A stretch of 64,000 bases of DNA from Dehalococcoidia bacterium (GCA_963663895.2 CAXXRD010000003.1:64001-128000); one strand, 5' to 3'; positions 1 to 64,000 are shown, numbered from the stretch's first letter. A program made the numbers and translations. Notes: generated from the sequence alone by a model not told the origin.

Positions 1-179
1 ATCCGAGGATTTTCCAAGCGATATTCGACAGATGCCTTTCGGCCACGCTTTCCCGATCGGGTGTGCCGCCGTCCCGAGTTTTTTATGAGTGTTCGCGTCT
101 CATTCGATGAGCCGTGGTCGGTCTTCGTTTGCCGGCACCATTTTCAGCTTCAGATAGGCAAGCTTGCCGGTCGAGGCGC

Positions 180-1532
180 TTACAGGATCGCTTCCGCCCG
201 AAGATCGGCCAGCGAGGCCTCGAATGCTTCCAGCGTGGCTTCGATATCGGCTTCTGAGTGGACGGCGGAGACCATCGCGCCCATGTGGATCAGGTCAACG
301 CCATGATTGAGCATCGCGCGCGAGAAGGGCCATACCACCCGGGTCGGGGTATGCGGAACTCTGGCACCGGGGCCGGCGGCACCCCAGTTCCAGTATTGAT
401 CCCCCAAGGGAGGCTCAACCTCGTGGCCAAGGAGCAAGTGGACCATCGAAGCGTCGCGGTAGGCGGCGCCCGGAACTTCCGCCCGGCGGATGACGGCATT
501 CATTCCACGCGTGAGCTGGGCCGCGCGCGCGTCGGCTGTTTCGTTCGGCACACCCGTCGCAACTTCGGCCAGCATGGCGGCGCCGGCTACGGCGCTCAGG
601 GGATTGGCATTGAAGGTCCCGGGATGGCCTACGCGCTTGGACGGAGGCCTGTCCGGATCGATCGCGATCTGGTCGAGCAGATCAGCGCGCCCGGCGACGA
701 CTCCCCCAGGCAGCCCTCCAGCGACGATCTTAGCCAGCGTGGTGAGGTCAGGCTGAATCTGCAGCCGGGCTTGAGCCCCGCCCATTGAGGCGCGGAAGCC
801 CGTGATGACCTCGTCGAAGATGAGAATGGTCCCGGTCTCGCGAGTACGGTCGCGGAGAAAGGCGGGGACCGCAGGATCGAGCGGGCCCGTTCCCCAGCTG
901 TAGCCGGTGGGTTCCAGGATCACGGCCGCGAAATCACGCCTGGCTAAGGCTGCGCCGATCGCCTCAAGGTCGTGCTGGTCGAAAATCTCAATGGACCCGG
1001 CCCACTCCGGGGGAACCCCCACGGAGCCGTAGCTGTCGCGAGCGCTTGGACCACCGGCGCTGATGGTGTCGTTCCAGCCGTGGAAATGATGGCGCAGCTT
1101 CAGCAAGCGTGATCGGCCGCTGAAAGCGCGGGCGAGCCGCACCGCCATCATGGTGGCTTCGGTACCCGAGGAAACGAAGCGGACGCGCTCGGCGCTTGGG
1201 AGAAGGGACTGAATGGCACGTGCCCAGGCGATCTCGAGCGTGTGCGAGGCGCCGTAGTGGGTGCCGCGCGCGATCTGGCCTTTCACAGCTTCGGTGAGGG
1301 TCGGATGGGCATGACCCAACAGCAGCGCACCGTGGCCCATGACATAGTCGATGATCTCATTGCCGTCGACATCCCACTTGCGTGCCCCTTCCGCGCGATC
1401 GACGTAGAGGCCGAACGGCTCGAAATGACGGATATCGTGGGTGACGCCTCCGGGGAAGATCTGACGCGCTTCCCCGGCGAGTTCAGCGGAGCGGGAGTGC
1501 AGGGTGATGAATCGCTCGTCGATCGTGCTCAG
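180..1532 (-). CDS. Class III PLP aminotransferase (glutamate-1-semialdehyde aminomutase-like)
   Basis: Motifs FVSSGTEA, DEVITGFR, AKIVAGGLP (PLP lysine), GTFNANP. The 707-aa track ORF is over-extended through the opposite-strand gene. Likely start is a CTG at 1532, 5 nt after a GAGGGAGG SD. Confidence 0.85.
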   Translation of the reverse strand: MSTIDERFITLHSRSAELAGEARQIFPGGVTHDIRHFEPFGLYVDRAEGARKWDVDGNEIIDYVMGHGALLLGHAHPTLTEAVKGQIARGTHYGASHTLEIAWARAIQSLLPSAERVRFVSSGTEATMMAVRLARAFSGRSRLLKLRHHFHGWNDTISAGGPSARDSYGSVGVPPEWAGSIEIFDQHDLEAIGAALARRDFAAVILEPTGYSWGTGPLDPAVPAFLRDRTRETGTILIFDEVITGFRASMGGAQARLQIQPDLTTLAKIVAGGLPGGVVAGRADLLDQIAIDPDRPPSKRVGHPGTFNANPLSAVAGAAMLAEVATGVPNETADARAAQLTRGMNAVIRRAEVPGAAYRDASMVHLLLGHEVEPPLGDQYWNWGAAGPGARVPHTPTRVVWPFSRAMLNHGVDLIHMGAMVSAVHSEADIEATLEAFEASLADLRAEAIL

Positions 1533-1628
1533 GGGAGCCTCCCTCGTCGTGAGTCGGCGCAGTATGTGCACGGTAGCGGAAGCGGGCGTCGCTTGTGGAC
1601 GGTGCACCCGCTGACCGACAATCATGCA

Positions 1629-3725
1629 ATGGTGACCCTGCCCGTGACCGTCTCCCAGCAGCAACCGACAGGCGAGCGCATGCTGCGGGGAGCCTGCACC
1701 CACGACTGCCAAGATGCCTGTGCCATGCTCGTGACCGTGCGGGACGGCGTGGCCGTACGGGTGGCGCCGAACCCGGCGCACCCGGTCACCGGCAAGCACC
1801 TCTGTGCGAAGGTCAACCGCTACTTGGAGCGGGTCTACGACCCCTCCCGAGTCATGACGCCGCTGCGGCGCTTGGGGACCAAGGGAGCGGGCCGCTTCGA
1901 GAGGCTCTCGTGGGAAGCAGCCGTCGACGAGATCGCGGAGCGCTGGGAGGCGATCGCCGCCCGTGAGGGAGCGGCAGCCATCCTGCCCTACAGCTACTGC
2001 GGAAGCATGGGGGTACTGAGCGGGCTCGGGACGATGGAGGCACTGTTCCGGCGACTGGGGGCGAGCGATCTCGAGCGGACGATCTGTGGCGGGCAACGCC
2101 TGGGCCTCACACGGCTGGTGGGGGAGATGACCAACGATCCGCAGTCGCTGCTGGAGGCAAAGCTGATCGTCGCCTGGGGCTATAACCCGGTGAGCAGCTC
2201 GATCCACACGTGGGAGATCGTGCGCGCGGCGCAGCGGCGAGGGGCACGGCTCGTCGTCATCGATCCGTATCGTTCGCGCACGGCCCAACAGGCGGATACC
2301 CACATCGCGATCTATCCGGGAACGGACGGCGCCCTAGCGCTGGGAATGCTGCACCTGATCCTCCGGGAAGGGCTGGAGGACGCAGACTACGTGACGCGCT
2401 ACACGAGCGGCTTGGAGGAGCTACGCGCGCACGTCGCGGAGTGGACGCCCGAGCGCACGGCGGAGGTAACGGGGATCGAAGCGCTGGAAGTGGTCGCGCT
2501 CGCACGGGACTACGCGACAACGAAGCCGGCAGGCATTCTGCCGGGCGTGGGCATGCAGCGGGCCTACGGGGCGGGTTCGGCGCTGCGAGCCATCCAGTGC
2601 CTGCCAGCGCTCACCGGCCAATGGCGGCATGCGGCGGGCGGGATCGCATTCGCGCACTCGTTCGAGGCGCTACGGGCGCGACGGCTGACGCGAACGCCCG
2701 AGTGCCCGCCATCACCGCGGCAACTGAACATGCTGCAGCTGGGGCGGCATCTCACGGATCCGAACCTGCGGCCGACGCTGCGCGCGCTTTACGTGTGGAA
2801 TTCCAACCCGGCGCTTATCGCGCCGGACCAACGCAATGTGATCGCGGGCTTGCGGCGCGACGATCTGTTCACGGTGGTGCACGATCAGTTCATGACAGAC
2901 ACGGCGCGCTACGCCGATATCGTTTTGCCTGCAACGACCATGTTGGAGCAGGCAGACCTGACGATGTCGTGGGGGTTTAACTACATCCAGCGTAGCGAGC
3001 AGGCGATCGCGCCGATCGGAGAGAGCAAGCCGAACAGTGAAGTGGCACGGCTGCTCGCGGCCAGACTTGGCTTTGACGAAGCGCTGTTTCAGATGAGCGA
3101 CGCGGAGCTGTTGGATGAAGCGCTGCGGGAGTCGCCCGCGGATCGGGCGGGCGCACGCCAGGCGCTGGAAACGCAAGGATTCGCTCGGATGGAGCCAGCG
3201 AAGGGGTGTATCCCCTTCGCGCAGGGCGGTTTTCCCAGCGAGAGCAGGCGCTTTGAGTTCGCATCGAAAGCCTTCGGCCGGAGCGGACTTGGGGAGTTGC
3301 CACAGTACCTGCCGCCTGCCGAGGAACCAAGCGAACGTCACCCCTTACGGCTCCTGACCCTGAAACGCCACCACTCTTTGAATAGCTCGTACGGTGGATC
3401 GGCAGTGCTCAACAGGGCGGAGCCCCAGCCGCTCGTTGAGATGCACCCGGACGACGCGGCCGCACGCGGGATCGAGCCTGGAGAGAGGGTGCGGGTATTC
3501 AACGACCGCGGATCGCTAGAGCACCCAGTCGCAGTCAGCCAGAAGGTGAAGCGCGGCACCGTCGCTGCCCCATTCGGGCACTGGGGGGTACCGGGGGTGA
3601 ACGTGCTCACCAGCGACCGCTTGGGCGATATCGGACACGGGGCGACCTTGTGCGATGTCGCTGTGGAAGTGGAGCGAGCTGGAAGTGCGGCAGCACGGAG
3701 AGAAGTGGAGGCCCGAGGAGGGTGA
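1629..3725 (+). CDS. Molybdopterin (DMSO reductase family) oxidoreductase with N-terminal Fe4S4 motif
   Basis: CTHDCQDAC...HLCAK Fe-S motif, TICG, IDPYRSRTA, DQFMTDTARYADIVLPA, C-terminal MHPDDAAARGI dinucleotide-binding domain. Start ATG 1629. Confidence 0.9.
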   Translation: MVTLPVTVSQQQPTGERMLRGACTHDCQDACAMLVTVRDGVAVRVAPNPAHPVTGKHLCAKVNRYLERVYDPSRVMTPLRRLGTKGAGRFERLSWEAAVDEIAERWEAIAAREGAAAILPYSYCGSMGVLSGLGTMEALFRRLGASDLERTICGGQRLGLTRLVGEMTNDPQSLLEAKLIVAWGYNPVSSSIHTWEIVRAAQRRGARLVVIDPYRSRTAQQADTHIAIYPGTDGALALGMLHLILREGLEDADYVTRYTSGLEELRAHVAEWTPERTAEVTGIEALEVVALARDYATTKPAGILPGVGMQRAYGAGSALRAIQCLPALTGQWRHAAGGIAFAHSFEALRARRLTRTPECPPSPRQLNMLQLGRHLTDPNLRPTLRALYVWNSNPALIAPDQRNVIAGLRRDDLFTVVHDQFMTDTARYADIVLPATTMLEQADLTMSWGFNYIQRSEQAIAPIGESKPNSEVARLLAARLGFDEALFQMSDAELLDEALRESPADRAGARQALETQGFARMEPAKGCIPFAQGGFPSESRRFEFASKAFGRSGLGELPQYLPPAEEPSERHPLRLLTLKRHHSLNSSYGGSAVLNRAEPQPLVEMHPDDAAARGIEPGERVRVFNDRGSLEHPVAVSQKVKRGTVAAPFGHWGVPGVNVLTSDRLGDIGHGATLCDVAVEVERAGSAAARREVEARGG

Positions 3726-3786
3726 ATCTACCCGCGGTGCCGTTCCACCCCGCTGCTGTCCGCAGGAATGAGACACTCCCGGCGCC

Positions 3787-4026
3787 TTAAGCCGCAGTAC
3801 CAAGCACCCCCGGCGCTGCATACGCGGGCACGCGCTCAAAGGGACCGATGATGGCCTTGCCGCCGCAGCAGCCGCAGACGAGGCCGCCGCCGCGATTCTG
3901 GGTGAGCATGGCGCTGCTGGGCGACTCCATGGCTGGTACGTGCCGGAGCCGCCAGCCCCGCCGCTGCACGGAACCGAGCCCGCGACCGCAGATCAGGCAG
4001 CTGATCTCCGCGATCTCCATGTTCAT
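3787..4026 (-). CDS. Small zinc-ribbon protein (CxxC...CxxC)
   Basis: CLICG and CGCCGG pairs; AAGGAGG upstream of the ATGs. Confidence 0.65.
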   Translation of the reverse strand: MNMEIAEISCLICGRGLGSVQRRGWRLRHVPAMESPSSAMLTQNRGGGLVCGCCGGKAIIGPFERVPAYAAPGVLGTAA

Positions 4027-4234
4027 CTCCCGTGCCTCCTTCCTTCAACCCTTGGCGACTGATCCCGTTTGCTGACGGGCCCCAAGCAGGGTCACGGTCT
4101 CGCGCACTAAGGTACCGCGCCTGATTAAGGTACGGCGGACGCTCTATAACGGATGGGCTCGGATTTGGCGGGGGAGATCGTTCGGCTCAGGGCACCTGGC
4201 TGATCCGCGACGAAACATCAACGATAGTGGAGGC

Positions 4235-4969
4235 ATGGAGATCTCTCGTCGGCAGCTCGTCATGGCGATCGCAGTCGTTGCGATGGCGTTGGGGCTCCTG
4301 ATCGCCATGGACCAGCTGCTGGAGCGGTTCTCACCTTGGGACTACGACGATTTCGCTACCTGGGCGCAAGGTTACGGCGCGTTGGGACCAATTGCCTACG
4401 TCGCTTTCTACGCGCTCTCGATGGTCTTGGCGCCGATTCCCACCTCGCCGGCGCCGGTGGCGGCGGCTACAGCCTTCGGGGGGATAGAAGGCTTCCTTTA
4501 CACGCTCCTCGGGGCCGCGATTGGGGGATCGATCTGTTTTGGGATCGCCCGCCGCTGGGGGCGCCCGCTGTTGCAGCGTTTCCTGCCGGTGCGCTTCATG
4601 GCGGAGGTCGATCGCGTGGCCGATCGGCTTGGAGCGCGGGTCCTTCTCGTTCTGCGCCTCTTCCCGATCCTCGGAACCGATGCCGTTTCCTACGGCGCGG
4701 GGCTGACGCAGATCCGCTTTCCGCTCTACTTAGCGATCACGCTGCTGGGGTCGACGCCCATGTTCTTACTGTTATCGCTGGTGGGGGACCGCTTGCGCGA
4801 GGACCGGACGGTCGCCCTGATCAGCATCGTCGGCCTGGGCATCTTCCTTCTGCTACCCCTGTTGGTCATCGCCTGGCGCGGTCGGCGGCGCAAGCACGAG
4901 GAGGCGGCGAAGCTCCCGCTGAGCTCGGAGCGCCAGGTGCCGCTGGACTCGCACGGCCGGTCGAGCTAG
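4235..4969 (+). CDS. TVP38/TMEM64 (VTT/DedA-like) membrane protein
   Basis: Multiple TM segments; LRLFP...VSYGAGLT..F..Y motif. Confidence 0.85.
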   Translation: MEISRRQLVMAIAVVAMALGLLIAMDQLLERFSPWDYDDFATWAQGYGALGPIAYVAFYALSMVLAPIPTSPAPVAAATAFGGIEGFLYTLLGAAIGGSICFGIARRWGRPLLQRFLPVRFMAEVDRVADRLGARVLLVLRLFPILGTDAVSYGAGLTQIRFPLYLAITLLGSTPMFLLLSLVGDRLREDRTVALISIVGLGIFLLLPLLVIAWRGRRRKHEEAAKLPLSSERQVPLDSHGRSS

Positions 4970-4984
4970 GAGCATCCTCTCGCT

Positions 4985-5788
4985 CTACTCGGCGCGCGGC
5001 CGGGCCGTCCAGCGCGGCGCTCGCTTTTCCGCGAACGCCAACGGCCCTTCCACGAAGTCCTCCGATCCCATCATCAGAAGCTGGTTGTGGTAGATGTGCT
5101 CGATAGCGGGAATGAGCGGCATGTCATAGCCGCGCGTGGCGGCTTCTTTCGTGGCGCGGATGGAGAACGGAGCACAGCGCAGAATCTCTTCTGCCCAGCG
5201 GTGGGCGGTCGTCATGAGGTCCGCATGGGGAACCACCTCGTTGACCAGTCCCCAGCGCAGCGCCTCCGCCGCACTCATCTGCCGCGCCGTCAGCATGTAG
5301 CCCATCGCGACCTTGAAAGGGATGGAACGCGGGAGACGCTGCGCGCCGCCCGAGGAGGCCATAAAGCCCACGGTGGGTTCGGGCAGCCCGAAACGGGCAT
5401 GGTCCGCCGCGATGACGATGTCGCAGGCGAGGGCCATCTCGAAGCCTCCGCCGAGGGCGTAGCCGTTCACGGCGGCGATGATCGGTTTCCAGCACGTGAA
5501 GGTACGTGTATGCCCCCCGAGTCCCCCGGGCTGGGGGGAGCTAGCAGCAGTGACTTTGCTGGAGCCGACTTGGGCGGCGTACTTGAGATCGTTCCCGGCA
5601 CTGAAGGCGCGCTCTCCGGCACCGGTGAGGATAGCGATCCAGGCATCATCGTCGTTGCGAAAACGCTCCCAAGCGTCGGCCAGTTCGTCTGTGGTGGGGG
5701 GGTGAACAGCGTTGAGCCGCTCGGGCCGGTTTATCGTGATGGTAACGATGCGGTCGCTGTGCTCGTAGGTGATGAACTCGTAAGACAT
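4985..5788 (-). CDS. Enoyl-CoA hydratase/isomerase
   Basis: AFSAGNDL, KPIIAAVNGYALGGGFEMALACD, FGLPE. Confidence 0.92.
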   Translation of the reverse strand: MSYEFITYEHSDRIVTITINRPERLNAVHPPTTDELADAWERFRNDDDAWIAILTGAGERAFSAGNDLKYAAQVGSSKVTAASSPQPGGLGGHTRTFTCWKPIIAAVNGYALGGGFEMALACDIVIAADHARFGLPEPTVGFMASSGGAQRLPRSIPFKVAMGYMLTARQMSAAEALRWGLVNEVVPHADLMTTAHRWAEEILRCAPFSIRATKEAATRGYDMPLIPAIEHIYHNQLLMMGSEDFVEGPLAFAEKRAPRWTARPRAE

Positions 5789-5835
5789 CGCGTACTCCCT
5801 GGCGTGCGGATGGGCGAGCGCTAGGCTAGTTGATC

Positions 5836-6882
5836 ATGTCGCGACGCACCGATCAGCCGAGTGCGCTGCACGAACTCCCGCCGCTCGCTCCCGCCGAAGC
5901 GGCTGCCTACGCGCAAGGACGCGCGTTGCGCGCGTTGGCGGAAGCGCGGGCCGACGGATGGGTGAATCGCTGCCTGGAGGCGGCGCTGGAAGCAGAGCAT
6001 CCATTTCCACGAGGCGAGGCGCGGCTAGCGTTGCAGCAGGCGCCCGCCCCGGCGGTCGTGCGGGCGCTGCTACCGGCGCTGATGTCGCAAAATCGGCGCC
6101 TGCGCCGCCGGGCGATGACGCTCCTACCACGATTGGAGGCGGCCGAGCTGCTCCGTCAAATGAAGCCTTGGCTAACCGACGCGTCGCGGGAGGGGAAGAA
6201 AGTAGCCTGCGGCGTGCTGGGAGCCGTAGGGGAGGAGGGGACGGCTTTGCTGCGCGTATTGGCGAGGGACGCCGACCTGGGCGTGGCGCGGCGGGCCGCG
6301 CGGGCGCTGGCCGTGAACGAGGAGCGGGCGGCACAAGCGGTCGCGGCGCCGCGAAGAGGAACGATGCCGGAGTCGGCGCGGCGGCCATTCGGGCTGCCGC
6401 CGCCGCGTGGGACGATGCCAGAGCGTACGGGAACATTCGCGGTGGCAGCGTTCAACTTCTCCTATGGAGTGAACCTCGGCGTGCTGATCCGCAGCGCCGA
6501 GGCAGCGGGCGCGCGCGCAGTCTGGGTGGTGGGGCGTGACTTCTACTACCGGCCCTCGACGAAAGGGAGCGACTGGTGGATTCCGGTAGAGTTGCTGCCA
6601 ACGCCGATGGCTTGCATTGAGCGGGCGCGGGCGGAAGGGTACGCGATCGTAGCGCTGCAGCAGGGCTCCGCAGCGCAGTCGCTGTACGATGCGAAGTGGC
6701 CTCAGCAACCCTTGATCGTCGTCGGCAACGAAGGCGACGGCCTCCCGACAGACTTCGTCGAAGCCGCGGATCTGCAAGTGGGCATCCCGGTAGCGGGTCG
6801 GATCGACAGCCTCAACGTGGCCGTGGCAGCGACGGTGGGTATGTATTTTTACTTGAGAGCGCAGGAACGCAGGAGCACGTGA
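5836..6882 (+). CDS. HEAT-repeat-fused TrmH/SpoU (SPOUT) RNA methyltransferase
   Basis: C-terminal NLGVLIRSAEAAG, VGNEGDGL, DSLNVAVA SpoU motifs; N-terminal Ala/Leu-rich helical HEAT-like repeats. Confidence 0.8.
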   Translation: MSRRTDQPSALHELPPLAPAEAAAYAQGRALRALAEARADGWVNRCLEAALEAEHPFPRGEARLALQQAPAPAVVRALLPALMSQNRRLRRRAMTLLPRLEAAELLRQMKPWLTDASREGKKVACGVLGAVGEEGTALLRVLARDADLGVARRAARALAVNEERAAQAVAAPRRGTMPESARRPFGLPPPRGTMPERTGTFAVAAFNFSYGVNLGVLIRSAEAAGARAVWVVGRDFYYRPSTKGSDWWIPVELLPTPMACIERARAEGYAIVALQQGSAAQSLYDAKWPQQPLIVVGNEGDGLPTDFVEAADLQVGIPVAGRIDSLNVAVAATVGMYFYLRAQERRST

Positions 6883-6895
6883 AGCGGCGACGGGA

Positions 6896-7861
6896 GTGTC
6901 CGGGTTGAAACAGGGAGCATCCGAAGCGATCGACCGCAGGACGCTGCTGCGGCGCGGAATGATCGCGGCGGCCGGCGCGGCGGCGATCGGCGCCGGGCTG
7001 GGACCCGCCCTCGGACCTGGTGGTGGACTAGCGCGAGCGGAGGCTGAAGGCCCTGCGCTCAACCTCGTGCAAGGTTGGAATTCCGTGCCATGGTTTGGCG
7101 GACCCACGCCGGCAGTGGAAGCTTTCTCCGGGCTGCCGCTAAAAGTTGCTTGGCACCGAGACAACGGATCGCGAAGCTGGCGAGCTTACGGACCGCAGCG
7201 CCGGGTCAATGACCTCGACCAAGTGACGCAAGGAGCGGCGCTGTGGATGAACGTAACGAGTAACATCATCTGGCGGCAGCCGCCGCAACCAGAGGCGCCG
7301 CCGACCGATCAATCCCTGCCGCAAGGATGGGCTTTGGTGAGTTGGCTCGGCGGCGAGATGCCGGTCTGGGAGCTTTTGGGAAACAATGCCGAGTCATTGG
7401 TATCTTACGCGCTGCGCTGGAACTCGCTGGAGCAGCGCTATCACACCTACCGGCCTGGCAAGAGTGCGGAAGAAGCCTTCGCTGTCCTGCACCGAGGCGA
7501 CGTGCTTTGGCTGCTCTTGGACGTGAGCGGGTTGTACTGGAACCCGCTCCGAGGGCTCTCCTCGCCGCCCGTCGAGCCACAGTTCGTCAGGGGACAAGCG
7601 ACGTATTACTACCCGGCGTTGCACGGCAATGTGATGTTCTGCGGCGGTGTGTACGATCGCTTCGATCCCACGATCGCGGCCGCTACAGGATGGGAATGTG
7701 GGACTCGCTTGCGGATACGGCACGGAGATCGGACGCTGGATGTGGTGGTACAGGATACCGGCCGGATCCCGCCCACCCATGTCGATCTATCGGAGGCGGG
7801 GTTCCAACAGCTGGCGCCCTTGGCCGAGGGGCGGATCGATGTGCTGATCGAGCAACTCTAA
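6896..7861 (+). CDS. Tat-exported protein with duplicated LxxGW module and C-terminal RlpA-like double-psi beta-barrel
   Basis: IDRRTLLRR Tat signal; LVQGWNSVPW and LPQGWALVSW repeats; GQATYY...VVVQDTG...VDLSEAGFQQLA. Confidence 0.7.
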   Translation: MSGLKQGASEAIDRRTLLRRGMIAAAGAAAIGAGLGPALGPGGGLARAEAEGPALNLVQGWNSVPWFGGPTPAVEAFSGLPLKVAWHRDNGSRSWRAYGPQRRVNDLDQVTQGAALWMNVTSNIIWRQPPQPEAPPTDQSLPQGWALVSWLGGEMPVWELLGNNAESLVSYALRWNSLEQRYHTYRPGKSAEEAFAVLHRGDVLWLLLDVSGLYWNPLRGLSSPPVEPQFVRGQATYYYPALHGNVMFCGGVYDRFDPTIAAATGWECGTRLRIRHGDRTLDVVVQDTGRIPPTHVDLSEAGFQQLAPLAEGRIDVLIEQL

Positions 7862-7953
7862 GCTGCTCGGGTAGTCTTTCGTAGCCGCGCGGCGTCTAGA
7901 CTCCCGCGAGTTGCGGGCACCGGAGGCGCCATGGGGGCAAGAGGAGGTCCGTG

Positions 7954-8871
7954 ATGGAATTTGGCGTTCACCTGCCGCAACTGGGTTGGCGCGCGACGCC
8001 CGAGGCGATCACTGAGATCGCCCGGCAGTCGGAGGCGATGGGATACGAGTCGCTATGGGTAAGCGACCACATAGCCATTCCCGAGAAGATCGAGACGGAG
8101 TACCCCCTAGGGGGCAAGTTCCCTGTGCCACCCGAGTTGCCCTGGCTGGACCCCTTGGGCACGCTCTGCTTCGTAGCGGCGCAGACCGAGACGGCGCGCT
8201 TGGGGACCTCCGTCTTGGTCTTGCCCTGGCGCATGCCGGTGCAGACGACGAAGGTCTTGATCACCCTGGATCAGCTGAGCAAGGGTCGGCTGATCCTGGG
8301 TGCGGGGGCGGGCTGGATGCCGGAAGAGTTCGCAGCGCTGGGAATGCCGTTTGACCATCGGGGGGCGCGCCTCGACGAGCACCTCGACATCTTGGAAGCG
8401 CTCTCGACCGAAGAGATGCCCGAATACCACGGTACCTACTATGAATTCGAAAAGATTGGCTTCAATCCCAAGCCGGTCAACGGCCGTATCACGCTCTGGA
8501 TGGGCGGAGCGTCCGAGGCCGGGTACAAGCGCGCGGCGCGCCGGGGAGACGGATTCCAGGGAGCCTACGCCTCGCCGGCGGCGCTGCGGGCGCAGTGGGC
8601 TTCCGTGCGGCGCTACGCCGAAGAGGCCGGCCGGGACCCCGATACGATCGTGCTGAGCAATCGCATGTGGCTCGCCTATGGAACCGAATCCGGACCACGG
8701 GCGGATGGCTCGCTGTTCGGATCGACGGGGCAGATCGTGGAGCAGGTGGGGGAGCTCCAGGAGATGGGAGTTACGCACATCGTCGTGGACGTCATCGCGC
8801 CCGGTGGAATCGAAGGACGCCTCCAGGCGCTGCAGCGCTTGAAGGAAGAGGTGCGGCCTCAGCTCGGCTAG
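7954..8871 (+). CDS. LLM-class (probable F420-dependent) oxidoreductase
   Basis: SLWVSDH, LGTSVLVLP, DQLSKGRLILGAGAGW; AGGAGG SD. Confidence 0.9.
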   Translation: MEFGVHLPQLGWRATPEAITEIARQSEAMGYESLWVSDHIAIPEKIETEYPLGGKFPVPPELPWLDPLGTLCFVAAQTETARLGTSVLVLPWRMPVQTTKVLITLDQLSKGRLILGAGAGWMPEEFAALGMPFDHRGARLDEHLDILEALSTEEMPEYHGTYYEFEKIGFNPKPVNGRITLWMGGASEAGYKRAARRGDGFQGAYASPAALRAQWASVRRYAEEAGRDPDTIVLSNRMWLAYGTESGPRADGSLFGSTGQIVEQVGELQEMGVTHIVVDVIAPGGIEGRLQALQRLKEEVRPQLG

Positions 8872-8908
8872 CGGGCCGGTTGCTGCGACATTCCCCTACG
8901 CTGGCCGT

Positions 8909-9532
8909 ATGGAGCTACTCGACGAGTTGCGGGATCGGGCGCGTGCGGGACGCGAGCGCTGGGAGGAGTCCTGGCTAGGACAGCTGATCCCGCCTTCTCC
9001 CGCGCTGCACCCGGCGCCGACCGCGGCGATCTGGCTGCTCGTGCTCGGAGCGCTGCTGGTATTCATCGGTAGCTTACTGCCCTGGGTTGAAACCTCGATT
9101 CCCGCCTTCGACGACCCGGAATTCGGCAGCGTGTCGGCGAGCGAGTCTACCGATTCAGGGCTGGAGCGATCTGGGGGGCTGGTTGCACTCGTCTACACCC
9201 TGGTGTTGCTCGTGTTGGCGGGCTTCCTCTGGCGGGTGGGGCTTTCGGACTGGCGCGGCATCCTATTGCCTTTCTTGGCCGCCGTACCGCTGATCGTGGC
9301 GGTCCTCGAGATTGGGGACACGAGGGACGTTGTCATTCGGGCTACCGTGGAAGGACCAGACTTGGGCCGGATCGAGCGCAGCGTCAAGCCGGGTCTATTC
9401 ATGGTGGCGGTGGGCGGAGCGTTCGCGGTAATGGGGGGCCTGCGGGTCAGCCGGGCCGCGCAGCACCTGCGGAAACAGATCGAGAAAGGGGAGCAGCAGG
9501 CCTGGCCACTACGGCGCGGGCGCCGAGGATAG
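8909..9532 (+). CDS. Hypothetical membrane protein (about 4 TM)
   Basis: Hydrophobic segments, GSLLPW motif; TACGCT -10 box 6 nt before ATG. Confidence 0.7.
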   Translation: MELLDELRDRARAGRERWEESWLGQLIPPSPALHPAPTAAIWLLVLGALLVFIGSLLPWVETSIPAFDDPEFGSVSASESTDSGLERSGGLVALVYTLVLLVLAGFLWRVGLSDWRGILLPFLAAVPLIVAVLEIGDTRDVVIRATVEGPDLGRIERSVKPGLFMVAVGGAFAVMGGLRVSRAAQHLRKQIEKGEQQAWPLRRGRRG

Positions 9533-9704
9533 CTCCTCCTCTCTCAGTTCCCTTCTGAGCAACATCAGCAATGCGGCCAAGCGCCGGAGTAAACCCTCCG
9601 AAAGTGGGAGATCCGCACGGCCGCGAATCGCGTTTTAGTTTTAACGGCGCTTGCCCATAGGCGGGTGAAGCGCGGATGAGTCGGGTCGGCCTGAAACGGA
9701 GATC

Positions 9705-10829
9705 ATGCGCACTGTTCTGACGAGCACGGCCTCCGCACTAGCGGCAGCGATAGTGGCTGCCCTCATTGTGCTCGCGCTTGTCGGCAATGACAGTCCGGCA
9801 AGCGTAGATACGCCGCCGCTGGCGAGCGCGGCGACGCCCAGCGTAGATGGGCCAGGCGATCGATCCGGCGACATACCGTTGACGGTACCTTCGCAGGAGG
9901 ACGGCGCAGCGATCACGGCGGGACCAGCGGCGCAAGGGGCCGCCGTGATCGCCGGGGCGTTCGACCCGATCGCGATCTTCGAGGCGGTGGCGCCGGCCGT
10001 GGTCAGCGTTCTCGCCGACGGTGGGGCCGGGACGGGATTTTTCGTCAATGCGAGCGGCCACATCGTGACGAACTACCACGTCGTGCAAGGCGCTTCGGCC
10101 GTGAAGGTAGGGCTGAGCGACGGTGTCACCATGGATGGGACCGTGCTGGGGTTCGACAGTGCCAATGACCTCGCGGTCGTGCGGGTAGAGATCGAGGGGC
10201 GGGTGGTGATACCGGTACGGCTGGGAGATTCCGATGCGCTGATCGTCGGCGAACCTGTCGCGGCGATCGGGCATCCCTTTGGTCTGCAGCGCACCCTGAC
10301 CACGGGCATCATCTCGGCGACGAGTCGGACGCGGCCGCCCTTGTTGAGCGGTGGCCGCTTACAGCGAGGGTTAATCCAAACCGATGCGGCGTTGAACCCG
10401 GGGAATTCCGGCGGGCCGTTGATCAATGCCGCCGGAGAGATGATCGGTGTGAATGCGACCGCGGAGAGTCCCGTGCGCGGCTCCGTGGGGACGAACTTTG
10501 CCGTGCCGGTGAACCTGGTTACGCGCTTCCTGCCGCAGATGATCAGAGGTGAGGCGATTCAGCATCCCTGGATCGGGATCAGCGGCGGGGTCCCGGACGG
10601 AGGTTCCGGTCTGCCGATCAGTGCCGTGGTGAGCGGGAGTCCGGCCCAAGCTGCGGGGCTGATCGGGGGAGACCGGATCGTAGCGGTGGCCGATGAGCCC
10701 CTGAACGATTTCGATGAGTTGGCTGCGCTGATCGATGTGCGGGCGGTGGGTGAGACCCTGCCATTCCAAGTGCTGCGCGACGGAGCGACGCTGGAGGTGC
10801 CGATCACCTTGGCGCCATGGCCGGCATGA
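9705..10829 (+). CDS. htrA: HtrA/DegP-like trypsin serine protease with PDZ domain
   Basis: [26 protein letters not shown] catalytic triad; C-terminal PDZ; N-terminal TM/signal. Confidence 0.9.
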   Translation: MRTVLTSTASALAAAIVAALIVLALVGNDSPASVDTPPLASAATPSVDGPGDRSGDIPLTVPSQEDGAAITAGPAAQGAAVIAGAFDPIAIFEAVAPAVVSVLADGGAGTGFFVNASGHIVTNYHVVQGASAVKVGLSDGVTMDGTVLGFDSANDLAVVRVEIEGRVVIPVRLGDSDALIVGEPVAAIGHPFGLQRTLTTGIISATSRTRPPLLSGGRLQRGLIQTDAALNPGNSGGPLINAAGEMIGVNATAESPVRGSVGTNFAVPVNLVTRFLPQMIRGEAIQHPWIGISGGVPDGGSGLPISAVVSGSPAQAAGLIGGDRIVAVADEPLNDFDELAALIDVRAVGETLPFQVLRDGATLEVPITLAPWPA

Positions 10830-10984
10830 GGCCGGTCCGATGATGGCGTCACCCCGGCATAGCGCGCGGCACTCGTCTCCGACCACGCCAGCGCTCAGGT
10901 TCGTGCCGCGCAGGAGGCAACTACTGGTGGCGAGAACCGAGCGCTCGCGTTACGGACTCGGAGATCGCATCCCGCGCGTCCAGT

Positions 10985-11454
10985 GAGCGCGGTTTGATCC
11001 AGACCGACGCGGCTATCAACCCCGGCAACTCGGGTGGGCCGCTGATCAACGCGGCCGGTCAAGTGACCGGCGTGAATACCAGTGTGGAAAGCCCGATCAG
11101 GGCATCGGTGGGAGTGGGATTCGCGATCTCAGCGAGCGTGTTGCAGCGATCTCTCCCTCGGGTGATCGCCCGGGGAAATATCCAGCATCCCTGATCGGGA
11201 TCGTCGGGCAGGACGCGCCGAAGGGAGTGCTGCTGGACACCGTCATCGACGGAAGTCCGGCCAGCCAGGCAGGGCTGCGGACTGGAGACGTGATCCAGGC
11301 GATCGCGGGCGCGCCGATCGAGAGCTTTGCGCACCTCGCGCGGTTGGTGGACGGGCTTGAGGTCGGTGAGACGATCGCAGTGGATCTCCTGCGAGAGGGG
11401 GTCGCCGTCGAGCTAATGCTGACGCTGGGGGCATGGCCGGGACGGACTGGTTAG
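10985..11454 (+). pseudogene. 5'-truncated, frameshifted second htrA copy
   Basis: [20 protein letters not shown] plus PDZ; CATCCCTGATCGGG versus CATCCCTGGATCGGG in the intact copy (1-bp loss near 11192-11194); His/Asp half absent. Confidence 0.75.
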
Positions 11455-11474
11455 CAACCGCTTGGTCGGGTCTG

Positions 11475-12554
11475 CTACCCGGCCTCGGGCGAGGGCGTTG
11501 CGTGCAAGGGGTAGCGCTCTTCCACGAAAAAATCCCAAACCATCGTGGAGATGTTCTTCGTAAGCCGCCAGGCTGTCAGTTGGTCGAGGTTGCGCTGCAT
11601 GAACACCCCGATCGCGTAGGCATAGGTCGATTCGTCCCGGTCGAACTGGACGATGGCGGTGTCGTTGACGGCGTCGGCATTGAGCCAGTAGGTATCGGCG
11701 TCACTGGGAATGATCCAGCCGATCTTGCGCGCGATGCGGGCTTGAGGAGGGAGGCCGCCGGCGAGGCCGAAATCGCTAAGGGCAGAGTTCAGCCGCTCAA
11801 GAAAAGCGCGCGAAGCCTCACGGTTAAGTGCGGTGCCATGCCAGAGAACCGCGAGCGTATTGACGGAGTCAAGGGCGGTCGTGAGGTTGCTGTTGGCAAC
11901 GTAACCCTGTGCTTGCTGTGTTACATAACCAGGATGATGCGTGAGGACGCTGTAGTGGGCGCCGAATCGCCGCATCTCTTCGTTGATCGCCTCAAAGCCG
12001 ACCATCTGCGCGAGGGTCGCCGCTGCGGCGTTCGACTGGTTAACGAATACCTCGAAAAGCAGATCGTCGACGGTTTCGAACGGGAGGAGTCCGTCTTGTA
12101 CAGAGCGCCAAGCGCTGAGGCCGATGTAGACCTTGATCACGCTGCCGGCGACGTGCAGGGCTTGGCCATTGATGTGGAACCGCTCGCCGGTTTGTAGATC
12201 GACCACGGCCACGGCAACCTCGCCGAGGTGGCCGTTGATGACCGGAAGGAGCTCTCCGCGAAGGGCATCGAAAGAGCGGGCTTGATCCCGCTGATAGTGC
12301 ATCTGCACCTGCAGGAGCGTATTGGGACGAACAGCGTGATCGAAGGAGGTGGCGCTGCTGGAAGAGGGCTTGCTCGCGGAGACCGTCGGCGCTTGGGCGA
12401 GTTCATGCGTGGCAAGAGCGGCCGCGAGAGTGACGGCGGCGAGGATAACGGCGTGGGAGATCACGGGAGCCCGCAGCATGAAGGCGAGAAGCGGGAGAAG
12501 CTGAGGCGCGCGGAACGCTGCGTCTTGGGAGCTGCGGCGACGAATCAATCCCAT
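11475..12554 (-). CDS. Serine hydrolase, class A beta-lactamase/PBP-like, exported
   Basis: GSVIK (SxxK), QSN, KIG motifs; VNDTAIV; N-terminal hydrophobic stretch. Start uncertain. Confidence 0.8.
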   Translation of the reverse strand: MGLIRRRSSQDAAFRAPQLLPLLAFMLRAPVISHAVILAAVTLAAALATHELAQAPTVSASKPSSSSATSFDHAVRPNTLLQVQMHYQRDQARSFDALRGELLPVINGHLGEVAVAVVDLQTGERFHINGQALHVAGSVIKVYIGLSAWRSVQDGLLPFETVDDLLFEVFVNQSNAAAATLAQMVGFEAINEEMRRFGAHYSVLTHHPGYVTQQAQGYVANSNLTTALDSVNTLAVLWHGTALNREASRAFLERLNSALSDFGLAGGLPPQARIARKIGWIIPSDADTYWLNADAVNDTAIVQFDRDESTYAYAIGVFMQRNLDQLTAWRLTKNISTMVWDFFVEERYPLHATPSPEAG

Positions 12555-12719
12555 AACTTCGTGAAGATGCCGGTGGAGCTACCTGGTGCTACTGGCGATC
12601 GAGGCGACATGGTTACGGTTCACTGCAGTGCCGTTCAATGGAGCCTCGAAAGTGGGCCTGCTTTCCCAATGCTCTCTGTGGCCGCTTCGCCGGCGCCGAG
12701 CCCGCCGGATGGGGGTCTT

Positions 12720-13421
12720 TTATTCGGCGACGGTGAAAGCCTTCTCGAGTGCGATGGGGTCGAGGATGGTGACGCGCTGGCGCCGAACCTCAACGATGCC
12801 TTGCTGACGCCAGGCCTGGAGCTGCTTATTCACGGCCACGCGGCTGGCGCCAATCATGCTGGCGAGGTCCTGCTGACTGACGCGCAGGTCGATCTCAATG
12901 CCGGCATCTGCGGGGATGCCGTGCTCGTCGGCGAGGACGAGGAGCCGGCGAGCAAGGCGGCCGGGCACGTCTAGGATGTAGGCGTCCTGGATGGATTGGT
13001 TCGTCTGACGCAGGCGGCGGACGAGGACGCTGACGATGGCACGGCATGCATCCGGATAGCGATTGAGAACTTCCTGGAAGTCGTTGCGCCGCAAGCTGAC
13101 CATCTCCGTATCGTCCAGCGTGGTGGCGGACGCAGAGCGGGGCTCGTCGTCCAAGAGCGACATCTCGCCGAAGACGTCGCCGGTGCGGAGAATGGCGAGG
13201 AGGACCTCACGCCCATCGGTAGAGGGGATGAAGATCTTCACCGCCCCTTCGATGACGATGTACAGCATGGAGCCTTCGTCGCCGGCGTGAAAGATGGCAT
13301 GGCCGGCCCGGAAGCGGACGGGCCGCAGGCGCCGGGCGAGTTCGCCTAGGAGAGCGGGCGTCATCTCTTGGAAGAGAGGGACGCGTCTGAGAAGGTCGGA
13401 AGAGCCGGCGTCGCGAGTCAT
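12720..13421 (-). CDS. Crp/Fnr-family transcriptional regulator
   Basis: FGEMSLL...PRSASA cNMP-binding cassette; SQQDLASMIGASRVAVNK HTH. Confidence 0.92.
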   Translation of the reverse strand: MTRDAGSSDLLRRVPLFQEMTPALLGELARRLRPVRFRAGHAIFHAGDEGSMLYIVIEGAVKIFIPSTDGREVLLAILRTGDVFGEMSLLDDEPRSASATTLDDTEMVSLRRNDFQEVLNRYPDACRAIVSVLVRRLRQTNQSIQDAYILDVPGRLARRLLVLADEHGIPADAGIEIDLRVSQQDLASMIGASRVAVNKQLQAWRQQGIVEVRRQRVTILDPIALEKAFTVAE

Positions 13422-13528
13422 CTGCAGTCAGCCAGTCATGGTGCAGGCCGCGCGAAGCGATCGACCGCGGGAGCAACTTACGGTTGATGCTAGCCGTCGG
13501 ATCGGAGTGACGCCAACACCTTGTGTCG

Positions 13529-13750
13529 TTACGCGGCCTGAAAGGGAAAGCGGTAGCGTGAAGGAGCGCGAGTCCGGTGCGCAGCGGGAAGGGTCGCGAC
13601 TGGATTGGCGATAGCGCGGGTCGTGGGGGCCGACCGGGAGACAGGGCGGCCCTCCTCGACCGGTCCCGCCAACGCCCCCCCCCACCATTGCCAGAGAAGC
13701 CAGGAGCCGATTGCGGCAGTGAGGAGGAGAATGACGACGGTAAGTGCCAT
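13529..13750 (-). CDS. Small single-TM hypothetical protein, predicted LexA-regulated
   Basis: N-terminal TM (VVILLLTAAIGSWLLWQWW), AGAGGA SD, strong upstream promoter. Confidence 0.6.
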   Translation of the reverse strand: MALTVVILLLTAAIGSWLLWQWWGGALAGPVEEGRPVSRSAPTTRAIANPVATLPAAHRTRAPSRYRFPFQAA

Positions 13751-13789
13751 AGCGTCCTCTTTCGATTTCCGCCGACTCGGAATCGATCC

Positions 13790-13845
13790 GAACCGGTGTG
13801 CGGAACATCCGTTCGTAATCTATGCAGACTTTAGAACACGTGTTC
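13790..13845. promoter_or_regulatory. LexA (SOS/Cheo) boxes GAAC-N4-GTTC: two perfect, one degenerate
   Basis: GAACATCCGTTC 13803-13814, GAACACGTGTTC 13834-13845, GAACCGGTGTGC 13790-13801. Confidence 0.75.
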
Positions 13846-13856
13846 CTCCCTGTCAA
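13828..13856 (-). promoter_or_regulatory. Sigma70-type promoter TTGACA-17bp-TAAAGT
   Basis: Minus strand reads TTGACA gggaggaacacgtgttc TAAAGT. Confidence 0.75.
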
Positions 13857-13873
13857 CGTAAGAGTGATCGCCG

Positions 13874-14323
13874 GTGACGATTGCTGATCTCGAAGCGGTC
13901 AATCTGGATCCGGATCACCTGGCGGATTTGGTGGTGCTGGCGGAGGCGCTGACTCGGATCGGGATGCTGCGCACAAGGGAGCGGTCCGGCCAGTTTTCCA
14001 TTCACAATTTCCGGCTGCGGGCGGCGTACGACGCAAGCGAGACCTTGGTGGTGCTGATGCGGGCGGGGATCTGGCGCCGGCATACGTGGTTCTGCGCGGT
14101 TCGGAACCGCCAGGCACAGATGGAGTTGGCGGTGCCGCGTCCCATGGAGCGCGACTGGGAATGGTGGAGGGGAGTAGAGGAGATTCGAGACCGCCTCATC
14201 GCGAGCGAAGTCTGGCAAGAGGCCGTGGGTGATTCCTTCGATGTCCTGCAGAGCAGCCATGCCCAGCGACTTCGTGAGGCGCGGCTGCTCGTAGGTAAAG
14301 GGAGACTCCCAGAGGGCTTCTGA
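13874..14323 (+). CDS. Hypothetical protein divergent from the SOS-box region
   Basis: 149-aa ORF with protein-like composition filling the gap; no motif recognised. Confidence 0.55.
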   Translation: MTIADLEAVNLDPDHLADLVVLAEALTRIGMLRTRERSGQFSIHNFRLRAAYDASETLVVLMRAGIWRRHTWFCAVRNRQAQMELAVPRPMERDWEWWRGVEEIRDRLIASEVWQEAVGDSFDVLQSSHAQRLREARLLVGKGRLPEGF

Positions 14324-14368
14324 GCCTGCTCGAAGCGGGAAAGATCGTGCCGGAGCGCTCTATGAGGG

Positions 14369-15154
14369 TTAGTCCACCGAGCTGAGGAAATCCTTGAGTA
14401 GTGCGATTAACGTGGGGAACTGCTCCATGGTCATCGTGTGGCCGCAGTTCTCGATGATCTCGAGCCGGGCGCCGGGGATCTGACGGCTCATGATCACGCT
14501 GCCGCCGGGCGGCGCCACTTTGTCGTCGGCTCCGGCGATGATCAGAGTGGGGCAGGCGATACGCGCGAGCTCGGCGGTGTAGTTGTAGCTGCTGACGGCG
14601 CGGCCGGCGGCGGCGTAGGCGGGGCCGTCATTGCGGAGACGCTGCGACGTGTACTCGGCAACCTCGGCTGGATGCGCGCGGGTGTAGGCGTCCGAGAAGG
14701 CCAGGGACCCGCGGTCGCCGATCACGGCCTGCAGCCCCTCCTTCTCGATCTTGTCCGCCATGCGCGCCCATCGCTCGCGGGCTTTCTCGTTCACCTCGCT
14801 CGACGTGCCCATCGGGATCAGCGCTCGCGTCCGAGCCGGGTAGTCCAGCGCAAAGCGCTGAACGATGACCCCGCCCATTGAGTGGCCGATCTGGGCGGCC
14901 TTGTCGATGCCGATCTGGTCCATCAGCCCGCACAGGTCCGCGGCCCAGATCTCTGGGGTCACCGGGCCGGGCGGTTTGGAGGACTCGCCAAAGCCGCGGA
15001 CGTCCCAGGTCGTGACGCGATAGCGCTTGGCGAGCTCCCGGGCAGTGCCGTCCCACACCTCAAGGCGGCCGCCCATCCCATGCGTGAGGACGACGTCGGG
15101 CCCGTCGCCCTGCATCTCGTAGCGCAGCTCGATTCCGTTGACTTGGGCACGCAT
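14369..15154 (-). CDS. Alpha/beta hydrolase (3-oxoadipate enol-lactonase-like)
   Basis: HG oxyanion motif, DVRGFGES, GHSMGG nucleophile, GH near C-terminus; SD before ATG 15154. Confidence 0.88.
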   Translation of the reverse strand: MRAQVNGIELRYEMQGDGPDVVLTHGMGGRLEVWDGTARELAKRYRVTTWDVRGFGESSKPPGPVTPEIWAADLCGLMDQIGIDKAAQIGHSMGGVIVQRFALDYPARTRALIPMGTSSEVNEKARERWARMADKIEKEGLQAVIGDRGSLAFSDAYTRAHPAEVAEYTSQRLRNDGPAYAAAGRAVSSYNYTAELARIACPTLIIAGADDKVAPPGGSVIMSRQIPGARLEIIENCGHTMTMEQFPTLIALLKDFLSSVD

Positions 15155-15525
15155 CGTTGGCTGCTCCTCACCAGGCATCCTGATAGTTAATGATACTCCG
15201 CCACACGGCCCGAAGCATCACTTGCACAGTGCAGGGTCCGAGATGGGAGAAGGTAGGCCTCATCTGAAAGAGAAGCAAAGGGATCATAGATAGCGTTCAG
15301 AGGCAAGACGATGATCATCGGTCAGATCGGGATCAGGCTGATAAAGGGCTGCCGACCGATTGCGACTGAGTGGGGTCTTCTTGGTAGAAGGGTCTGAGAT
15401 AGCCGGATCAGGCGGACAGGAAGCGGAAATCTCACAAGCCGAGTTGTCCCCATCACTGCTTTCGTTATGAGATATACACTTCTGCGCGGGAGACAATCGC
15501 TTCTGGATGGTCAGTCGATTACGGA

Positions 15526-16803
15526 TTGATCTATCTTGTCGACATGCCGATCCACGACGACGGTGATACGATCAAAATAGCAGGTGCGGTCAATCGCAGC
15601 GCGCAAGTGAATTATTTTGCCATGTCCTGTGATCGAGTGATAAATAAACGTGGCTTTGAAGAAGTTAGGGTTATACTAAGAAATATGGGGAGTAGCTTTC
15701 CGAATACAGAAGTGCCGATCGCTGCAATCGTTAATTACTACGAAAAGCAAGGCGTTAACTTCCACTTGGACATTGACTCGACTGGAGAATTTTTCGCACG
15801 AGTGTTTAATCCCCACACCGGCGATCGCATTAATGAGGCTAATGCGTTGACGACAGTCTGGGCCTTCGATAGCGAAACCGTCCATCCCGTAGCCACCAAG
15901 ATATCTGAAGCTGTGATCGAACAGGTCGAATTTGGCAACGGCGCGCACACTGCGTTCGACTGGTGCTTGTTCGAAGTCATGGATAACGTGCTTAATCATT
16001 CTGAGGCAGCCAACGGATACGTTGAAGTGCAACTTCATCCCAATAGCGGGCGGATGGCAGTATGCGTTGCGGATCAAGGGATTGGGATCTACAGTTCACT
16101 GCGCCATTCCCGGCATGCCCCGCGTTCAGAGCTGGACGCAATAACGCGCGCGCTGAAAGAGAATGTGACGAGGGATGAGGAAGTTGGTCAAGGAAACGGC
16201 CTCTGGGGCCTAGAGCGGATTGTCGAGACGAATCAGGGCAAGCTCGCCATTCGATCTGGCAGATCCTTACTATCTTTGGATAGATCTATACGTACTCCAG
16301 GATCGGTATCGACATCCGAGAATGAATTTAGTGTCGATCAATACCAACGTGGAACTTGCGTTGACTTCCAATTGGATATCAGCCGGGCTATCAACCTTGA
16401 GAATGCTATCGGGCATACACCTGTGAATCTGGTTCTCGAAAAATTTTTCATTGAAGCAACGGGAGACAGTGTGGTGCGGATTGCCGATTCTGCGCACGGA
16501 ACAGGGACACGCGGCGCTGGACGTGAGTTGCGTACACTGGTCTGGAACATCCTGATTGAATCTCCACAACGAGCAATCTTGGATTTCGAAGGCGTTCCGG
16601 TCGTATCATCTAGCTTCGCTGACGAATTCCTGGGGAAGCTCGCTGCAGAAATGGGATTCACTGCCTTCAATCAGAGAGTTCAATTGAAGGCTGTGAGCCA
16701 AACCGTGAAGGGCATCGTGGACCAGGCGGTTCTCAAGCGAATCATCTTTTCTAACTCGACAGAACAAGTTCGGCACCCTTCGGATGAAGATTTAGATAAT
16801 TAG
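15526..16803 (+). CDS. HATPase_c (anti-sigma/kinase-like) plus C-terminal STAS-like DUF4325 protein; AT-rich
   Basis: EVMDNVLNHS (N box), VADQGIGI (G1), GQGNGL (G2); LDFEGVPVVSSSFADEFLGKL. Start may be ATG 15544. Confidence 0.75.
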   Translation: MIYLVDMPIHDDGDTIKIAGAVNRSAQVNYFAMSCDRVINKRGFEEVRVILRNMGSSFPNTEVPIAAIVNYYEKQGVNFHLDIDSTGEFFARVFNPHTGDRINEANALTTVWAFDSETVHPVATKISEAVIEQVEFGNGAHTAFDWCLFEVMDNVLNHSEAANGYVEVQLHPNSGRMAVCVADQGIGIYSSLRHSRHAPRSELDAITRALKENVTRDEEVGQGNGLWGLERIVETNQGKLAIRSGRSLLSLDRSIRTPGSVSTSENEFSVDQYQRGTCVDFQLDISRAINLENAIGHTPVNLVLEKFFIEATGDSVVRIADSAHGTGTRGAGRELRTLVWNILIESPQRAILDFEGVPVVSSSFADEFLGKLAAEMGFTAFNQRVQLKAVSQTVKGIVDQAVLKRIIFSNSTEQVRHPSDEDLDN

Positions 16804-16894
16804 CTAAGCGAGCCTCCTTCGCTGTTTCGGCTAAAACAACACGACGACTCTGCGAAAGGCCTAGAAGAGAAACTGAACGGAAAGCTTCCTGAGT

Positions 16895-17834
16895 GAGAAT
16901 TACATACTTAGGTTGACGAGCCCGTCAATGGTTGGGCGCACGGGAGAAAGAAGGAAACAGTGAAGAATCTCATCATCGCCGCCTGCGTGGCGGTCATCGC
17001 CATCGGCGGCTCGGTCAGCGTGTTCGCCGTTTCTGATCCCGTCGTAGACGTTCGTGTCTGGCAATCTGTCACGGATGAAAGTCTTCTCTATGTCAGCACG
17101 AAGCCCGCCGGGGGGTCTTGGACTACACACAACACCGCGCTCGATATGAGCGAGATCAGCGCGTCCGGCCGCTTCCGCCAAAGCAACTTTATTACTGTAG
17201 ATGCGGACGGCAGCGTGACGGTTGCAGGATCAACGCCCTCGGCAGACACCAATTCGTCAGATGCATCGTCAACCACGACCACGCACCCGACGTTGGGAAC
17301 CCAAACGAGTGCTGGCTATTGGACGATTGATGAGGAAACAGATCCGATTACCGACGCGCGCATCGTGTGGGCGACGACTATCGCCAGCGCCGTGGTCACA
17401 AAGGATTGGGGATATTCCACCTACGACAACCCGTATATTGGTATTCGCTGCACAGGATCCACGCTTGAGGCCTTCGTTCGTTTCGATACCTTCATTGCCG
17501 GACAGATTGGGAACGATCGCGTGCCTGTGCTCTATCGAGTCGATAGCCAAGCCTCAGTTCGTGAGCAATGGAGTGAATCCACAAACAGTGTTGCAATCTT
17601 TGCCCCCCAACCTGCGACATTCGTCCGTGCGCTTCTCACCGGGTCGCAGCTCGTGGTTCGGGCAACGAGCTTCGATAGTGAGGTTCTAACCTTGACCGTG
17701 CGCGTTACGGGTCTCGCCGACGTACTTGGCAACCTCCCGTGCTATCGACCTTCAAGCGGATAGCGTGTGTGGGCTGCCACGACTGCCGAAGGCGGCGGTG
17801 ACGGCCCGTCCGTCAACTTAAGGATGTAATCCCC
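16895..17834. mobile_element. Non-autonomous TIR-bounded cassette (IS1595-like MIC) with passenger gene
   Basis: 24-bp TIRs GAGAATTACATACTTAGGTTGACG / GGGGATTACATCCTTAAGTTGACG (20/24); flanking 8-bp repeats TCCTGAGT (16887-16894) and TCCTGGGT (17835-17842); no transposase inside. Confidence 0.75.
16960..17763 (+). CDS. Secreted protein; C-terminal domain resembles the VasI/TagO-like family
   Basis: Sec signal peptide, Ser/Thr-rich linker, then W..DEETDPITD...IRC...YRVD...W..ST...FAP pattern; AAGGA SD. Confidence 0.7.
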   Translation: MKNLIIAACVAVIAIGGSVSVFAVSDPVVDVRVWQSVTDESLLYVSTKPAGGSWTTHNTALDMSEISASGRFRQSNFITVDADGSVTVAGSTPSADTNSSDASSTTTTHPTLGTQTSAGYWTIDEETDPITDARIVWATTIASAVVTKDWGYSTYDNPYIGIRCTGSTLEAFVRFDTFIAGQIGNDRVPVLYRVDSQASVREQWSESTNSVAIFAPQPATFVRALLTGSQLVVRATSFDSEVLTLTVRVTGLADVLGNLPCYRPSSG

Positions 17835-17859
17835 TCCTGGGTGGTCGTCGCTAACAGGG

Positions 17860-18453
17860 TTAATCACCCGAGGTTGGTGCGAGTTCTTGGTCTTTCATCT
17901 CCTCGGGCGGGTGGTAGTAGCAGTAGGGCTCCTTCTCCGCCCAGTCGAGCGTGAAGAGCATCTTGGCCCAGCCGACGTCGACGCAGAGAACCACGGCGAG
18001 CTCCGCGATCTGCGCGTCGCTGTAATGCTCCTGCATCTGCGCCCATAGGTCCTCATCGACCTCGCCGTAAGGATCCGTAAGGGCCATCTTGCTGGCAAAG
18101 CGCAGGGCCGCCTTCTCGGCCTCGTCGAAGGGACCGTTCTCGAAGTCGTCGAGGGCGTCGATCTGCTCTTGGGTCACGCCGTTCCGCTTCGCCGAAGCGG
18201 AGTTGATCGTGTTTCAGAAATGGCAGCCGTGCAGCTTCGAGAGCCGAAGCTGCGTCATCTCCTTGATCTTGATGGGGACGACGCCGCCGTAGAAGAGCTT
18301 GGCGTAGAAATCCTCCCACAGGAACTTGCTGACGTGCGGCGCGTTGGCGATGAACTCGATCCAACGAGTATCGAGGCCGACGGCGCGGCAATCGTCGAGC
18401 CACTGCTGTTCGTGCTCTTGCATCTCCTCGCGGGGTACGCGCCGCAGGGCCAT
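17860..18453 (-). CDS. AhpD/carboxymuconolactone-decarboxylase-family selenoprotein (CxxU, Sec80)
   Basis: Track ORFs 18214-18453 and 17860-18177 are in frame across TGA 18214-18216: LSKLHGCHF-U-NTINSAS...EKAALRFA; hairpin downstream; 197 aa. Confidence 0.85.
18183..18201 (-). promoter_or_regulatory. SECIS-like hairpin
   Basis: UCCGCUUC-GGC-GAAGCGGA, 12 nt after UGA; CACG/CGUG lower stem. Confidence 0.7.
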
Positions 18454-18577
18454 GGCTTCCTCCTCTTCCCTTGCTCAAGCAGGGCGGATGACTGGTAGTC
18501 ATGCTGATCGTGGCGCGTTAGCGTGGCATGTCAAGGTCGTGACGCGGGTCACAGACGCTCTTTGGAGATGGATGGGG

Positions 18578-19783
18578 ATGGACTTCGGATTTTCAGCGGA
18601 GGACCAGGCGTTTCGGGAGGAGGTGACGGCCTTCGCCCAGGAGGCGCTGCCCGCGGACTGGGGCGAGCGGGCGGCCGGGATCAACCCGTTCGAGCAGAGC
18701 ACGGAGGGAGAGGGGAGCGGCGACGCGGCCTGGGAGCTAATGCGGGGTTTCCAGTCGAAGCTGGCCGAGCGGGGCTGGCTGGCGCTGGCCTGGCCCAAGG
18801 AGCACGGCGGTGCAGGGGCCAGCTTCGTGCGGCAGGCGCTGTTCACAGAGACGATGGCAGAGCTGCGGGCGCCCGTCTACAACCAGGGGATCGACCGGGT
18901 CGGGCCGACGATCATGCAGTTCGGAACACCGGAGCAGCAAGCGCGGCTGTTGCCGCCCATCCGGGACGGCGATCTGTTCTTCTGTCAGGGATTCAGTGAG
19001 CCCGGGGCGGGCAGCGATCTCGCGTCCGCCAGGACCCGAGCGGCTCGCGACGGCGACGACTACGTGATCAACGGACAGAAGATCTGGACCTCGTACGCCC
19101 ATCGGGCGGAGCGGATGTTCCTCCTCGCCCGCAGCGATCCCCACGCACCGAAGCACAAGGGCCTGTCGTACTTCGTTCTGGAGATGGACACGCCGGGAAT
19201 CAGCGTGAAGCCGCTGGTGGATCTGGCGGGGCGGCACCATTTCAACGAGGTCTTCTTCGAGGACGTCCGGGTGCCGGCGGCCAACCGGATCGGCGAGGAG
19301 AACGCGGGCTGGTATGCGGCGGCGGCTTCGCTGGACTTCGAGCGATCGGGGATCTACCGGGTCGTCGGGGCGATCCGGACGCTGCACGAGATCACCGCGC
19401 TCGCGAAGCAAGCGGGAGCGGACGGCCGGCGCGCGGTCGACGACGACCGCATCCGGCACCGGCTGGCAGAGCTCCACATCGAGTTCGCGGCTGGGCGGCT
19501 GCTGGCCTATCGGGTCGCATCGCTGTTGGACGCGGGGGAAGCGGCGGGGAACGCGGCGAGCGTGAGCAAGCTGTTCGGGTCGGAGCTGCAGCAACGGCTC
19601 GCAGGAATGCTCAATCTCATGGGGCTGCCGGGGCAGTTGGGAGCCGGAAGCGCCTGGGCGCCGCTGGAAGGGCGCTTGGCGTACGAGTACCTGATCGGCG
19701 TACAACTGACGATCGCGGCCGGAACGAGCGAAATTCAGCGGAACATCATCGCGAGGCGGAGGCTCGGCCTGCCCAGGGAATAG
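18578..19783 (+). CDS. Acyl-CoA dehydrogenase
   Basis: MDFGFS start, CQGFSEPGAGSDLAS, NGQKIWTS, GTSEIQRNIIA. Confidence 0.92.
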   Translation: MDFGFSAEDQAFREEVTAFAQEALPADWGERAAGINPFEQSTEGEGSGDAAWELMRGFQSKLAERGWLALAWPKEHGGAGASFVRQALFTETMAELRAPVYNQGIDRVGPTIMQFGTPEQQARLLPPIRDGDLFFCQGFSEPGAGSDLASARTRAARDGDDYVINGQKIWTSYAHRAERMFLLARSDPHAPKHKGLSYFVLEMDTPGISVKPLVDLAGRHHFNEVFFEDVRVPAANRIGEENAGWYAAAASLDFERSGIYRVVGAIRTLHEITALAKQAGADGRRAVDDDRIRHRLAELHIEFAAGRLLAYRVASLLDAGEAAGNAASVSKLFGSELQQRLAGMLNLMGLPGQLGAGSAWAPLEGRLAYEYLIGVQLTIAAGTSEIQRNIIARRRLGLPRE

Positions 19784-19859
19784 GCCTGCGGAGCGAAAGC
19801 GCAGACCTGTGCCCGGGCGCTGACCGTCGCCTCGGCGACCATTCGCTGTTCGACTTCCG

Positions 19860-20189
19860 TTAACCGCGGCGATGGCGCAGGTAGACGTTGGCGAGCGACC
19901 CCCACGATGCGACGCAGAAGGGGACAAGGTAGGTCAAGGGGATTTTCCAAGCGAGGCTGGGGGAGAAGTCGCCCGCGAAGAGGGCAGGACCTTGGTTGAT
20001 GAGAATGAGAATGGTGCCGACGACGATCGCGGTCAGGACGGATCGCCGCAGCATGCGCCGGTCGCCAAGGGCGCAAGCTGTGCACTTGAGGACGATGGCG
20101 CCATCCGGGCGAGGCATCCGGAAGACGCGCGTCGCCACGTACTCTTGGCCCGTGAGATGTGGGCAAGCCGAGCCCGGTGTGACGCGCAT
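19860..20189 (-). CDS. nrtS: NrtS-like small membrane protein
   Basis: AIVVGTILILINQG...LTYLVPFCVASWG. Start uncertain. Confidence 0.7.
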   Translation of the reverse strand: MRVTPGSACPHLTGQEYVATRVFRMPRPDGAIVLKCTACALGDRRMLRRSVLTAIVVGTILILINQGPALFAGDFSPSLAWKIPLTYLVPFCVASWGSLANVYLRHRRG

Positions 20190-20219
20190 GCGCGGTTGCT
20201 ATCCAGCGCGACGGGGCGG

Positions 20220-22235
20220 CTAGCCGCCTCCGTCTTCGGCTTCGGGAATCGCTCCGGGTACCTCCTCCTCACCTGAGGCGGCGTCAGCGTCGTCCGGCGA
20301 GGCAGCGTCGGTCTCTTCCCGCGCACGATCGAATACGGAAGCATCCGCCGGAAGCATCCGCGATTCCGGATATTCCGGGTTGCTGCTATCGATCCAGGAT
20401 TTATCGAAGTGATGGGCGGACCACGCGAATTCCAGGGCGCGCTCGTCGGTGAAGAGATACGGCCGGGCGATGCCGATCTGGATCCCGTTCGTGATGTTGA
20501 CGAGCCAGAAGGGATCATCCAGGAAATGCTGCTGGATTTGGCGGGCACGCGTGCGGCGGGCGCTGGCATCGAACGTGCTCCGCATCTGCTCGATCAGCTC
20601 GTCGACGGCAGGGTTGCTATAGCCTCCCCAATTGGCGCCTCCTTCGCTGTGCGCGATGTCGAGCCAGTGGCTGCTGGGGTCCGCCTCGGATTGCTGGAGC
20701 GGGAGGGGTCCGAGGCCGATAAAAGCGGCCACGGTCTTCTCCCGCACGCCGGTGAACAAGGCGTCGTAGGTCAGGAAATCGATGTCGATCGCGAGCCCGA
20801 GATTCCGCTCCAACATCGCTTGGATGGTGTCGGCGATGCCAGGAAAGATGCCCTGAAAGATGTCTGGCACCACGAGCGGCACGCGGCCGATTTGGGCAGC
20901 GCCGCCGGCGGCGCTGACCAAGGCGTTGATCTCCGCGCGATCATCCGCTTTGTCGGGGCGGTAGCCGGGAACTTCCAGCAAGTCGGCCTCCGGGATCGCC
21001 CACTTCGGGAAGAACCAGGGGATGGGGCCGGAAAGGCGGCCATCGCCAAAGTAGAGGGCATCGATCAGCTCAAAGCGATCAATGGCGAGGTGCATGGCGC
21101 GAGCCAACCGCGCATCCGCCAGAGGATTGCGCTCACCGGCAGCGCCGTCGAAGACCATGCCGAGCTGGATCGCGCTTTGGATAGGGCGCTCGTAGGCGGT
21201 GTGGTGCGGAAAATCGGCGCGGAGCTCATCAATGGCGGCTTTGCCCAAGGGGAAGTCGACGGCGTCGATCTGCCCATCGCGGTAGGCGGCCGCCGCAGTG
21301 GCTGCGTCGACGTGAACGAAGGTCCAGCCTTCCGGGTAAATGGGAAGATCCGGCTTCCACCAATTGGCGGAGCGGCGGATCTGAAAGGAGTTGTCGCGGC
21401 TGAAGCTCGCCGGTAGATAAGGGCCGCTGCCTGCGTTGAGCGAGGGATCGTCGGGCGCGTCCCGCCAATCATCGCCGAATTCTTCGGCCGCTTCGGCGCC
21501 GATGATCCAGGCCCACGGGCCGGCGTGCACGTTGGTGAGGTAGGTCGCGTCGGGCTCCTCAGTGCTGAGGCGGATCGTGTGCTCGTCGCTCACCTCCAGC
21601 GTCGCGGTGCGGGTGTAGGCCGCCTGGCGGAAGAAGAAGGGATCGGGAAGGTCTTCCGCGTCCCGTGCCTCGATCTGCCGCTGGATGGTGAACCGCACAT
21701 CCTCGGCGGTGACGCTACGGCCTTCCATGGGCGGCGTCTCCCAGAAGCGCGCAGCCGGGTTGACGCGGAAGATGTAAGTAACCTCGTCCGGGATCTCGGG
21801 GAGCGTGGCGGCCAGATCGGCTTCCAGCGTGCCCCGCGAGATCGACTCCCAGCGAAGGAGGCGGCTGTACATGGTGCTGAGCCACGTCTGCGTCTCGCTG
21901 TAGCGGCTGCGGTGCGGGTCCCACCGGTCGTGCCCTTCGTAGGTGACTTGGGCAGGCCAACCGATGATGCCGCCTTGGACAGGGTTGGGGGGGAGGAGCA
22001 CGGGCGCTGCTTCGTCGGGTGCCGCCTCCTCAACTGTGGGCGTCTCCGGTGGAGTCGTGGCCGGAGTTTGGAGTGGCGCTTGCTCATCGGGAGGTTGCTC
22101 CACCGCGTCCTCGTCGCCATCTTCGCCGCAGCCCACAAGAGCCAGAGCGGAGGCGCCGACGCCGGCGGCGGCGGCGGCGCGGAGGAGCGCGCGCCTGGAG
22201 AGGCGCGTACGACGGTCGGCGGGTAGTCGATTCAT
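20220..22235 (-). CDS. ABC family-5 solute-binding lipoprotein (Tat)
   Basis: LSRRALLR Tat motif plus LVGC lipobox; ADLA..PE, VTAEDV.F, GSGPY motifs. Confidence 0.88.
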   Translation of the reverse strand: MNRLPADRRTRLSRRALLRAAAAAGVGASALALVGCGEDGDEDAVEQPPDEQAPLQTPATTPPETPTVEEAAPDEAAPVLLPPNPVQGGIIGWPAQVTYEGHDRWDPHRSRYSETQTWLSTMYSRLLRWESISRGTLEADLAATLPEIPDEVTYIFRVNPAARFWETPPMEGRSVTAEDVRFTIQRQIEARDAEDLPDPFFFRQAAYTRTATLEVSDEHTIRLSTEEPDATYLTNVHAGPWAWIIGAEAAEEFGDDWRDAPDDPSLNAGSGPYLPASFSRDNSFQIRRSANWWKPDLPIYPEGWTFVHVDAATAAAAYRDGQIDAVDFPLGKAAIDELRADFPHHTAYERPIQSAIQLGMVFDGAAGERNPLADARLARAMHLAIDRFELIDALYFGDGRLSGPIPWFFPKWAIPEADLLEVPGYRPDKADDRAEINALVSAAGGAAQIGRVPLVVPDIFQGIFPGIADTIQAMLERNLGLAIDIDFLTYDALFTGVREKTVAAFIGLGPLPLQQSEADPSSHWLDIAHSEGGANWGGYSNPAVDELIEQMRSTFDASARRTRARQIQQHFLDDPFWLVNITNGIQIGIARPYLFTDERALEFAWSAHHFDKSWIDSSNPEYPESRMLPADASVFDRAREETDAASPDDADAASGEEEVPGAIPEAEDGGG

Positions 22236-22382
22236 AGGTAGCAGCGAGCGCGCCCTTCACGGTCTTGCGGTAGGGACCTAGCGTACCGGCCCTGCAGACC
22301 ACCTGCACGGCGGCGGACGGGCGCAGCCTTTATCATCGTGGTCGGCTGAGCACCATCGAGAGAAGGATTCGGAGACGGCAAC

Positions 22383-23357
22383 ATGGCGAAAAAGCGGCTC
22401 GAGGGCAAGGTGGCGATCGTCACCGGGGCAGGCAGCGGGATCGGGCGTGCGGTAGCGCTGCTCTTCGCGGAGCATGGCGCCAAGGTGGTCGTGAACGACT
22501 ACGGCGGGCCGCCCAACGAGGTGGGGGAGCAGAGCAGCGAGCCGGTGGAGCGGGTGGTCGCCGAGATCCAAGCGATGGGCGGGCAAGCGGTTGCGAACGC
22601 CGGGAATGTGGCCGAGATGGCGACGGGCGAGCAAATGGTGCAGCAAGCGATCGATGCCTTCGGCCAAGTGGATATCGCCGTCTGCTGTGCGGGGATCCTG
22701 CGTGAGCGCATGGTGTTCAACATGACGGAGGCCGAATGGGACGATGTCGTCGCCGTGCACCTGAAGGGCCACTTCGCCCTGACCAAGTATGTCTCGCAAG
22801 TCTTTCGGCAGCAGCGCAGCGGCCGTCTGATCTTCATCTCTTCGAACGCGATGTTCGGGGCGCCGGGGCAGCCGAACTACGCAGCAGCGAAAGGGGGCGT
22901 GTGGTCATTCATGCGCTCCTGTGCGAACGCGCTCGGACGCTATAACGTGACCTGCAACGCGATCCTGCCGGCGGCCTCGACCCGGCTGATGGATCGAACG
23001 CCGCAGGCGATGAAACAGCGGCAAGAGCAAGGAATCGTGGCGTCGGAGGCGAACGCGGGGACGCGCCGGGACCCCATCAACGTCGCGCGCTGGATTCTGT
23101 ACCTCGCATCCGACGAGGCACAGGAGGTGACGGGGCAAGCCTTCGGCGTGCGAGGATACGATGTGATCCTGTACAGCCACCCGCATGAAAAGTTCCTCAT
23201 GCGCAGCGACGACGACCAAGCCTGGGACGTCGACCAACTGTTCCAGCGGGCTGAAGCGCAAATGCGGCCTCGCTTGGAAGACCCCAATCTGGGGCGAGGC
23301 GGAGATATCGGCGCCTACGCGGTGGCAGTGGAAGGCGACGCACGGCCGGGGCTCTAG
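22383..23357 (+). CDS. SDR oxidoreductase
   Basis: TGAGSGIG, NYAAAK. Confidence 0.9.
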   Translation: MAKKRLEGKVAIVTGAGSGIGRAVALLFAEHGAKVVVNDYGGPPNEVGEQSSEPVERVVAEIQAMGGQAVANAGNVAEMATGEQMVQQAIDAFGQVDIAVCCAGILRERMVFNMTEAEWDDVVAVHLKGHFALTKYVSQVFRQQRSGRLIFISSNAMFGAPGQPNYAAAKGGVWSFMRSCANALGRYNVTCNAILPAASTRLMDRTPQAMKQRQEQGIVASEANAGTRRDPINVARWILYLASDEAQEVTGQAFGVRGYDVILYSHPHEKFLMRSDDDQAWDVDQLFQRAEAQMRPRLEDPNLGRGGDIGAYAVAVEGDARPGL

Positions 23358-23421
23358 CGGCTCGGTGCGGCTAGACGCAATCGCCCGCGCGGGGTCATAC
23401 TGCCCTACAGAGGAGCGACCG

Positions 23422-23769
23422 ATGGACCAGCTGATGGGGAAACTGCTGCGGGATCTGACGCAGGTGCTGCAGTGGTTTATGCGCCAGCCGCTTTATATCA
23501 AGGCGGCCGTTGTGGTCCCGGCAATGATTGTGCACGCGGTCCTGTTCGTGGTCGTGAACGCGATCGCGGTCAACCTTGGCGCGGGAAACCAGCACTTGAG
23601 CTCCAACGCGAACGGCTTCGACCAGTGGCTGATCTGGATCATCGTCGGCGTCGGGCTGGTACTGGGCCTCGGATTGGGCGGCTTTATCTACTTCGGCGCA
23701 CGCAAGGGTGGCGGCTCGGAGCCATACGACCAAGCCGATCAGGGTGAGACGGGGATGCTCGAGGTCTAA
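23422..23769 (+). CDS. Hypothetical 2-TM membrane protein
   Basis: AGGAG SD before ATG 23422; two hydrophobic helices. Confidence 0.65.
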   Translation: MDQLMGKLLRDLTQVLQWFMRQPLYIKAAVVVPAMIVHAVLFVVVNAIAVNLGAGNQHLSSNANGFDQWLIWIIVGVGLVLGLGLGGFIYFGARKGGGSEPYDQADQGETGMLEV

Positions 23770-23792
23770 GCGACCCGCCCCGGCGATGAAGC

Positions 23793-23816
23793 GAAAGCCC
23801 GCGCAGGCGGGCTTTC
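23793..23816. terminator. Bidirectional intrinsic terminator-like hairpin between convergent genes
   Basis: GAAAGCCCGC-GCAG-GCGGGCTTTC. Confidence 0.7.
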
Positions 23817-23848
23817 TTGCTGACAGCGTTGCCGTGCAACTCCCTGCA

Positions 23849-24811
23849 TTATTGCTCCGGCGCATTGGGGTTCATGTCGTCGGAGAGGAAGCTGGCGTCG
23901 AAGAGGGCGTCCAAGACGCCAAGGGCCCAGGGACCGTCGTTGCAGAGCACCGACTTCGCGGTCGGCTCTGAGTAAAGGGCGATGCGATCGCCGCCTACGA
24001 AAAAGGTGCGCCCATTGATCCGGCGAGCGGCATCGGTACACAGCCAGACGACAAAAGCAGCGACGTTGCCGGGGTGAAACAGATCGGCCTTGAGCCCTTC
24101 GCCGGCCAGGACGATCTCCTCAAGCATCGGATCGGCAAACTGTCCGGGGCGGGTGCGCATCTCGCGCATGCGCTCGAGATTGGCCTCAAGATCGGGGTTC
24201 ACGGTCATGCGCGTGCGTGCGGCGGGGCGAATCGCGTTGCAGGTCACACCGTAGCGGCCGAGGTCCTTGGCCACCGTGCGGGTTAGGCCGACGACGCCCT
24301 CCTTCGCCGAGGCGTAGGAAGCATGGCCCATGGCGCCGAGCCCGGCCGGCGAGGCCGTGTTGACGATGCGGCCGGACTTCTGTTGGCGAAAGAGTTGTGC
24401 GGCGAACTTAATGGTGTTGAAAGCGCCCTTGAGATGCACGCCGTGTTCGCGATCCCACTGCTCATCGCTGATCTTCCAGACCATCTGCTCTTGGAGAACG
24501 CCCGCGTTATTGACCAGGATATCGAGGCGGCCAAAGGCGTCGAGCGTAGCTTGGATCATGCGCTCCGCGGCTTTGTGGTCGGCTACCGAGTCGAAGTTGG
24601 GCACAGCCTCACCGCCAGCCTGCCCGATCTCAGCGACGACCTCCTCCGCGGGAGTGCGGCTGGCCTGCCCTTCGACGCCGGTAACGCTCGTACCGATGTC
24701 GTTGACGACTACCCTGGCGCCTTCGGCGGCGAGTGCCAAAGCCTCCGCGCGGCCGATGCCTCCACCAGCTCCGGTGACGAGCGCGACGCGGCCTTGGAGT
24801 CGGTTGGACAT
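23849..24811 (-). CDS. SDR oxidoreductase
   Basis: TGAGGGIG, NNAG, SYASAK. Confidence 0.9.
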   Translation of the reverse strand: MSNRLQGRVALVTGAGGGIGRAEALALAAEGARVVVNDIGTSVTGVEGQASRTPAEEVVAEIGQAGGEAVPNFDSVADHKAAERMIQATLDAFGRLDILVNNAGVLQEQMVWKISDEQWDREHGVHLKGAFNTIKFAAQLFRQQKSGRIVNTASPAGLGAMGHASYASAKEGVVGLTRTVAKDLGRYGVTCNAIRPAARTRMTVNPDLEANLERMREMRTRPGQFADPMLEEIVLAGEGLKADLFHPGNVAAFVVWLCTDAARRINGRTFFVGGDRIALYSEPTAKSVLCNDGPWALGVLDALFDASFLSDDMNPNAPEQ

Positions 24812-24816
24812 CGCGG

Positions 24817-25776
24817 TTACTCGTCGAAGAGCTGAGGATTCATGTCGCGGGCAAGGAAGGTTGTGGGAACCGCAGCGTCGATCGCATCGACTGACCAGCC
24901 ATCTCGGCAGATCATCTCTGCCTCAATGTGGGGTTCCTCATAGAGGCCGATGGCGTGGCCTCCCGCGAGAAAGGTGCGGCCGTTGATCTTGGCGGCCTTG
25001 TCCGTACAGAGCCAGACCACGATGGGAGCGACGTTCTCAGCCCGGTGAATTTGGGGATCGGGTCCGCCGCCTGTGATGAGGAAGTCCTCCTGCTCGGGGA
25101 CTGCGAACTGCCCGGGACGTTTGCGGAGCTCACCCATGCGCGCCGTCGCTTCCTTGAGCTCCGGATTCTCGGTCATCCGCGTGGAAGCGCGGGGGCGAAT
25201 GGCGTTGCAGGTGATCCCGTAGCGCCCAAGGTCCTTGGCCACTGTGCGCGTGAGGCCGACGATCCCCTCCTTTGCGGAGCCGTAGGAAGCCTGGCCCATG
25301 CTGCCGAGCCCGGCCTCCGACGAGGTGTTGACGATGCGGCCGGAGCGCTGCGCCCGCAAGATGGGCGCGGCGGCACGAATGCAGTTGAAGTGTCCTTTCA
25401 AGTGCACCCCGTGAACGCGATCCCACTCCTCTTCGGGGATGTTGTAGATCATACGGTCCCGGATGATGCCGGCGTTGTTCACGAGGATGTCGAGGCGTCC
25501 AAAGGTGTCCAACGCGCTCTGGATCAGGTGATTGGCGCCGTCGGTTTCCGCAACGGAATCGTAGTTCGCGAGTGCAGCTCCCCCAGCAGCCCTGATCTCA
25601 TCGACGACTTGGTCGGCGGGAGCGCTGCTGCCATCGCCTTCGCCGGTCTGCACGCCGCCGAAGTCGTTCACGACGATTTTGGCGCCCTCGGAAGCGAGCA
25701 GGAGCGCCTCGCCGCGGCCGATACCGCGGCCGGCGCCAGTAACGATGGCGACACGGCCCTCGAGTCGGGTACCCAT
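24817..25776 (-). CDS. SDR oxidoreductase (tandem paralog)
   Basis: TGAGRGIG, NNAG, SYGSAK; closely similar to the neighbour. Confidence 0.9.
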   Translation of the reverse strand: MGTRLEGRVAIVTGAGRGIGRGEALLLASEGAKIVVNDFGGVQTGEGDGSSAPADQVVDEIRAAGGAALANYDSVAETDGANHLIQSALDTFGRLDILVNNAGIIRDRMIYNIPEEEWDRVHGVHLKGHFNCIRAAAPILRAQRSGRIVNTSSEAGLGSMGQASYGSAKEGIVGLTRTVAKDLGRYGITCNAIRPRASTRMTENPELKEATARMGELRKRPGQFAVPEQEDFLITGGGPDPQIHRAENVAPIVVWLCTDKAAKINGRTFLAGGHAIGLYEEPHIEAEMICRDGWSVDAIDAAVPTTFLARDMNPQLFDE

Positions 25777-25921
25777 GACCGGGGCAGTATGGCCGATGCG
25801 GATCGGTGCCGCTAGTCATGTGGAACCGCCCACGTGGTCCTCGGATGATCGCCCGGATCAGTGACGATTGGCGAGCCGCCCCAAAGCCTCCGAAGGCGCT
25901 GCGTCTCGCGCGGCGTGTCGA

Positions 25922-25950
25922 TTGACAGATCGAATTTAACGTTAAAGAAT
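25922..25950 (+). promoter_or_regulatory. Promoter TTGACA-17bp-AAGAAT with perfect palindrome TTTAACGTTAAA
   Basis: TTGACA 25922-25927; palindrome 25935-25946 in an otherwise GC-rich region. Confidence 0.5.
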
Positions 25951-25988
25951 GTAATCAGTTTGGTGGCTGGGCTTCCCGAGGAGCCCGT

Positions 25989-26330
25989 ATGACTAGCGTA
26001 TCCGCCCACCCGAACCTCTTGGCTGTCAAGCCTTCTATCGACCTCGCGACGATTCTTCCCGAGACGACTGACTGCACGATCCTTACGCCTGATGCGTCGA
26101 CGGTAGCGCATGGGCGCTGCGACCCGCGTCGTCCCGCGCACCTTGAAGAGGCGTACAGCGTGCAGCTATCCGGCGTGTCGCCGAAAGGCGCGCTGGAGGT
26201 GCTAGTTTACCAAGACAAGCCGGACTTGACGCTGCGGCTCGATAGCGGGGGCGAGGTTGCGGTGCGGCTCGACCACATGACCGGACCGCCTGAACAACGG
26301 CAGTTCTTCTGCCATTTGCAGGATTCGTAG
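25989..26330 (+). CDS. Hypothetical protein
   Basis: GAGGAG SD, upstream promoter, 113-aa ORF. Confidence 0.6.
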   Translation: MTSVSAHPNLLAVKPSIDLATILPETTDCTILTPDASTVAHGRCDPRRPAHLEEAYSVQLSGVSPKGALEVLVYQDKPDLTLRLDSGGEVAVRLDHMTGPPEQRQFFCHLQDS

Positions 26331-26411
26331 GCAGGAACCTCTCGCCCTCTCCCGGGCGCAGCGGCCTGCGTAGCGGCTGCTCGCATCCCGCGAGACGGGT
26401 AGCATCAGCGC

Positions 26412-27632
26412 GTGCTGCTGAGCGTCGTTACGGGGAATCTCCTATCGAAGAAGCTGCGGACACTCCTGACTGTGGCGGGGTTCGGCGTGTGCGTGAATCT
26501 CCATATCGTTGTGACGACGGTGATGCGATTCATCTCCGAAGACCTGGATATGCAGATGCAGCGATTCACCGGGCGCTTGGTGATCCAGTCGCGGAGCGCT
26601 GCCGGAACGACTGGGATCGAGTGGCCACCTATCTCCTCCTCCATCCCACTCGAAGCCGTGGAGCGCGTCCTGGCCTCGGATCGCGTGCAGCGTTCGAAGT
26701 CCACGGCGGTATCGTTCGCGGTGCTGGCGCCGCCGCCCTTCGCGACGGCGCCGCCGGAGGCGCTGGTGGTGGGGCTGGAGGCAGGCCGGGAGGATGCCTT
26801 CCTGGCTGGCGCGCCCGCGATGCTCGGGACCAATCGCCTGCCCGCGGACAGCGGCGCTGCCGAGCATGAGCCGGCGCCGGTCATTCTGGGGGTGCTGGCA
26901 GCGCGCTATCTAGCGGCCCAAGCGTCGGCGACTACCGAAGTGGAATCGCCGATCGGGCCGATAGCGCTGGCAGCGCCGGGGAGTGACTTGGAGATCCGCG
27001 GGGCGCCGTTCCGGGTGATAGGGATCATTGAGCCACAGACGAACCAGCTGTTGCGCTCGTGCGTCGTGATGCCCCTGGAGTCGGCACGGGCGCTTTTGGG
27101 ACAAACGGAGACGGTGGGCGCCGCGATCGTGACGCCGCGGCGAACCAAGGACATTGCGGAGCTAGAAGCCGAGCTGGAGGCGTCGCACCCTGCGCTCATG
27201 GTGGTAAGCGACAAGCAGTTGACGGCCAGTGCCCGGCAGCTGCTGGACCGCACGCAGCAGTTCTTCCGGGTAGTGCGCTGGACGGCAGTGGTCGTTGCGG
27301 CACTGCTGATCACGGTGGTCATGTTCGTAGCGGTATTGGAGCGGACGAAGGAGTTGGGGACGCTCCGGGCGATCGGGGCGCCGGGGAGCGCGATCACAGG
27401 CATGATCCTCGCGGAGGCCTTGCTCGTCGCATTAGCCGGATCGGCGCTGGGGGTGCCGATCTCGCGCCTGGTGATCATGAAAGCATTGGGGCCCGACGCA
27501 GCCGCGATCCGGAGCCGGCGGATCGAGGCGCAGTCGGTCGGGTTGCTGACGGCCCTGGGGTTGCTGGCCGCGATATTGCCCGCGCTGCGCGCGCTGCGGG
27601 TCGACCCGATCGTCGCGCTCCGATACGAGTAG
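26412..27632 (+). CDS. MacB/FtsX-type ABC permease
   Basis: VLERTKELGTLRAIGA, C-terminal DPIVALRYE. Confidence 0.9.
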   Translation: MLLSVVTGNLLSKKLRTLLTVAGFGVCVNLHIVVTTVMRFISEDLDMQMQRFTGRLVIQSRSAAGTTGIEWPPISSSIPLEAVERVLASDRVQRSKSTAVSFAVLAPPPFATAPPEALVVGLEAGREDAFLAGAPAMLGTNRLPADSGAAEHEPAPVILGVLAARYLAAQASATTEVESPIGPIALAAPGSDLEIRGAPFRVIGIIEPQTNQLLRSCVVMPLESARALLGQTETVGAAIVTPRRTKDIAELEAELEASHPALMVVSDKQLTASARQLLDRTQQFFRVVRWTAVVVAALLITVVMFVAVLERTKELGTLRAIGAPGSAITGMILAEALLVALAGSALGVPISRLVIMKALGPDAAAIRSRRIEAQSVGLLTALGLLAAILPALRALRVDPIVALRYE

Positions 27633-27636
27633 CTCC

Positions 27637-28371
27637 ATGGCTTGGCTCTGGCCTAAGCGCGCATCGCGACCCAAGCGGAAGGATGCTCCCGTGCTAGCCG
27701 CACGAGGGCTCAGTCGCAGCTTCCGAGTGGGGGCAAGTGACGTGCAGGCGCTGCGCGCCGTGAATCTGGAGGTCCGAGCGGGCGACTTCGTCGCCGTGGT
27801 GGGACCGAGCGGGAGCGGGAAATCGACCCTCCTGCACCTACTAGGCTTGATCGACTCACCCTCGCGTGGAGAGGTACGACTGCAAGACGAGCCAACGGGG
27901 CGGCTCGGCGAGGAGGCACGGGCCAAGCGCCGACTCAACACCGTGGGGTTCATCTTTCAGACCTTCAACCTGCTGCACTCGCTGACGACCCGCGAGAACG
28001 TGGAGATCGTGTTGCAACTGGCAGGAGTACCGAAGGACGAGCGGCGCAAGCGCGCCGAGGCCCTGCTGCGGACGGTGGGGCTGGGAGAGCGTTTGCAGCA
28101 TCGCCCTGCGAGCCTCTCGGGCGGAGAGCGCCAGCGGGTCGCGATCGCACGGGCGCTCGCGAACCAGCCGGCGGTGCTCCTTGCCGACGAGCCAACCGGG
28201 AATTTGGATTCTAAGACGGGCGAAGAGGTAGTTGCGTTGCTGGAGGAGCTGAATGCGGGTGGCCAGGCTGTGGTGATGGTGACCCACAACGCGGCCCTGG
28301 CGCGGCGGGCCAAGCGGGTGTTCGCCATGCACGACGGCGAGCTTCGCGAGGTGACCGGGGAACCGGCCTGA
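27637..28371 (+). CDS. LolD/MacB-type ABC ATPase
   Basis: GPSGSGKS, LSGGERQRVAIARAL, LADEPTGNLD. Confidence 0.93.
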   Translation: MAWLWPKRASRPKRKDAPVLAARGLSRSFRVGASDVQALRAVNLEVRAGDFVAVVGPSGSGKSTLLHLLGLIDSPSRGEVRLQDEPTGRLGEEARAKRRLNTVGFIFQTFNLLHSLTTRENVEIVLQLAGVPKDERRKRAEALLRTVGLGERLQHRPASLSGGERQRVAIARALANQPAVLLADEPTGNLDSKTGEEVVALLEELNAGGQAVVMVTHNAALARRAKRVFAMHDGELREVTGEPA

Positions 28372-28452
28372 TGCCGAGAGTCGCGTTGACCCTGGCGCCC
28401 CCCGGCTCATAGGCTCAGGCTTTCTCTCACAGATCCGACTCAGGAGGCGGGC

Positions 28453-29400
28453 ATGCGGATCGCGATCATCGGGCAGGCAGCGTTCGGCGCGGCGGTCTAT
28501 GAGCGGTTGCGCGGTGACGGGCACGAGATCGTCGGCGTGTTCACGGCGCCGGAGACGGGCCGCCCCGATTCCCTCGGCGAGGCCGCGCGTCGCGACGACG
28601 TCCGCGTCGAGCAGCCCGCGCGCTGGCAACGCAAGGGAATCGTGGATGCCGACGTCTTCGAGACCTACACCTCGACCAAGCCGGATCTCAACGTGATGGC
28701 TTTTGTCACACAGATCATCCCGAGCCAGGTTCTGGACTTCCCGCCGCAAGCGACGATCCAATACCACCCCAGCTTGCTGCCCAAGCATCGGGGACGGAGC
28801 GCGATCAACCACGCGATCGTGCAAGGGGATACCGAAACCGGCTGCACGATCTTCTGGGTGGACGCCGGGATCGATACGGGGCCGCTGCTGCTCCAGAAAC
28901 GCTGTGCGATCAGCGAGGACGACACCGTGAACAGCCTCTATCGCGAGCGGCTGTTTCCCATGGGAGTGGAGGCGCTGACCGAGGCGGTGAGGCGCATAGC
29001 GAAGGGCGAGGCGCCGCGGATCGCGCAAGATGAGAGCCAGGCGACTTACGAAGCACCTTGGGAAGGCGATGTCGCGCGCATCGACTGGACCCAAGCCGCG
29101 CCGCGGGTGCACGACTTCATCCGTGGGAGCGACCGGCAGCCGGGAGCGTGGTCGACTATCGCCGTGCCGGCGGGAGACGCCGTCAAGGTGACGCTCTACG
29201 GATCACGGAAGGCGGAGCCCGATGAGGAAGCGCAAGGAGAGCCGGGAAGCATCCTCGCCGTGGAAGCCGCAGGCCTCACGATTCGCTGCGGCCGGGGAGC
29301 CGTGCGGGTGGACACGGCGATGGTGGAAGGCGGGAAGTGGGTACCGGCGGCCGAGTGGGCCGCGGCAGCGGGTGTGACGCCGGGAACGCTACTGACCTAG
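28453..29400 (+). CDS. Formyltransferase (Fmt/10-formyl-THF hydrolase, ALDH1L N-domain-like)
   Basis: MRIAIIGQAAFG, YHPSLLPKHRGRSAIN, DAGIDTGP. Confidence 0.85.
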   Translation: MRIAIIGQAAFGAAVYERLRGDGHEIVGVFTAPETGRPDSLGEAARRDDVRVEQPARWQRKGIVDADVFETYTSTKPDLNVMAFVTQIIPSQVLDFPPQATIQYHPSLLPKHRGRSAINHAIVQGDTETGCTIFWVDAGIDTGPLLLQKRCAISEDDTVNSLYRERLFPMGVEALTEAVRRIAKGEAPRIAQDESQATYEAPWEGDVARIDWTQAAPRVHDFIRGSDRQPGAWSTIAVPAGDAVKVTLYGSRKAEPDEEAQGEPGSILAVEAAGLTIRCGRGAVRVDTAMVEGGKWVPAAEWAAAAGVTPGTLLT

Positions 29401-29560
29401 CTCCTCGCGAGGCCATCCGGCGTGCACTGCTCCATCGCACGAGTCCAAGCGGATGGATCCGGCAGCATGCCTGATACCCTACCCATGCCGTGATCGCTGT
29501 AGCGTCTGGCCGGCGCCGTGCCGCGCGATGCAGTCAATAGCGGTGTAAGGAGTCGCTGGA

Positions 29561-30469
29561 GTGATCGGGACGAACGGGGTCAAAACGCTCTTCTTGATCG
29601 TGCTGCTCAGCGGCCTGTTACTGATCGCAGGGATGCTGATGGGTGGCTACGTCGGACTGGTGATCGCGGCCGTGATCGCCTTTGCCATGAATTTCTTCGC
29701 CTACTGGAAATCCGACAGCGCCGTGTTGACGATGATGCACGCCCGCGAAGTGAGCGCGGCCGAGGCGCCGCAACTGCACCGAATCGTGGAGCGGGCGGCG
29801 CATGAGGCGAAGCTCCCCAAACCCAAGGTCTACATCGTTCAGAACCCCGCGCCCAACGCATTCGCAACCGGGCGCAGCCCCAATCACGCTGCGGTTGCGG
29901 CCACGACCGGGATCATGGGGCTGCTCACGGAGCGTGAATTAGCCGGCGTGTTCGCGCACGAGTTGGCGCATGTGAAGAACCGCGACACGCTTATCAACAC
30001 GATCGTGGCGATGATCGCGACCGCGATCTTGCTTATCGCAATGGTCGCGCGCTTTAGTTTGCTCTTCGGCTTCATGTTCGCAGGAGGCGGGCGCGACGAC
30101 CGGGGCGGAGGAGAGATGGGACAGCTCGCGGGCATGCTGGCGCTCGCGATTATCGCTCCCATCGTGGCGACGCTGATCAAGCTGGCGATCTCGCGGGCAC
30201 GCGAATTCAGCGCGGATGCGACCGGAGCCCGGAATTCCCAGGACCCGGAAGCGCTCGCGTCGGCCTTGGCTAAACTGCAGCTCGCCAATCAGCGAGTGCA
30301 GCAGATGCGCCCGGCTACGGCGAGCACGACGAACGCGGCGGTCGAGCATCTGTTCATCATCAACCCGTTCGCGGGCGGGATGGGTCGCTGGTTTTCCAGC
30401 CACCCGCCCACCGAGCAGCGGGTAGAGCGACTGCGCGCCATCGGTCGGGAGATGGGGCAACTCTTCTAG
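29561..30469 (+). CDS. htpX: Zinc metalloprotease HtpX
   Basis: PNAFATGR, HELAH, SRAREFSAD, SHPPTEQR. Confidence 0.92.
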   Translation: MIGTNGVKTLFLIVLLSGLLLIAGMLMGGYVGLVIAAVIAFAMNFFAYWKSDSAVLTMMHAREVSAAEAPQLHRIVERAAHEAKLPKPKVYIVQNPAPNAFATGRSPNHAAVAATTGIMGLLTERELAGVFAHELAHVKNRDTLINTIVAMIATAILLIAMVARFSLLFGFMFAGGGRDDRGGGEMGQLAGMLALAIIAPIVATLIKLAISRAREFSADATGARNSQDPEALASALAKLQLANQRVQQMRPATASTTNAAVEHLFIINPFAGGMGRWFSSHPPTEQRVERLRAIGREMGQLF

Positions 30470-30597
30470 CGCCGGCCATAGGGAGACTGCTCGCGAACTC
30501 GCACCACAGGGCCCCGCGATGCCTGGCCGGTGGTGAGGAGCGCTCCTAGAATTCTGGGTGCGCTTCGGACATCCGGACGGAGTGCCGGGAGATCAGC

Positions 30598-32499
30598 ATG
30601 GCAGACTCTACGGGCGGGGAATTCCGCGGTCTATTGGACGCAGGCGAGAGGGTTGCGCCGGTCGCGGCGACCCGACTCAATGCCATTTTGCCCGACTGGC
30701 GTACGGCCTATGAGGCGGCAGACGCCGACAGCGATGCCTACTGGGCGAGAGTCGCGCGCGAGTTGACTTGGATCGCGCCGTGGCGGGAGCTGCGGGTCGA
30801 CGACGGGCACAACCACACGGAGTGGTTCGCGGGATCGCGCTGCAACATCACACAGAACGTGTTGGACCGGCACCTCGAAGGACCCAATCGCACCAAAACG
30901 GCGCTGATCTGGGTGAGCGAGGAGGGCGAGGAGCGGCACTTCACTTTCGAGGAGCTGGCGCGGTTCGTGAATCGATTCGCCAATGTGCTGCGCCAGGCTG
31001 GAGTGAAGAAGGGGGACCGTGTCTGTATCTACATGCCGCTGACGCCCGAAGGCATGGCAGCCATGCTGGCCTGCGCGCGTATCGGCGCCATCCATTCGGT
31101 GGTGTATGCAGGACTCGCGGCAACGGCCCTGCGGTCGCGAATCGAGGACGCAGGTGCGACGGCGCTGATCGTCGCCGACCAAGGCTTTCGGCGAGGGAAG
31201 ACGGTTGACTTGTGGTCGATCGCGAGCGAGGCGCTCTCCGGGGAAACGCCCGTGCGGCGGGTGATCCTGCACCGGCGGAGCTCCGAGACGGCGCTGCCGC
31301 GAGGAGCGATCGATCTCGTCCCGGCACTGGCAGACGCGTCCGCCGAAGCGGAGGCAGAGCCGATGGAAGCCTCGGACCCACTGTTCATCCTCTACACGTC
31401 GGGAACCACGGGGACGCCGAAGGGCGTGGTCTATCCGCATGCGGGCTACATGGTCGGCGTGGCGCGCAACACGAGGATCGCCTACAACCTGAAGCCGGAC
31501 ACCGTCTACTGGTGCACGAGTGATATCGGTTGGATCGTAGGGCACTCGTGCATCGTCTACGGACCCTGGATCAACGGCGTGACGCAGGTGGTGCGCGAGG
31601 GAGCGCCGGACTACCCGGATCCCGGCGTCGTCTGGTCGATCATCGAGCGGTACGCCGTGACGACGCTGTTCACGGCACCTACCGCGCTGCGAATGTTCAT
31701 GCGGTTCGGCGGGGAGTATCCGGTGAAGCACAACCTCGACAGCCTCACGATCCTGATCTGTGCGGGCGAGCCGCTCAACCCGGAGGCGCAGATCTGGGCC
31801 TACCGGCATGTCATGCAGGATCGCGGGCCGGTCTGCGATAACTGGTGGCAGACGGAGACCGGGGGACCGACGCTGGGGACCCTGCCCGCGGACGTCGCCA
31901 AGATCGGGCGCGTCGGGCGGCCGCTGCCCGGCGTGCGCGCGGAGGTCGTGGACCGGGAAGGGAAGCCCGTCCCGGACGGGCACGGCGGCTTCCTGGTTCT
32001 CCAGAACAACTGGCCCCACATGCTGCAGACGATCTGGAACAACGACGCGCGCTACCAGGAGTACTACAGCCTGATCCCGGGCGTGTACACGGCGGGCGAT
32101 GTCGCGACGCGGGATGGCGACGGTTACTTCGCGGTGCTGGGACGCGCCGACGACGTCTTGAACGTGGCGGGGCACCGGATCGGCACAGCCGACGTTGAAA
32201 GCGCACTGGTGTCACACCCCGCGGTGGGAGAAGCGGGCGTGATCGGAATCCCCGACGCGATCAAGGGCGAGGAGATCAAGGCCTTCGTGGTGCTGCGAGC
32301 GGGATCCCAGCCGAGCGATACCCTCCACAAGCAGCTATTCGAGCAGGTGCGCAACACGCTGGGGCCGATCGCGACCCCCAAGGCGATCGACTTCGTACCC
32401 GCGCTGCCGAAGACGCGGAGCGGCAAGATCATGCGCCGGGTGCTGAAGGCGCGGGAGCTGGGCATCGACCCCGGGGACCTGACCACCCTCGAGGACTAG
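30598..32499 (+). CDS. acs: Acetate--CoA ligase
   Basis: YTSGTTGTPKG, WWQTETGG, PKTRSGKIMRR. Confidence 0.92.
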   Translation: MADSTGGEFRGLLDAGERVAPVAATRLNAILPDWRTAYEAADADSDAYWARVARELTWIAPWRELRVDDGHNHTEWFAGSRCNITQNVLDRHLEGPNRTKTALIWVSEEGEERHFTFEELARFVNRFANVLRQAGVKKGDRVCIYMPLTPEGMAAMLACARIGAIHSVVYAGLAATALRSRIEDAGATALIVADQGFRRGKTVDLWSIASEALSGETPVRRVILHRRSSETALPRGAIDLVPALADASAEAEAEPMEASDPLFILYTSGTTGTPKGVVYPHAGYMVGVARNTRIAYNLKPDTVYWCTSDIGWIVGHSCIVYGPWINGVTQVVREGAPDYPDPGVVWSIIERYAVTTLFTAPTALRMFMRFGGEYPVKHNLDSLTILICAGEPLNPEAQIWAYRHVMQDRGPVCDNWWQTETGGPTLGTLPADVAKIGRVGRPLPGVRAEVVDREGKPVPDGHGGFLVLQNNWPHMLQTIWNNDARYQEYYSLIPGVYTAGDVATRDGDGYFAVLGRADDVLNVAGHRIGTADVESALVSHPAVGEAGVIGIPDAIKGEEIKAFVVLRAGSQPSDTLHKQLFEQVRNTLGPIATPKAIDFVPALPKTRSGKIMRRVLKARELGIDPGDLTTLED

Positions 32500-32577
32500 T
32501 CAGTCTGGATCGGGGCGCCGCGCTAGTATGGGCGCCGTTGCTCCGAGCGCAGCGAACGCAGTGAAGGGAAGCGGCAC

Positions 32578-33552
32578 ATGGCGCCGACGGGCCGGCCGAT
32601 TGAGTTTGGGATCCAAACCAACCTGCACCAGACGACGTTCGACGAGGTGCTCTCGACCTGGCAGGTCGTGGAGCGGGAGGGGTTGGACCACGCCTGGACG
32701 TACGACCACCTGATGCCACTGTTCTCGAACCCGGAGGGCCCGAACCTGGAGGGCTGGACCACGCTGGCCGCGCTGATGGTGCAAGTGCCGCGCATCCGTG
32801 CGGGGGTGCTGGTGCCCTGCAACCCGTTCCGGCCACCGATCGTGACGGCCAAGATGGCGGTCACGATCGACCAGTTGAGCGAGGGGCGCCTCGAGATGGC
32901 GCTGGGGGCGGGCTGGTGGGAGCCGGAGTTTCGGCACTACGGGATCGAATGGGCACCGCTGCCGGAGCGGCTGGCGCAGATGGACGAAGCGATCCAGGTC
33001 ATGCAGTCGCTATGGACGCAGGACCGGACGACCTTTGAGGGGACCTACTACACGATCCGGGACGCACCGTTCCAACCGAAACCGGTGCAACAGCCGCACC
33101 TGCCTCTCTGGATCGGCGGCCGGGGGAAGAAGTACACGCTGCGCATGGCGGCGAAATACGCGGACGGCTGGAACGTTTGGACGCTGCCGCGCGAGGACTA
33201 CCTGGAGCGGCTCGCCCTCCTCGACCAGTACTGCGAGCAAGCGGGGCGGGACCCGAAGAGCGTGCGGCGCTCTCTGGCGGCACGGATGCGCATCGACAGG
33301 AGCAGCGAGGCGGCACGGGCGGCGATGCTGGCAGAAGGCACGGCTGGCGGGGAAGAGCTGCCGGAGGGCTTCGAGGAGTTGATCAACCAGGCGCTCGCAG
33401 GGTCACCGGAGGAGATCGCGGAGCAGATCGGAGAGTTTGCGGAGCTGGGCGTCGATCATATCGTCCTGCTGATGGACCCTCCCTACGATCAAGAAGGCCT
33501 GACCCGTTTCGCACGCGAGGTGGTGCCTCTGGTGCGCGCGGCGGGGTTGTGA
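32578..33552 (+). CDS. LLM-class (probable F420-dependent) oxidoreductase
   Basis: WTYDH, EGWTTLAAL, DQLSEGRL..GAGW, PKPVQQPH. Confidence 0.9.
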   Translation: MAPTGRPIEFGIQTNLHQTTFDEVLSTWQVVEREGLDHAWTYDHLMPLFSNPEGPNLEGWTTLAALMVQVPRIRAGVLVPCNPFRPPIVTAKMAVTIDQLSEGRLEMALGAGWWEPEFRHYGIEWAPLPERLAQMDEAIQVMQSLWTQDRTTFEGTYYTIRDAPFQPKPVQQPHLPLWIGGRGKKYTLRMAAKYADGWNVWTLPREDYLERLALLDQYCEQAGRDPKSVRRSLAARMRIDRSSEAARAAMLAEGTAGGEELPEGFEELINQALAGSPEEIAEQIGEFAELGVDHIVLLMDPPYDQEGLTRFAREVVPLVRAAGL

Positions 33553-33554
33553 TC

Positions 33555-34811
33555 ATGATGGCCGAAGCCAAGCCGGTCGACGGCACGACCCCGCAATACC
33601 TGCGCGACAAGTACGCGATCATCGGCGTGGGGGAGACCCCGTTCATGCGCGGCTCGGGCAAGACCACACGAGCGCTGGGAACCTGGGCGATCCGGAACGC
33701 GATCGCGGACGCCGGAGTTGATCCGGGCGAGATCGACGGAATGCTGTCGTATTCCATCGGAGACTCGACGGCGACTCCCTTCGTCGCCGGCGACCTCGGT
33801 ATCCGGTTGAATTTCTACATGGACTGTTTCGGCGGCGGGAGCAGCACGGAGGCCTTGCTCGGGCTGGCGATCGGCGCCATGGAAGCGGGCATGTGCAAGA
33901 TGGTGTGCATCTACCGGGCGATGAACGGCTACTCCGGAAGGCGGATCGGAGCAACCGGCCGGACGCCGGCGACCATCTCCGGCGACGGCTTGCACATGGC
34001 TCCCTATGGCTTCTTCAGCGCCGGACAGCGTTTCGCTTTCACCTTCATGCGCCACATGTACGACTACGGCACCACGCCGGAGCAGGTCGCCATGGTGAAA
34101 GTCATCCATAGCGAGCACGCCTCGAACAACCCCAAGGCGCTCTATCCCCGCCGCGTGACGGTCGACGACGTGCTCTCGAGCCGCATGATCGTAAAGCCGC
34201 TGCACCTGCTGGACTGCTGTCTGGAGACGGATAACGGCACGGCGATCATCGTGACCAACGCACGGCGCGCCTACGACTACCGGCACACGCCAGCGCGCGT
34301 GCTGGGGGTGGTGGGACGTTGCAACTGGCCGCGGATGGACATGCACTACCAGCACGGCCCGATCTCATCGTGGGCCGCTCGCTACGCCAGCAAGATCCTG
34401 TGGCCGAACGCGGGGCTGGGGCCGGAGGAGATCGACGTGACGGGCGCCTACGACGCCTTCACCTTCACGACGCTGCTGGGACTGGAAGACTTCGGCTTCT
34501 GTGAGAAGGGCGCCGGCGGGGAGTACGTCAGCAGCGGCGTCATGCGCCTGGGCGGCGCGCGCCCCAACAACACGAGCGGCGGGCATCTCTGCGAGGGCTA
34601 CACCCACGGGATGAACTTGGTGATCGAGAACGTGCGCCAATTGCGCGGCGAGATCGACGATTCCTGTCCTGTCGGCGCGAACGGCAATCCCGAGCACAGC
34701 TACGACTATCGCACAGGCGGCTGCCGCCAGGTGAAGGATGTGGCGGTGACGGCCAACATCGGCTGGGCGGGGCCGATCACATGCTCCGCGGCAGTCCTAC
34801 GGAAAGGATAG
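33555..34811 (+). CDS. SCP2-type thiolase/lipid-transfer protein
   Basis: AIIGVGET, LLDCCLETD, YDAFT, NTSGGHL. Confidence 0.88.
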   Translation: MMAEAKPVDGTTPQYLRDKYAIIGVGETPFMRGSGKTTRALGTWAIRNAIADAGVDPGEIDGMLSYSIGDSTATPFVAGDLGIRLNFYMDCFGGGSSTEALLGLAIGAMEAGMCKMVCIYRAMNGYSGRRIGATGRTPATISGDGLHMAPYGFFSAGQRFAFTFMRHMYDYGTTPEQVAMVKVIHSEHASNNPKALYPRRVTVDDVLSSRMIVKPLHLLDCCLETDNGTAIIVTNARRAYDYRHTPARVLGVVGRCNWPRMDMHYQHGPISSWAARYASKILWPNAGLGPEEIDVTGAYDAFTFTTLLGLEDFGFCEKGAGGEYVSSGVMRLGGARPNNTSGGHLCEGYTHGMNLVIENVRQLRGEIDDSCPVGANGNPEHSYDYRTGGCRQVKDVAVTANIGWAGPITCSAAVLRKG

Positions 34812-34813
34812 CC

Positions 34814-35332
34814 GTGACCGTCACCGGGACGTATTTGGGAATGAGCCTGGCGATTCCCGAGAACGATGAGCAGAACCGGGCGTACTTCCACTACTGCGCG
34901 GCGCATGATTTCCGGCTGCAGCGATGTGGCGGCTGTCATCTGCTGCGCTATCCACCCACGACGGGATGCCCTTGGTGCATGGGCACGGAGTCGGAATGGC
35001 ACCCCGTGGAAGGGAAAGGAGCGGTGCACTCGTACGGCGAGGTGCATCATGCGATCCAGCCGGCCTGGAAGGCCCACACGCCCTACCTGTTCCTCTTGGT
35101 CGACTTGGATACCCAGAAGGGCGCCCCCACGGAGCACGACGCGCTGCGCGTGCTGGCGAACCTCGTGACCGCCGATGGACAGCCGGCGCCGCCCGATCTC
35201 GTGAGGCAGGTGGGGATTGGAACGCGGGTGCGCATGGTGTTCGTAGACGCAGGCGAAGGGATCGCCATCCCTCAATGGACGATCGACCAGGATGCGGAAC
35301 AGCCCCCGCCCTGGCGCTACCCGCAGGAGTGA
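34814..35332 (+). CDS. DUF35/ChsH2 Zn-ribbon OB-fold protein (thiolase partner)
   Basis: QRCGGC...YPP...CPWC, then OB fold; directly follows the thiolase. Confidence 0.88.
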   Translation: MTVTGTYLGMSLAIPENDEQNRAYFHYCAAHDFRLQRCGGCHLLRYPPTTGCPWCMGTESEWHPVEGKGAVHSYGEVHHAIQPAWKAHTPYLFLLVDLDTQKGAPTEHDALRVLANLVTADGQPAPPDLVRQVGIGTRVRMVFVDAGEGIAIPQWTIDQDAEQPPPWRYPQE

Positions 35333-35736
35333 CGACGCGGCACCGTGGAGCCGGGCTAGGGCTCGGACTTGTCCTGTTGGTCGCGATGGCAGGCTGCTTC
35401 GGCGGCGAGCGGGGCGACATCACGCTGGGGTACGCGGTCGAGACCCGGCTCGCGCAGCAGCCCGTCACCGAACGAGTGGAGGGCTCAGTCACAGCGGGAC
35501 GTGAGTTTTTCGTGCGCTTGCAGGTCCCGGAGCCACGCGCCGAAGCGTTTGTGACGTTGCGGGCCGCGCGGCGGGTGGGAGGCTCATTCCAGCCGTTGAT
35601 CGAGTTCGACCAGCCCGTTTCGCCTCCCTGGCGAGTGGTAGTGATTCCGCTGACCTTGGAGCGGCGAGGGGAATGGTTGGTCTCAGTCTTCGCCAACTCA
35701 CGCAAGCTCACGGATGCCGAGGTGGACGTGGAGTGA
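35329..35736 (+). CDS. Hypothetical lipoprotein
   Basis: GTGA overlap with upstream stop; hydrophobic signal ending MAGC. Confidence 0.6.
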   Translation: MTTRHRGAGLGLGLVLLVAMAGCFGGERGDITLGYAVETRLAQQPVTERVEGSVTAGREFFVRLQVPEPRAEAFVTLRAARRVGGSFQPLIEFDQPVSPPWRVVVIPLTLERRGEWLVSVFANSRKLTDAEVDVE

Positions 35737-35767
35737 GTGGTATCGTCGGCGCCGTAGGGAGACGCGT

Positions 35768-37393
35768 ATGCGAGCAATTACCGAGATCGGCGCAGAGCTG
35801 GGGCTGGCGCCCGATGATCTGGAGCAGTATGGGCCGTATAAGGCAAAGCTGAGCGCCGCCACTCTGGAGCGCTTGCGCTCCAAAGAACAGGGCCAGCTGG
35901 TCCTTGTCACTGGGATGACGCCCACAACCGCGGGCGAAGGCAAGACGACGACATCGATCGGGTTGACGCAGGGCTTACGGCGGCGCGGGGTTGGGGCGAC
36001 GGTGTGCCTGCGGGAGCCGTCGATCGGACCGGTGATGGGGATCAAGGGCGGGGGGACCGGCGGAGGTGGCGCGCAACTGCTGCCCGCAGATGAGATCAAC
36101 CTGCACTTCACGGGCGATCTGCACGCCGTGACGGCAGCCAACAATCTGCTGGCTGCGGCTGTAGACGCCTCGATCTTCCACGGCAACCCGCTGGGTCTCG
36201 ATGTACGCCGGGTGACGTGGCGGCGTTGCCTGGATATCAACGATCGCGCGCTGCGGCACGTCGTAGTGGGGCTCGGAAATGCGCCGGACGGCGTGCCGCG
36301 GCAAGAGGGATTCGCCATCACTCCCGCCTCGGAAGTGATGGCCATCCTATCGATTGCATCGGATTTCGAGGACCTGCATCGGCGGCTCGGCGCGGTGATC
36401 GTGGGTTACACCCGCGATTTCACGCCGGTGCGGTGCACGGAGATCGGGGTGGACGCCGCCATGGCGGTGCTGCTGCGTCAGGCGGTGCGGCCCAATCTGG
36501 TGCAAACCAGCGAAGGAGCACCTGCACTCGTGCACGGCGGGCCATTCGCGAACATCGCGCTGGGCTGTAACAGCATCGTGGCGACTCGGGCTGCGCTCGC
36601 GCTCTCCGAAGTCGTCGTGACGGAAGCAGGGTTCGGGAGCGATCTCGGGGCCGAGAAGTTCCTCAATGTCGTATCGCGCTTCGGCGAATTGCAGCCACAG
36701 GTCGCGGTGATCGTCGCAACCGCGCGGGCAATCAAGCGCCACGGCGGCCGGGATGCAGCGGCGTTGGAGGTCGAAGACTTGGAGGCGCTGGCGGTCGGAT
36801 TGGCGAACCTCGACGCACATATCGACAACATGGAGCAGCATGGGTTGACGCCGGTCGTCGCTGTGAATCGCTTCCCGAGCGACACCGACGCGGAGATCAT
36901 CACGGTAGTCGAGCACTGCGCCAAGCGGGGCGTGCGGGCCACGCCTCTGTCGCCGTACGACGGCGGCGAAGCGTGCCTGGATCTGGCGGACGCGGTGCAG
37001 GATGCTTTGGCAGCGGGTCGAGGGAGGCTGCAACCACTCTACGTAATGGAGCGCCCGATCAGGGAAAAGATCGATGCGGTAGCGCGAGCAGTGTATGGAG
37101 CGGATGGCGCGGTCTATCAGGGAACGGCGGAGCGGACGATCGAACGGGCAGAGCGCATGGGCATGGCGGCACTACCGATCTGCGTCGCCAAGACCCAGTA
37201 CTCGCTTTCGGACGATCCCGCCTTGATCGGCAGGCCAAAGGGACACGCCCTCCACGTGCGGGAGGTGCGGCCGGCGGCAGGAGCCGAGTTCCTCGTGATC
37301 ATTGCCGGAGACATCATGACGATGCCGGGACTGCCGAAGGTCCCTGCAGCGACGAAGTTCTCGACGGCAGAGGGGGCCGGACTTCCGGTATAG
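35768..37393 (+). CDS. fhs: Formate--tetrahydrofolate ligase
   Basis: TPTTAGEGKTTT, GIKGGGTGGG, HGGPFANIA, KTQYSLSD, MTMPGLP. Confidence 0.95.
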   Translation: MRAITEIGAELGLAPDDLEQYGPYKAKLSAATLERLRSKEQGQLVLVTGMTPTTAGEGKTTTSIGLTQGLRRRGVGATVCLREPSIGPVMGIKGGGTGGGGAQLLPADEINLHFTGDLHAVTAANNLLAAAVDASIFHGNPLGLDVRRVTWRRCLDINDRALRHVVVGLGNAPDGVPRQEGFAITPASEVMAILSIASDFEDLHRRLGAVIVGYTRDFTPVRCTEIGVDAAMAVLLRQAVRPNLVQTSEGAPALVHGGPFANIALGCNSIVATRAALALSEVVVTEAGFGSDLGAEKFLNVVSRFGELQPQVAVIVATARAIKRHGGRDAAALEVEDLEALAVGLANLDAHIDNMEQHGLTPVVAVNRFPSDTDAEIITVVEHCAKRGVRATPLSPYDGGEACLDLADAVQDALAAGRGRLQPLYVMERPIREKIDAVARAVYGADGAVYQGTAERTIERAERMGMAALPICVAKTQYSLSDDPALIGRPKGHALHVREVRPAAGAEFLVIIAGDIMTMPGLPKVPAATKFSTAEGAGLPV

Positions 37394-37410
37394 GTCCCGA
37401 AAGCAACCCT

Positions 37411-38259
37411 CTAGCTCGTTGTCCCTGCCTCCGTTTCGATCGGGCGGTCGAGGGCGTTGCCGTACTCATGCCAGGAGCCGTCGTAAACCTGGATCTCGTT
37501 GTAGCCGAGGAGCCGAAGGACGAACAGTCCGTGCGCCGCACGGATGCCGCCCTGTCAGTAGGTCGTGACGCGTTTCTCCGGCGTCACGCCTAAGCCATCG
37601 AGCTCGGTACGGATCTCCGCCGGCGGGCGAAGCGTGCGCACAGGCTCGTTGAGGAGCTTCAACCACTCAAGGTGCACCGCGCCGGGGATGCGACCGCCGC
37701 GCTTCGTTCCGCGCTTGTTGGCGCCGGTCCATTCACCGTCGGAGCGAACGTCCCAGAGGATCACGTTGGGGTCCTCGGCCGCGCCGGCGACATCGGCGAT
37801 GCCGCAGGTCCAGTGGTTGCTCTGCGCGCCCGGCCTGTAACTCTTGCGCTTGGGACGGTAGTTCTCACGCGAGAGCGGTCGACCGTCCGCCACCCACTGA
37901 TCCAGGCCGCCGTCGAGCAGCATGGCGTTGGTATGACCGTAGCGATCAAGGGTCCACCAGAAGCGGGCAGCGAAGACGCCTCCGGAACCGTCGTAGGCAA
38001 CGATGGTGTCGTCATTGCCGATGCCCATCTTGCCGAGGTGCTCAGCAAACTTATCGCCGTCGATGCCGAAGAGATCGGTATCGTTGCCGTCGCCTTTCCA
38101 GTAGCGGGAGCGAGCGGCAACGGCACCGGGAATGTGGAGACGCTGGTAGGCCGGCAGCAGGTCGCAATCAACGACAACGACGTTGTCGTCAGCAACATGT
38201 TCAGCGACCCAATCGCTCGTGGTCAGAAGCTCGGGGTGGGCCCAGCCCTGGTCAGTCAT
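37411..38259 (-). CDS. Tandem-domain rhodanese/sulfurtransferase selenoprotein (Sec235)
   Basis: TGA 37555-37557 sits at the catalytic Cys position: TTY-U-QGGIRAAH. Frame continues LRLLGY...YDGSWHEY to TAG at 37411; 282 aa. Confidence 0.88.
37528..37544 (-). promoter_or_regulatory. SECIS-like hairpin
   Basis: UCCGUGC-GGC-GCACGGA, 10 nt after UGA; CAG/CUG lower stem. Confidence 0.7.
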
Positions 38260-38408
38260 GGCGGCAACTCCCTACGCAAGGCTCAGTGACTCCTGGCACA
38301 CCGTAACTATAGAGGCAGGCAGGCAGGCAGGCGGGCGGGCGCTGCGCAAGGTGTGTTGCTGCCTCGGACACGATCCCGTCTAGCTGCTACAGAGTCAGGA
38401 GAGCGGGT

Positions 38409-38954
38409 CTAGAGATCGGGGATCCAGGAGAGTGCATCGTCTGAGTGGCCATTGGAGGGCGGGCAGAGATGGGGCTCATCCTTGCCGGTTACGAGAGGGG
38501 TGTCACAGAGCGGGCAAAGGGGTCGGCCGGCAGCGACGGTATGCTCCGCTTGGACAGCGAAGAGGCGCGCCTGCTCCCGCGAGAAAGCTGCGCGCAGCGT
38601 GGGTTGCTGCGCGTCCGTATCGCCGAGGGCTACGGCGTAGAGGGCGAAGGCACCGTTACTCTCGTCATACCCAAGCGCGAGGCGAGCGATCTGGAAGTCA
38701 ATGTCCGGAGCTAAGGGGAAAACGGCAAGCGGGAGCGGATCCGGCCGGCCCCTTTCCCCCGGCCATCGATTCTGGGCGAGCACGCGGCGTACGGCGGTAG
38801 CCAGCGAGTCGACCTGCTCTTTCTCAAGCCAGAGCGAAGCGGACATCTCGTCGTGAGCGATCAAGCGGAGGCGAAACCGGCGCTGGCCGGGCTCGCCGAT
38901 CGCTTCGGCCTCAAGGGAGTTGAGCGGGCCGAGGTCGCGCTGGGCTTCTGCCAT
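38409..38954 (-). CDS. DUF3090 family protein
   Basis: AIGEPGQRRF, LEKEQ, AGRPLCPLC...HLCP.SNGH. Confidence 0.85.
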   Translation of the reverse strand: MAEAQRDLGPLNSLEAEAIGEPGQRRFRLRLIAHDEMSASLWLEKEQVDSLATAVRRVLAQNRWPGERGRPDPLPLAVFPLAPDIDFQIARLALGYDESNGAFALYAVALGDTDAQQPTLRAAFSREQARLFAVQAEHTVAAGRPLCPLCDTPLVTGKDEPHLCPPSNGHSDDALSWIPDL

Positions 38955-39279
38955 AGAAAAAGTCTATACCGCTGGGTGCATAGATCACCGCACCTTCTCG
39001 TGAGCAACCCTGAAATGCAACTCGGGTCGACCGAGACCCGGCGCGTAGCGGTCGCTCGTACGGCACAGAGGCAAGCAGGATCCTTTCCGGCAGCTGGTCT
39101 ACCGATCTCTCCGCCTCCAGCTGGCCGCCTGCTCACCGAGCGCGCACACCATCCTTCGAAGGCTCGACAGAAGCTGGACGGGCCTGCTTAATCTTGGATC
39201 ATCGCAGTGACGACTCGCCGAGCGAGGTACCGCTCCGGCAGAGCAGTTGAAGCAGAGCGGGAGGCGGAGAGCGTTACGA

Positions 39280-39717
39280 ATGACAGCAGAACAGCCCATC
39301 ACAACTGCTGAGCGACGTCTCGCAGCCGCCGCGCATCTCTGCGCGCTGCTGAGCGTGCTTCCGCTGCTGGGCTTGTTTCCAACCGTGGGGATCTACAACC
39401 GGCAGAAGAGAACGTCGCCGTGGGTAGCGCAGCAGGCGGTGCAGGCGGCGCTGTTCCAGGTGGTCACGTTCAATGTGATCTTGGTGCTCTTAGCGATCGT
39501 GATCCCGGTTGCGCTGGTTGGTTGGGGGACGCGGTATGACGGCGGTGACCTGGTGCTGGCGGTCGCGCTCACGGCGCTACCATTCCTTGCCGCGCATTAT
39601 CTGGCCCAAGGCCTGCTGGCCATGCGGGCGGCGCGCTCTCTCCGAACTGGAGAGAACTACCGCTATCGCTGGATAGGCAAACTGGTAGGTCCGGCGGTGA
39701 CAGAGCGCCAGCTCTGA
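39280..39717 (+). CDS. DUF4870-family membrane protein
   Basis: ERRLAAAAHL, QAVQAALFQ, GENYRY. Confidence 0.75.
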   Translation: MTAEQPITTAERRLAAAAHLCALLSVLPLLGLFPTVGIYNRQKRTSPWVAQQAVQAALFQVVTFNVILVLLAIVIPVALVGWGTRYDGGDLVLAVALTALPFLAAHYLAQGLLAMRAARSLRTGENYRYRWIGKLVGPAVTERQL

Positions 39718-40067
39718 GCGAGCGCGCCTGCTGGACGCATGCCGTGCAACCGAACCGGAATCGCGTGTCGCTCGCTTCAACTGGCAAAGCCGGTCTCGGA
39801 CACAGATGCGCTCGGGCACCTTCCGTTAATCTCGAGTAAAACACGTGGCGGTGACGTTGACCGGAGCGCGGCCTCCTTGTGAACTAAGCACGGGTTTCAC
39901 TGGCGGGTTGTTCGTGCGATTGGCATGTACGTCGTCACGAAGAACACCCTTCTTCCCATCTCCAATCGGTTGCAGCCACCTCTTCGTTTAGAGGGAGACG
40001 GGCCGAGCACGCGCGAGCCTTCGCCGCGTGCAGGAGGACGGCGTCTGCCGCGCCGGGAGGCGCCCTA

Positions 40068-40343
40068 ATGGCCATAGCGGTGAAGACCCAGACGGAGCAC
40101 TGCGTCCATCATTGGCTCGTCCGCCCACCGGAGGGCACAACGAGTTGGGCGCGCTGCCGAAAGTGCGGTAAACGAAAGCGGTTCAGCAACTCATTCCAGG
40201 GGCAGGACCGCACGAACAATTCGGACATCTTTGTCGATAACCCGGTCAGCTGGCGGCCGAACTGGCGATCGGCAGCGCCGACCGAGCCACGTGTGCGCGA
40301 GGCATATGAAGCGGCGCGGCTGGCAGGTTGGAGCGCTTCCTAG
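40068..40343 (+). CDS. Small CxHHW...CxxC zinc-binding protein
   Basis: CVHHW...CRKCGKRKRFSN; GGGAGG SD; paralog at 57634-57825. Confidence 0.75.
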   Translation: MAIAVKTQTEHCVHHWLVRPPEGTTSWARCRKCGKRKRFSNSFQGQDRTNNSDIFVDNPVSWRPNWRSAAPTEPRVREAYEAARLAGWSAS

Positions 40344-40478
40344 CGCCCGTATTCCTGCTCGATCGGGGCTTCAGCAATAGGAGGCATGCCAGTCACGCAC
40401 CGGTGGATGTATCGAAAGTCGGCCCGCTAATGGGCGGAGCCGCGTATCACTGAGGGATGGGGGTCTCGGGCTCCGTTT

Positions 40479-40510
40479 GAGCCGGTCCGCGCTGCGGGCC
40501 GGCTCTCTTT
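40479..40510 (+). terminator. Intrinsic terminator
   Basis: GAGCCGGTCCGC-GCT-GCGGGCCGGCTC followed by TCTTT. Confidence 0.7.
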
Positions 40511-40625
40511 ATGGGAGCCGAGCGCTAGGTCTCACGCGCAACGCCAGGCGAAGTCACGAACGCTTGTCAAGGCCGACACCTCTTCGGGTGCAGACCGTGC
40601 GTGCCGAGAACCGTAGTATCGAATC

Positions 40626-40904
40626 ATGACGACCGACAATGACGGCGCTGCTGCCGACTATGAGGTACGGACCGTCCCTTTTGACGAGTGGACGGACTTC
40701 GACACGTTGGTGCACCGGACGGCGATTACCAGCGGTGACTTCGACTACGTGCTCAGCCCACTGTGTCCGGACTGCGGGACGCCGCTGAGACTCTCGTATG
40801 AAGACACGGAGACGGGGGAGTCCGTGTTGGAGGCCCTGATCTGCGACCAGTGCGCATTGTTCTGGCGGACGGCAGCCGCAGGTCCGGGATCAGCGGCGGG
40901 CTAG
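40626..40904 (+). CDS. Small acidic zinc-ribbon protein
   Basis: CPDCG...CDQC; TAGTAT -10 box 6 nt before ATG. Confidence 0.65.
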   Translation: MTTDNDGAAADYEVRTVPFDEWTDFDTLVHRTAITSGDFDYVLSPLCPDCGTPLRLSYEDTETGESVLEALICDQCALFWRTAAAGPGSAAG

Positions 40905-40945
40905 CGGTCGGGCGGTCCCGCCTCACGGAAGCACGAGGTTCACCG

Positions 40946-41968
40946 ATGGTGATCGTGATGAGCACCGAGGCCGCACAAGCCGATGTAGAACGCGTGCTCG
41001 CGTCTCTGGAAGAGCACGGCTGCCAGGGCGAGCTGACCGTGGGAGTGGAGCGGACCATTGTGACCGTTGTCGGCCCCCAGGCGCCGGAGCTGCCGCAAGA
41101 GATGCGCACGCTGCCGCGGGTCGAAAGCGTGGTGCAGCTTGGCAAGTCGTACAAGCTCGCGAGCAAAGATCTTGAGCGTGCGGCATCGTCCGTCGAGATC
41201 GGAAGTGTCTGCGTCAGCGAGGGAAACTTAACGATCATGGCGGGCCCGGGTGCGGTGGAGGAAGGGTATGACCTGGAAGCGCTGGCCGTAGCGCTAAAAG
41301 CAGAGGGGGTGTCTCTGCTGTGGGGGGGAGCGATGCGGCCGGGGCAGTCGCCGTACGCCTTCCGCGGCGCCGGTGAGGAAGGGCTGCAGCGCCTGGCTGT
41401 GGCAGGAGAAGCGGCGGGACTCGCGGTCGTGAGTGAGGTACCGAGCGTCGCCGAGGTGGCGACGATCGCGCCGTACGTCGACGTGATCGAGATCGGCCCG
41501 TTCAATATGCAGAATTTCGGGCTACTCGAAGCGGCAGCCGAGACCGGTCGGGCGATCCTCCTGCACCGAGGGCTCTCGGCAACCGTAGACGAGTGGCTGC
41601 TGAGCGCGGAGCACGTGCTGCACGCGGGGAATGAACGGCTGGTGCTCTGCGAGTCCGGCATTCGTTCCTACGATGCCTCCACACCCGCGACGCTTGATCT
41701 GTCGGCGATACCGGTACTCAAGGAGCTGACGCACCTGCCAGTCTTGGTAGACCCGGCGCGCGGAGCGGGGAGAGCGGATCTGGTGGAGCGGCTGGCCCTG
41801 GCGGCCGTGGCCGCGGGAGCGGATGGTTTAGCGATCGAGGTGCATCCAGCACCGAGTCAGGCACTCGTCGATGGCGCTCAGTCGCTGGCGCTGCAGCAGT
41901 ACGGGGAACTGGTGCAGCGCCTCGATCTGCTGGCACAGGCGCTGGGACGGCCCCTCCAGCGTGTCTGA
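40946..41968 (+). CDS. Type I-beta DAHP synthase homolog with N-terminal ferredoxin-like/ACT domain and degenerate active site
   Basis: Collinear with AroF ([47 protein letters not shown]), but catalytic residues are substituted. Confidence 0.85.
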
Positions 41969-42076
41969 GCAACGGAGACATGATGCCGACAGCAGCCCTA
42001 TGGTCGGTGCAGACAGGCATAATGATCCTGTGAAGCAGGAAGGCGATAGTGCCAGCGAGACGAGAGAGGATCACGG

Positions 42077-42373
42077 ATGAGTATCACCGTGCGTATTCCC
42101 ACGCCGCTGCGGGGGATCACCCGCAACCAGGATGCCGTGACGGCGGAGGCAGTCGACATCGAGACGCTGATCGCGAATCTTGAAGAATCCTACGCAGGGA
42201 TCGCGGCGCGCTTGGTGGACGAGAAGGGCGAGTTGCGACGGTTCGTGAACGTGTTCGTGAACGGCGAGGACGTGCGCTTCTTGCAGGGACTACAGACAAC
42301 CCTCCAAGCTGGCGACGAAGTGAGTATCGTGCCAGCGGTAGCAGGGGGCAGCGTGGCCGGAGGCCGTTCATGA
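42077..42373 (+). CDS. MoaD/ThiS/CysO-like ubiquitin-fold sulfur carrier
   Basis: VRIPTPLR, RRFVNVFVNGEDVRF, IVPAVAGG followed by SVAGGRS extension. Confidence 0.9.
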   Translation: MSITVRIPTPLRGITRNQDAVTAEAVDIETLIANLEESYAGIAARLVDEKGELRRFVNVFVNGEDVRFLQGLQTTLQAGDEVSIVPAVAGGSVAGGRS

Positions 42374-43143
42374 TCCGCACAGATGTCGACGGGCCGATCG
42401 TCACGTTGACGCTCGATCGGCCCGAGAAGATGAACTCGCTCAGCCCTGCGATGTTCAGCGAGCTGGCCCGCTTCTGGCCGGAGTTCGAAGCAGATGAGTC
42501 GCTACACGTGGCGATCGTGACCGGAACCGGACGCGCCTTCTCGTCCGGCCGGGATCTCGTCCGTACCAATGCGGCGCAAGACGAGCGGGAACGCTACGAC
42601 GGCGCCGATCCCGATGCCCCCTTCGCCATCGACCAGATCTCCAAACCCGTGATCGCGGCGATCAACGGCTGGTGCCTGGCGGCGGGGTTCGCACTGGCGT
42701 TGGCCTGCGACCTGCGGATCATGTCAGAGGGGGCCCGGATCGGAAGTGTGGCGCCGCGCCGTGGACTCCTATCTGCGGCCGGGCAGGCCCAGCGGCTCGT
42801 ACGGTACGTTCCGTTCGGGCTCGCGCTGGAATTGCTGCTGCGCGGGAACCACATTGATGCCCACGAGGCGCACCGGATCGGTCTTGTGAACGCGGTCGTG
42901 CCGCCCGATCAACTCCAGTCGACAGCGCGCGCTTGGGCGGAGGAGATCGCGTCGAACGCGCCGCTCTCGGTGCGCTACAACAAGCGTGCCGCCTACGAGG
43001 GCGGGCTATCCTCCAACGGAGCCTTCCAGCGAGGACTGGAGATCGAGGCGGAACTCTACCGCAAGATTCTGCGAACGGAAGATATGCAGGAGGGCGTGCG
43101 GGCCTTCATGGAAGGACGCGCGCCCGTCTACAAGGGTCGCTAG
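42370..43143 (+). CDS. Enoyl-CoA hydratase/isomerase family
   Basis: AFSSGRDL, KPVIAAINGWCLAAG; ATGA overlap with the upstream gene. Confidence 0.88.
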   Translation: MIRTDVDGPIVTLTLDRPEKMNSLSPAMFSELARFWPEFEADESLHVAIVTGTGRAFSSGRDLVRTNAAQDERERYDGADPDAPFAIDQISKPVIAAINGWCLAAGFALALACDLRIMSEGARIGSVAPRRGLLSAAGQAQRLVRYVPFGLALELLLRGNHIDAHEAHRIGLVNAVVPPDQLQSTARAWAEEIASNAPLSVRYNKRAAYEGGLSSNGAFQRGLEIEAELYRKILRTEDMQEGVRAFMEGRAPVYKGR

Positions 43144-43248
43144 CGCAAGGCCGTGCTCCCTTGCAGGCGACGGATCCCGCTCCGGCAATCAGGAAAAGCA
43201 ACCGAACCGCCCCTCTCCGCGTCCGTGCTGGAGCTACCTCGTAGCGCG

Positions 43249-44061
43249 CTAGGGATCGGGGTCCGTAGGAGATCCACCGGTATCATTCACCTCTTCTTCA
43301 TCAAGAAGAGGGATGAGCAAGATCTGGCCAACATGGATGATGTCGAACTCACCGATCTCATTGGCTTCAATGATCGCGTCAACGGAAGAGCCGAGTGCAT
43401 CGGCGATGTCGTAGATCGTGTCCCCGGCAACAACCTCGTAGAGGACCGTGTTGGGCGTTTCGCGCGGTGCATTCACAACCTCGATAGGACGGGCGAGCCC
43501 TGGTTGGGGGTTGGTCGGTGCTTGGATGTCGATAGGATCGCGGCTGGGATCCGCCGTCTCGGCAGCGGGATCGACGGTCGCCGCAGGCTCAGGAACGGCT
43601 GACTTTTCGAAGTCGATGACTCTGGCGTCGGGCGGCTGCTCGGCGACGGGAAGAGGAGCCGTGCCATCTCCTTGTCCGCCGACGGCGTCGCCGATAAAGA
43701 TGATGAGGGCGAGCACGCCAATCGCGCCGGAGACCAAGGTGACATGCACGGAGTCTGGGAGGACCCAGCGACCGCTCCCGTCGGGTCCAGGCAGGCCCAG
43801 GTAAAGCAGGCGAGAACGACGGGAGGGATTGCCACTGCGGAATGGCGCCCCTCGGGGGCTATAGCCGCTCGAGGCGGGGACCACGATGGAATTGGGGACG
43901 GTAGCGGAGTCGATCCACCAGACGATGAGCGATACGAACAGGGTCAGGAGCCCCAACACGAGGAGCCAGATGCCCGATCCCGGCCAACCAATACCGAAGA
44001 TGAGGAGAAGGAGAAAAGCGCCAGTGGCAAGAAAGCCTGCGCTTTTGACGTCGAGGCGCAC
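43249..44061 (-). CDS. Membrane protein with C-terminal LysM domain
   Basis: Three TM segments; YEVVAGDTIYDIA...IIEANEI...IHVGQILLIP. Confidence 0.85.
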   Translation of the reverse strand: MRLDVKSAGFLATGAFLLLLIFGIGWPGSGIWLLVLGLLTLFVSLIVWWIDSATVPNSIVVPASSGYSPRGAPFRSGNPSRRSRLLYLGLPGPDGSGRWVLPDSVHVTLVSGAIGVLALIIFIGDAVGGQGDGTAPLPVAEQPPDARVIDFEKSAVPEPAATVDPAAETADPSRDPIDIQAPTNPQPGLARPIEVVNAPRETPNTVLYEVVAGDTIYDIADALGSSVDAIIEANEIGEFDIIHVGQILLIPLLDEEEVNDTGGSPTDPDP

Positions 44062-44150
44062 GAGCGGCCTCCAAAAGGGCCACCGCCACTATCATATAGT
44101 CTACTCAGCTCTCGCAAGCGCACAAGCGAGATCGCCGATCGGGGAAAGCG

Positions 44151-44495
44151 ATGCCGATCTTCATCGCGCTCGGACAGGTCACGAGCCAGGGCGCACAGAA
44201 CCACGACCATCTGATCGCACGACACGAGGAAGCGGTGAAGCGCGCCACACAACTCGGCGGGCGCGTGCTCAGCTCCTATGCCACGATGGGGCGCTATGAC
44301 TTCGTGGTGACGCTGGACTGCCCGAACATGGAGACGGCGATGCGCATTCTGACCCGGGAAGCCGCCGGCGGAAACATCCGCTATGAAACGATGGCCGCGA
44401 TGCCCACGCGTGACTTCGCGCAACTCTTTCTGGACAAGGCGGCTTTGGAAGAGGAGCATCGCGTGCTGCGCTCTGGCCGGCGCAAGCAATCTTAG
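44151..44495 (+). CDS. GYD-domain protein
   Basis: YATMGRYDFV, GNIRYETM. Confidence 0.85.
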   Translation: MPIFIALGQVTSQGAQNHDHLIARHEEAVKRATQLGGRVLSSYATMGRYDFVVTLDCPNMETAMRILTREAAGGNIRYETMAAMPTRDFAQLFLDKAALEEEHRVLRSGRRKQS

Positions 44496-44648
44496 GACGC
44501 TGGGCGGCGATCCCTTGTCCTTGGCCGCCCCCGAGCAGGAACCACTGTTCCCATGGACCCGTTGCGCGCGCGGAGAGCAGTGGGGCACACTTTGTCCCGT
44601 CTGGTACTCTAGGCGAGCCTCGCAGGGGGCACTCCTCAGGACGAAACG

Positions 44649-45422
44649 GTGATCCGCGCAGTCTCTCGCCATCGCTATGCGATCCGCCTCGGACGGGAAG
44701 TCGCATTAGTCATGGTGGCGTATTGGGCTTACTACCTGGCACGGGCGCTCACAGCAGGCCGTGTCGAAGACGCCTTCGATAACGCCCACATCATCGTTTC
44801 AACTGAGCAAGCGCTGGGGATCTTTGTCGAATTACCTCTGCAGATCGCTCTGCTCGGCTACGACCTGATCGTGCACTTTTTCAGCCTTTGGTACTTCTGG
44901 GGTCATTTCCCATTGATCGCGCTGTTCGGCGTATGGACGTTATTCCGGCACGGGGACGATTACCGTTGGGCTCGCAACGCGATCTTCATTGCGGGAGCGC
45001 TGGCACTGATCGGGTATGCGGCATTCCCGGTCGCGCCGCCGCGGCTGCTGCCTGCAGCGGGCTTCGTCGACACGCTGGATTCGGCTTTCGTCCTGAAATA
45101 CAGCGACTCAACCCTCGTGAATCAGTTCGCGGCGGTACCCAGCATGCACTTCGGATTCGCGGTGATCATTGGAGCGGCGCTGTACCGCATCCTCGGCGGA
45201 CGGCGCGGGGCCGCAGCGGGGCTGCTCATCGCGTCGCTGATGCTGACCAGCATCATCGTGACCGGCAACCACTATTTCCTGGACGCGGTGCTGGGGCTGC
45301 CTCCGGCAATCGCGGGAATGATGCTCGCGACGCGGATCGAGCGCTACCGCTACATTCCCCGTCTTATGGCCTGCCTACAACGATCCCTCCTTGGGGAGAG
45401 AAGGCGCGCACTCCGCGTCTAA
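44649..45422 (+). CDS. PAP2_3 / AUR1-IPT1-like (inositol-phosphoceramide synthase family) membrane phosphotransferase
   Basis: FPVAPPRL, NQFAAVPSMHFG, TGNHYFLD. Confidence 0.82.
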   Translation: MIRAVSRHRYAIRLGREVALVMVAYWAYYLARALTAGRVEDAFDNAHIIVSTEQALGIFVELPLQIALLGYDLIVHFFSLWYFWGHFPLIALFGVWTLFRHGDDYRWARNAIFIAGALALIGYAAFPVAPPRLLPAAGFVDTLDSAFVLKYSDSTLVNQFAAVPSMHFGFAVIIGAALYRILGGRRGAAAGLLIASLMLTSIIVTGNHYFLDAVLGLPPAIAGMMLATRIERYRYIPRLMACLQRSLLGERRRALRV

Positions 45423-45571
45423 CCCCTCTGGGTAATCTTCCAAGAGCAGGTGGCTCGCTCGTCAATAGGCCGGATCGGCTTACACTACGTATGGAGCCGG
45501 CCCGCTCTCGCCCCTGTGGGCGCTCGCTGCGCTTGGCTGAGTCCAGAGGGATGGCAGGGGAGGCGCGAACC

Positions 45572-46849
45572 ATGACCACCGCCGACGACGCTCCGCCTCT
45601 CAACGAGGAGATAGCCAACCTGGCGCTCAATGAGATCGAGGGCCCGCAGAGCCGGTCCCAAAGCGCGGACGTCTTCGAGCGCTTCAAGGGTTTTCGTCTC
45701 GTCGAACAGGTCCGCGCCTTAGGCCTGTATCCCTTCTTCTTGCCGATCGAGGTGAACGAAGGACCCGAGGCCATTATCGACGGCAAGCGAGTCCTGATGC
45801 TGGGATCCAACAACTACCTGGGCCTCACGCGGCACCCCAAGGTCTTGGCGGCGGCCAAGGAGGCGCTAGAGCGGTACGGCCCATCAATGACGGGCTCGCG
45901 GCTGCTGAACGGCACCAGCGTTATCCACGAACAGCTCGAGGAGCGGATCGCTTCGTTCTTGGGATGGGAAGCGGCGCTGATCTGTACGACGGGCTATCAA
46001 GCGAACCTCTGTGTGATCTCCGCCCTCGTTGATCGCGGCGTGACGGCGGTGATCGATAAGATGGATCACGCCAGCATCTACGACGCGGCGGCGCTGGCGC
46101 TGGGCGAGTCGGTACGGTTCCGGCACAACGATGTCGCACATTTGGAGGAGGTGCTCCGGGGACTCCCGGAAACCGCAGGGCGGCTGGTCATCGTGGATGG
46201 GGTCTACTCCATGGGAGGCGACATCGCGCCGCTGCCCGAGATCGCTGCCGTATGTCAGCACTACAAGGCGCGGCTGGTGGTGGACGACGCGCACGCCATC
46301 GGAACCGTGGGGGAGCGTGGCACGGGAACACCCAGCCACTTCGGGATCACCGAGGGGGTCGATATCGTCGTCGGAACCTTTAGCAAGTCGCTCGCCTCAG
46401 TGGGCGGGTTTTGCGCCGGGCCGAAGTACGTGCTGGAGCACATCAAGCATTTCGCTCGCCCCATGATCTTCACGGCGGCCCCTCCCCCGGCTTCGGCGGC
46501 AGCGGCGCTGGCGGCGATCGAGTGCATCGAAGAGGAACCCTGGCGGGTCGCGCGTGTGAAGGAGATCGGAGCGCGGGTGCGCGTGGCTCTCCGCGAGATG
46601 GGCTTCAATATCGGTGCAACGGAGACACCGATCGTTCCGATCATCATCGGCAGCGAGCTCAAAACTGCGCTGTTCTGGCGAGATCTACTGGACAACGGGA
46701 TCTACACGAACGCGGTGGTCGTGCCGGCCGTACCGCGTGGCCAATCCTCGCTGCGGACATCGTACGTAGCGACGCATAGCGACGAACAGATCGAGAGCGC
46801 GCTGGAGCGGTTCGGCGAGCTGGCACGCAAACACGGAATCATCGATTAA
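45572..46849 (+). CDS. spt: Serine palmitoyltransferase-like alpha-oxoamine synthase
   Basis: GLYPFF, LMLGSNNYLGLT, GSRLLNGT, DHASI, DDAH, GTFSKSLAS; GGAGG SD before ATG 45572. Confidence 0.75.
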   Translation: MTTADDAPPLNEEIANLALNEIEGPQSRSQSADVFERFKGFRLVEQVRALGLYPFFLPIEVNEGPEAIIDGKRVLMLGSNNYLGLTRHPKVLAAAKEALERYGPSMTGSRLLNGTSVIHEQLEERIASFLGWEAALICTTGYQANLCVISALVDRGVTAVIDKMDHASIYDAAALALGESVRFRHNDVAHLEEVLRGLPETAGRLVIVDGVYSMGGDIAPLPEIAAVCQHYKARLVVDDAHAIGTVGERGTGTPSHFGITEGVDIVVGTFSKSLASVGGFCAGPKYVLEHIKHFARPMIFTAAPPPASAAAALAAIECIEEEPWRVARVKEIGARVRVALREMGFNIGATETPIVPIIIGSELKTALFWRDLLDNGIYTNAVVVPAVPRGQSSLRTSYVATHSDEQIESALERFGELARKHGIID

Positions 46850-46867
46850 CGGCGAGCAGGTGGCTGA

Positions 46868-47839
46868 GTGCGAGTGCTACTGACCGGGGCCAGTGGATTC
46901 ATCGGCGCACATACGGCGCGCGCGCTCAGCGAGGCGGGACATACCGTTCGAGCGCTCGTGCGGCCGACGAGCGATCGCTCCGGCCTGGCGGACCTGCCAA
47001 TCGAATACGCGGTGGGGGACTTGATCGGGGCTGGCCTGGCGACTGCCTGTGGGGGAATGGACGCGGTTGTGCACCTGGCCGGCCTGACGCGAGCACGCAG
47101 TGAAGCGCACTTCATGCGCGTGAATGGAGAGGGCACGGCGCTGCTCGCGGAGGCCGCTGCGAACGCGGGTGTGCGCCGATTCGTGTACGTTTCCTCGATC
47201 GCGGCGCACGGGCCTGCTGCCCACGACCAGCCGCGCGACCCGTCGGAGCCAGCGCGGCCGGTCTCGCCCTACGGACGCTCGAAAGCGGCCGGAGAGACTG
47301 GAGCACTGGCACGCGCCGACCGGATGGCGGTGCAGGTGCTGCGGCCGCCGCTCGTCTACGGCCCGCGCGACAATGCGCTTCTCCCGTTCTTCCGCATGGC
47401 ACGGTGGCGGATAGTGCCGGTGATGGGCCGAGGCGAGAACCGTCTGTCGCTCATCCATGCACGGGACCTCGCGGAGAGCATCCGGGCATTGCTGGAGAGC
47501 GAACCGGCCCCGGCGGCCTGTTTTCACGCGGCAGGACCCGGGAAGCCCCAGAGTTGGCGCGAGTTGGTAGAAGCGCTGGGAGGGGCGTTGGAGCGCTCGG
47601 TGAACGTGCTGCCCATACCCGCGGCCGGGTTCGTGGGGGCGGCGCTGGTAGCGGAGTCCGGTGCGCGCCTGAGCAAGGGACCGCCGATACTGGATCGTGG
47701 CAAGGTCACCGAGATGCGGCAGCGCTGGATCTGCGATCACGCAGCCCTCACGGCGGCCACGGGCTGGGAGCCGCGCTGTGCACTCGAGGTGGGGCTACGG
47801 GAGACTGCCGCTTGGTACCGAGCGCACGGGTGGCTCTGA
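46868..47839 (+). CDS. NAD(P)-dependent epimerase/dehydratase (extended SDR)
   Basis: TGASGFIG, VSS, YGRSK, RPPLVYGP. Confidence 0.88.
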   Translation: MRVLLTGASGFIGAHTARALSEAGHTVRALVRPTSDRSGLADLPIEYAVGDLIGAGLATACGGMDAVVHLAGLTRARSEAHFMRVNGEGTALLAEAAANAGVRRFVYVSSIAAHGPAAHDQPRDPSEPARPVSPYGRSKAAGETGALARADRMAVQVLRPPLVYGPRDNALLPFFRMARWRIVPVMGRGENRLSLIHARDLAESIRALLESEPAPAACFHAAGPGKPQSWRELVEALGGALERSVNVLPIPAAGFVGAALVAESGARLSKGPPILDRGKVTEMRQRWICDHAALTAATGWEPRCALEVGLRETAAWYRAHGWL

Positions 47840-48433
47840 ATGCCGTCTGGGAACGAGCGGCCATTGCTGTCATTCGACCTCGACGGCGTGCTGGCGGCGC
47901 CACCGTTGGGCCGCAACTTCACGATCCAGCGGCGGCTGGATCTACCCTCGCACGCCCTGGCCACCAGAACGGCGCCCGAGCCGGACCCACGCCCTTCACT
48001 CCACGACCGGCTACTGATCCAAACCTACTTTCGGATACGGTACCGGGGCCGGGAGCCGATGCCCGGGGCGCAGGCAGCGGTCGCCGCCGCTGCGACCCGC
48101 TACCGGGTGATCGTGCTAACCGCGCGCAACTGGAGGGGCCGCAAAGCAACGGAAGCATGGCTGAGGCGACACGGGATCCTGGAGCATGTGGAGCGGGTCG
48201 TGCTCAATAACACCGCCCTTGCGTCAGCAAGGTTCAAGGAGCGCGTGGTCCAGCAGCTCGGAGTGACCCGCCACGTGGAGGACGACGCGGCGACGGCGGC
48301 CCTGGTGGCGCGAGCGGGAATAGCGGTTGATCTGATCGACTGGCCAGGGAATCGCGGGCTGGCCTTCCCGGAAAGAGTAACGCGTCGCGCGAACCTCGCG
48401 GCGCTGACGCGGCCGCTCACAGATGACTGCTAG
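47840..48433 (+). CDS. HAD-superfamily phosphatase
   Basis: FDLDGVL, VLTAR, K, VEDD motifs. Confidence 0.75.
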   Translation: MPSGNERPLLSFDLDGVLAAPPLGRNFTIQRRLDLPSHALATRTAPEPDPRPSLHDRLLIQTYFRIRYRGREPMPGAQAAVAAAATRYRVIVLTARNWRGRKATEAWLRRHGILEHVERVVLNNTALASARFKERVVQQLGVTRHVEDDAATAALVARAGIAVDLIDWPGNRGLAFPERVTRRANLAALTRPLTDDC

Positions 48434-48441
48434 GTCGTGTC

Positions 48442-48807
48442 ATGGCTGATGATCGTGCATTTGCCGTGCAGGCGCCGCCCGAGGTGATCTGGCGATTACT
48501 ACGCCAAGAGGCGCAGGAGGGGGTGGAAAGTGGGCGGGCGAGAATTCTGCATCAGGAGGCGCCGCGCCGCATGGTGCTAACGGTCCAAATGGGGTGGGGA
48601 CTACAGATCGAGTACGAGTACGGGATCGCAGTGAAGGAAGACCATACCGAGGTGTCGTGTCGGGTACGGCCGCACGGACTGCGGCACCGGATGGCAAACC
48701 TGATCTCGTTCGGACGGGGGACGACGCCGTACCAACTCGCGTTGGCACAAGGATTGGCGAATCTGAAGCAGGAGGCAGAGAAGCTCGCGGCAAAGCCATC
48801 GGGCTGA
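48442..48807 (+). CDS. SRPBCC/START-like protein
   Basis: VQAPPEVIWRLL N-terminus and GLANLKQEAE C-terminal helix. Confidence 0.6.
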   Translation: MADDRAFAVQAPPEVIWRLLRQEAQEGVESGRARILHQEAPRRMVLTVQMGWGLQIEYEYGIAVKEDHTEVSCRVRPHGLRHRMANLISFGRGTTPYQLALAQGLANLKQEAEKLAAKPSG

Positions 48808-48853
48808 AACTGAGCGGGGCCGGCAGGGTTCGCAAGCGGTGTAGTCTTGGATC

Positions 48854-49984
48854 ATGGCCGCTGATGGGGCACGCGAGAGACTCAACCAAGCGCGCGTCGT
48901 CCCCTTGCGGCTCGTCAGTCAACCGCGTCCGTCATCTCGATCGCTCGCGGCACTCCTCAGCGAGCTGACCGCGGCCGGCGAGTTGGCCGAGGAGCTGCCC
49001 AAGAGCCGGTTGCGCTGCGTGGCCTGCGGACACCGCTGCCTGATCCCGCCCGGTGCGGTTGGCGTGTGCAAGGTGCGCTTCAACCAAGACGGCATGCTGC
49101 GAGTCCCTTTCGGCTACGTCGGCGCGTTACAGGTCGACCCGGTAGAGAAGAAGCCTTTCTTTCATTTTCTGCCTGGATCGACGGCGCTTTCGTTTGGCAT
49201 GCTGGGCTGCGACTTCCACTGTGGGTACTGTCAGAACTGGGTGACCTCGCAGGCGCTACGCGACCCGCAGGCACAGAGCTCCGCGATGCCGGTAAGTGCC
49301 GGACAGCTTGCGCGGTTGGCGCGAGAGCGGGGCAGCCAGCTCGTCGTGAGCACCTATAACGAGCCACTCATCACCTCGGAATGGGCAGTAGCGATCTTTC
49401 GAGAGGCGCGGGCCTTGGGACTGCGAACGGCCTATGTCTCCAATGGCAATGCGACCCCGGAAGTCCTCGACTACATCCGACCGTACGTCGATGCATACAA
49501 GGTTGATCTGAAGGCCATGCGTGACCGGTCGTATCGCAAGCTGGGCGGACTCTTGGAGCATGTGCGCTGGACAATCCGGGCCGTGCACGAGCGTGGATTC
49601 TGGCTGGAGGTTGTGACCCTCATCGTGCCGGGCTTTAACGACAGCGACGAAGAGCTGCGGGACGCGGCGGAATTCCTCGCGGGCGTGTCGCCGGAGATTC
49701 CCTGGCACGTGACTGCGTTCCATCCGGACTACAAAATGCTGGGGCCTGAACGAACGCCGGTAGACACCTTGCGGCGCGCGCAGCGGATCGGCCGGGACGC
49801 TGGCCTGCAGTACGTCTACTCCGGGAACCTACCGGGGCAAGTGGGCGAGACGGAGCACACCCGCTGTCCGCGGTGTGCCTCGACAGTCATTCAACGATAC
49901 GGGTTCCAAGTGATCGAACGGCGACTCATGGCGGACGGCGCCTGTCCAGACTGCGGCGCTGTGCTACCGGGGATCTGGTCCTAG
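48854..49984 (+). CDS. amrS: AmmeMemoRadiSam system radical SAM enzyme
   Basis: CVACGHRC...GVCKVR, DPVEKKP, CDFHCGYCQNW, TYNEP, YVYSGN, terminal CxxC pairs. Confidence 0.9.
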   Translation: MAADGARERLNQARVVPLRLVSQPRPSSRSLAALLSELTAAGELAEELPKSRLRCVACGHRCLIPPGAVGVCKVRFNQDGMLRVPFGYVGALQVDPVEKKPFFHFLPGSTALSFGMLGCDFHCGYCQNWVTSQALRDPQAQSSAMPVSAGQLARLARERGSQLVVSTYNEPLITSEWAVAIFREARALGLRTAYVSNGNATPEVLDYIRPYVDAYKVDLKAMRDRSYRKLGGLLEHVRWTIRAVHERGFWLEVVTLIVPGFNDSDEELRDAAEFLAGVSPEIPWHVTAFHPDYKMLGPERTPVDTLRRAQRIGRDAGLQYVYSGNLPGQVGETEHTRCPRCASTVIQRYGFQVIERRLMADGACPDCGAVLPGIWS

Positions 49985-50032
49985 CTACCCTAGCGTCTGT
50001 CCGATCTGCGTGAGGACGCTTCGAGGCGGCCG

Positions 50033-50419
50033 CTAGTGGCGCCGGAAAGCACGGATCGTGCGCGTGATCCAGAAGACCGTCCAGCCTGCGAGAAGCAGCG
50101 AGGCGATCGTGATGCGCGTGCTGTCCACAACCTGATGGACTCGGAATTCGGTAGCAGTGACCTCGAGCGTCGCGACGGGACGAGCCTGGGCGCCCCCGCC
50201 CCCGCCGCCCCCGCCGCTGCGGTCCTCATCCGGTGCATCGCCCCAACCTCCGCCGAAGCCGTAGCCAGTCGAGACGGAGGCAAGGGGAACGATCAGCCGG
50301 CCTTCCACCTGCTGCACTGGTCCTACGACCGCGTCGGCGCTGGCGACTCCCGCCAGTCGCGAGACATGACGGCCGATCTTGCCGACGTGGTCAGTGTCCT
50401 GGTCCACCTCTTGCGTCAT
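50033..50419 (-). CDS. YtfJ/GerW-family protein
   Basis: IVPLASVSTGYGFGGG...GGGGGGG.ARPVA. Confidence 0.85.
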   Translation of the reverse strand: MTQEVDQDTDHVGKIGRHVSRLAGVASADAVVGPVQQVEGRLIVPLASVSTGYGFGGGWGDAPDEDRSGGGGGGGGAQARPVATLEVTATEFRVHQVVDSTRITIASLLLAGWTVFWITRTIRAFRRH

Positions 50420-50422
50420 CGC

Positions 50423-50713
50423 TCAGTCCTTTCTGGGAGAGAAGTGGCAGGCGACCCAGGCAACGATGATCCCAGCCAACACAAGCGCCAACGTCGCGCG
50501 GCCTGTGATGTCGCCTACGACTGCACGCACCACACGACCGTCGGAATAGTGCACGATCGCGCTCTGAGGACGAAGAATGCGGCACGCTCCCCAGGGCGCT
50601 TCGCAGAATAAGCCGATCGCCGTAACGTGCACGCTACCGAGGTCGGTCTCGATAGGATCACTCTCGAAGCGGCCAAGCTCGACCGTGGTTGCAGCGGGGA
50701 GAGAGATCTTCAT
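50423..50713 (-). CDS. Hypothetical protein with C-terminal TM (YtfJ partner)
   Basis: Sits between PAP2 and ytfJ; C-terminal hydrophobic helix. Confidence 0.55.
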   Translation of the reverse strand: MKISLPAATTVELGRFESDPIETDLGSVHVTAIGLFCEAPWGACRILRPQSAIVHYSDGRVVRAVVGDITGRATLALVLAGIIVAWVACHFSPRKD

Positions 50714-50808
50714 CTCACGGATCCTGCACAAGCGTTTGCCAAGTGCAACATAAGAATGGCAGAGCCAGCCTACCACGAGGGCCGCGCCCATGACGTGCCG
50801 GCGTCCGC

Positions 50809-51519
50809 CTAGCGAAAGCCCGGAAAGGGAAAGCGCCAACCAGGGAAACGGTCGTCGCGGCTGTCAGCGGGTAGAGCCCACTGTTCAAGCACGAAGATCA
50901 AGGGGATGCCGATCACGGCCGTCCAAACAAAGCCCCCGAAGGTGTCCGATGGCCAATGCACGCCCGCCGAGATCGAAGCCCAGGGTTGGAGAAGGCCCAC
51001 ACCAGCACCCCAGGCCGCGATCGGAGCGCGCAGCCAGAGCGGTCCCGGGATGCGCCAGCAAAGATAAACGACCACGACGCCGACCATCATGCTGCTCATG
51101 ACGTGGCCGCTGGGAAAGCTTGGGGAATCGAAGCTGCCGTGCTGCTCAAGGAACAGAATCGAGGTACGAGGCCGGTCGACGAGCAGCTTGATCCCGTGCT
51201 GGAGGCCGAATCCAATTGCAAAGCAGCCGCTAACGAGGGCAGTGCGGCGGCGTCCGAGCGCAAGGAGAACAATCACGGCGAGGATGAGCGTGATCGCAGA
51301 GGCCGGTGTGGAGCCGACGTCGCGCAAGAACTGGGAGAGCGCGCGACCAGGGAGATCATTCGCTTGAATCCACCGGCCGACGGCAGCATCGCCGGGAAAG
51401 CGGTCGTCGATAGCCGCCCACACCGACAGCGCGATCGCGCCGCTGAGCAGTGCCAGCCAGATGGCGGCGAGCCAGGTGCCACCGCCCAACCGGTGAACCG
51501 GACCGAAGTCGCAGCGCAT
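50809..51519 (-). CDS. PAP2-family phosphatase
   Basis: K.LVDRPR, SFPSGH, GVHWPSD. Confidence 0.85.
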   Translation of the reverse strand: MRCDFGPVHRLGGGTWLAAIWLALLSGAIALSVWAAIDDRFPGDAAVGRWIQANDLPGRALSQFLRDVGSTPASAITLILAVIVLLALGRRRTALVSGCFAIGFGLQHGIKLLVDRPRTSILFLEQHGSFDSPSFPSGHVMSSMMVGVVVVYLCWRIPGPLWLRAPIAAWGAGVGLLQPWASISAGVHWPSDTFGGFVWTAVIGIPLIFVLEQWALPADSRDDRFPGWRFPFPGFR

Positions 51520-51605
51520 CTCCGCATCCTATCGTCAGCTGGCTTCCCCGGAGGCGGCCGCGGCGCAAGGCGATATGCTGGAGGCGCGGGGGTACGCTGA
51601 AGCCA

Positions 51606-53465
51606 ATGCCGCGCACTACCCGCCATCTTGCCTCCAATCCCCCAGCGTCCCGGCGGACACCCTTGGCTCAGCGGATAAGCCGGCGGGCGCTGCTGCGTGC
51701 GTCCGCGGTTGCCACAGTCGGCGCGGCAGCGCTGGGCTTAGTAAGTTGCGGCGATGAGGACGGCGGCGAAGACAAAGGCGAAGCGGTACATGATCACGAG
51801 CCGCCCATAGCGATCGATACGGAGCTGGCAAGGACGCCGGCGCCGGCACGCGTGCTCGCGCCACCACGCCCGTCCGAAGGAGAACCGGAGCGAGGCGGAA
51901 CGCTACGCATGCATGCCGCACTCGATCTCCTGGACTCCTTCGACATCCATCGTTCGCGATTCCCGACTACGCAACTGTTCTCAGCGCTGCAGCAAAGCAA
52001 GCTGTTGCGCTATGTGGACATCAACGCAGGGCTGCTGGAGCCAGACCTCGCCGCGATCCCGGAGCTGCCGGACGAAACGACATATGTGATCGAGCTGCAG
52101 CCAGAGACACGTTGGTGGAATCGCAGTCCAACGCGCGGTCGCGCCTGCACGGCCGACGACGTTCGGGCCAACTTCGCGCGGCAGATCGCTGCTGCCGACG
52201 CGTCCGGAGCGCCCGATCCGCTATTCCAGCGTCAAGCCCAATACCGCACGATCGCGCGGATGGACGTCGTTGATGAGCGAACGCTGGTCATCAGCACCAC
52301 AGAGCCGGACGGGACTTTCCTAGGGACGGGACTTGCAGGCCCTTGGTCATTCATCCAAGCGCCGGAAGTGTGGGAACAGGGCGGGGACGCCCTGCGAAAC
52401 CAGCCGCTCCGCGCCTCTACCTACAGTGGTACGGGAGCGTTCCAAATAGACGCCTTCACCGCCGAGCGAGTGATGGCGTTCAAGCGCAATCCTCGCTACT
52501 TCCGAGTTGGCCTCCCATGGTTGGACACGATCGAATTGCGGCACATGATCGACCCGGCGGCGCAGGCGAACGCCTATTGGGACGGTGTTCTCGACCTCTG
52601 GACGCCGGCGGATCCGTTACAACTCGAGCCGTTGTTGCCGGATCTCCCAACCCATCGGATCGGAGAACGGTTCCTGCCGTTCACCATTCAACTCGCATTC
52701 TCGTTCTCGCAGGGATCGGCGCTGAATCCCTTCCGTGACCACAGAGTGGCGCGGGCCGTGCACCTCGCCTTGGACCGCCCGGCGATCTTGGCGCTTGCGT
52801 ACGGGGACTTCGGGCGCATCTGCGGTCCGGTCCCGCCCTTCGCGCTCGGCTGGGCGATGGAAGAGGAAGCACTCGCGGGAACACCAGGCTACCGACAGGA
52901 GAAGAGCGAGGACATCGCAGAAGCGCGCGCGCTGCTCAGCGCAGCAGCGTTCACGGGAGCCGTGCCCATCGCGGTACCGGACGTGTTCGAAGCGACCCAC
53001 CCAGGCGTCAGCGCGCTAGTCGCCGAGACTCTCACAGCCAATTTGGGACTGCCGGTGGAGGTGTCGATACTGGAGTACAGCGTGATCCTGACCGGCATGC
53101 GGGAGGGGAACCCGCCGGCAAGTCTGGGATGGGGTGAGCCGCCGATCGATGCGGACCCGACGGCAGACCTGCTGCGATCGATACATACGGCCGGGCCGGA
53201 TAACCGGGGGAGGCTGCAAGATCCGGCGATCGATGTGGGAATCGAGCGAATGCGGACCACGTTGGAACGTGAGGAGCGGCAACGGATCTTCCGTGAGGCG
53301 GTGCAGCCCCTGCTACTGGATCGCCCGTCTTGGCTGGTGAACGTCGGGATCGGCGTTCAGCGGACGATCAGCCGGCCGTCGATCCACCTACCGCGCTTCG
53401 GCTACGGCTGGGATGGTCACCATTTCGAACGGGCCTGGATCGAGGGAGCCGCAGCGCCCGAGTAG
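51606..53465 (+). CDS. ABC family-5 solute-binding lipoprotein (Tat), paralog of 20220-22235
   Basis: ISRRALLR plus LVSC; shared HRSR, DPLF.RQA.Y, GPW, GHHFERAW segments. Confidence 0.88.
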   Translation: MPRTTRHLASNPPASRRTPLAQRISRRALLRASAVATVGAAALGLVSCGDEDGGEDKGEAVHDHEPPIAIDTELARTPAPARVLAPPRPSEGEPERGGTLRMHAALDLLDSFDIHRSRFPTTQLFSALQQSKLLRYVDINAGLLEPDLAAIPELPDETTYVIELQPETRWWNRSPTRGRACTADDVRANFARQIAAADASGAPDPLFQRQAQYRTIARMDVVDERTLVISTTEPDGTFLGTGLAGPWSFIQAPEVWEQGGDALRNQPLRASTYSGTGAFQIDAFTAERVMAFKRNPRYFRVGLPWLDTIELRHMIDPAAQANAYWDGVLDLWTPADPLQLEPLLPDLPTHRIGERFLPFTIQLAFSFSQGSALNPFRDHRVARAVHLALDRPAILALAYGDFGRICGPVPPFALGWAMEEEALAGTPGYRQEKSEDIAEARALLSAAAFTGAVPIAVPDVFEATHPGVSALVAETLTANLGLPVEVSILEYSVILTGMREGNPPASLGWGEPPIDADPTADLLRSIHTAGPDNRGRLQDPAIDVGIERMRTTLEREERQRIFREAVQPLLLDRPSWLVNVGIGVQRTISRPSIHLPRFGYGWDGHHFERAWIEGAAAPE

Positions 53466-53519
53466 CGGTCGTCTACATGCCGCTACGAGCGCCCTCGCCG
53501 CGTGGCAGAGGAGTATTGC

Positions 53520-54686
53520 TTAGGCACCCATCACCGCGTCGGCTACGGCACGACCGAGGCCCTCTTCAAAGATCGACGGGATGATGCGGTCGGGAGTGGG
53601 ATCGCCCACGAACACGGCGATCGCCTCGGCGGCGGCGAGCTTATGCGCATCGGTGACCTTGGAAATCTTGCCGTCCAGTAGCCCACGAAAGATGCCCGGG
53701 AAGGCAAGCGCGTTATTGATCTGGTTGGGGAAGTCGGACCGGCCCGTTGCAATGACCGCCGCGCCGGCTTCCGCGGCGAGGGCCGGCATGATCTCCGGCG
53801 TGGGATTGGCCATCGGGAAGACAAGGGCGTCGCGATTCATAGTAGCGATCATCGCGGGAGTGACGAGGCCGGGACCACTCAGTCCGATATAGAGATCCGT
53901 ACCAGGAAGGATATCCGCGACCTGAGGAAGCGACCCGTCCGGATTGAGACTGCGACCACTCCAGCCGGCGACTTCACGCTTATACGGATTGATGTCCTCA
54001 CGCTCGGGTGTGATCAAGCCCTTGCTGTCGATGAGCGCTATCTCCTGCACGCCGTAGGAGTGCAGAAGTTGCGCCACAGCGATCCCGCTCGCCCCGGCCC
54101 CAGTGATAACGGTGCGGGTGCCAGCAGGCTCGCGGTTCGTGAGCTTGAGCGCGTTGATCACGGCAGCCAGCGCCACGACGGCGGTGCCGTGCTGATCATC
54201 GTGCATGATGGGAATGGCGACACGCTCTTGAAGCTTGCGCTCCACTTCGAAGCAACGCGGCGCGGAGATGTCCTCGAGGTTGACGCCGCCAAGTGAAGGC
54301 GCGATAGCAGCGACCGCGTCGACGATTTGGTCGGCCTCGTGGACGTCGAGCGCGATGGGGATGGCGTCGACGCCGGCGAACTCCTTGAAGAGGACGCACT
54401 TCCCTTCCATGACGGGAAGCGCTGCAGTAGGGCCGATGTTGCCGAGGCCAAGGACGGCACTGCCGTCGGTGACAACGGCGACGAGATTACCGCGGCCGGT
54501 CAGCTCCCAGACTAGCTCGGGGTGTTTGTTGATCTCCACGCACGGCGCGGCCACACCCGGCGTGTACACGACGCTGAGATCGTGCTGATTGCTTACGGCA
54601 GGACGGCTGCGATAGTCGATCTTACCCCGCCAGCGGCGGTGTGCATCGATCGCCTCTTGGTCGTACCTCGCGGCATCTACGTTCAT
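53520..54686 (-). CDS. NAD(P)-dependent malic enzyme
   Basis: YTPGVA, PVMEGK, NLEDI, HDDQHGTA, GAGASG, NQINNALAFPG. Confidence 0.93.
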   Translation of the reverse strand: MNVDAARYDQEAIDAHRRWRGKIDYRSRPAVSNQHDLSVVYTPGVAAPCVEINKHPELVWELTGRGNLVAVVTDGSAVLGLGNIGPTAALPVMEGKCVLFKEFAGVDAIPIALDVHEADQIVDAVAAIAPSLGGVNLEDISAPRCFEVERKLQERVAIPIMHDDQHGTAVVALAAVINALKLTNREPAGTRTVITGAGASGIAVAQLLHSYGVQEIALIDSKGLITPEREDINPYKREVAGWSGRSLNPDGSLPQVADILPGTDLYIGLSGPGLVTPAMIATMNRDALVFPMANPTPEIMPALAAEAGAAVIATGRSDFPNQINNALAFPGIFRGLLDGKISKVTDAHKLAAAEAIAVFVGDPTPDRIIPSIFEEGLGRAVADAVMGA

Positions 54687-54901
54687 CGTTACGCCCCCTA
54701 TGCGTCCACAGACAGGCAGCGGCATTGATACCGATGCGCACTGCGAACCCCATAGGACCAGAGGACCACGACGACCGCAGGCAACAGAGGAATTATGGTA
54801 CCGCTCTCTCGGAGTAGCGCCAACGCGTCGAGCATTGTATCGCTGAGTTCCTGTGACCTCCCTCCTGTGTGGGTACTCTCATATCACTAGGAAAGGTTGT
54901 C

Positions 54902-55006
54902 ATGGCGGGACCAGGCAAGAGCGCACGGAACGGAATCAGCCTCGCGGAACTGCTCGCGATGTTCCCGGATGAGCGGATGTACCCGTCGCGCGGGCGTTGG
55001 GTATGA
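54902..55006 (+). pseudogene. Truncated IS1595-family transposase N-terminus
   Basis: AGGAAAGG SD, then PGKS.R.GISL.EL..MFPDE; stops after 34 codons, before the Zn ribbon. Confidence 0.55.
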
Positions 55007-55189
55007 GCCCTCCATTGACGGGGCGCTCGATAAAAAGCGAGGGCTGTTCAAATTCGAGCGGCTTCACCAAAGCGCGCTGCTTCTTATTCAGACGCCTTGC
55101 AGAACAGAAAGGCGTCTCCGGTCAAATCGTCCGGTGGAAGACGTGGCCACCGCCCAAGTATGGCTGCTTGGCGCTTGGGCCAATTGCCT

Positions 55190-55363
55190 TTAGGCGCGAG
55201 GAGACGGCATCTTCTTCGGCGGCGTTCGCTCCCTTTCCACGTTCTGCTGGATCGCGCGCCAGGCGAGGCCGGGCGCGTCACAGATCAGCCACGTCACCCC
55301 GACCAGTACCATCGTTATGAGGGTGAAGGCGACGACCATGACTTTGCTGCTGGAGATGTTCAT
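55190..55363 (-). CDS. Small single-TM peptide (57 aa)
   Basis: MNISSSKVMVVAFTLITMVLVGVTWLIC...; below the track's length cutoff. Confidence 0.35.
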   Translation of the reverse strand: MNISSSKVMVVAFTLITMVLVGVTWLICDAPGLAWRAIQQNVERERTPPKKMPSPRA

Positions 55364-55399
55364 ATCGCCTAGCGACGCTCGCGAGTCGCAGTAGGTCCT

Positions 55400-55501
55400 T
55401 CAGGATTTCCGTGTGGGCGGCTTCTTCGGCGGCGTGAGCACTGCCTGGACCAGCCTCTCCGGCGTCGTGGGGATTCGGAGGCCGGTGGGCTTCCTCGGCA
55501 T
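55400..55501 (-). CDS. 33-aa basic peptide
   Basis: GGGAGG SD; MPRKPTGLRIPTTPERLVQAVLTPPKKPPTRKS. Confidence 0.35.
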   Translation of the reverse strand: MPRKPTGLRIPTTPERLVQAVLTPPKKPPTRKS

Positions 55502-55638
55502 GATCGCGCCTCCCTCTGTGCAACCCTACACAGCGCTCGTAAAACTGGCAACGCGAACTGGCGTTCTATCTGGCCGGGCACGCAGCTATATAATTTCCAA
55601 CGCGTCCCGCACGCCCGAGGCACGCTCGGACTCAAACG

Positions 55639-56028
55639 CTAGGATGGGTAGCTCTTCAGCTCGACGGTATGGCCATCCGGATCCGTGACGTAGACGGCGC
55701 TTCCGCTGCCACGGGCACCGTCAACCTGCGCCGGCCCGCGTATCACAGGCACATCGTGATCGTGCAGCCAAGTCACGAGATCCTCCCCCTGGAGCCCTTC
55801 GACTGCGAGACAGATGTGGTCGAGGGCCCGGCCTTGCGTACCGCTCGGAAGAAGGTCGATGAGCGATGTTCCAATTCGGACGGAAAGGAACGGGCGAGTG
55901 CCAGCGCGAAAATCGGCCTCGCGCTCCACGGAAAGCTGTAGGAGGTCACGATAGAAGCCCAGACTGCGGTCAACATCGGCGACGGGCAAGACGATGTGGT
56001 CCAGCGCAATTCCCTTGAGCACGGTCAT
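55639..56028 (-). CDS. VOC/glyoxalase family protein
   Basis: LDHIVL, LDHICL, DPDGHTVEL. Confidence 0.9.
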   Translation of the reverse strand: MTVLKGIALDHIVLPVADVDRSLGFYRDLLQLSVEREADFRAGTRPFLSVRIGTSLIDLLPSGTQGRALDHICLAVEGLQGEDLVTWLHDHDVPVIRGPAQVDGARGSGSAVYVTDPDGHTVELKSYPS

Positions 56029-56077
56029 GGCTACTCCCTGAATAAGGCCGGTTCAGTCCCAGCGATCCGCCACGGCG

Positions 56078-56530
56078 CTAGAACAGTGTGCCTTCAATGA
56101 TGCCACGATGAGCGCGCAGCACGAGCTTACCTTCCTCGCGCCGCTCGACGACCAGAGGCTTGCGACATGAGGTGCAAGGGGTCAACTCTTTGCGACGAAG
56201 CGCACCGGCGGGCGGCACGCGCGCGACGGCGGGCTTTTTGCAGTAGGGACAGGTAATTTCCCAGCGGAGGCAGGCCCGAATCAGCATCTGCTCGCTAGTA
56301 CCGCGGGAGACGACTAGGTCGTAGCGACAGTGGGGACACTGAGTAACGACGCGGCGCGGGCGGCCTTCGGGCGGAGGGACTCCAACTTGCGTGCGCCCCG
56401 AACAGTGCGGACAACGGATACGCTTCGTTTGCAGAGAGCGGGTTGGCGGGGTCGCGCCGGGAGAGGAGTTGCCTGCGATGGCGCTTGCGTCATCGGATTC
56501 GGGCTCGCGGTTCTCGTCGGGCAGAGTCAT
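56078..56530 (-). CDS. Double zinc-ribbon protein (4 CxxC)
   Basis: CPHC, CPHC, CPYC, CTSC in two repeated units. Confidence 0.7.
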   Translation of the reverse strand: MTLPDENREPESDDASAIAGNSSPGATPPTRSLQTKRIRCPHCSGRTQVGVPPPEGRPRRVVTQCPHCRYDLVVSRGTSEQMLIRACLRWEITCPYCKKPAVARVPPAGALRRKELTPCTSCRKPLVVERREEGKLVLRAHRGIIEGTLF

Positions 56531-56663
56531 AGCAGTCCCATGATCTTATCGGCTCGGTCGCTCGCAGGGTGATTGCCTAGTCCCGTGTACCACCGGCATG
56601 CACGCGAATCTCCGAAGCGCCGTTCCATGGACATCCCTCGAAAGAGGCCCGTACGATAGCCGC

Positions 56664-57548
56664 GTGAAAACGCGCATGGACGCTGTCCGCGGGCCGCTGC
56701 GCGACATCCCACCCACCTCTATCGAGGTTCGTGGCTCGCGTGGAACGCCTTACAATCCCCAAAAACCGCTACTTCTACCGGACGAACAGCTTAAGCGCGG
56801 GAAAAAATGGCCCCACCTCAGCCCCTTGGGGCGGGCGTTGGGGATCGCGCTGATAATAGTGGGAAGCGGGGTAGGAATTTTCTTCCTCGCGAGCGCCCTG
56901 ATCAGCGAGAGCAACGGAGGCGAGCCGCCAGCTGCGGACACGGCGACTGCTAGCGCGCCGGCTAGTACCGACAACGTAGTGGTGGAGGAAACACCGACGC
57001 CGGTCGAAGAGCCTGCCGGATCGGTGCGAGAGGGAGTGACGGCCGACGATGCGGCGGCCGGGGCTGCGGAAGAGGCAGCCGATCCCATCCAGGAGAGCTT
57101 GGTAGCGCCCGAGATCATTACCCCGCTCGATTTAGGGGGTGCGCCCGTACTGATCGAGCGCGGGGGCGCGACGCCCATTCCGTCCATCGAGTCCAACCCC
57201 ACCTTGTCCAACGGTAGTCCGTATGATCCGGCGGATCCGGCGCTGGCATTCTCGAGCGTATGGACGATCGGCACGGTCCTTGAGATTACGCGACTGCCGG
57301 GCGGGCCTCTCCTGAGTGCGGAGGAGGCGGCGGAACTCGTCGGGAAGACTATTCAGGTCACAGTGGTCGATACGGGTTCGTTCCCGACGGAGTTGCAACT
57401 GAGCCCGGCGGCCTACCACAACTTGGCGCTCCCGATTGAGCCGATCATCGCGCTACGAATGGAAGTCGTCGACGCGCCCGAGGGCAGCCTGGCGCCCCTC
57501 GCGGAGGGTGACGAAGAGACCGCAGCAGGGAGCACGCCGGAAGAGTAA
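56664..57548 (+). CDS. Membrane-anchored protein with acidic linker and degenerate RlpA-like barrel
   Basis: One TM; GTVLEIT...GKTIQVTVVDTG...LQLSPAAY. Confidence 0.6.
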   Translation: MKTRMDAVRGPLRDIPPTSIEVRGSRGTPYNPQKPLLLPDEQLKRGKKWPHLSPLGRALGIALIIVGSGVGIFFLASALISESNGGEPPAADTATASAPASTDNVVVEETPTPVEEPAGSVREGVTADDAAAGAAEEAADPIQESLVAPEIITPLDLGGAPVLIERGGATPIPSIESNPTLSNGSPYDPADPALAFSSVWTIGTVLEITRLPGGPLLSAEEAAELVGKTIQVTVVDTGSFPTELQLSPAAYHNLALPIEPIIALRMEVVDAPEGSLAPLAEGDEETAAGSTPEE

Positions 57549-57585
57549 CGCTGGACGAAGCCACGACAGCGGGGGACCGCAAAGA

Positions 57586-57608
57586 AGGCCGGGGATCCAC
57601 CCCGGCCT
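57586..57608 (-). terminator. Intrinsic terminator
   Basis: AGGCCGGGG-N5-CCCCGGCCT; TCTTT follows on the minus strand. Confidence 0.65.
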
Positions 57609-57633
57609 GTTCAGTGGCAGGCGCAGCGCGCTG

Positions 57634-57825
57634 CTAGCTCCGCCGCCTGCGGCCAAAGGGGACGCGCAGCTCCTCCCCGTAGTTCATAAAGCGCTTACTC
57701 ATGCCACACTTGACGCAGGTCCCACGGGAGTACTGGGCATCCGGGCGGGTAAGCTGCCAGTGGTGTGTGCAATTCCGTCTCATGGTACGCAGGGACACGC
57801 CCTCAGTTGCCGACCGCTGTGCCAA
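57634..57825 (-). CDS. Small CxHHW...CxxC zinc-binding protein (paralog of 40068)
   Basis: CTHHW...CVKCGMSKRFMN; TTG start 7 nt after GAAGGAG. Confidence 0.72.
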   Translation of the reverse strand: MAQRSATEGVSLRTMRRNCTHHWQLTRPDAQYSRGTCVKCGMSKRFMNYGEELRVPFGRRRRS

Positions 57826-58028
57826 GCCACCACTCCTTCCCTGACGGAGCTGAAGTGACAACGAGCCATCGGCTTCGCAGGAGTCGAGCTCTCAACCCGA
57901 AAGAGAACTCACCCTGAAGCCCCGCCACCGGCTGGGAGTGTAATCAAGGGAACGATATGTTTGCAAGCGGATTTACAGGTTGCCGCTCAGCAAGGACAGC
58001 CTGAGCGAAGCGACAGCCGGCCTGCCGC

Positions 58029-58481
58029 TCAGTCGGCGGGCGAATACTCATAGAGCGTGTGGTATTTCTCGCCGCCACGGATCGCTTGACGAAGATCCGC
58101 GCGGTCTAGCTGCTCAAGCTTTTCCAGCGCGGTTCGGCAGTCGCTCAAAGCGGATTCATCGTCCGCACAGCGGCCAAGGATGCGGTCGTAAAGACCAGCC
58201 TGGACGAAGCTGTCGACGCGCCCGCTCCAAGGCAGGAAAACGAAGGAGTCGGGATCGTTGAAGCCAGGCCGAAGCTCGCGAAGCTGGCGAATCCGCTCTT
58301 GGGGAGTGCGCACGGGCGTGACGACGCGGACGTAGGGGCCTGCCGAAGCGGAGCGACGGGCATCGACAAGTAAGCGGTCGGAGAGCCAAGCGAAACCGAC
58401 GACGACCACATCCGCTTCATCAATGACGCGCAAGGCGTCGTCGGAGTCGAAACTGCTGGAGCCTGACGGTTCGGACATCAT
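58029..58481 (-). CDS. Hypothetical protein
   Basis: Protein-like ORF (RLLVDAR, RIRQLRELRPGF, LPWSGRV); TATACT 6 nt before ATG. Confidence 0.7.
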   Translation of the reverse strand: MMSEPSGSSSFDSDDALRVIDEADVVVVGFAWLSDRLLVDARRSASAGPYVRVVTPVRTPQERIRQLRELRPGFNDPDSFVFLPWSGRVDSFVQAGLYDRILGRCADDESALSDCRTALEKLEQLDRADLRQAIRGGEKYHTLYEYSPAD

Positions 58482-58575
58482 GTGGACAGTATACCGCCCG
58501 TCACTCCTCTCAGCCTTGGTGGAGCGCCCCGAAAAAGTTTGACGCTGCGAAGGCAGCACTGCCAGCATTAATTGC

Positions 58576-60153
58576 ATGAGGCCAGGAACGGATGCGCGCA
58601 GTCCCGTGTATGGCTCCCAGGCAATGGCCGCCACCGGCCACCCTGCGGCGACCGCGGCAGCCGTGGAAGTGCTGGCGGAAGGCGGGAACGCGGTCGATGC
58701 CGCGCTTGCGGCCTCGGCAGTGCTTTGTGTGGTGCTCCCCCATATGACTGGGATCGGCGGCGACGGCTTCGTGCAGGTCGTAGAACCGGATGGCCGCGTA
58801 CTTGCCTATAACTCCGGCGGCACGGCGGGCAGCGGGGCGCGACCGGAACGGTACGGGGAAGCGGTCCCTCGCGACGGGCTGGGGTCGGCATGTGTGCCGG
58901 GATTGCCCGATGCGTGGGCAGCGTTGCACGAGGCGCATGGGAGCATGCCCCTTGATCGCTTGTTCGCGCGCGCGGTCGATCTCGCGCGGAATGGGTTCCC
59001 CCTGTCGGCCGGTGTTGCGGGCGCCCTAGCGGAGCACGCAGCACGGCTGGCGAAATCGGCCCCGGCAGCGGCGATCTTCCTAGCGAGCGGCCGCCCACCC
59101 CAGGCCGCCGAGCGGCTGCGCCAGCCCCAATTGGCGCAAACGCTCGAAGCGTTCGCGGCAGGGGGACGCGCCGCGTTCTATGGCGGACCGATCGGTGCGG
59201 AGCTAGCGCTGGCCTTCGCAGAGCAAGCCGCTGGTCTGATCTCCGCCGCCGACCTTCTGGCGCACGAGTGCGTCGTTGGCGAGCCGCTCCGGGCGCCCTA
59301 TAGGGACGTGGTCGTGACCGAGCAGCCCCCCATCTCGCAGGGGCACGTGCTCCTGCAGGAGCTCCTCCTCTTGGAGCCGTTCGACCTGGCCTCGCAGGGA
59401 CACCTCTCCAGCGATTCCATTCACACAATGATCGAGGCCAAGAAGCTGGCGTTCGCCGATCGTTCCGCAGCAGCTGGCGACCCCCGCTTCCTCAGCGTCG
59501 ATTGGGCGGACCTTCTCTCGCCCGAGCGCGCCCGGGATCGTGCGAGGACGATCGATCCGGAGCGCGCGAGCCTACAGTCCACCGCCGACAGTAAGCCCAC
59601 CGACACGACCCAATTCGCAGTTGGGGATCGCGACGGAAGAGCGGTCAGCTTCATCCAAAGCGTGTACCACCCGTTCGGCTGCGCGGCGGTGGCCGGAAAG
59701 ACCGGCGTGCTGCTCAACAATCGCATGGTGGGTTTCAGCCTGACGCCGGGTCACCCGAACGTAATGGCACCAGGCAAGCGGACGGTTCATACACTCAACA
59801 CATTCGCTCTGTTCCGCAACGGCGAATTTTGGCTGGCGGCCGGGACGCCGGGCGCCGACTTCCAGGTGCAAACGAATATGCAGCTCATCACCGGACTCGT
59901 CGATTACGGCCTCAGTCTCCAGGCAGCGATCGACGCGGCACGGTGGGGGCACACCGCAGAGCGTGAAGTCGTGGTGGAGGAACGGATCCCCGCGTCTGCA
60001 CTAGGGGATCTGGAACGGCGCGGGCACGTGCTCCAACGCCAAGGCGACTGGATCCCAGGGCTGGGGTCGGTGCAAGCGGTTGCGCGTCTCCCAAGCGGTG
60101 GCTGGGAGGGCGTCAGTGATCTGCGACGCGAAGGCGCCGCGATCGGTTTCTAA
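58576..60153 (+). CDS. ggt: Gamma-glutamyltransferase
   Basis: GGNAVDAA, GIGGDGF, DTT autocleavage site, LNNR, PGKRT.HT. Confidence 0.92.
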   Translation: MRPGTDARSPVYGSQAMAATGHPAATAAAVEVLAEGGNAVDAALAASAVLCVVLPHMTGIGGDGFVQVVEPDGRVLAYNSGGTAGSGARPERYGEAVPRDGLGSACVPGLPDAWAALHEAHGSMPLDRLFARAVDLARNGFPLSAGVAGALAEHAARLAKSAPAAAIFLASGRPPQAAERLRQPQLAQTLEAFAAGGRAAFYGGPIGAELALAFAEQAAGLISAADLLAHECVVGEPLRAPYRDVVVTEQPPISQGHVLLQELLLLEPFDLASQGHLSSDSIHTMIEAKKLAFADRSAAAGDPRFLSVDWADLLSPERARDRARTIDPERASLQSTADSKPTDTTQFAVGDRDGRAVSFIQSVYHPFGCAAVAGKTGVLLNNRMVGFSLTPGHPNVMAPGKRTVHTLNTFALFRNGEFWLAAGTPGADFQVQTNMQLITGLVDYGLSLQAAIDAARWGHTAEREVVVEERIPASALGDLERRGHVLQRQGDWIPGLGSVQAVARLPSGGWEGVSDLRREGAAIGF

Positions 60154-60254
60154 GCGCGCAAGTCGCTGGGTCGGCGAGAAATGGCCGGTATACTTCGGAA
60201 CGAAGCGCCGACATGCTGCGCTTCGAATAGGCTCGGGACAGAGAGGGAAGCCCG

Positions 60255-61088
60255 ATGCGGCGGTCGCCGATAGCAGTGGCGCAGGGAGCGTCGGAAGAGC
60301 AGCGAAACCTCTATCGCGAGCTGTTCCGACAGCAGAGCGATCGCCTCTGGAACGCGGATCGCGATGTCGACTGGAGCCTCGGACCCAAGATCCCGTCCGA
60401 AAAGCGTGAGCCTTGGCTAAAGCTCGTGAATGTTTTCTACGGACTCGAGTACATGGGCCTCGAAACCATTCAGGTGATGATGAGCAAGGCTACCCATCAA
60501 CTCCGCGACCCTAATCTCAACCTCTACCTGGCCGCCCAGTGCCAGGACGAGGCGCGGCATGCCTACGTGCTGGATCGCTATCTGGAGGCGGCCGACGGGA
60601 AGGGCATGCTCAGCGGGCTGGAATCCGGCCTGATCGACAAGTTCGGCACAATCGCCTCTTTCGGCTTCTTTCGCGTGGAGAATTGGCTGACGTCCACGCT
60701 CTTCAGCGAGAATTTCGCGGCACTGTTCCTGCAGATGAGCCGCGGCCTCCCGGATATCGACCCGCTGGCGGCGGATATCTTCCGATTCATCCTGCGCGAC
60801 GAAGTGCGCCACGTGAACTTCCTGCATACGGTGTTGCCAGGCCTGATTGGGAATCTCTCACGGATAGGACGGATCTACTTGTGGCAGAGCCAGCTCTTGC
60901 TCGTCAGCGCGGTGAGCGTTGGATTGCGGCGAGCGAAGCCGCACGCAGTCGCGATCGGCATTGACATCGAAGAGTTTAAGGACACGCTGACCGGCAATCT
61001 GGACGCACAGTTCCGCGACGCCGGAATCGACGAATTCCTCCAAGCGGCCGCGTACCGACGCGTGATGGATCGCTTTATCCCCACCTAG
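60255..61088 (+). CDS. Ferritin-like di-iron protein
   Basis: Paired E...DEARH and E...DEVRH motifs. Confidence 0.8.
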   Translation: MRRSPIAVAQGASEEQRNLYRELFRQQSDRLWNADRDVDWSLGPKIPSEKREPWLKLVNVFYGLEYMGLETIQVMMSKATHQLRDPNLNLYLAAQCQDEARHAYVLDRYLEAADGKGMLSGLESGLIDKFGTIASFGFFRVENWLTSTLFSENFAALFLQMSRGLPDIDPLAADIFRFILRDEVRHVNFLHTVLPGLIGNLSRIGRIYLWQSQLLLVSAVSVGLRRAKPHAVAIGIDIEEFKDTLTGNLDAQFRDAGIDEFLQAAAYRRVMDRFIPT

Positions 61089-61126
61089 GATTTCGCCCCC
61101 AGCAGGCGATACGGATCGGAGCCACT

Positions 61127-62290
61127 ATGACCGACTTCGCCCTCACCGAGACCGAACGCATGATCAAGAAGGTGGCGCACGACTTCGCCGTCAAAGAGAT
61201 GGCGCCGCGCGCGCTCGAGTACGACGAGCGCGAAGAGTTTCCCTGGGACATCGCGAAGAAGGGCGCGGCTTTGGGCCTGCACGGCGAGCCGCTGGCGGGC
61301 CCAGATCTCGACGAAGGAATTGGAAGCCTGATCATCGGTGAAGAGCTCGCCTGGGGCTGTGGCGGCATGGCGCTCTCGATGCTGGCCGGAGGTCTCGCGG
61401 CGACGGCGATCAACCTGATCGGCACGGAGGAGCAGCGTGATCGCTTCCTTCCAATGGCGCTGCCGCATGACGACGAGTTCCGCATCGGCGCGCTGGCACT
61501 GACGGAATCCGAATCGGGCTCGGACGCCGGAAAGATGAAGACCATCGCCAAGCGCGACGGCGACGATTACATCCTCTACGGCCAGAAGCGCTGGATCACC
61601 GGCGGCGGGATCGCGGACCTCACAGTGGTGTTTGCCACGGAAGACCCGGAGACGGGCTGGAAGGGCGTCTCGGCATTCGCCGTGCCCAAGGAGGCGCCGG
61701 GATTAGAAGAAACGCACGTCTGGAAGAAGATGGGGCTGCGCTGTAGCCACACGGCCGATTTGATGCTCAACGAGGTCCGGGTTCCGGCCGACCACCGGCT
61801 TGGGCCGCCGGGTCCCGAACACCGCAGTGGCGGCCGGGGCGCGCTGGGAACGCTAACCGGCACACGGCCGCAGATCGGGATCATGGCACTCGGGATCGGC
61901 CGTTCGGCGTTCGAGTACGCGGCCACCTTCGCCAAGATGCGTCAGTCGTTTGGACAGCCGATCATTGAGCATCAGGGCGTCGGCTTCATGCTGGCGGACA
62001 TGGACATCGCGCTGGATGCGGCACGACTATTGTGCTGGCGTGCCGGGTGGATGCTGAGCCGCGGCGAGGAGCTCACCCTGGAAGAGGCAAGCAAGGCCAA
62101 GGCCTTTGCAAGCGACGCCGCAATGAAGGTCACCACGGATGCCGTCCAAGTACTCGGCGGCTCCGGTTACATGCGCGATAACCCCGGCGAGAAGTGGATG
62201 CGCGACGCCAAGGTCTTTCAAATCTTTGAGGGAACGAACCAGATTCAACGGCTGACCATCAGCCGCAACATCCAGGCGCGTCAGTTCTAG
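61127..62290 (+). CDS. Acyl-CoA dehydrogenase
   Basis: ALTESESGSDA, GQKRWIT, KMGLR, IFEGTNQIQR. Confidence 0.93.
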   Translation: MTDFALTETERMIKKVAHDFAVKEMAPRALEYDEREEFPWDIAKKGAALGLHGEPLAGPDLDEGIGSLIIGEELAWGCGGMALSMLAGGLAATAINLIGTEEQRDRFLPMALPHDDEFRIGALALTESESGSDAGKMKTIAKRDGDDYILYGQKRWITGGGIADLTVVFATEDPETGWKGVSAFAVPKEAPGLEETHVWKKMGLRCSHTADLMLNEVRVPADHRLGPPGPEHRSGGRGALGTLTGTRPQIGIMALGIGRSAFEYAATFAKMRQSFGQPIIEHQGVGFMLADMDIALDAARLLCWRAGWMLSRGEELTLEEASKAKAFASDAAMKVTTDAVQVLGGSGYMRDNPGEKWMRDAKVFQIFEGTNQIQRLTISRNIQARQF

Positions 62291-62321
62291 GGCACCCGTC
62301 ACTCCTCGGTAGGCTGGCGAC

Positions 62322-62888
62322 ATGGGCGCCCGTTGGGAACGACGCACCAGCGAGTTGCTGGCCGATTACCAATTCTTCCGCGTGCGCCGCGACACCAGCG
62401 TCCACCCACGCCGAGGGTCGTCGCACGAGTTCTACGTGATCGAGTTCCCCGACTGGGTGAACATCCTCCCGATCACGGCGGAGGGGGAGCTGCTCATGGT
62501 GCGGCAGTATCGCCATGGAGCGCGGGAGTCCACGATCGAGATTCCCGGGGGCACGGTTGACGAGGGCGAGTCGCCCAAGGAAGCGGCGCTGCGGGAGCTG
62601 CACGAGGAGACAGGCTGGATCGCAGCGGACGCGGTGGAGCTGGGCTGGGTCTATCCCAATCCGGCGATCTTCGAGAACCGCTGCTATAGCTTTCTGGCCG
62701 AAGGCTTGGATCGGGAGGGCACGCCGCGTGGTGACGATGGAAGTGAAGCGATCGACGCGCTCGTGCGCATACCGTTGACCGAGGTTCCACGACTATTCGC
62801 GGAGGGTCAGATCACGCACGCGCTGACGGTGAGCGCCTTCCAACTGCACGCGCGCTATCACAAGAGGCCGCTCTGGGACGGCGGCTAG
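62322..62888 (+). CDS. NUDIX hydrolase (ADP-ribose pyrophosphatase-like)
   Basis: QYRHG, EIPGG...AALRELHEETG. Confidence 0.9.
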   Translation: MGARWERRTSELLADYQFFRVRRDTSVHPRRGSSHEFYVIEFPDWVNILPITAEGELLMVRQYRHGARESTIEIPGGTVDEGESPKEAALRELHEETGWIAADAVELGWVYPNPAIFENRCYSFLAEGLDREGTPRGDDGSEAIDALVRIPLTEVPRLFAEGQITHALTVSAFQLHARYHKRPLWDGG

Positions 62889-62889
62889 C

Positions 62890-63288
62890 CTAGGCGGAGC
62901 CTGCACCCGGCAGCGACGTGCGCCACTTGGTGATGTCGAAGCTGTCGGGCATCTCGATGCAGACCGTTCGGCATGCGGCGCCGAGGCTGCGGGTGATATG
63001 ACCGCGGCCCGTGACATCCTCGGCGAAGATGATGCCGCCATCGGGAACGCGGACGCTGCTGCCGTCCGCTGCCTCGATCTCGGTTTCGCCGCCCATGTTG
63101 ATGACGAACTGACGGCGCGGGGCATTGTGGTAGCCGAGGCGGAGATCGGCGCGCGTGTCACGAAAGAGCACGCCCGTGGCGCGCTCCAGCCGCGAGACCA
63201 GCCCTACGCCGGAGGACTCTAGGGGAATTTCGACCCGCTCGATCCGCGACTCGCCATCATCCCCCGGGTAGATCCGGATTACTTCCAC
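62890..63288 (-). CDS. Cupin-like protein
   Basis: HNAPRRQFV...EDVTGRGH. Confidence 0.8.
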   Translation of the reverse strand: MEVIRIYPGDDGESRIERVEIPLESSGVGLVSRLERATGVLFRDTRADLRLGYHNAPRRQFVINMGGETEIEAADGSSVRVPDGGIIFAEDVTGRGHITRSLGAACRTVCIEMPDSFDITKWRTSLPGAGSA

Positions 63289-63650
63289 CGTGTGATGTCG
63301 AAGCTGTCGGGCATGATGATGAAGAGCGAGTGGCGGGGGCCAGTGAGGCCGCGACTGATGTGGCCGTGGCCGGTGACGTCTTCGGCGAAGATGATGTCCC
63401 CGTCGCCGATGGTCACCTTCGAGCCATCCGCAACCTCAATTTCGGTTTGGCCACCCATGTTGACGACGAACTGGCGAGCCGGGGCATTGTGGTAGTCCAG
63501 GAAGAAGTCGGCGGGGGTCTCGCGGAAGATCACGCCAGTCACGCCTTCCATCTTGGAAACATGTCCAAGTTCTGAGGCCTCCATCGGCACCTCGATCGTC
63601 TCAAGGTGGGATTCGGTGTCCTCGCCGGTGTAGATTCGGTGAATAATCAT
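63279..63650 (-). CDS. Cupin-like protein (tandem paralog)
   Basis: HNAPARQFV...EDVTGHGH; GAGGAG SD. Confidence 0.85.
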   Translation of the reverse strand: MIIHRIYTGEDTESHLETIEVPMEASELGHVSKMEGVTGVIFRETPADFFLDYHNAPARQFVVNMGGQTEIEVADGSKVTIGDGDIIFAEDVTGHGHISRGLTGPRHSLFIIMPDSFDITRWK

Positions 63651-63761
63651 GCCTGGGCTCCTCGGTCAGGGCGGGGTGTGCGGCTTTCCCGAGGATCATA
63701 GGGGAATTTTCCTGCCCCCGCCGGAGCGGCGCGGTTGATCGGGCGGCTGAGGCGGACGCCT

Positions 63762-64000
63762 TCAGCGCGGGTCGGGCGGCAGGACCCGCACGGTGATGAT
63801 GTCCGTACCGTGGTACTGCTGGTGCGTCACGGAGGCGGCATAGCTCCGCAGCAGCACCAGCGAGAGGTCCTGCTCGACCACGGTCAGCGTGTCGTGCTGC
63901 TGGATCTGCCGGATCTGATCCTCGAGGTTGGCGCCCGTCCCTCCGCCAATGAACTCCAGGTCCGCCGCGGCTCCCTCACTCGAGGCAAGCACCACCAGTT
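63762..64000 (-). CDS. 3' end of a gene that starts beyond the window
   Basis: Open frame from the window edge ending SLVLLRSYAASVTHQQYHGTDIITVRV; product not determinable here. Confidence 0.55.
   Translation of the reverse strand, partial: LVVLASSEGAAADLEFIGGGTGANLEDQIRQIQQHDTLTVVEQDLSLVLLRSYAASVTHQQYHGTDIITVRVLPPDPR

Follow-up and report, generated by a model that had tools for sequence, protein, structure and literature searches.

Two SECIS-type hairpins with a matching apex and stem base in unrelated selenoprotein genes of a Dehalococcoidia bacterium

Two unrelated genes within a 64,000-nucleotide stretch of DNA from a Dehalococcoidia bacterium (the window, on which all positions are given) each contain an in-frame UGA followed by a short hairpin, and the hairpins resemble each other in loop, closing pair, and stem base. 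The question raised by this locus is whether the resemblance represents a recognition consensus for SelB particular to this group of bacteria and usable for mining its selenoproteome, as the original prediction proposed. Our answer, given with good but not full confidence, is that each hairpin is a canonical bacterial SECIS element, independent of the other and lying in a gene of a known selenoprotein family, and that the UCCG/CGGA identity between them is most likely coincidental.

Two genes with in-frame UGA codons

The first gene (gene 1; 17860..18453, minus strand), translated with TGA as selenocysteine (Sec, U), encodes a CMD/AhpD-like selenoprotein of 197 codons and ends in TAA. Its in-frame UGA (Sec80; 18214..18216, minus strand) occupies a conserved Cys position within the motif GCHFU (CxxU). 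The Pfam CMD domain (PF02627) extends over residues 46-120, bridging U80, and Sec replaces the second Cys of CxxC: in an alignment with the three full-length homologs found in the protein collection (38-44% identity), U80 corresponds to an invariant second Cys (GCHFU vs. GCNTC). GC3 was 0.87 upstream of the TGA and 0.84 downstream. Scores fell below the cut-offs of the NCBIfam YciW-related (seleno)protein equivalog NF053654 (68 bits against 310) and of TIGR01926 (22.5 bits against 81.8), and gene 1 is a member of neither. The SECIS upper hairpin (18183..18201, minus strand; UCCGCUUC GGC GAAGCGGA) has a stem of 8 bp that begins 12 nt past the UGA and a GGC triloop that lies 20 nt past it. The upper hairpin alone folded at -11.0 kcal/mol; the MFE fold reached -16.2 kcal/mol (z -1.58), with 12 of 200 shuffles as stable. 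A lower stem beneath the upper hairpin (together 18175..18211, minus strand) is predicted from a single-sequence fold only, without comparative support.

The second gene (gene 2; 37411..38259, minus strand) comprises 282 codons, ends in TAG, and encodes a two-domain rhodanese selenoprotein of the 3-mercaptopyruvate/thiosulfate sulfurtransferase-like kind, with active site UQGGIRAA. Its UGA (Sec235; 37555..37557, minus strand) also lies at a conserved Cys position. The Pfam Rhodanese domain (PF00581) was matched at 7.4e-34 and bridges the TGA, with Sec at the catalytic Cys; matches to NCBIfam 3-mercaptopyruvate sulfurtransferase (107 bits, cut-off 250) and rhodanese_LYCAU (19 bits, cut-off 115) fell below threshold. 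Among 31 aligned homologs from the protein collection, 25 end exactly before the TGA, the kind of truncated ORF as which both genes are prone to be annotated, and six are full length with Cys. U235 corresponds to the Cys of CQGGIRAA in those six and in eight Cys-form loci. The hairpin (37528..37544, minus strand; UCCGUGC GGC GCACGGA, with a conserved core, CCGUGC GGC GCACGG, at 37529-37543) pairs UCCGUGC with GCACGGA in a 7 bp stem around the triloop GGC; the stem starts 10 nt, and the loop 17 nt, past the UGA. Alone it folded at -9.9 kcal/mol, and the MFE fold reached -25.2 kcal/mol (z -2.08; 4 of 200 shuffles as stable). Composition stays coding-like past the TGA in both genes, and in each the coding sequence immediately past the in-frame UGA, which aligns with Cys, contains a hairpin.

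Comparison of the two hairpins

Both hairpins were found as first described, on the minus strand and each behind an in-frame TGA. They have in common the GGC loop, the C-G closing pair, and the UCCG/CGGA base, and their loops do lie one codon apart relative to the UGA (20 nt in gene 1, 17 nt in gene 2). The short bulged lower stem that had been reported for both was recovered in both single-sequence folds, but 73 rhodanese sequences showed no conservation of it. The inner stems are unlike in both sequence and length (CUU/AAG in gene 1, UG/CA in gene 2), the flanks are without similarity, and the two genes are 19 kb apart, with ordinary metabolic genes between them.

The pattern TCCG-N(2-6)-CGGCG-N(2-6)-CGGA occurred three times in the window, against a mean of 0.72 in shuffled sequence (at least three matches in 4 of 100 shuffles). 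The third of these, at 19266-19289 on the plus strand, falls within an acyl-CoA dehydrogenase ORF that has no interruption, and it is no hairpin of the SECIS kind. The background set consisted of 4090 other triloop hairpins with stems of at least 7 bp in 1.47 Mb. CGGCG was the commonest triloop apex in this set (75/4090, 1.8%), a TCCG base was present in 22 (0.54%), and the two occurred together in one unrelated hairpin. Because the joint match is so rare, pure chance is not a comfortable explanation; as judged from a single post-hoc comparison, a chance match of both apex and 4-nt base is unlikely.

The comparison with true stops favored the original prediction. Among long coding-like ORFs, a C-GGC-G hairpin 16-37 nt past the stop followed 2 of 751 ended by TGA, 1 of 711 ended by TAG, and 1 of 282 ended by TAA, as against 63 of 64 Sec rhodaneses. 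No T run follows either hairpin, no Rfam family was matched, and no tRNA-Sec, selA, selB, or selD was found within the window.

The rhodanese hairpin in relatives

The rhodanese active-site codon in 80 related loci was TGA in 72 and TGC or TGT in eight, with the downstream reading frame conserved. The core of the gene 2 hairpin was identical in 70 of 73 Sec-form rhodanese genes. By record title, these genes came from 49 Chloroflexota/Dehalococcoidia/Chloroflexia MAGs, 19 Binatia MAGs, and single MAGs labelled Methylomirabilota, Deltaproteobacteria, Gemmatimonadetes, and Enterobacteriaceae, phylum assignment being that of the MAG record labels. The identical core was present under all of the non-Chloroflexota labels, and its identity across several phylum labels therefore ties the hairpin to the gene family, not to a lineage.

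Constraint at the RNA level was specific to the TGA forms. Their third-codon positions +14, +17, +20, +23, and +26 were fixed in 71-72 of 72 loci, whereas the flanking third positions +8, +11, +29, +32, and +35 varied. In the eight Cys forms, third positions inside the hairpin region were variable, the residues were IRAAQA, not IRAAHG, and no triloop hairpin of at least 6 bp was found at the hairpin site (0/8). Positions +14 and +26 were C in 71 of 72 TGA forms, and the wobble options allowed there by both pairing and coding were never used, which could reflect sequence-specific recognition beyond the loop. Covariation in the stem was nil. The outer U-A pair had A as partner in only 58 of 72 loci, and the consensus fold of the family (73 sequences) comprised only the 6-bp core, without a lower stem. 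Three variants were seen: a GUC loop in L060, a G·U pair in L067, and in L079 another stem altogether (CAGCGCA-GUC-UGCGCUG), displaced downstream by 6 nt; these keep function-like features without keeping the sequence. The relative L001, at 93% nucleotide identity, offered 20.8 kb without extra Sec genes.

Other selenoprotein genes of relatives

SECIS elements of the other Sec genes were diverse. The sole Sec ortholog of gene 1 found (L038; 36% identity, GCPFU, CMD domain spanning U80) has UCUGCC-GUA-GGCAGA after a 12-nt spacer, as in gene 1, with another stem and another loop; L038 also has the standard rhodanese hairpin. A Sec peroxiredoxin (Prx; FTGGUT, AhpC-TSA over residues 5-129) was present in 15 Dehalococcoidia loci, all with the rhodanese hairpin, and all distant from the window's genome (about 60% protein identity). 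Its SECIS is a two-part stem starting 16 nt past the UGA, with a loop of 6-8 nt at about +33; covariation in the stem was weak (one double change). The C-GGC-G apex and UCCG base occurred in none of the 15 (0/15). Absence of the motif from other Sec genes, which the original prediction had named as counting against it, thus holds for these relatives. Scanning 1.47 Mb for the strict motif added no Sec gene and passed over the sites in Prx, L038, L060, and L079.

Interpretation

In the reading as two independent canonical elements, each is a short G+C-rich hairpin within the coding sequence, starting 10-12 nt past the in-frame UGA. By the established bacterial mechanism, SelB·GTP·Sec-tRNA(Sec) would bind the hairpin while the ribosome is at the UGA, and the bound complex would cause selenocysteine to be inserted in place of termination; we infer such binding and read-through at both UGAs. 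The gene 1 hairpin would serve a CMD/AhpD-like redox protein (CxxU) and the gene 2 hairpin a rhodanese sulfurtransferase (UxxG), in a Chloroflexota relative of the MAG COS3_bin_3. The identical C-GGC-G apex is the commonest form taken by a pan-bacterial rule in which a base pair closes a G[G/U]N loop, and the common UCCG/CGGA base is most likely a coincidence in a G+C-rich genome. That these are SECIS-type hairpins behind genuine Sec codons, as first proposed, is borne out by the TGAs at conserved Cys positions, the Pfam domains bridging them, and the synonymous sites frozen in TGA forms only.

The lineage-specific consensus itself was not supported. In that explanation, which we consider unlikely, the SelB of this Chloroflexota group recognizes a UCCG base, C-GGC-G apex, and CGGA, both genes have converged on this signal, and the motif can be used for mining. 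Nine independent nucleotides are indeed common to two unrelated genes, and the stem bases lie in different codon phases, so that common amino-acid coding does not explain the match; the combination is found in just one of 4090 background hairpins, the motif is nearly absent past true stops (2/751), and the rhodanese stem lacks wobble variants. However, the rhodanese hairpin is also found, unchanged, in MAGs that bear the labels of four other groups, and the apex equals the general bacterial consensus as given in PMC13188914. Orthologs do not consistently keep the outer U-A pair or the lower stem (A in 58/72; a 6-bp core as family fold), genomes with the rhodanese hairpin also carry a Prx SECIS without the motif, and L038 has a CMD-type SECIS with a GUA loop. 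With no Sec gene gained and four kinds of site missed in 1.47 Mb, the strict UCCG...C-GGC-G...CGGA motif would be a poor mining tool. A variant that we regard as just as improbable is that SelB in this Chloroflexota clade, perhaps also in other groups with the frozen rhodanese hairpin, reads beyond the loop and prefers CCG...C-GGC-G...CGG, the rare CMD-like selenoprotein gene having convergently acquired a copy. If true, a stem-reading SelB would explain both the 9-nt match and why 70 of 73 rhodanese hairpins, at 41-96% protein identity, show no wobble or compensatory variant at all.

Descent or transfer of an RNA module, either by copying of a piece of one SECIS to the other gene or by joint horizontal transfer of the two, is very improbable. 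The 5-nt apex and 4+4-nt base are exactly identical, and the patchy cross-phylum spread of Sec rhodanese would fit horizontal transfer of the rhodanese gene, but the inner stems and flanks are dissimilar and 19 kb of ordinary metabolic genes separate the two. Moreover, the gene 1 ortholog of L038 carries a hairpin of its own at the matching place, which indicates an old, gene-specific SECIS, and the rhodanese core is still fixed in proteins down to 41-48% identity, so that recent transfer is not needed for its conservation. Least credible of all is that the TGAs are genuine stops, or lesions in pseudogenes, with incidental hairpins (terminators or chance palindromes), since the modest energy z-scores (-1.58, -2.08), the lack of an Rfam match, and the lack of Sec machinery within the window are set against coding-like composition past both TGAs, Pfam domains bridging both, a TGA occupying the catalytic Cys codon in 72 of 80 loci and a conserved frame beyond it, synonymous sites frozen in TGA forms only, and no T run after either hairpin.

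Two independent canonical elements thus remain the preferred reading. Dehalococcoidia are among the most selenoprotein-rich bacteria, according to the BSepDB paper (PMC13326102). With read-through, a sulfurtransferase and a CMD/AhpD-type redox protein would each regain a catalytic selenocysteine. The rhodanese hairpin presumably owes its fixed sequence to its overlap with the conserved active-site loop (I-R-A-A-H-G), where constraints on amino acids and on pairing are interlocked, and this interlocking with active-site codons would account for the persistence of the 15-nt core across phylum-level labels. The RNA signal would then also shape the protein sequence, with His-Gly in Sec forms and Gln-Ala in Cys forms, and the 15-nt core could be used to probe specifically, at the nucleotide level, for Sec rhodanese.

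Relation to known systems

The Escherichia coli fdhF SECIS and the Moorella SelB-SECIS complex have a minimal upper stem-loop about 11 nt past the UGA, with recognition centred on a loop G/U. Both hairpins of the window are similar in stem-loop and placement; they differ in having a bare triloop without a bulged U. The bacterial consensus of the bSECISearch model, as set out in PMC13188914, calls for a loop of 3-9 nt, a stem of 4-16 bp, N1-G[G|U]N-N2 with N1 and N2 paired, 16-37 nt from UGA to apical loop, and an MFE of -7.5 kcal/mol or lower. Both hairpins agree with every computable item (3-nt loops, stems of 8 and 7 bp, C-GGC-G, 20 and 17 nt, -11.0 and -9.9 kcal/mol); nothing measurable sets them apart from the model as described there, and the UCCG/CGGA identity lies outside it.

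The two proteins likewise fall within families already described. Rhodanese-related sulfurtransferase selenoproteins (UxxG) were first listed from the Sargasso Sea (PMC1088965) and are tabulated in PMC13188914; gene 2 resembles them in its PF00581 domain and in having Sec for the catalytic Cys in its C-terminal rhodanese domain (U-Q-G-G), and differs in its two-domain 3-MST-like form, which scores below the NCBIfam equivalog cut-offs. CMD-like/AhpD-like selenoproteins (CxxU) are also a known family (PMC1088965, PMC13188914), which gene 1 resembles in having PF02627 with CxxU replacing CxxC, although it stands outside the NCBIfam YciW-related (seleno)protein equivalog and TIGR01926. Neither a new principle of recoding nor a new family is implied.

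Sec codons and hairpins in the two genes

Two minus-strand genes in the window carry an in-frame TGA that is readable as selenocysteine (Sec, U). Gene 1 (17860-18453), a CMD/AhpD-like gene, encodes 197 residues when its TGA (18214-18216) is read as Sec. The Pfam CMD domain (PF02627) covers residues 46-120 and so bridges U80, which takes the place of the invariant second cysteine of the CxxC motif in homologs (GCHFU vs GCNTC); only three full-length homologs were found, and the alignment comprised three. Gene 2 (37411-38259) encodes a two-domain rhodanese of 282 residues, in which the TGA (37555-37557) occupies the position of the catalytic cysteine, in the motif UQGGIRAA. When 31 homologs of gene 2 were aligned, 25 terminated exactly one residue before the TGA and six were full length with cysteine; the 25 are mis-called, truncated reading frames. 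In both genes GC3 was 0.79-0.87 on either side of the TGA, such that the coding-like composition carries on past it. Gene 2 is convergent with a plus-strand gene for formate-tetrahydrofolate ligase (FTHFS, 743 bits; 35714-37393), the two stop codons lying 17 nt apart.

Both hairpins were present on the minus strand where the original prediction had placed them, and its description of them was borne out in every particular. In gene 1 the hairpin UCCGCUUC-GGC-GAAGCGGA has its stem 12 nt and its loop 20 nt from the UGA, with a folding energy of -11.0 kcal/mol for the hairpin alone; the corresponding values for UCCGUGC-GGC-GCACGGA in gene 2 are 10 nt, 17 nt and -9.9 kcal/mol. Folding of 57 nt added a bulged lower stem in each case, with modest z-scores of -1.58 (gene 1) and -2.08 (gene 2). 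The two hairpins are ordinary bacterial SECIS elements, and the genes that carry them add new members to selenoprotein families already known. By analogy with the established bacterial system, they would act as landing sites for SelB, 10-12 nt after the UGA.

Conservation of the rhodanese hairpin

The rhodanese alignment, run against species-representative genomes, yielded 80 related loci, in which the active-site codon was TGA in 72 and TGC or TGT in eight. Within the hairpin, five third-codon positions were fixed in 71-72 of the TGA-form loci, while third positions flanking the hairpin varied freely. In the eight Cys forms the same third positions were variable, the residues read IRAAQA as compared to IRAAHG in the Sec forms, and none of the eight had a triloop hairpin of at least 6 bp at the SECIS site. 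The contrast between the two forms is direct evidence of a constraint at the RNA level that is tied to the TGA, and so of a SECIS element.

The 15-nt core CCGUGC-GGC-GCACGG was identical in 70 of 73 Sec-form rhodanese genes (the 72 loci plus the window), even as protein identity to the window's rhodanese ranged from 41 to 96%. The metagenome-assembled genomes (MAGs) that carry these genes were labelled Chloroflexota, Dehalococcoidia or Chloroflexia (49) and Binatia (19), with single occurrences of Methylomirabilota, Deltaproteobacteria, Gemmatimonadetes and Enterobacteriaceae. The last of these labels belongs to a 2.8-kb contig (L031, uncultured Enterobacteriaceae) with a Binatia-like Sec rhodanese, 50% identical to that of the window and bearing the standard hairpin; the label looks like a binning error. 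Window positions 27418-48205 are collinear with locus L001, from the Chloroflexota MAG COS3_bin_3; along these 20.8 kb the nucleotide identity is 92-93%, which places the window close to that MAG, in a sister species.

The consensus fold of the 73 Sec rhodaneses consisted of the 6-bp stem alone, the window's lower stem showing no conservation in it, and the outer U-A pair was likewise loose, since just 58 of the 72 loci have A there. Exceptions within the core were a GUC loop in the rhodanese of locus L060 and a G·U pair in that of L067. In the Sec rhodanese of a Chloroflexia-labelled MAG (L079; 10670-10717, plus strand) the standard hairpin has been lost and CAGCGCA-GUC-UGCGCUG lies 6 nt farther downstream, an apparent SECIS replacement inside one gene family. 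What the rhodanese variants keep is a stable stem with a triloop of the G-first G[G/U]N type; the sequence itself is not kept.

Covariation was absent from the rhodanese stem, largely because the hairpin overlaps the codons of the active-site loop. Most of the stem is made up of first or second codon positions of Ile-Arg-Ala-Ala-His-Gly, and it is with these bases that the free third positions have to pair. Only two stem sites, +14 and +26 nt from the UGA, are free to wobble, and neither does so, a single hint of something beyond pairing. Among the by-products of the analysis, this frozen core, shared across phyla and interlocked with active-site codons, stands out most.

Other Sec genes in related loci

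When in-frame TGA codons were sought across 1.47 Mb (window plus loci) with a composition filter, 458 candidates emerged, falling into 250 clusters, and Pfam was run on the promising ones among 106 read-through candidates. A Sec peroxiredoxin with the motif FTGGUT was found in 15 Dehalococcoidia loci (L004, 1153-1611, minus strand; equivalents in L007, L009, L010, L012, L014-L019, L022, L023, L025 and L026), all 15 of which also carry the standard rhodanese hairpin, with the Sec rhodanese about 7-9 kb away. The Pfam domain AhpC-TSA (residues 5-129) spans its U, and the top NCBIfam match was PrxU, below cut-off. Its SECIS element is conserved, with a two-part stem that starts 16 nt after the UGA and a loop of 6-8 nt at about +33 to +40; neither the C-GGC-G apex nor the UCCG base occurs in it in any of the 15 loci.

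For gene 1, tblastn across the 80 loci recovered one ortholog, in a Deltaproteobacteria-labelled MAG (L038, 12656-13222, plus strand). This CMD-family protein is 36% identical to that of gene 1, with the motif GCPFU and a CMD domain that spans U80. Its SECIS element, UCUGCC-GUA-GGCAGA, has the 12-nt spacer of gene 1 but a different stem and loop, and it lies about 2 kb from a Sec rhodanese with the rhodanese hairpin. Since L038 and the peroxiredoxin loci carry the rhodanese hairpin too, one and the same SelB must recognise C-GGC-G and C-GUA-G as well as loops of the peroxiredoxin type.

A blastp search for further Sec/Cys pairs among 1149 in-frame-TGA peptides, filtered by composition from 13025 and blind to families that lack a Cys homolog within the 1.47 Mb, returned only shadow-frame artefacts besides the rhodanese (e.g. 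L036 at 16724, L022 at 6436). Locus L039 (1521-2408, plus strand) encodes an OxyR-like LysR regulator (278 bits against NCBIfam OxyR; cut-off 329) with a TGA at 2127, the position of the peroxide-sensing cysteine (DDGH-U-LRDQ). Its sole ortholog among the loci, in L037, has cysteine there, and the fold downstream of the TGA is weak; the TGA may mark a Sec-OxyR, or it may reflect an error in sequencing or a pseudogene.

Within the window itself no Sec machinery was found. A tRNA search returned no tRNA of any kind, hence no tRNA-Sec; Rfam gave no match over the whole window at gathering thresholds, and nothing or junk only around both hairpins at E up to 10. A frame with three TGAs (63279-63998, minus strand) proved to be two adjacent genes, and the epimerase/unknown (46868-48433) and ABC/formyltransferase (27637-29400) candidates are likewise separate genes with complete domains. 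A molybdopterin oxidoreductase (1650-3725, plus strand) has Fe4S4, Molybdopterin and Molydop_binding domains, and its top NCBIfam match was Fdh-alpha (275 bits vs a cut-off of 666). As it has no in-frame TGA and falls below that cut-off, it is rejected as a Sec enzyme and does not serve as an fdh case for the motif.

Frequency of the motif and the proposed lineage consensus

The motif was searched by Python descriptor scans; a MAFFT alignment of five distinct hairpins gave a structurally wrong register, and a covariance model was left aside because a lone hairpin of 15 nt is too poor in information. Window and loci together held 445 C-GGC-G hairpins with stems of at least 5 bp, 70 of them at the rhodanese site. 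By composition and translation, only two of 74 other co-occurrences of TGA and hairpin lay in a believable read-through frame, one in gene 1 of the window and the other in the variant rhodanese of L067. The motif was not equally common at true stops: it occurred 16-37 nt past the stop of long, coding-like reading frames in 2 of 751 cases for TGA, 1 of 711 for TAG and 1 of 282 for TAA, as compared to 63 of 64 Sec rhodaneses.

The original prediction read the likeness of the two hairpins (UCCG stem base, C-GGC-G apex, CGGA) as a lineage-specific SelB consensus that could be used for mining. The background set comprised 4090 triloop hairpins whose stems were 7 bp or longer; CGGCG was its commonest apex (1.8%), so that an apex shared by genes 1 and 2 is expected. 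The TCCG base occurred in 0.54% and both features together once; the additional shared UCCG/CGGA base is improbable by chance (about 1e-3 to 1e-4 before post-hoc choice) for what is one sequence pair. Every available comparison of orthologs or paralogs contradicts the shared stem base. The rhodanese core extends to MAGs labelled Binatia, Methylomirabilota, Deltaproteobacteria and Gemmatimonadetes, and the relatives' other Sec genes differ, the peroxiredoxin SECIS being without the motif and the L038 ortholog having a GUA loop. Judged on the genes of relatives, a lineage-specific consensus finds no support there and is unlikely.

Comparison with published SECIS elements and selenoprotein families

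As given in excerpts of a 2026 review (PMC13188914), the bacterial SECIS model has a stem of 4-16 bp and a loop of 3-9 nt, 16-37 nt from the UGA, with a minimum free energy of -7.5 kcal/mol or lower; the loop has G at its first two positions, for the most part in the pattern N1-G[G|U]N-N2 with N1 paired to N2. Both window hairpins agree with every item of the model so excerpted, and C-GGC-G is a literal case of its loop pattern. Rhodanese-related sulfurtransferases (UxxG), CMD-like proteins (CxxU) and AhpD-like proteins (CxxU) are among the known selenoprotein families named in excerpts of PMC13188914 and of the Sargasso Sea study (PMC1088965). An excerpt on BSepDB (PMC13326102) places two Dehalococcoidia MAGs, with 49 and 46 selenoprotein genes, among the ten most selenoprotein-rich bacteria.
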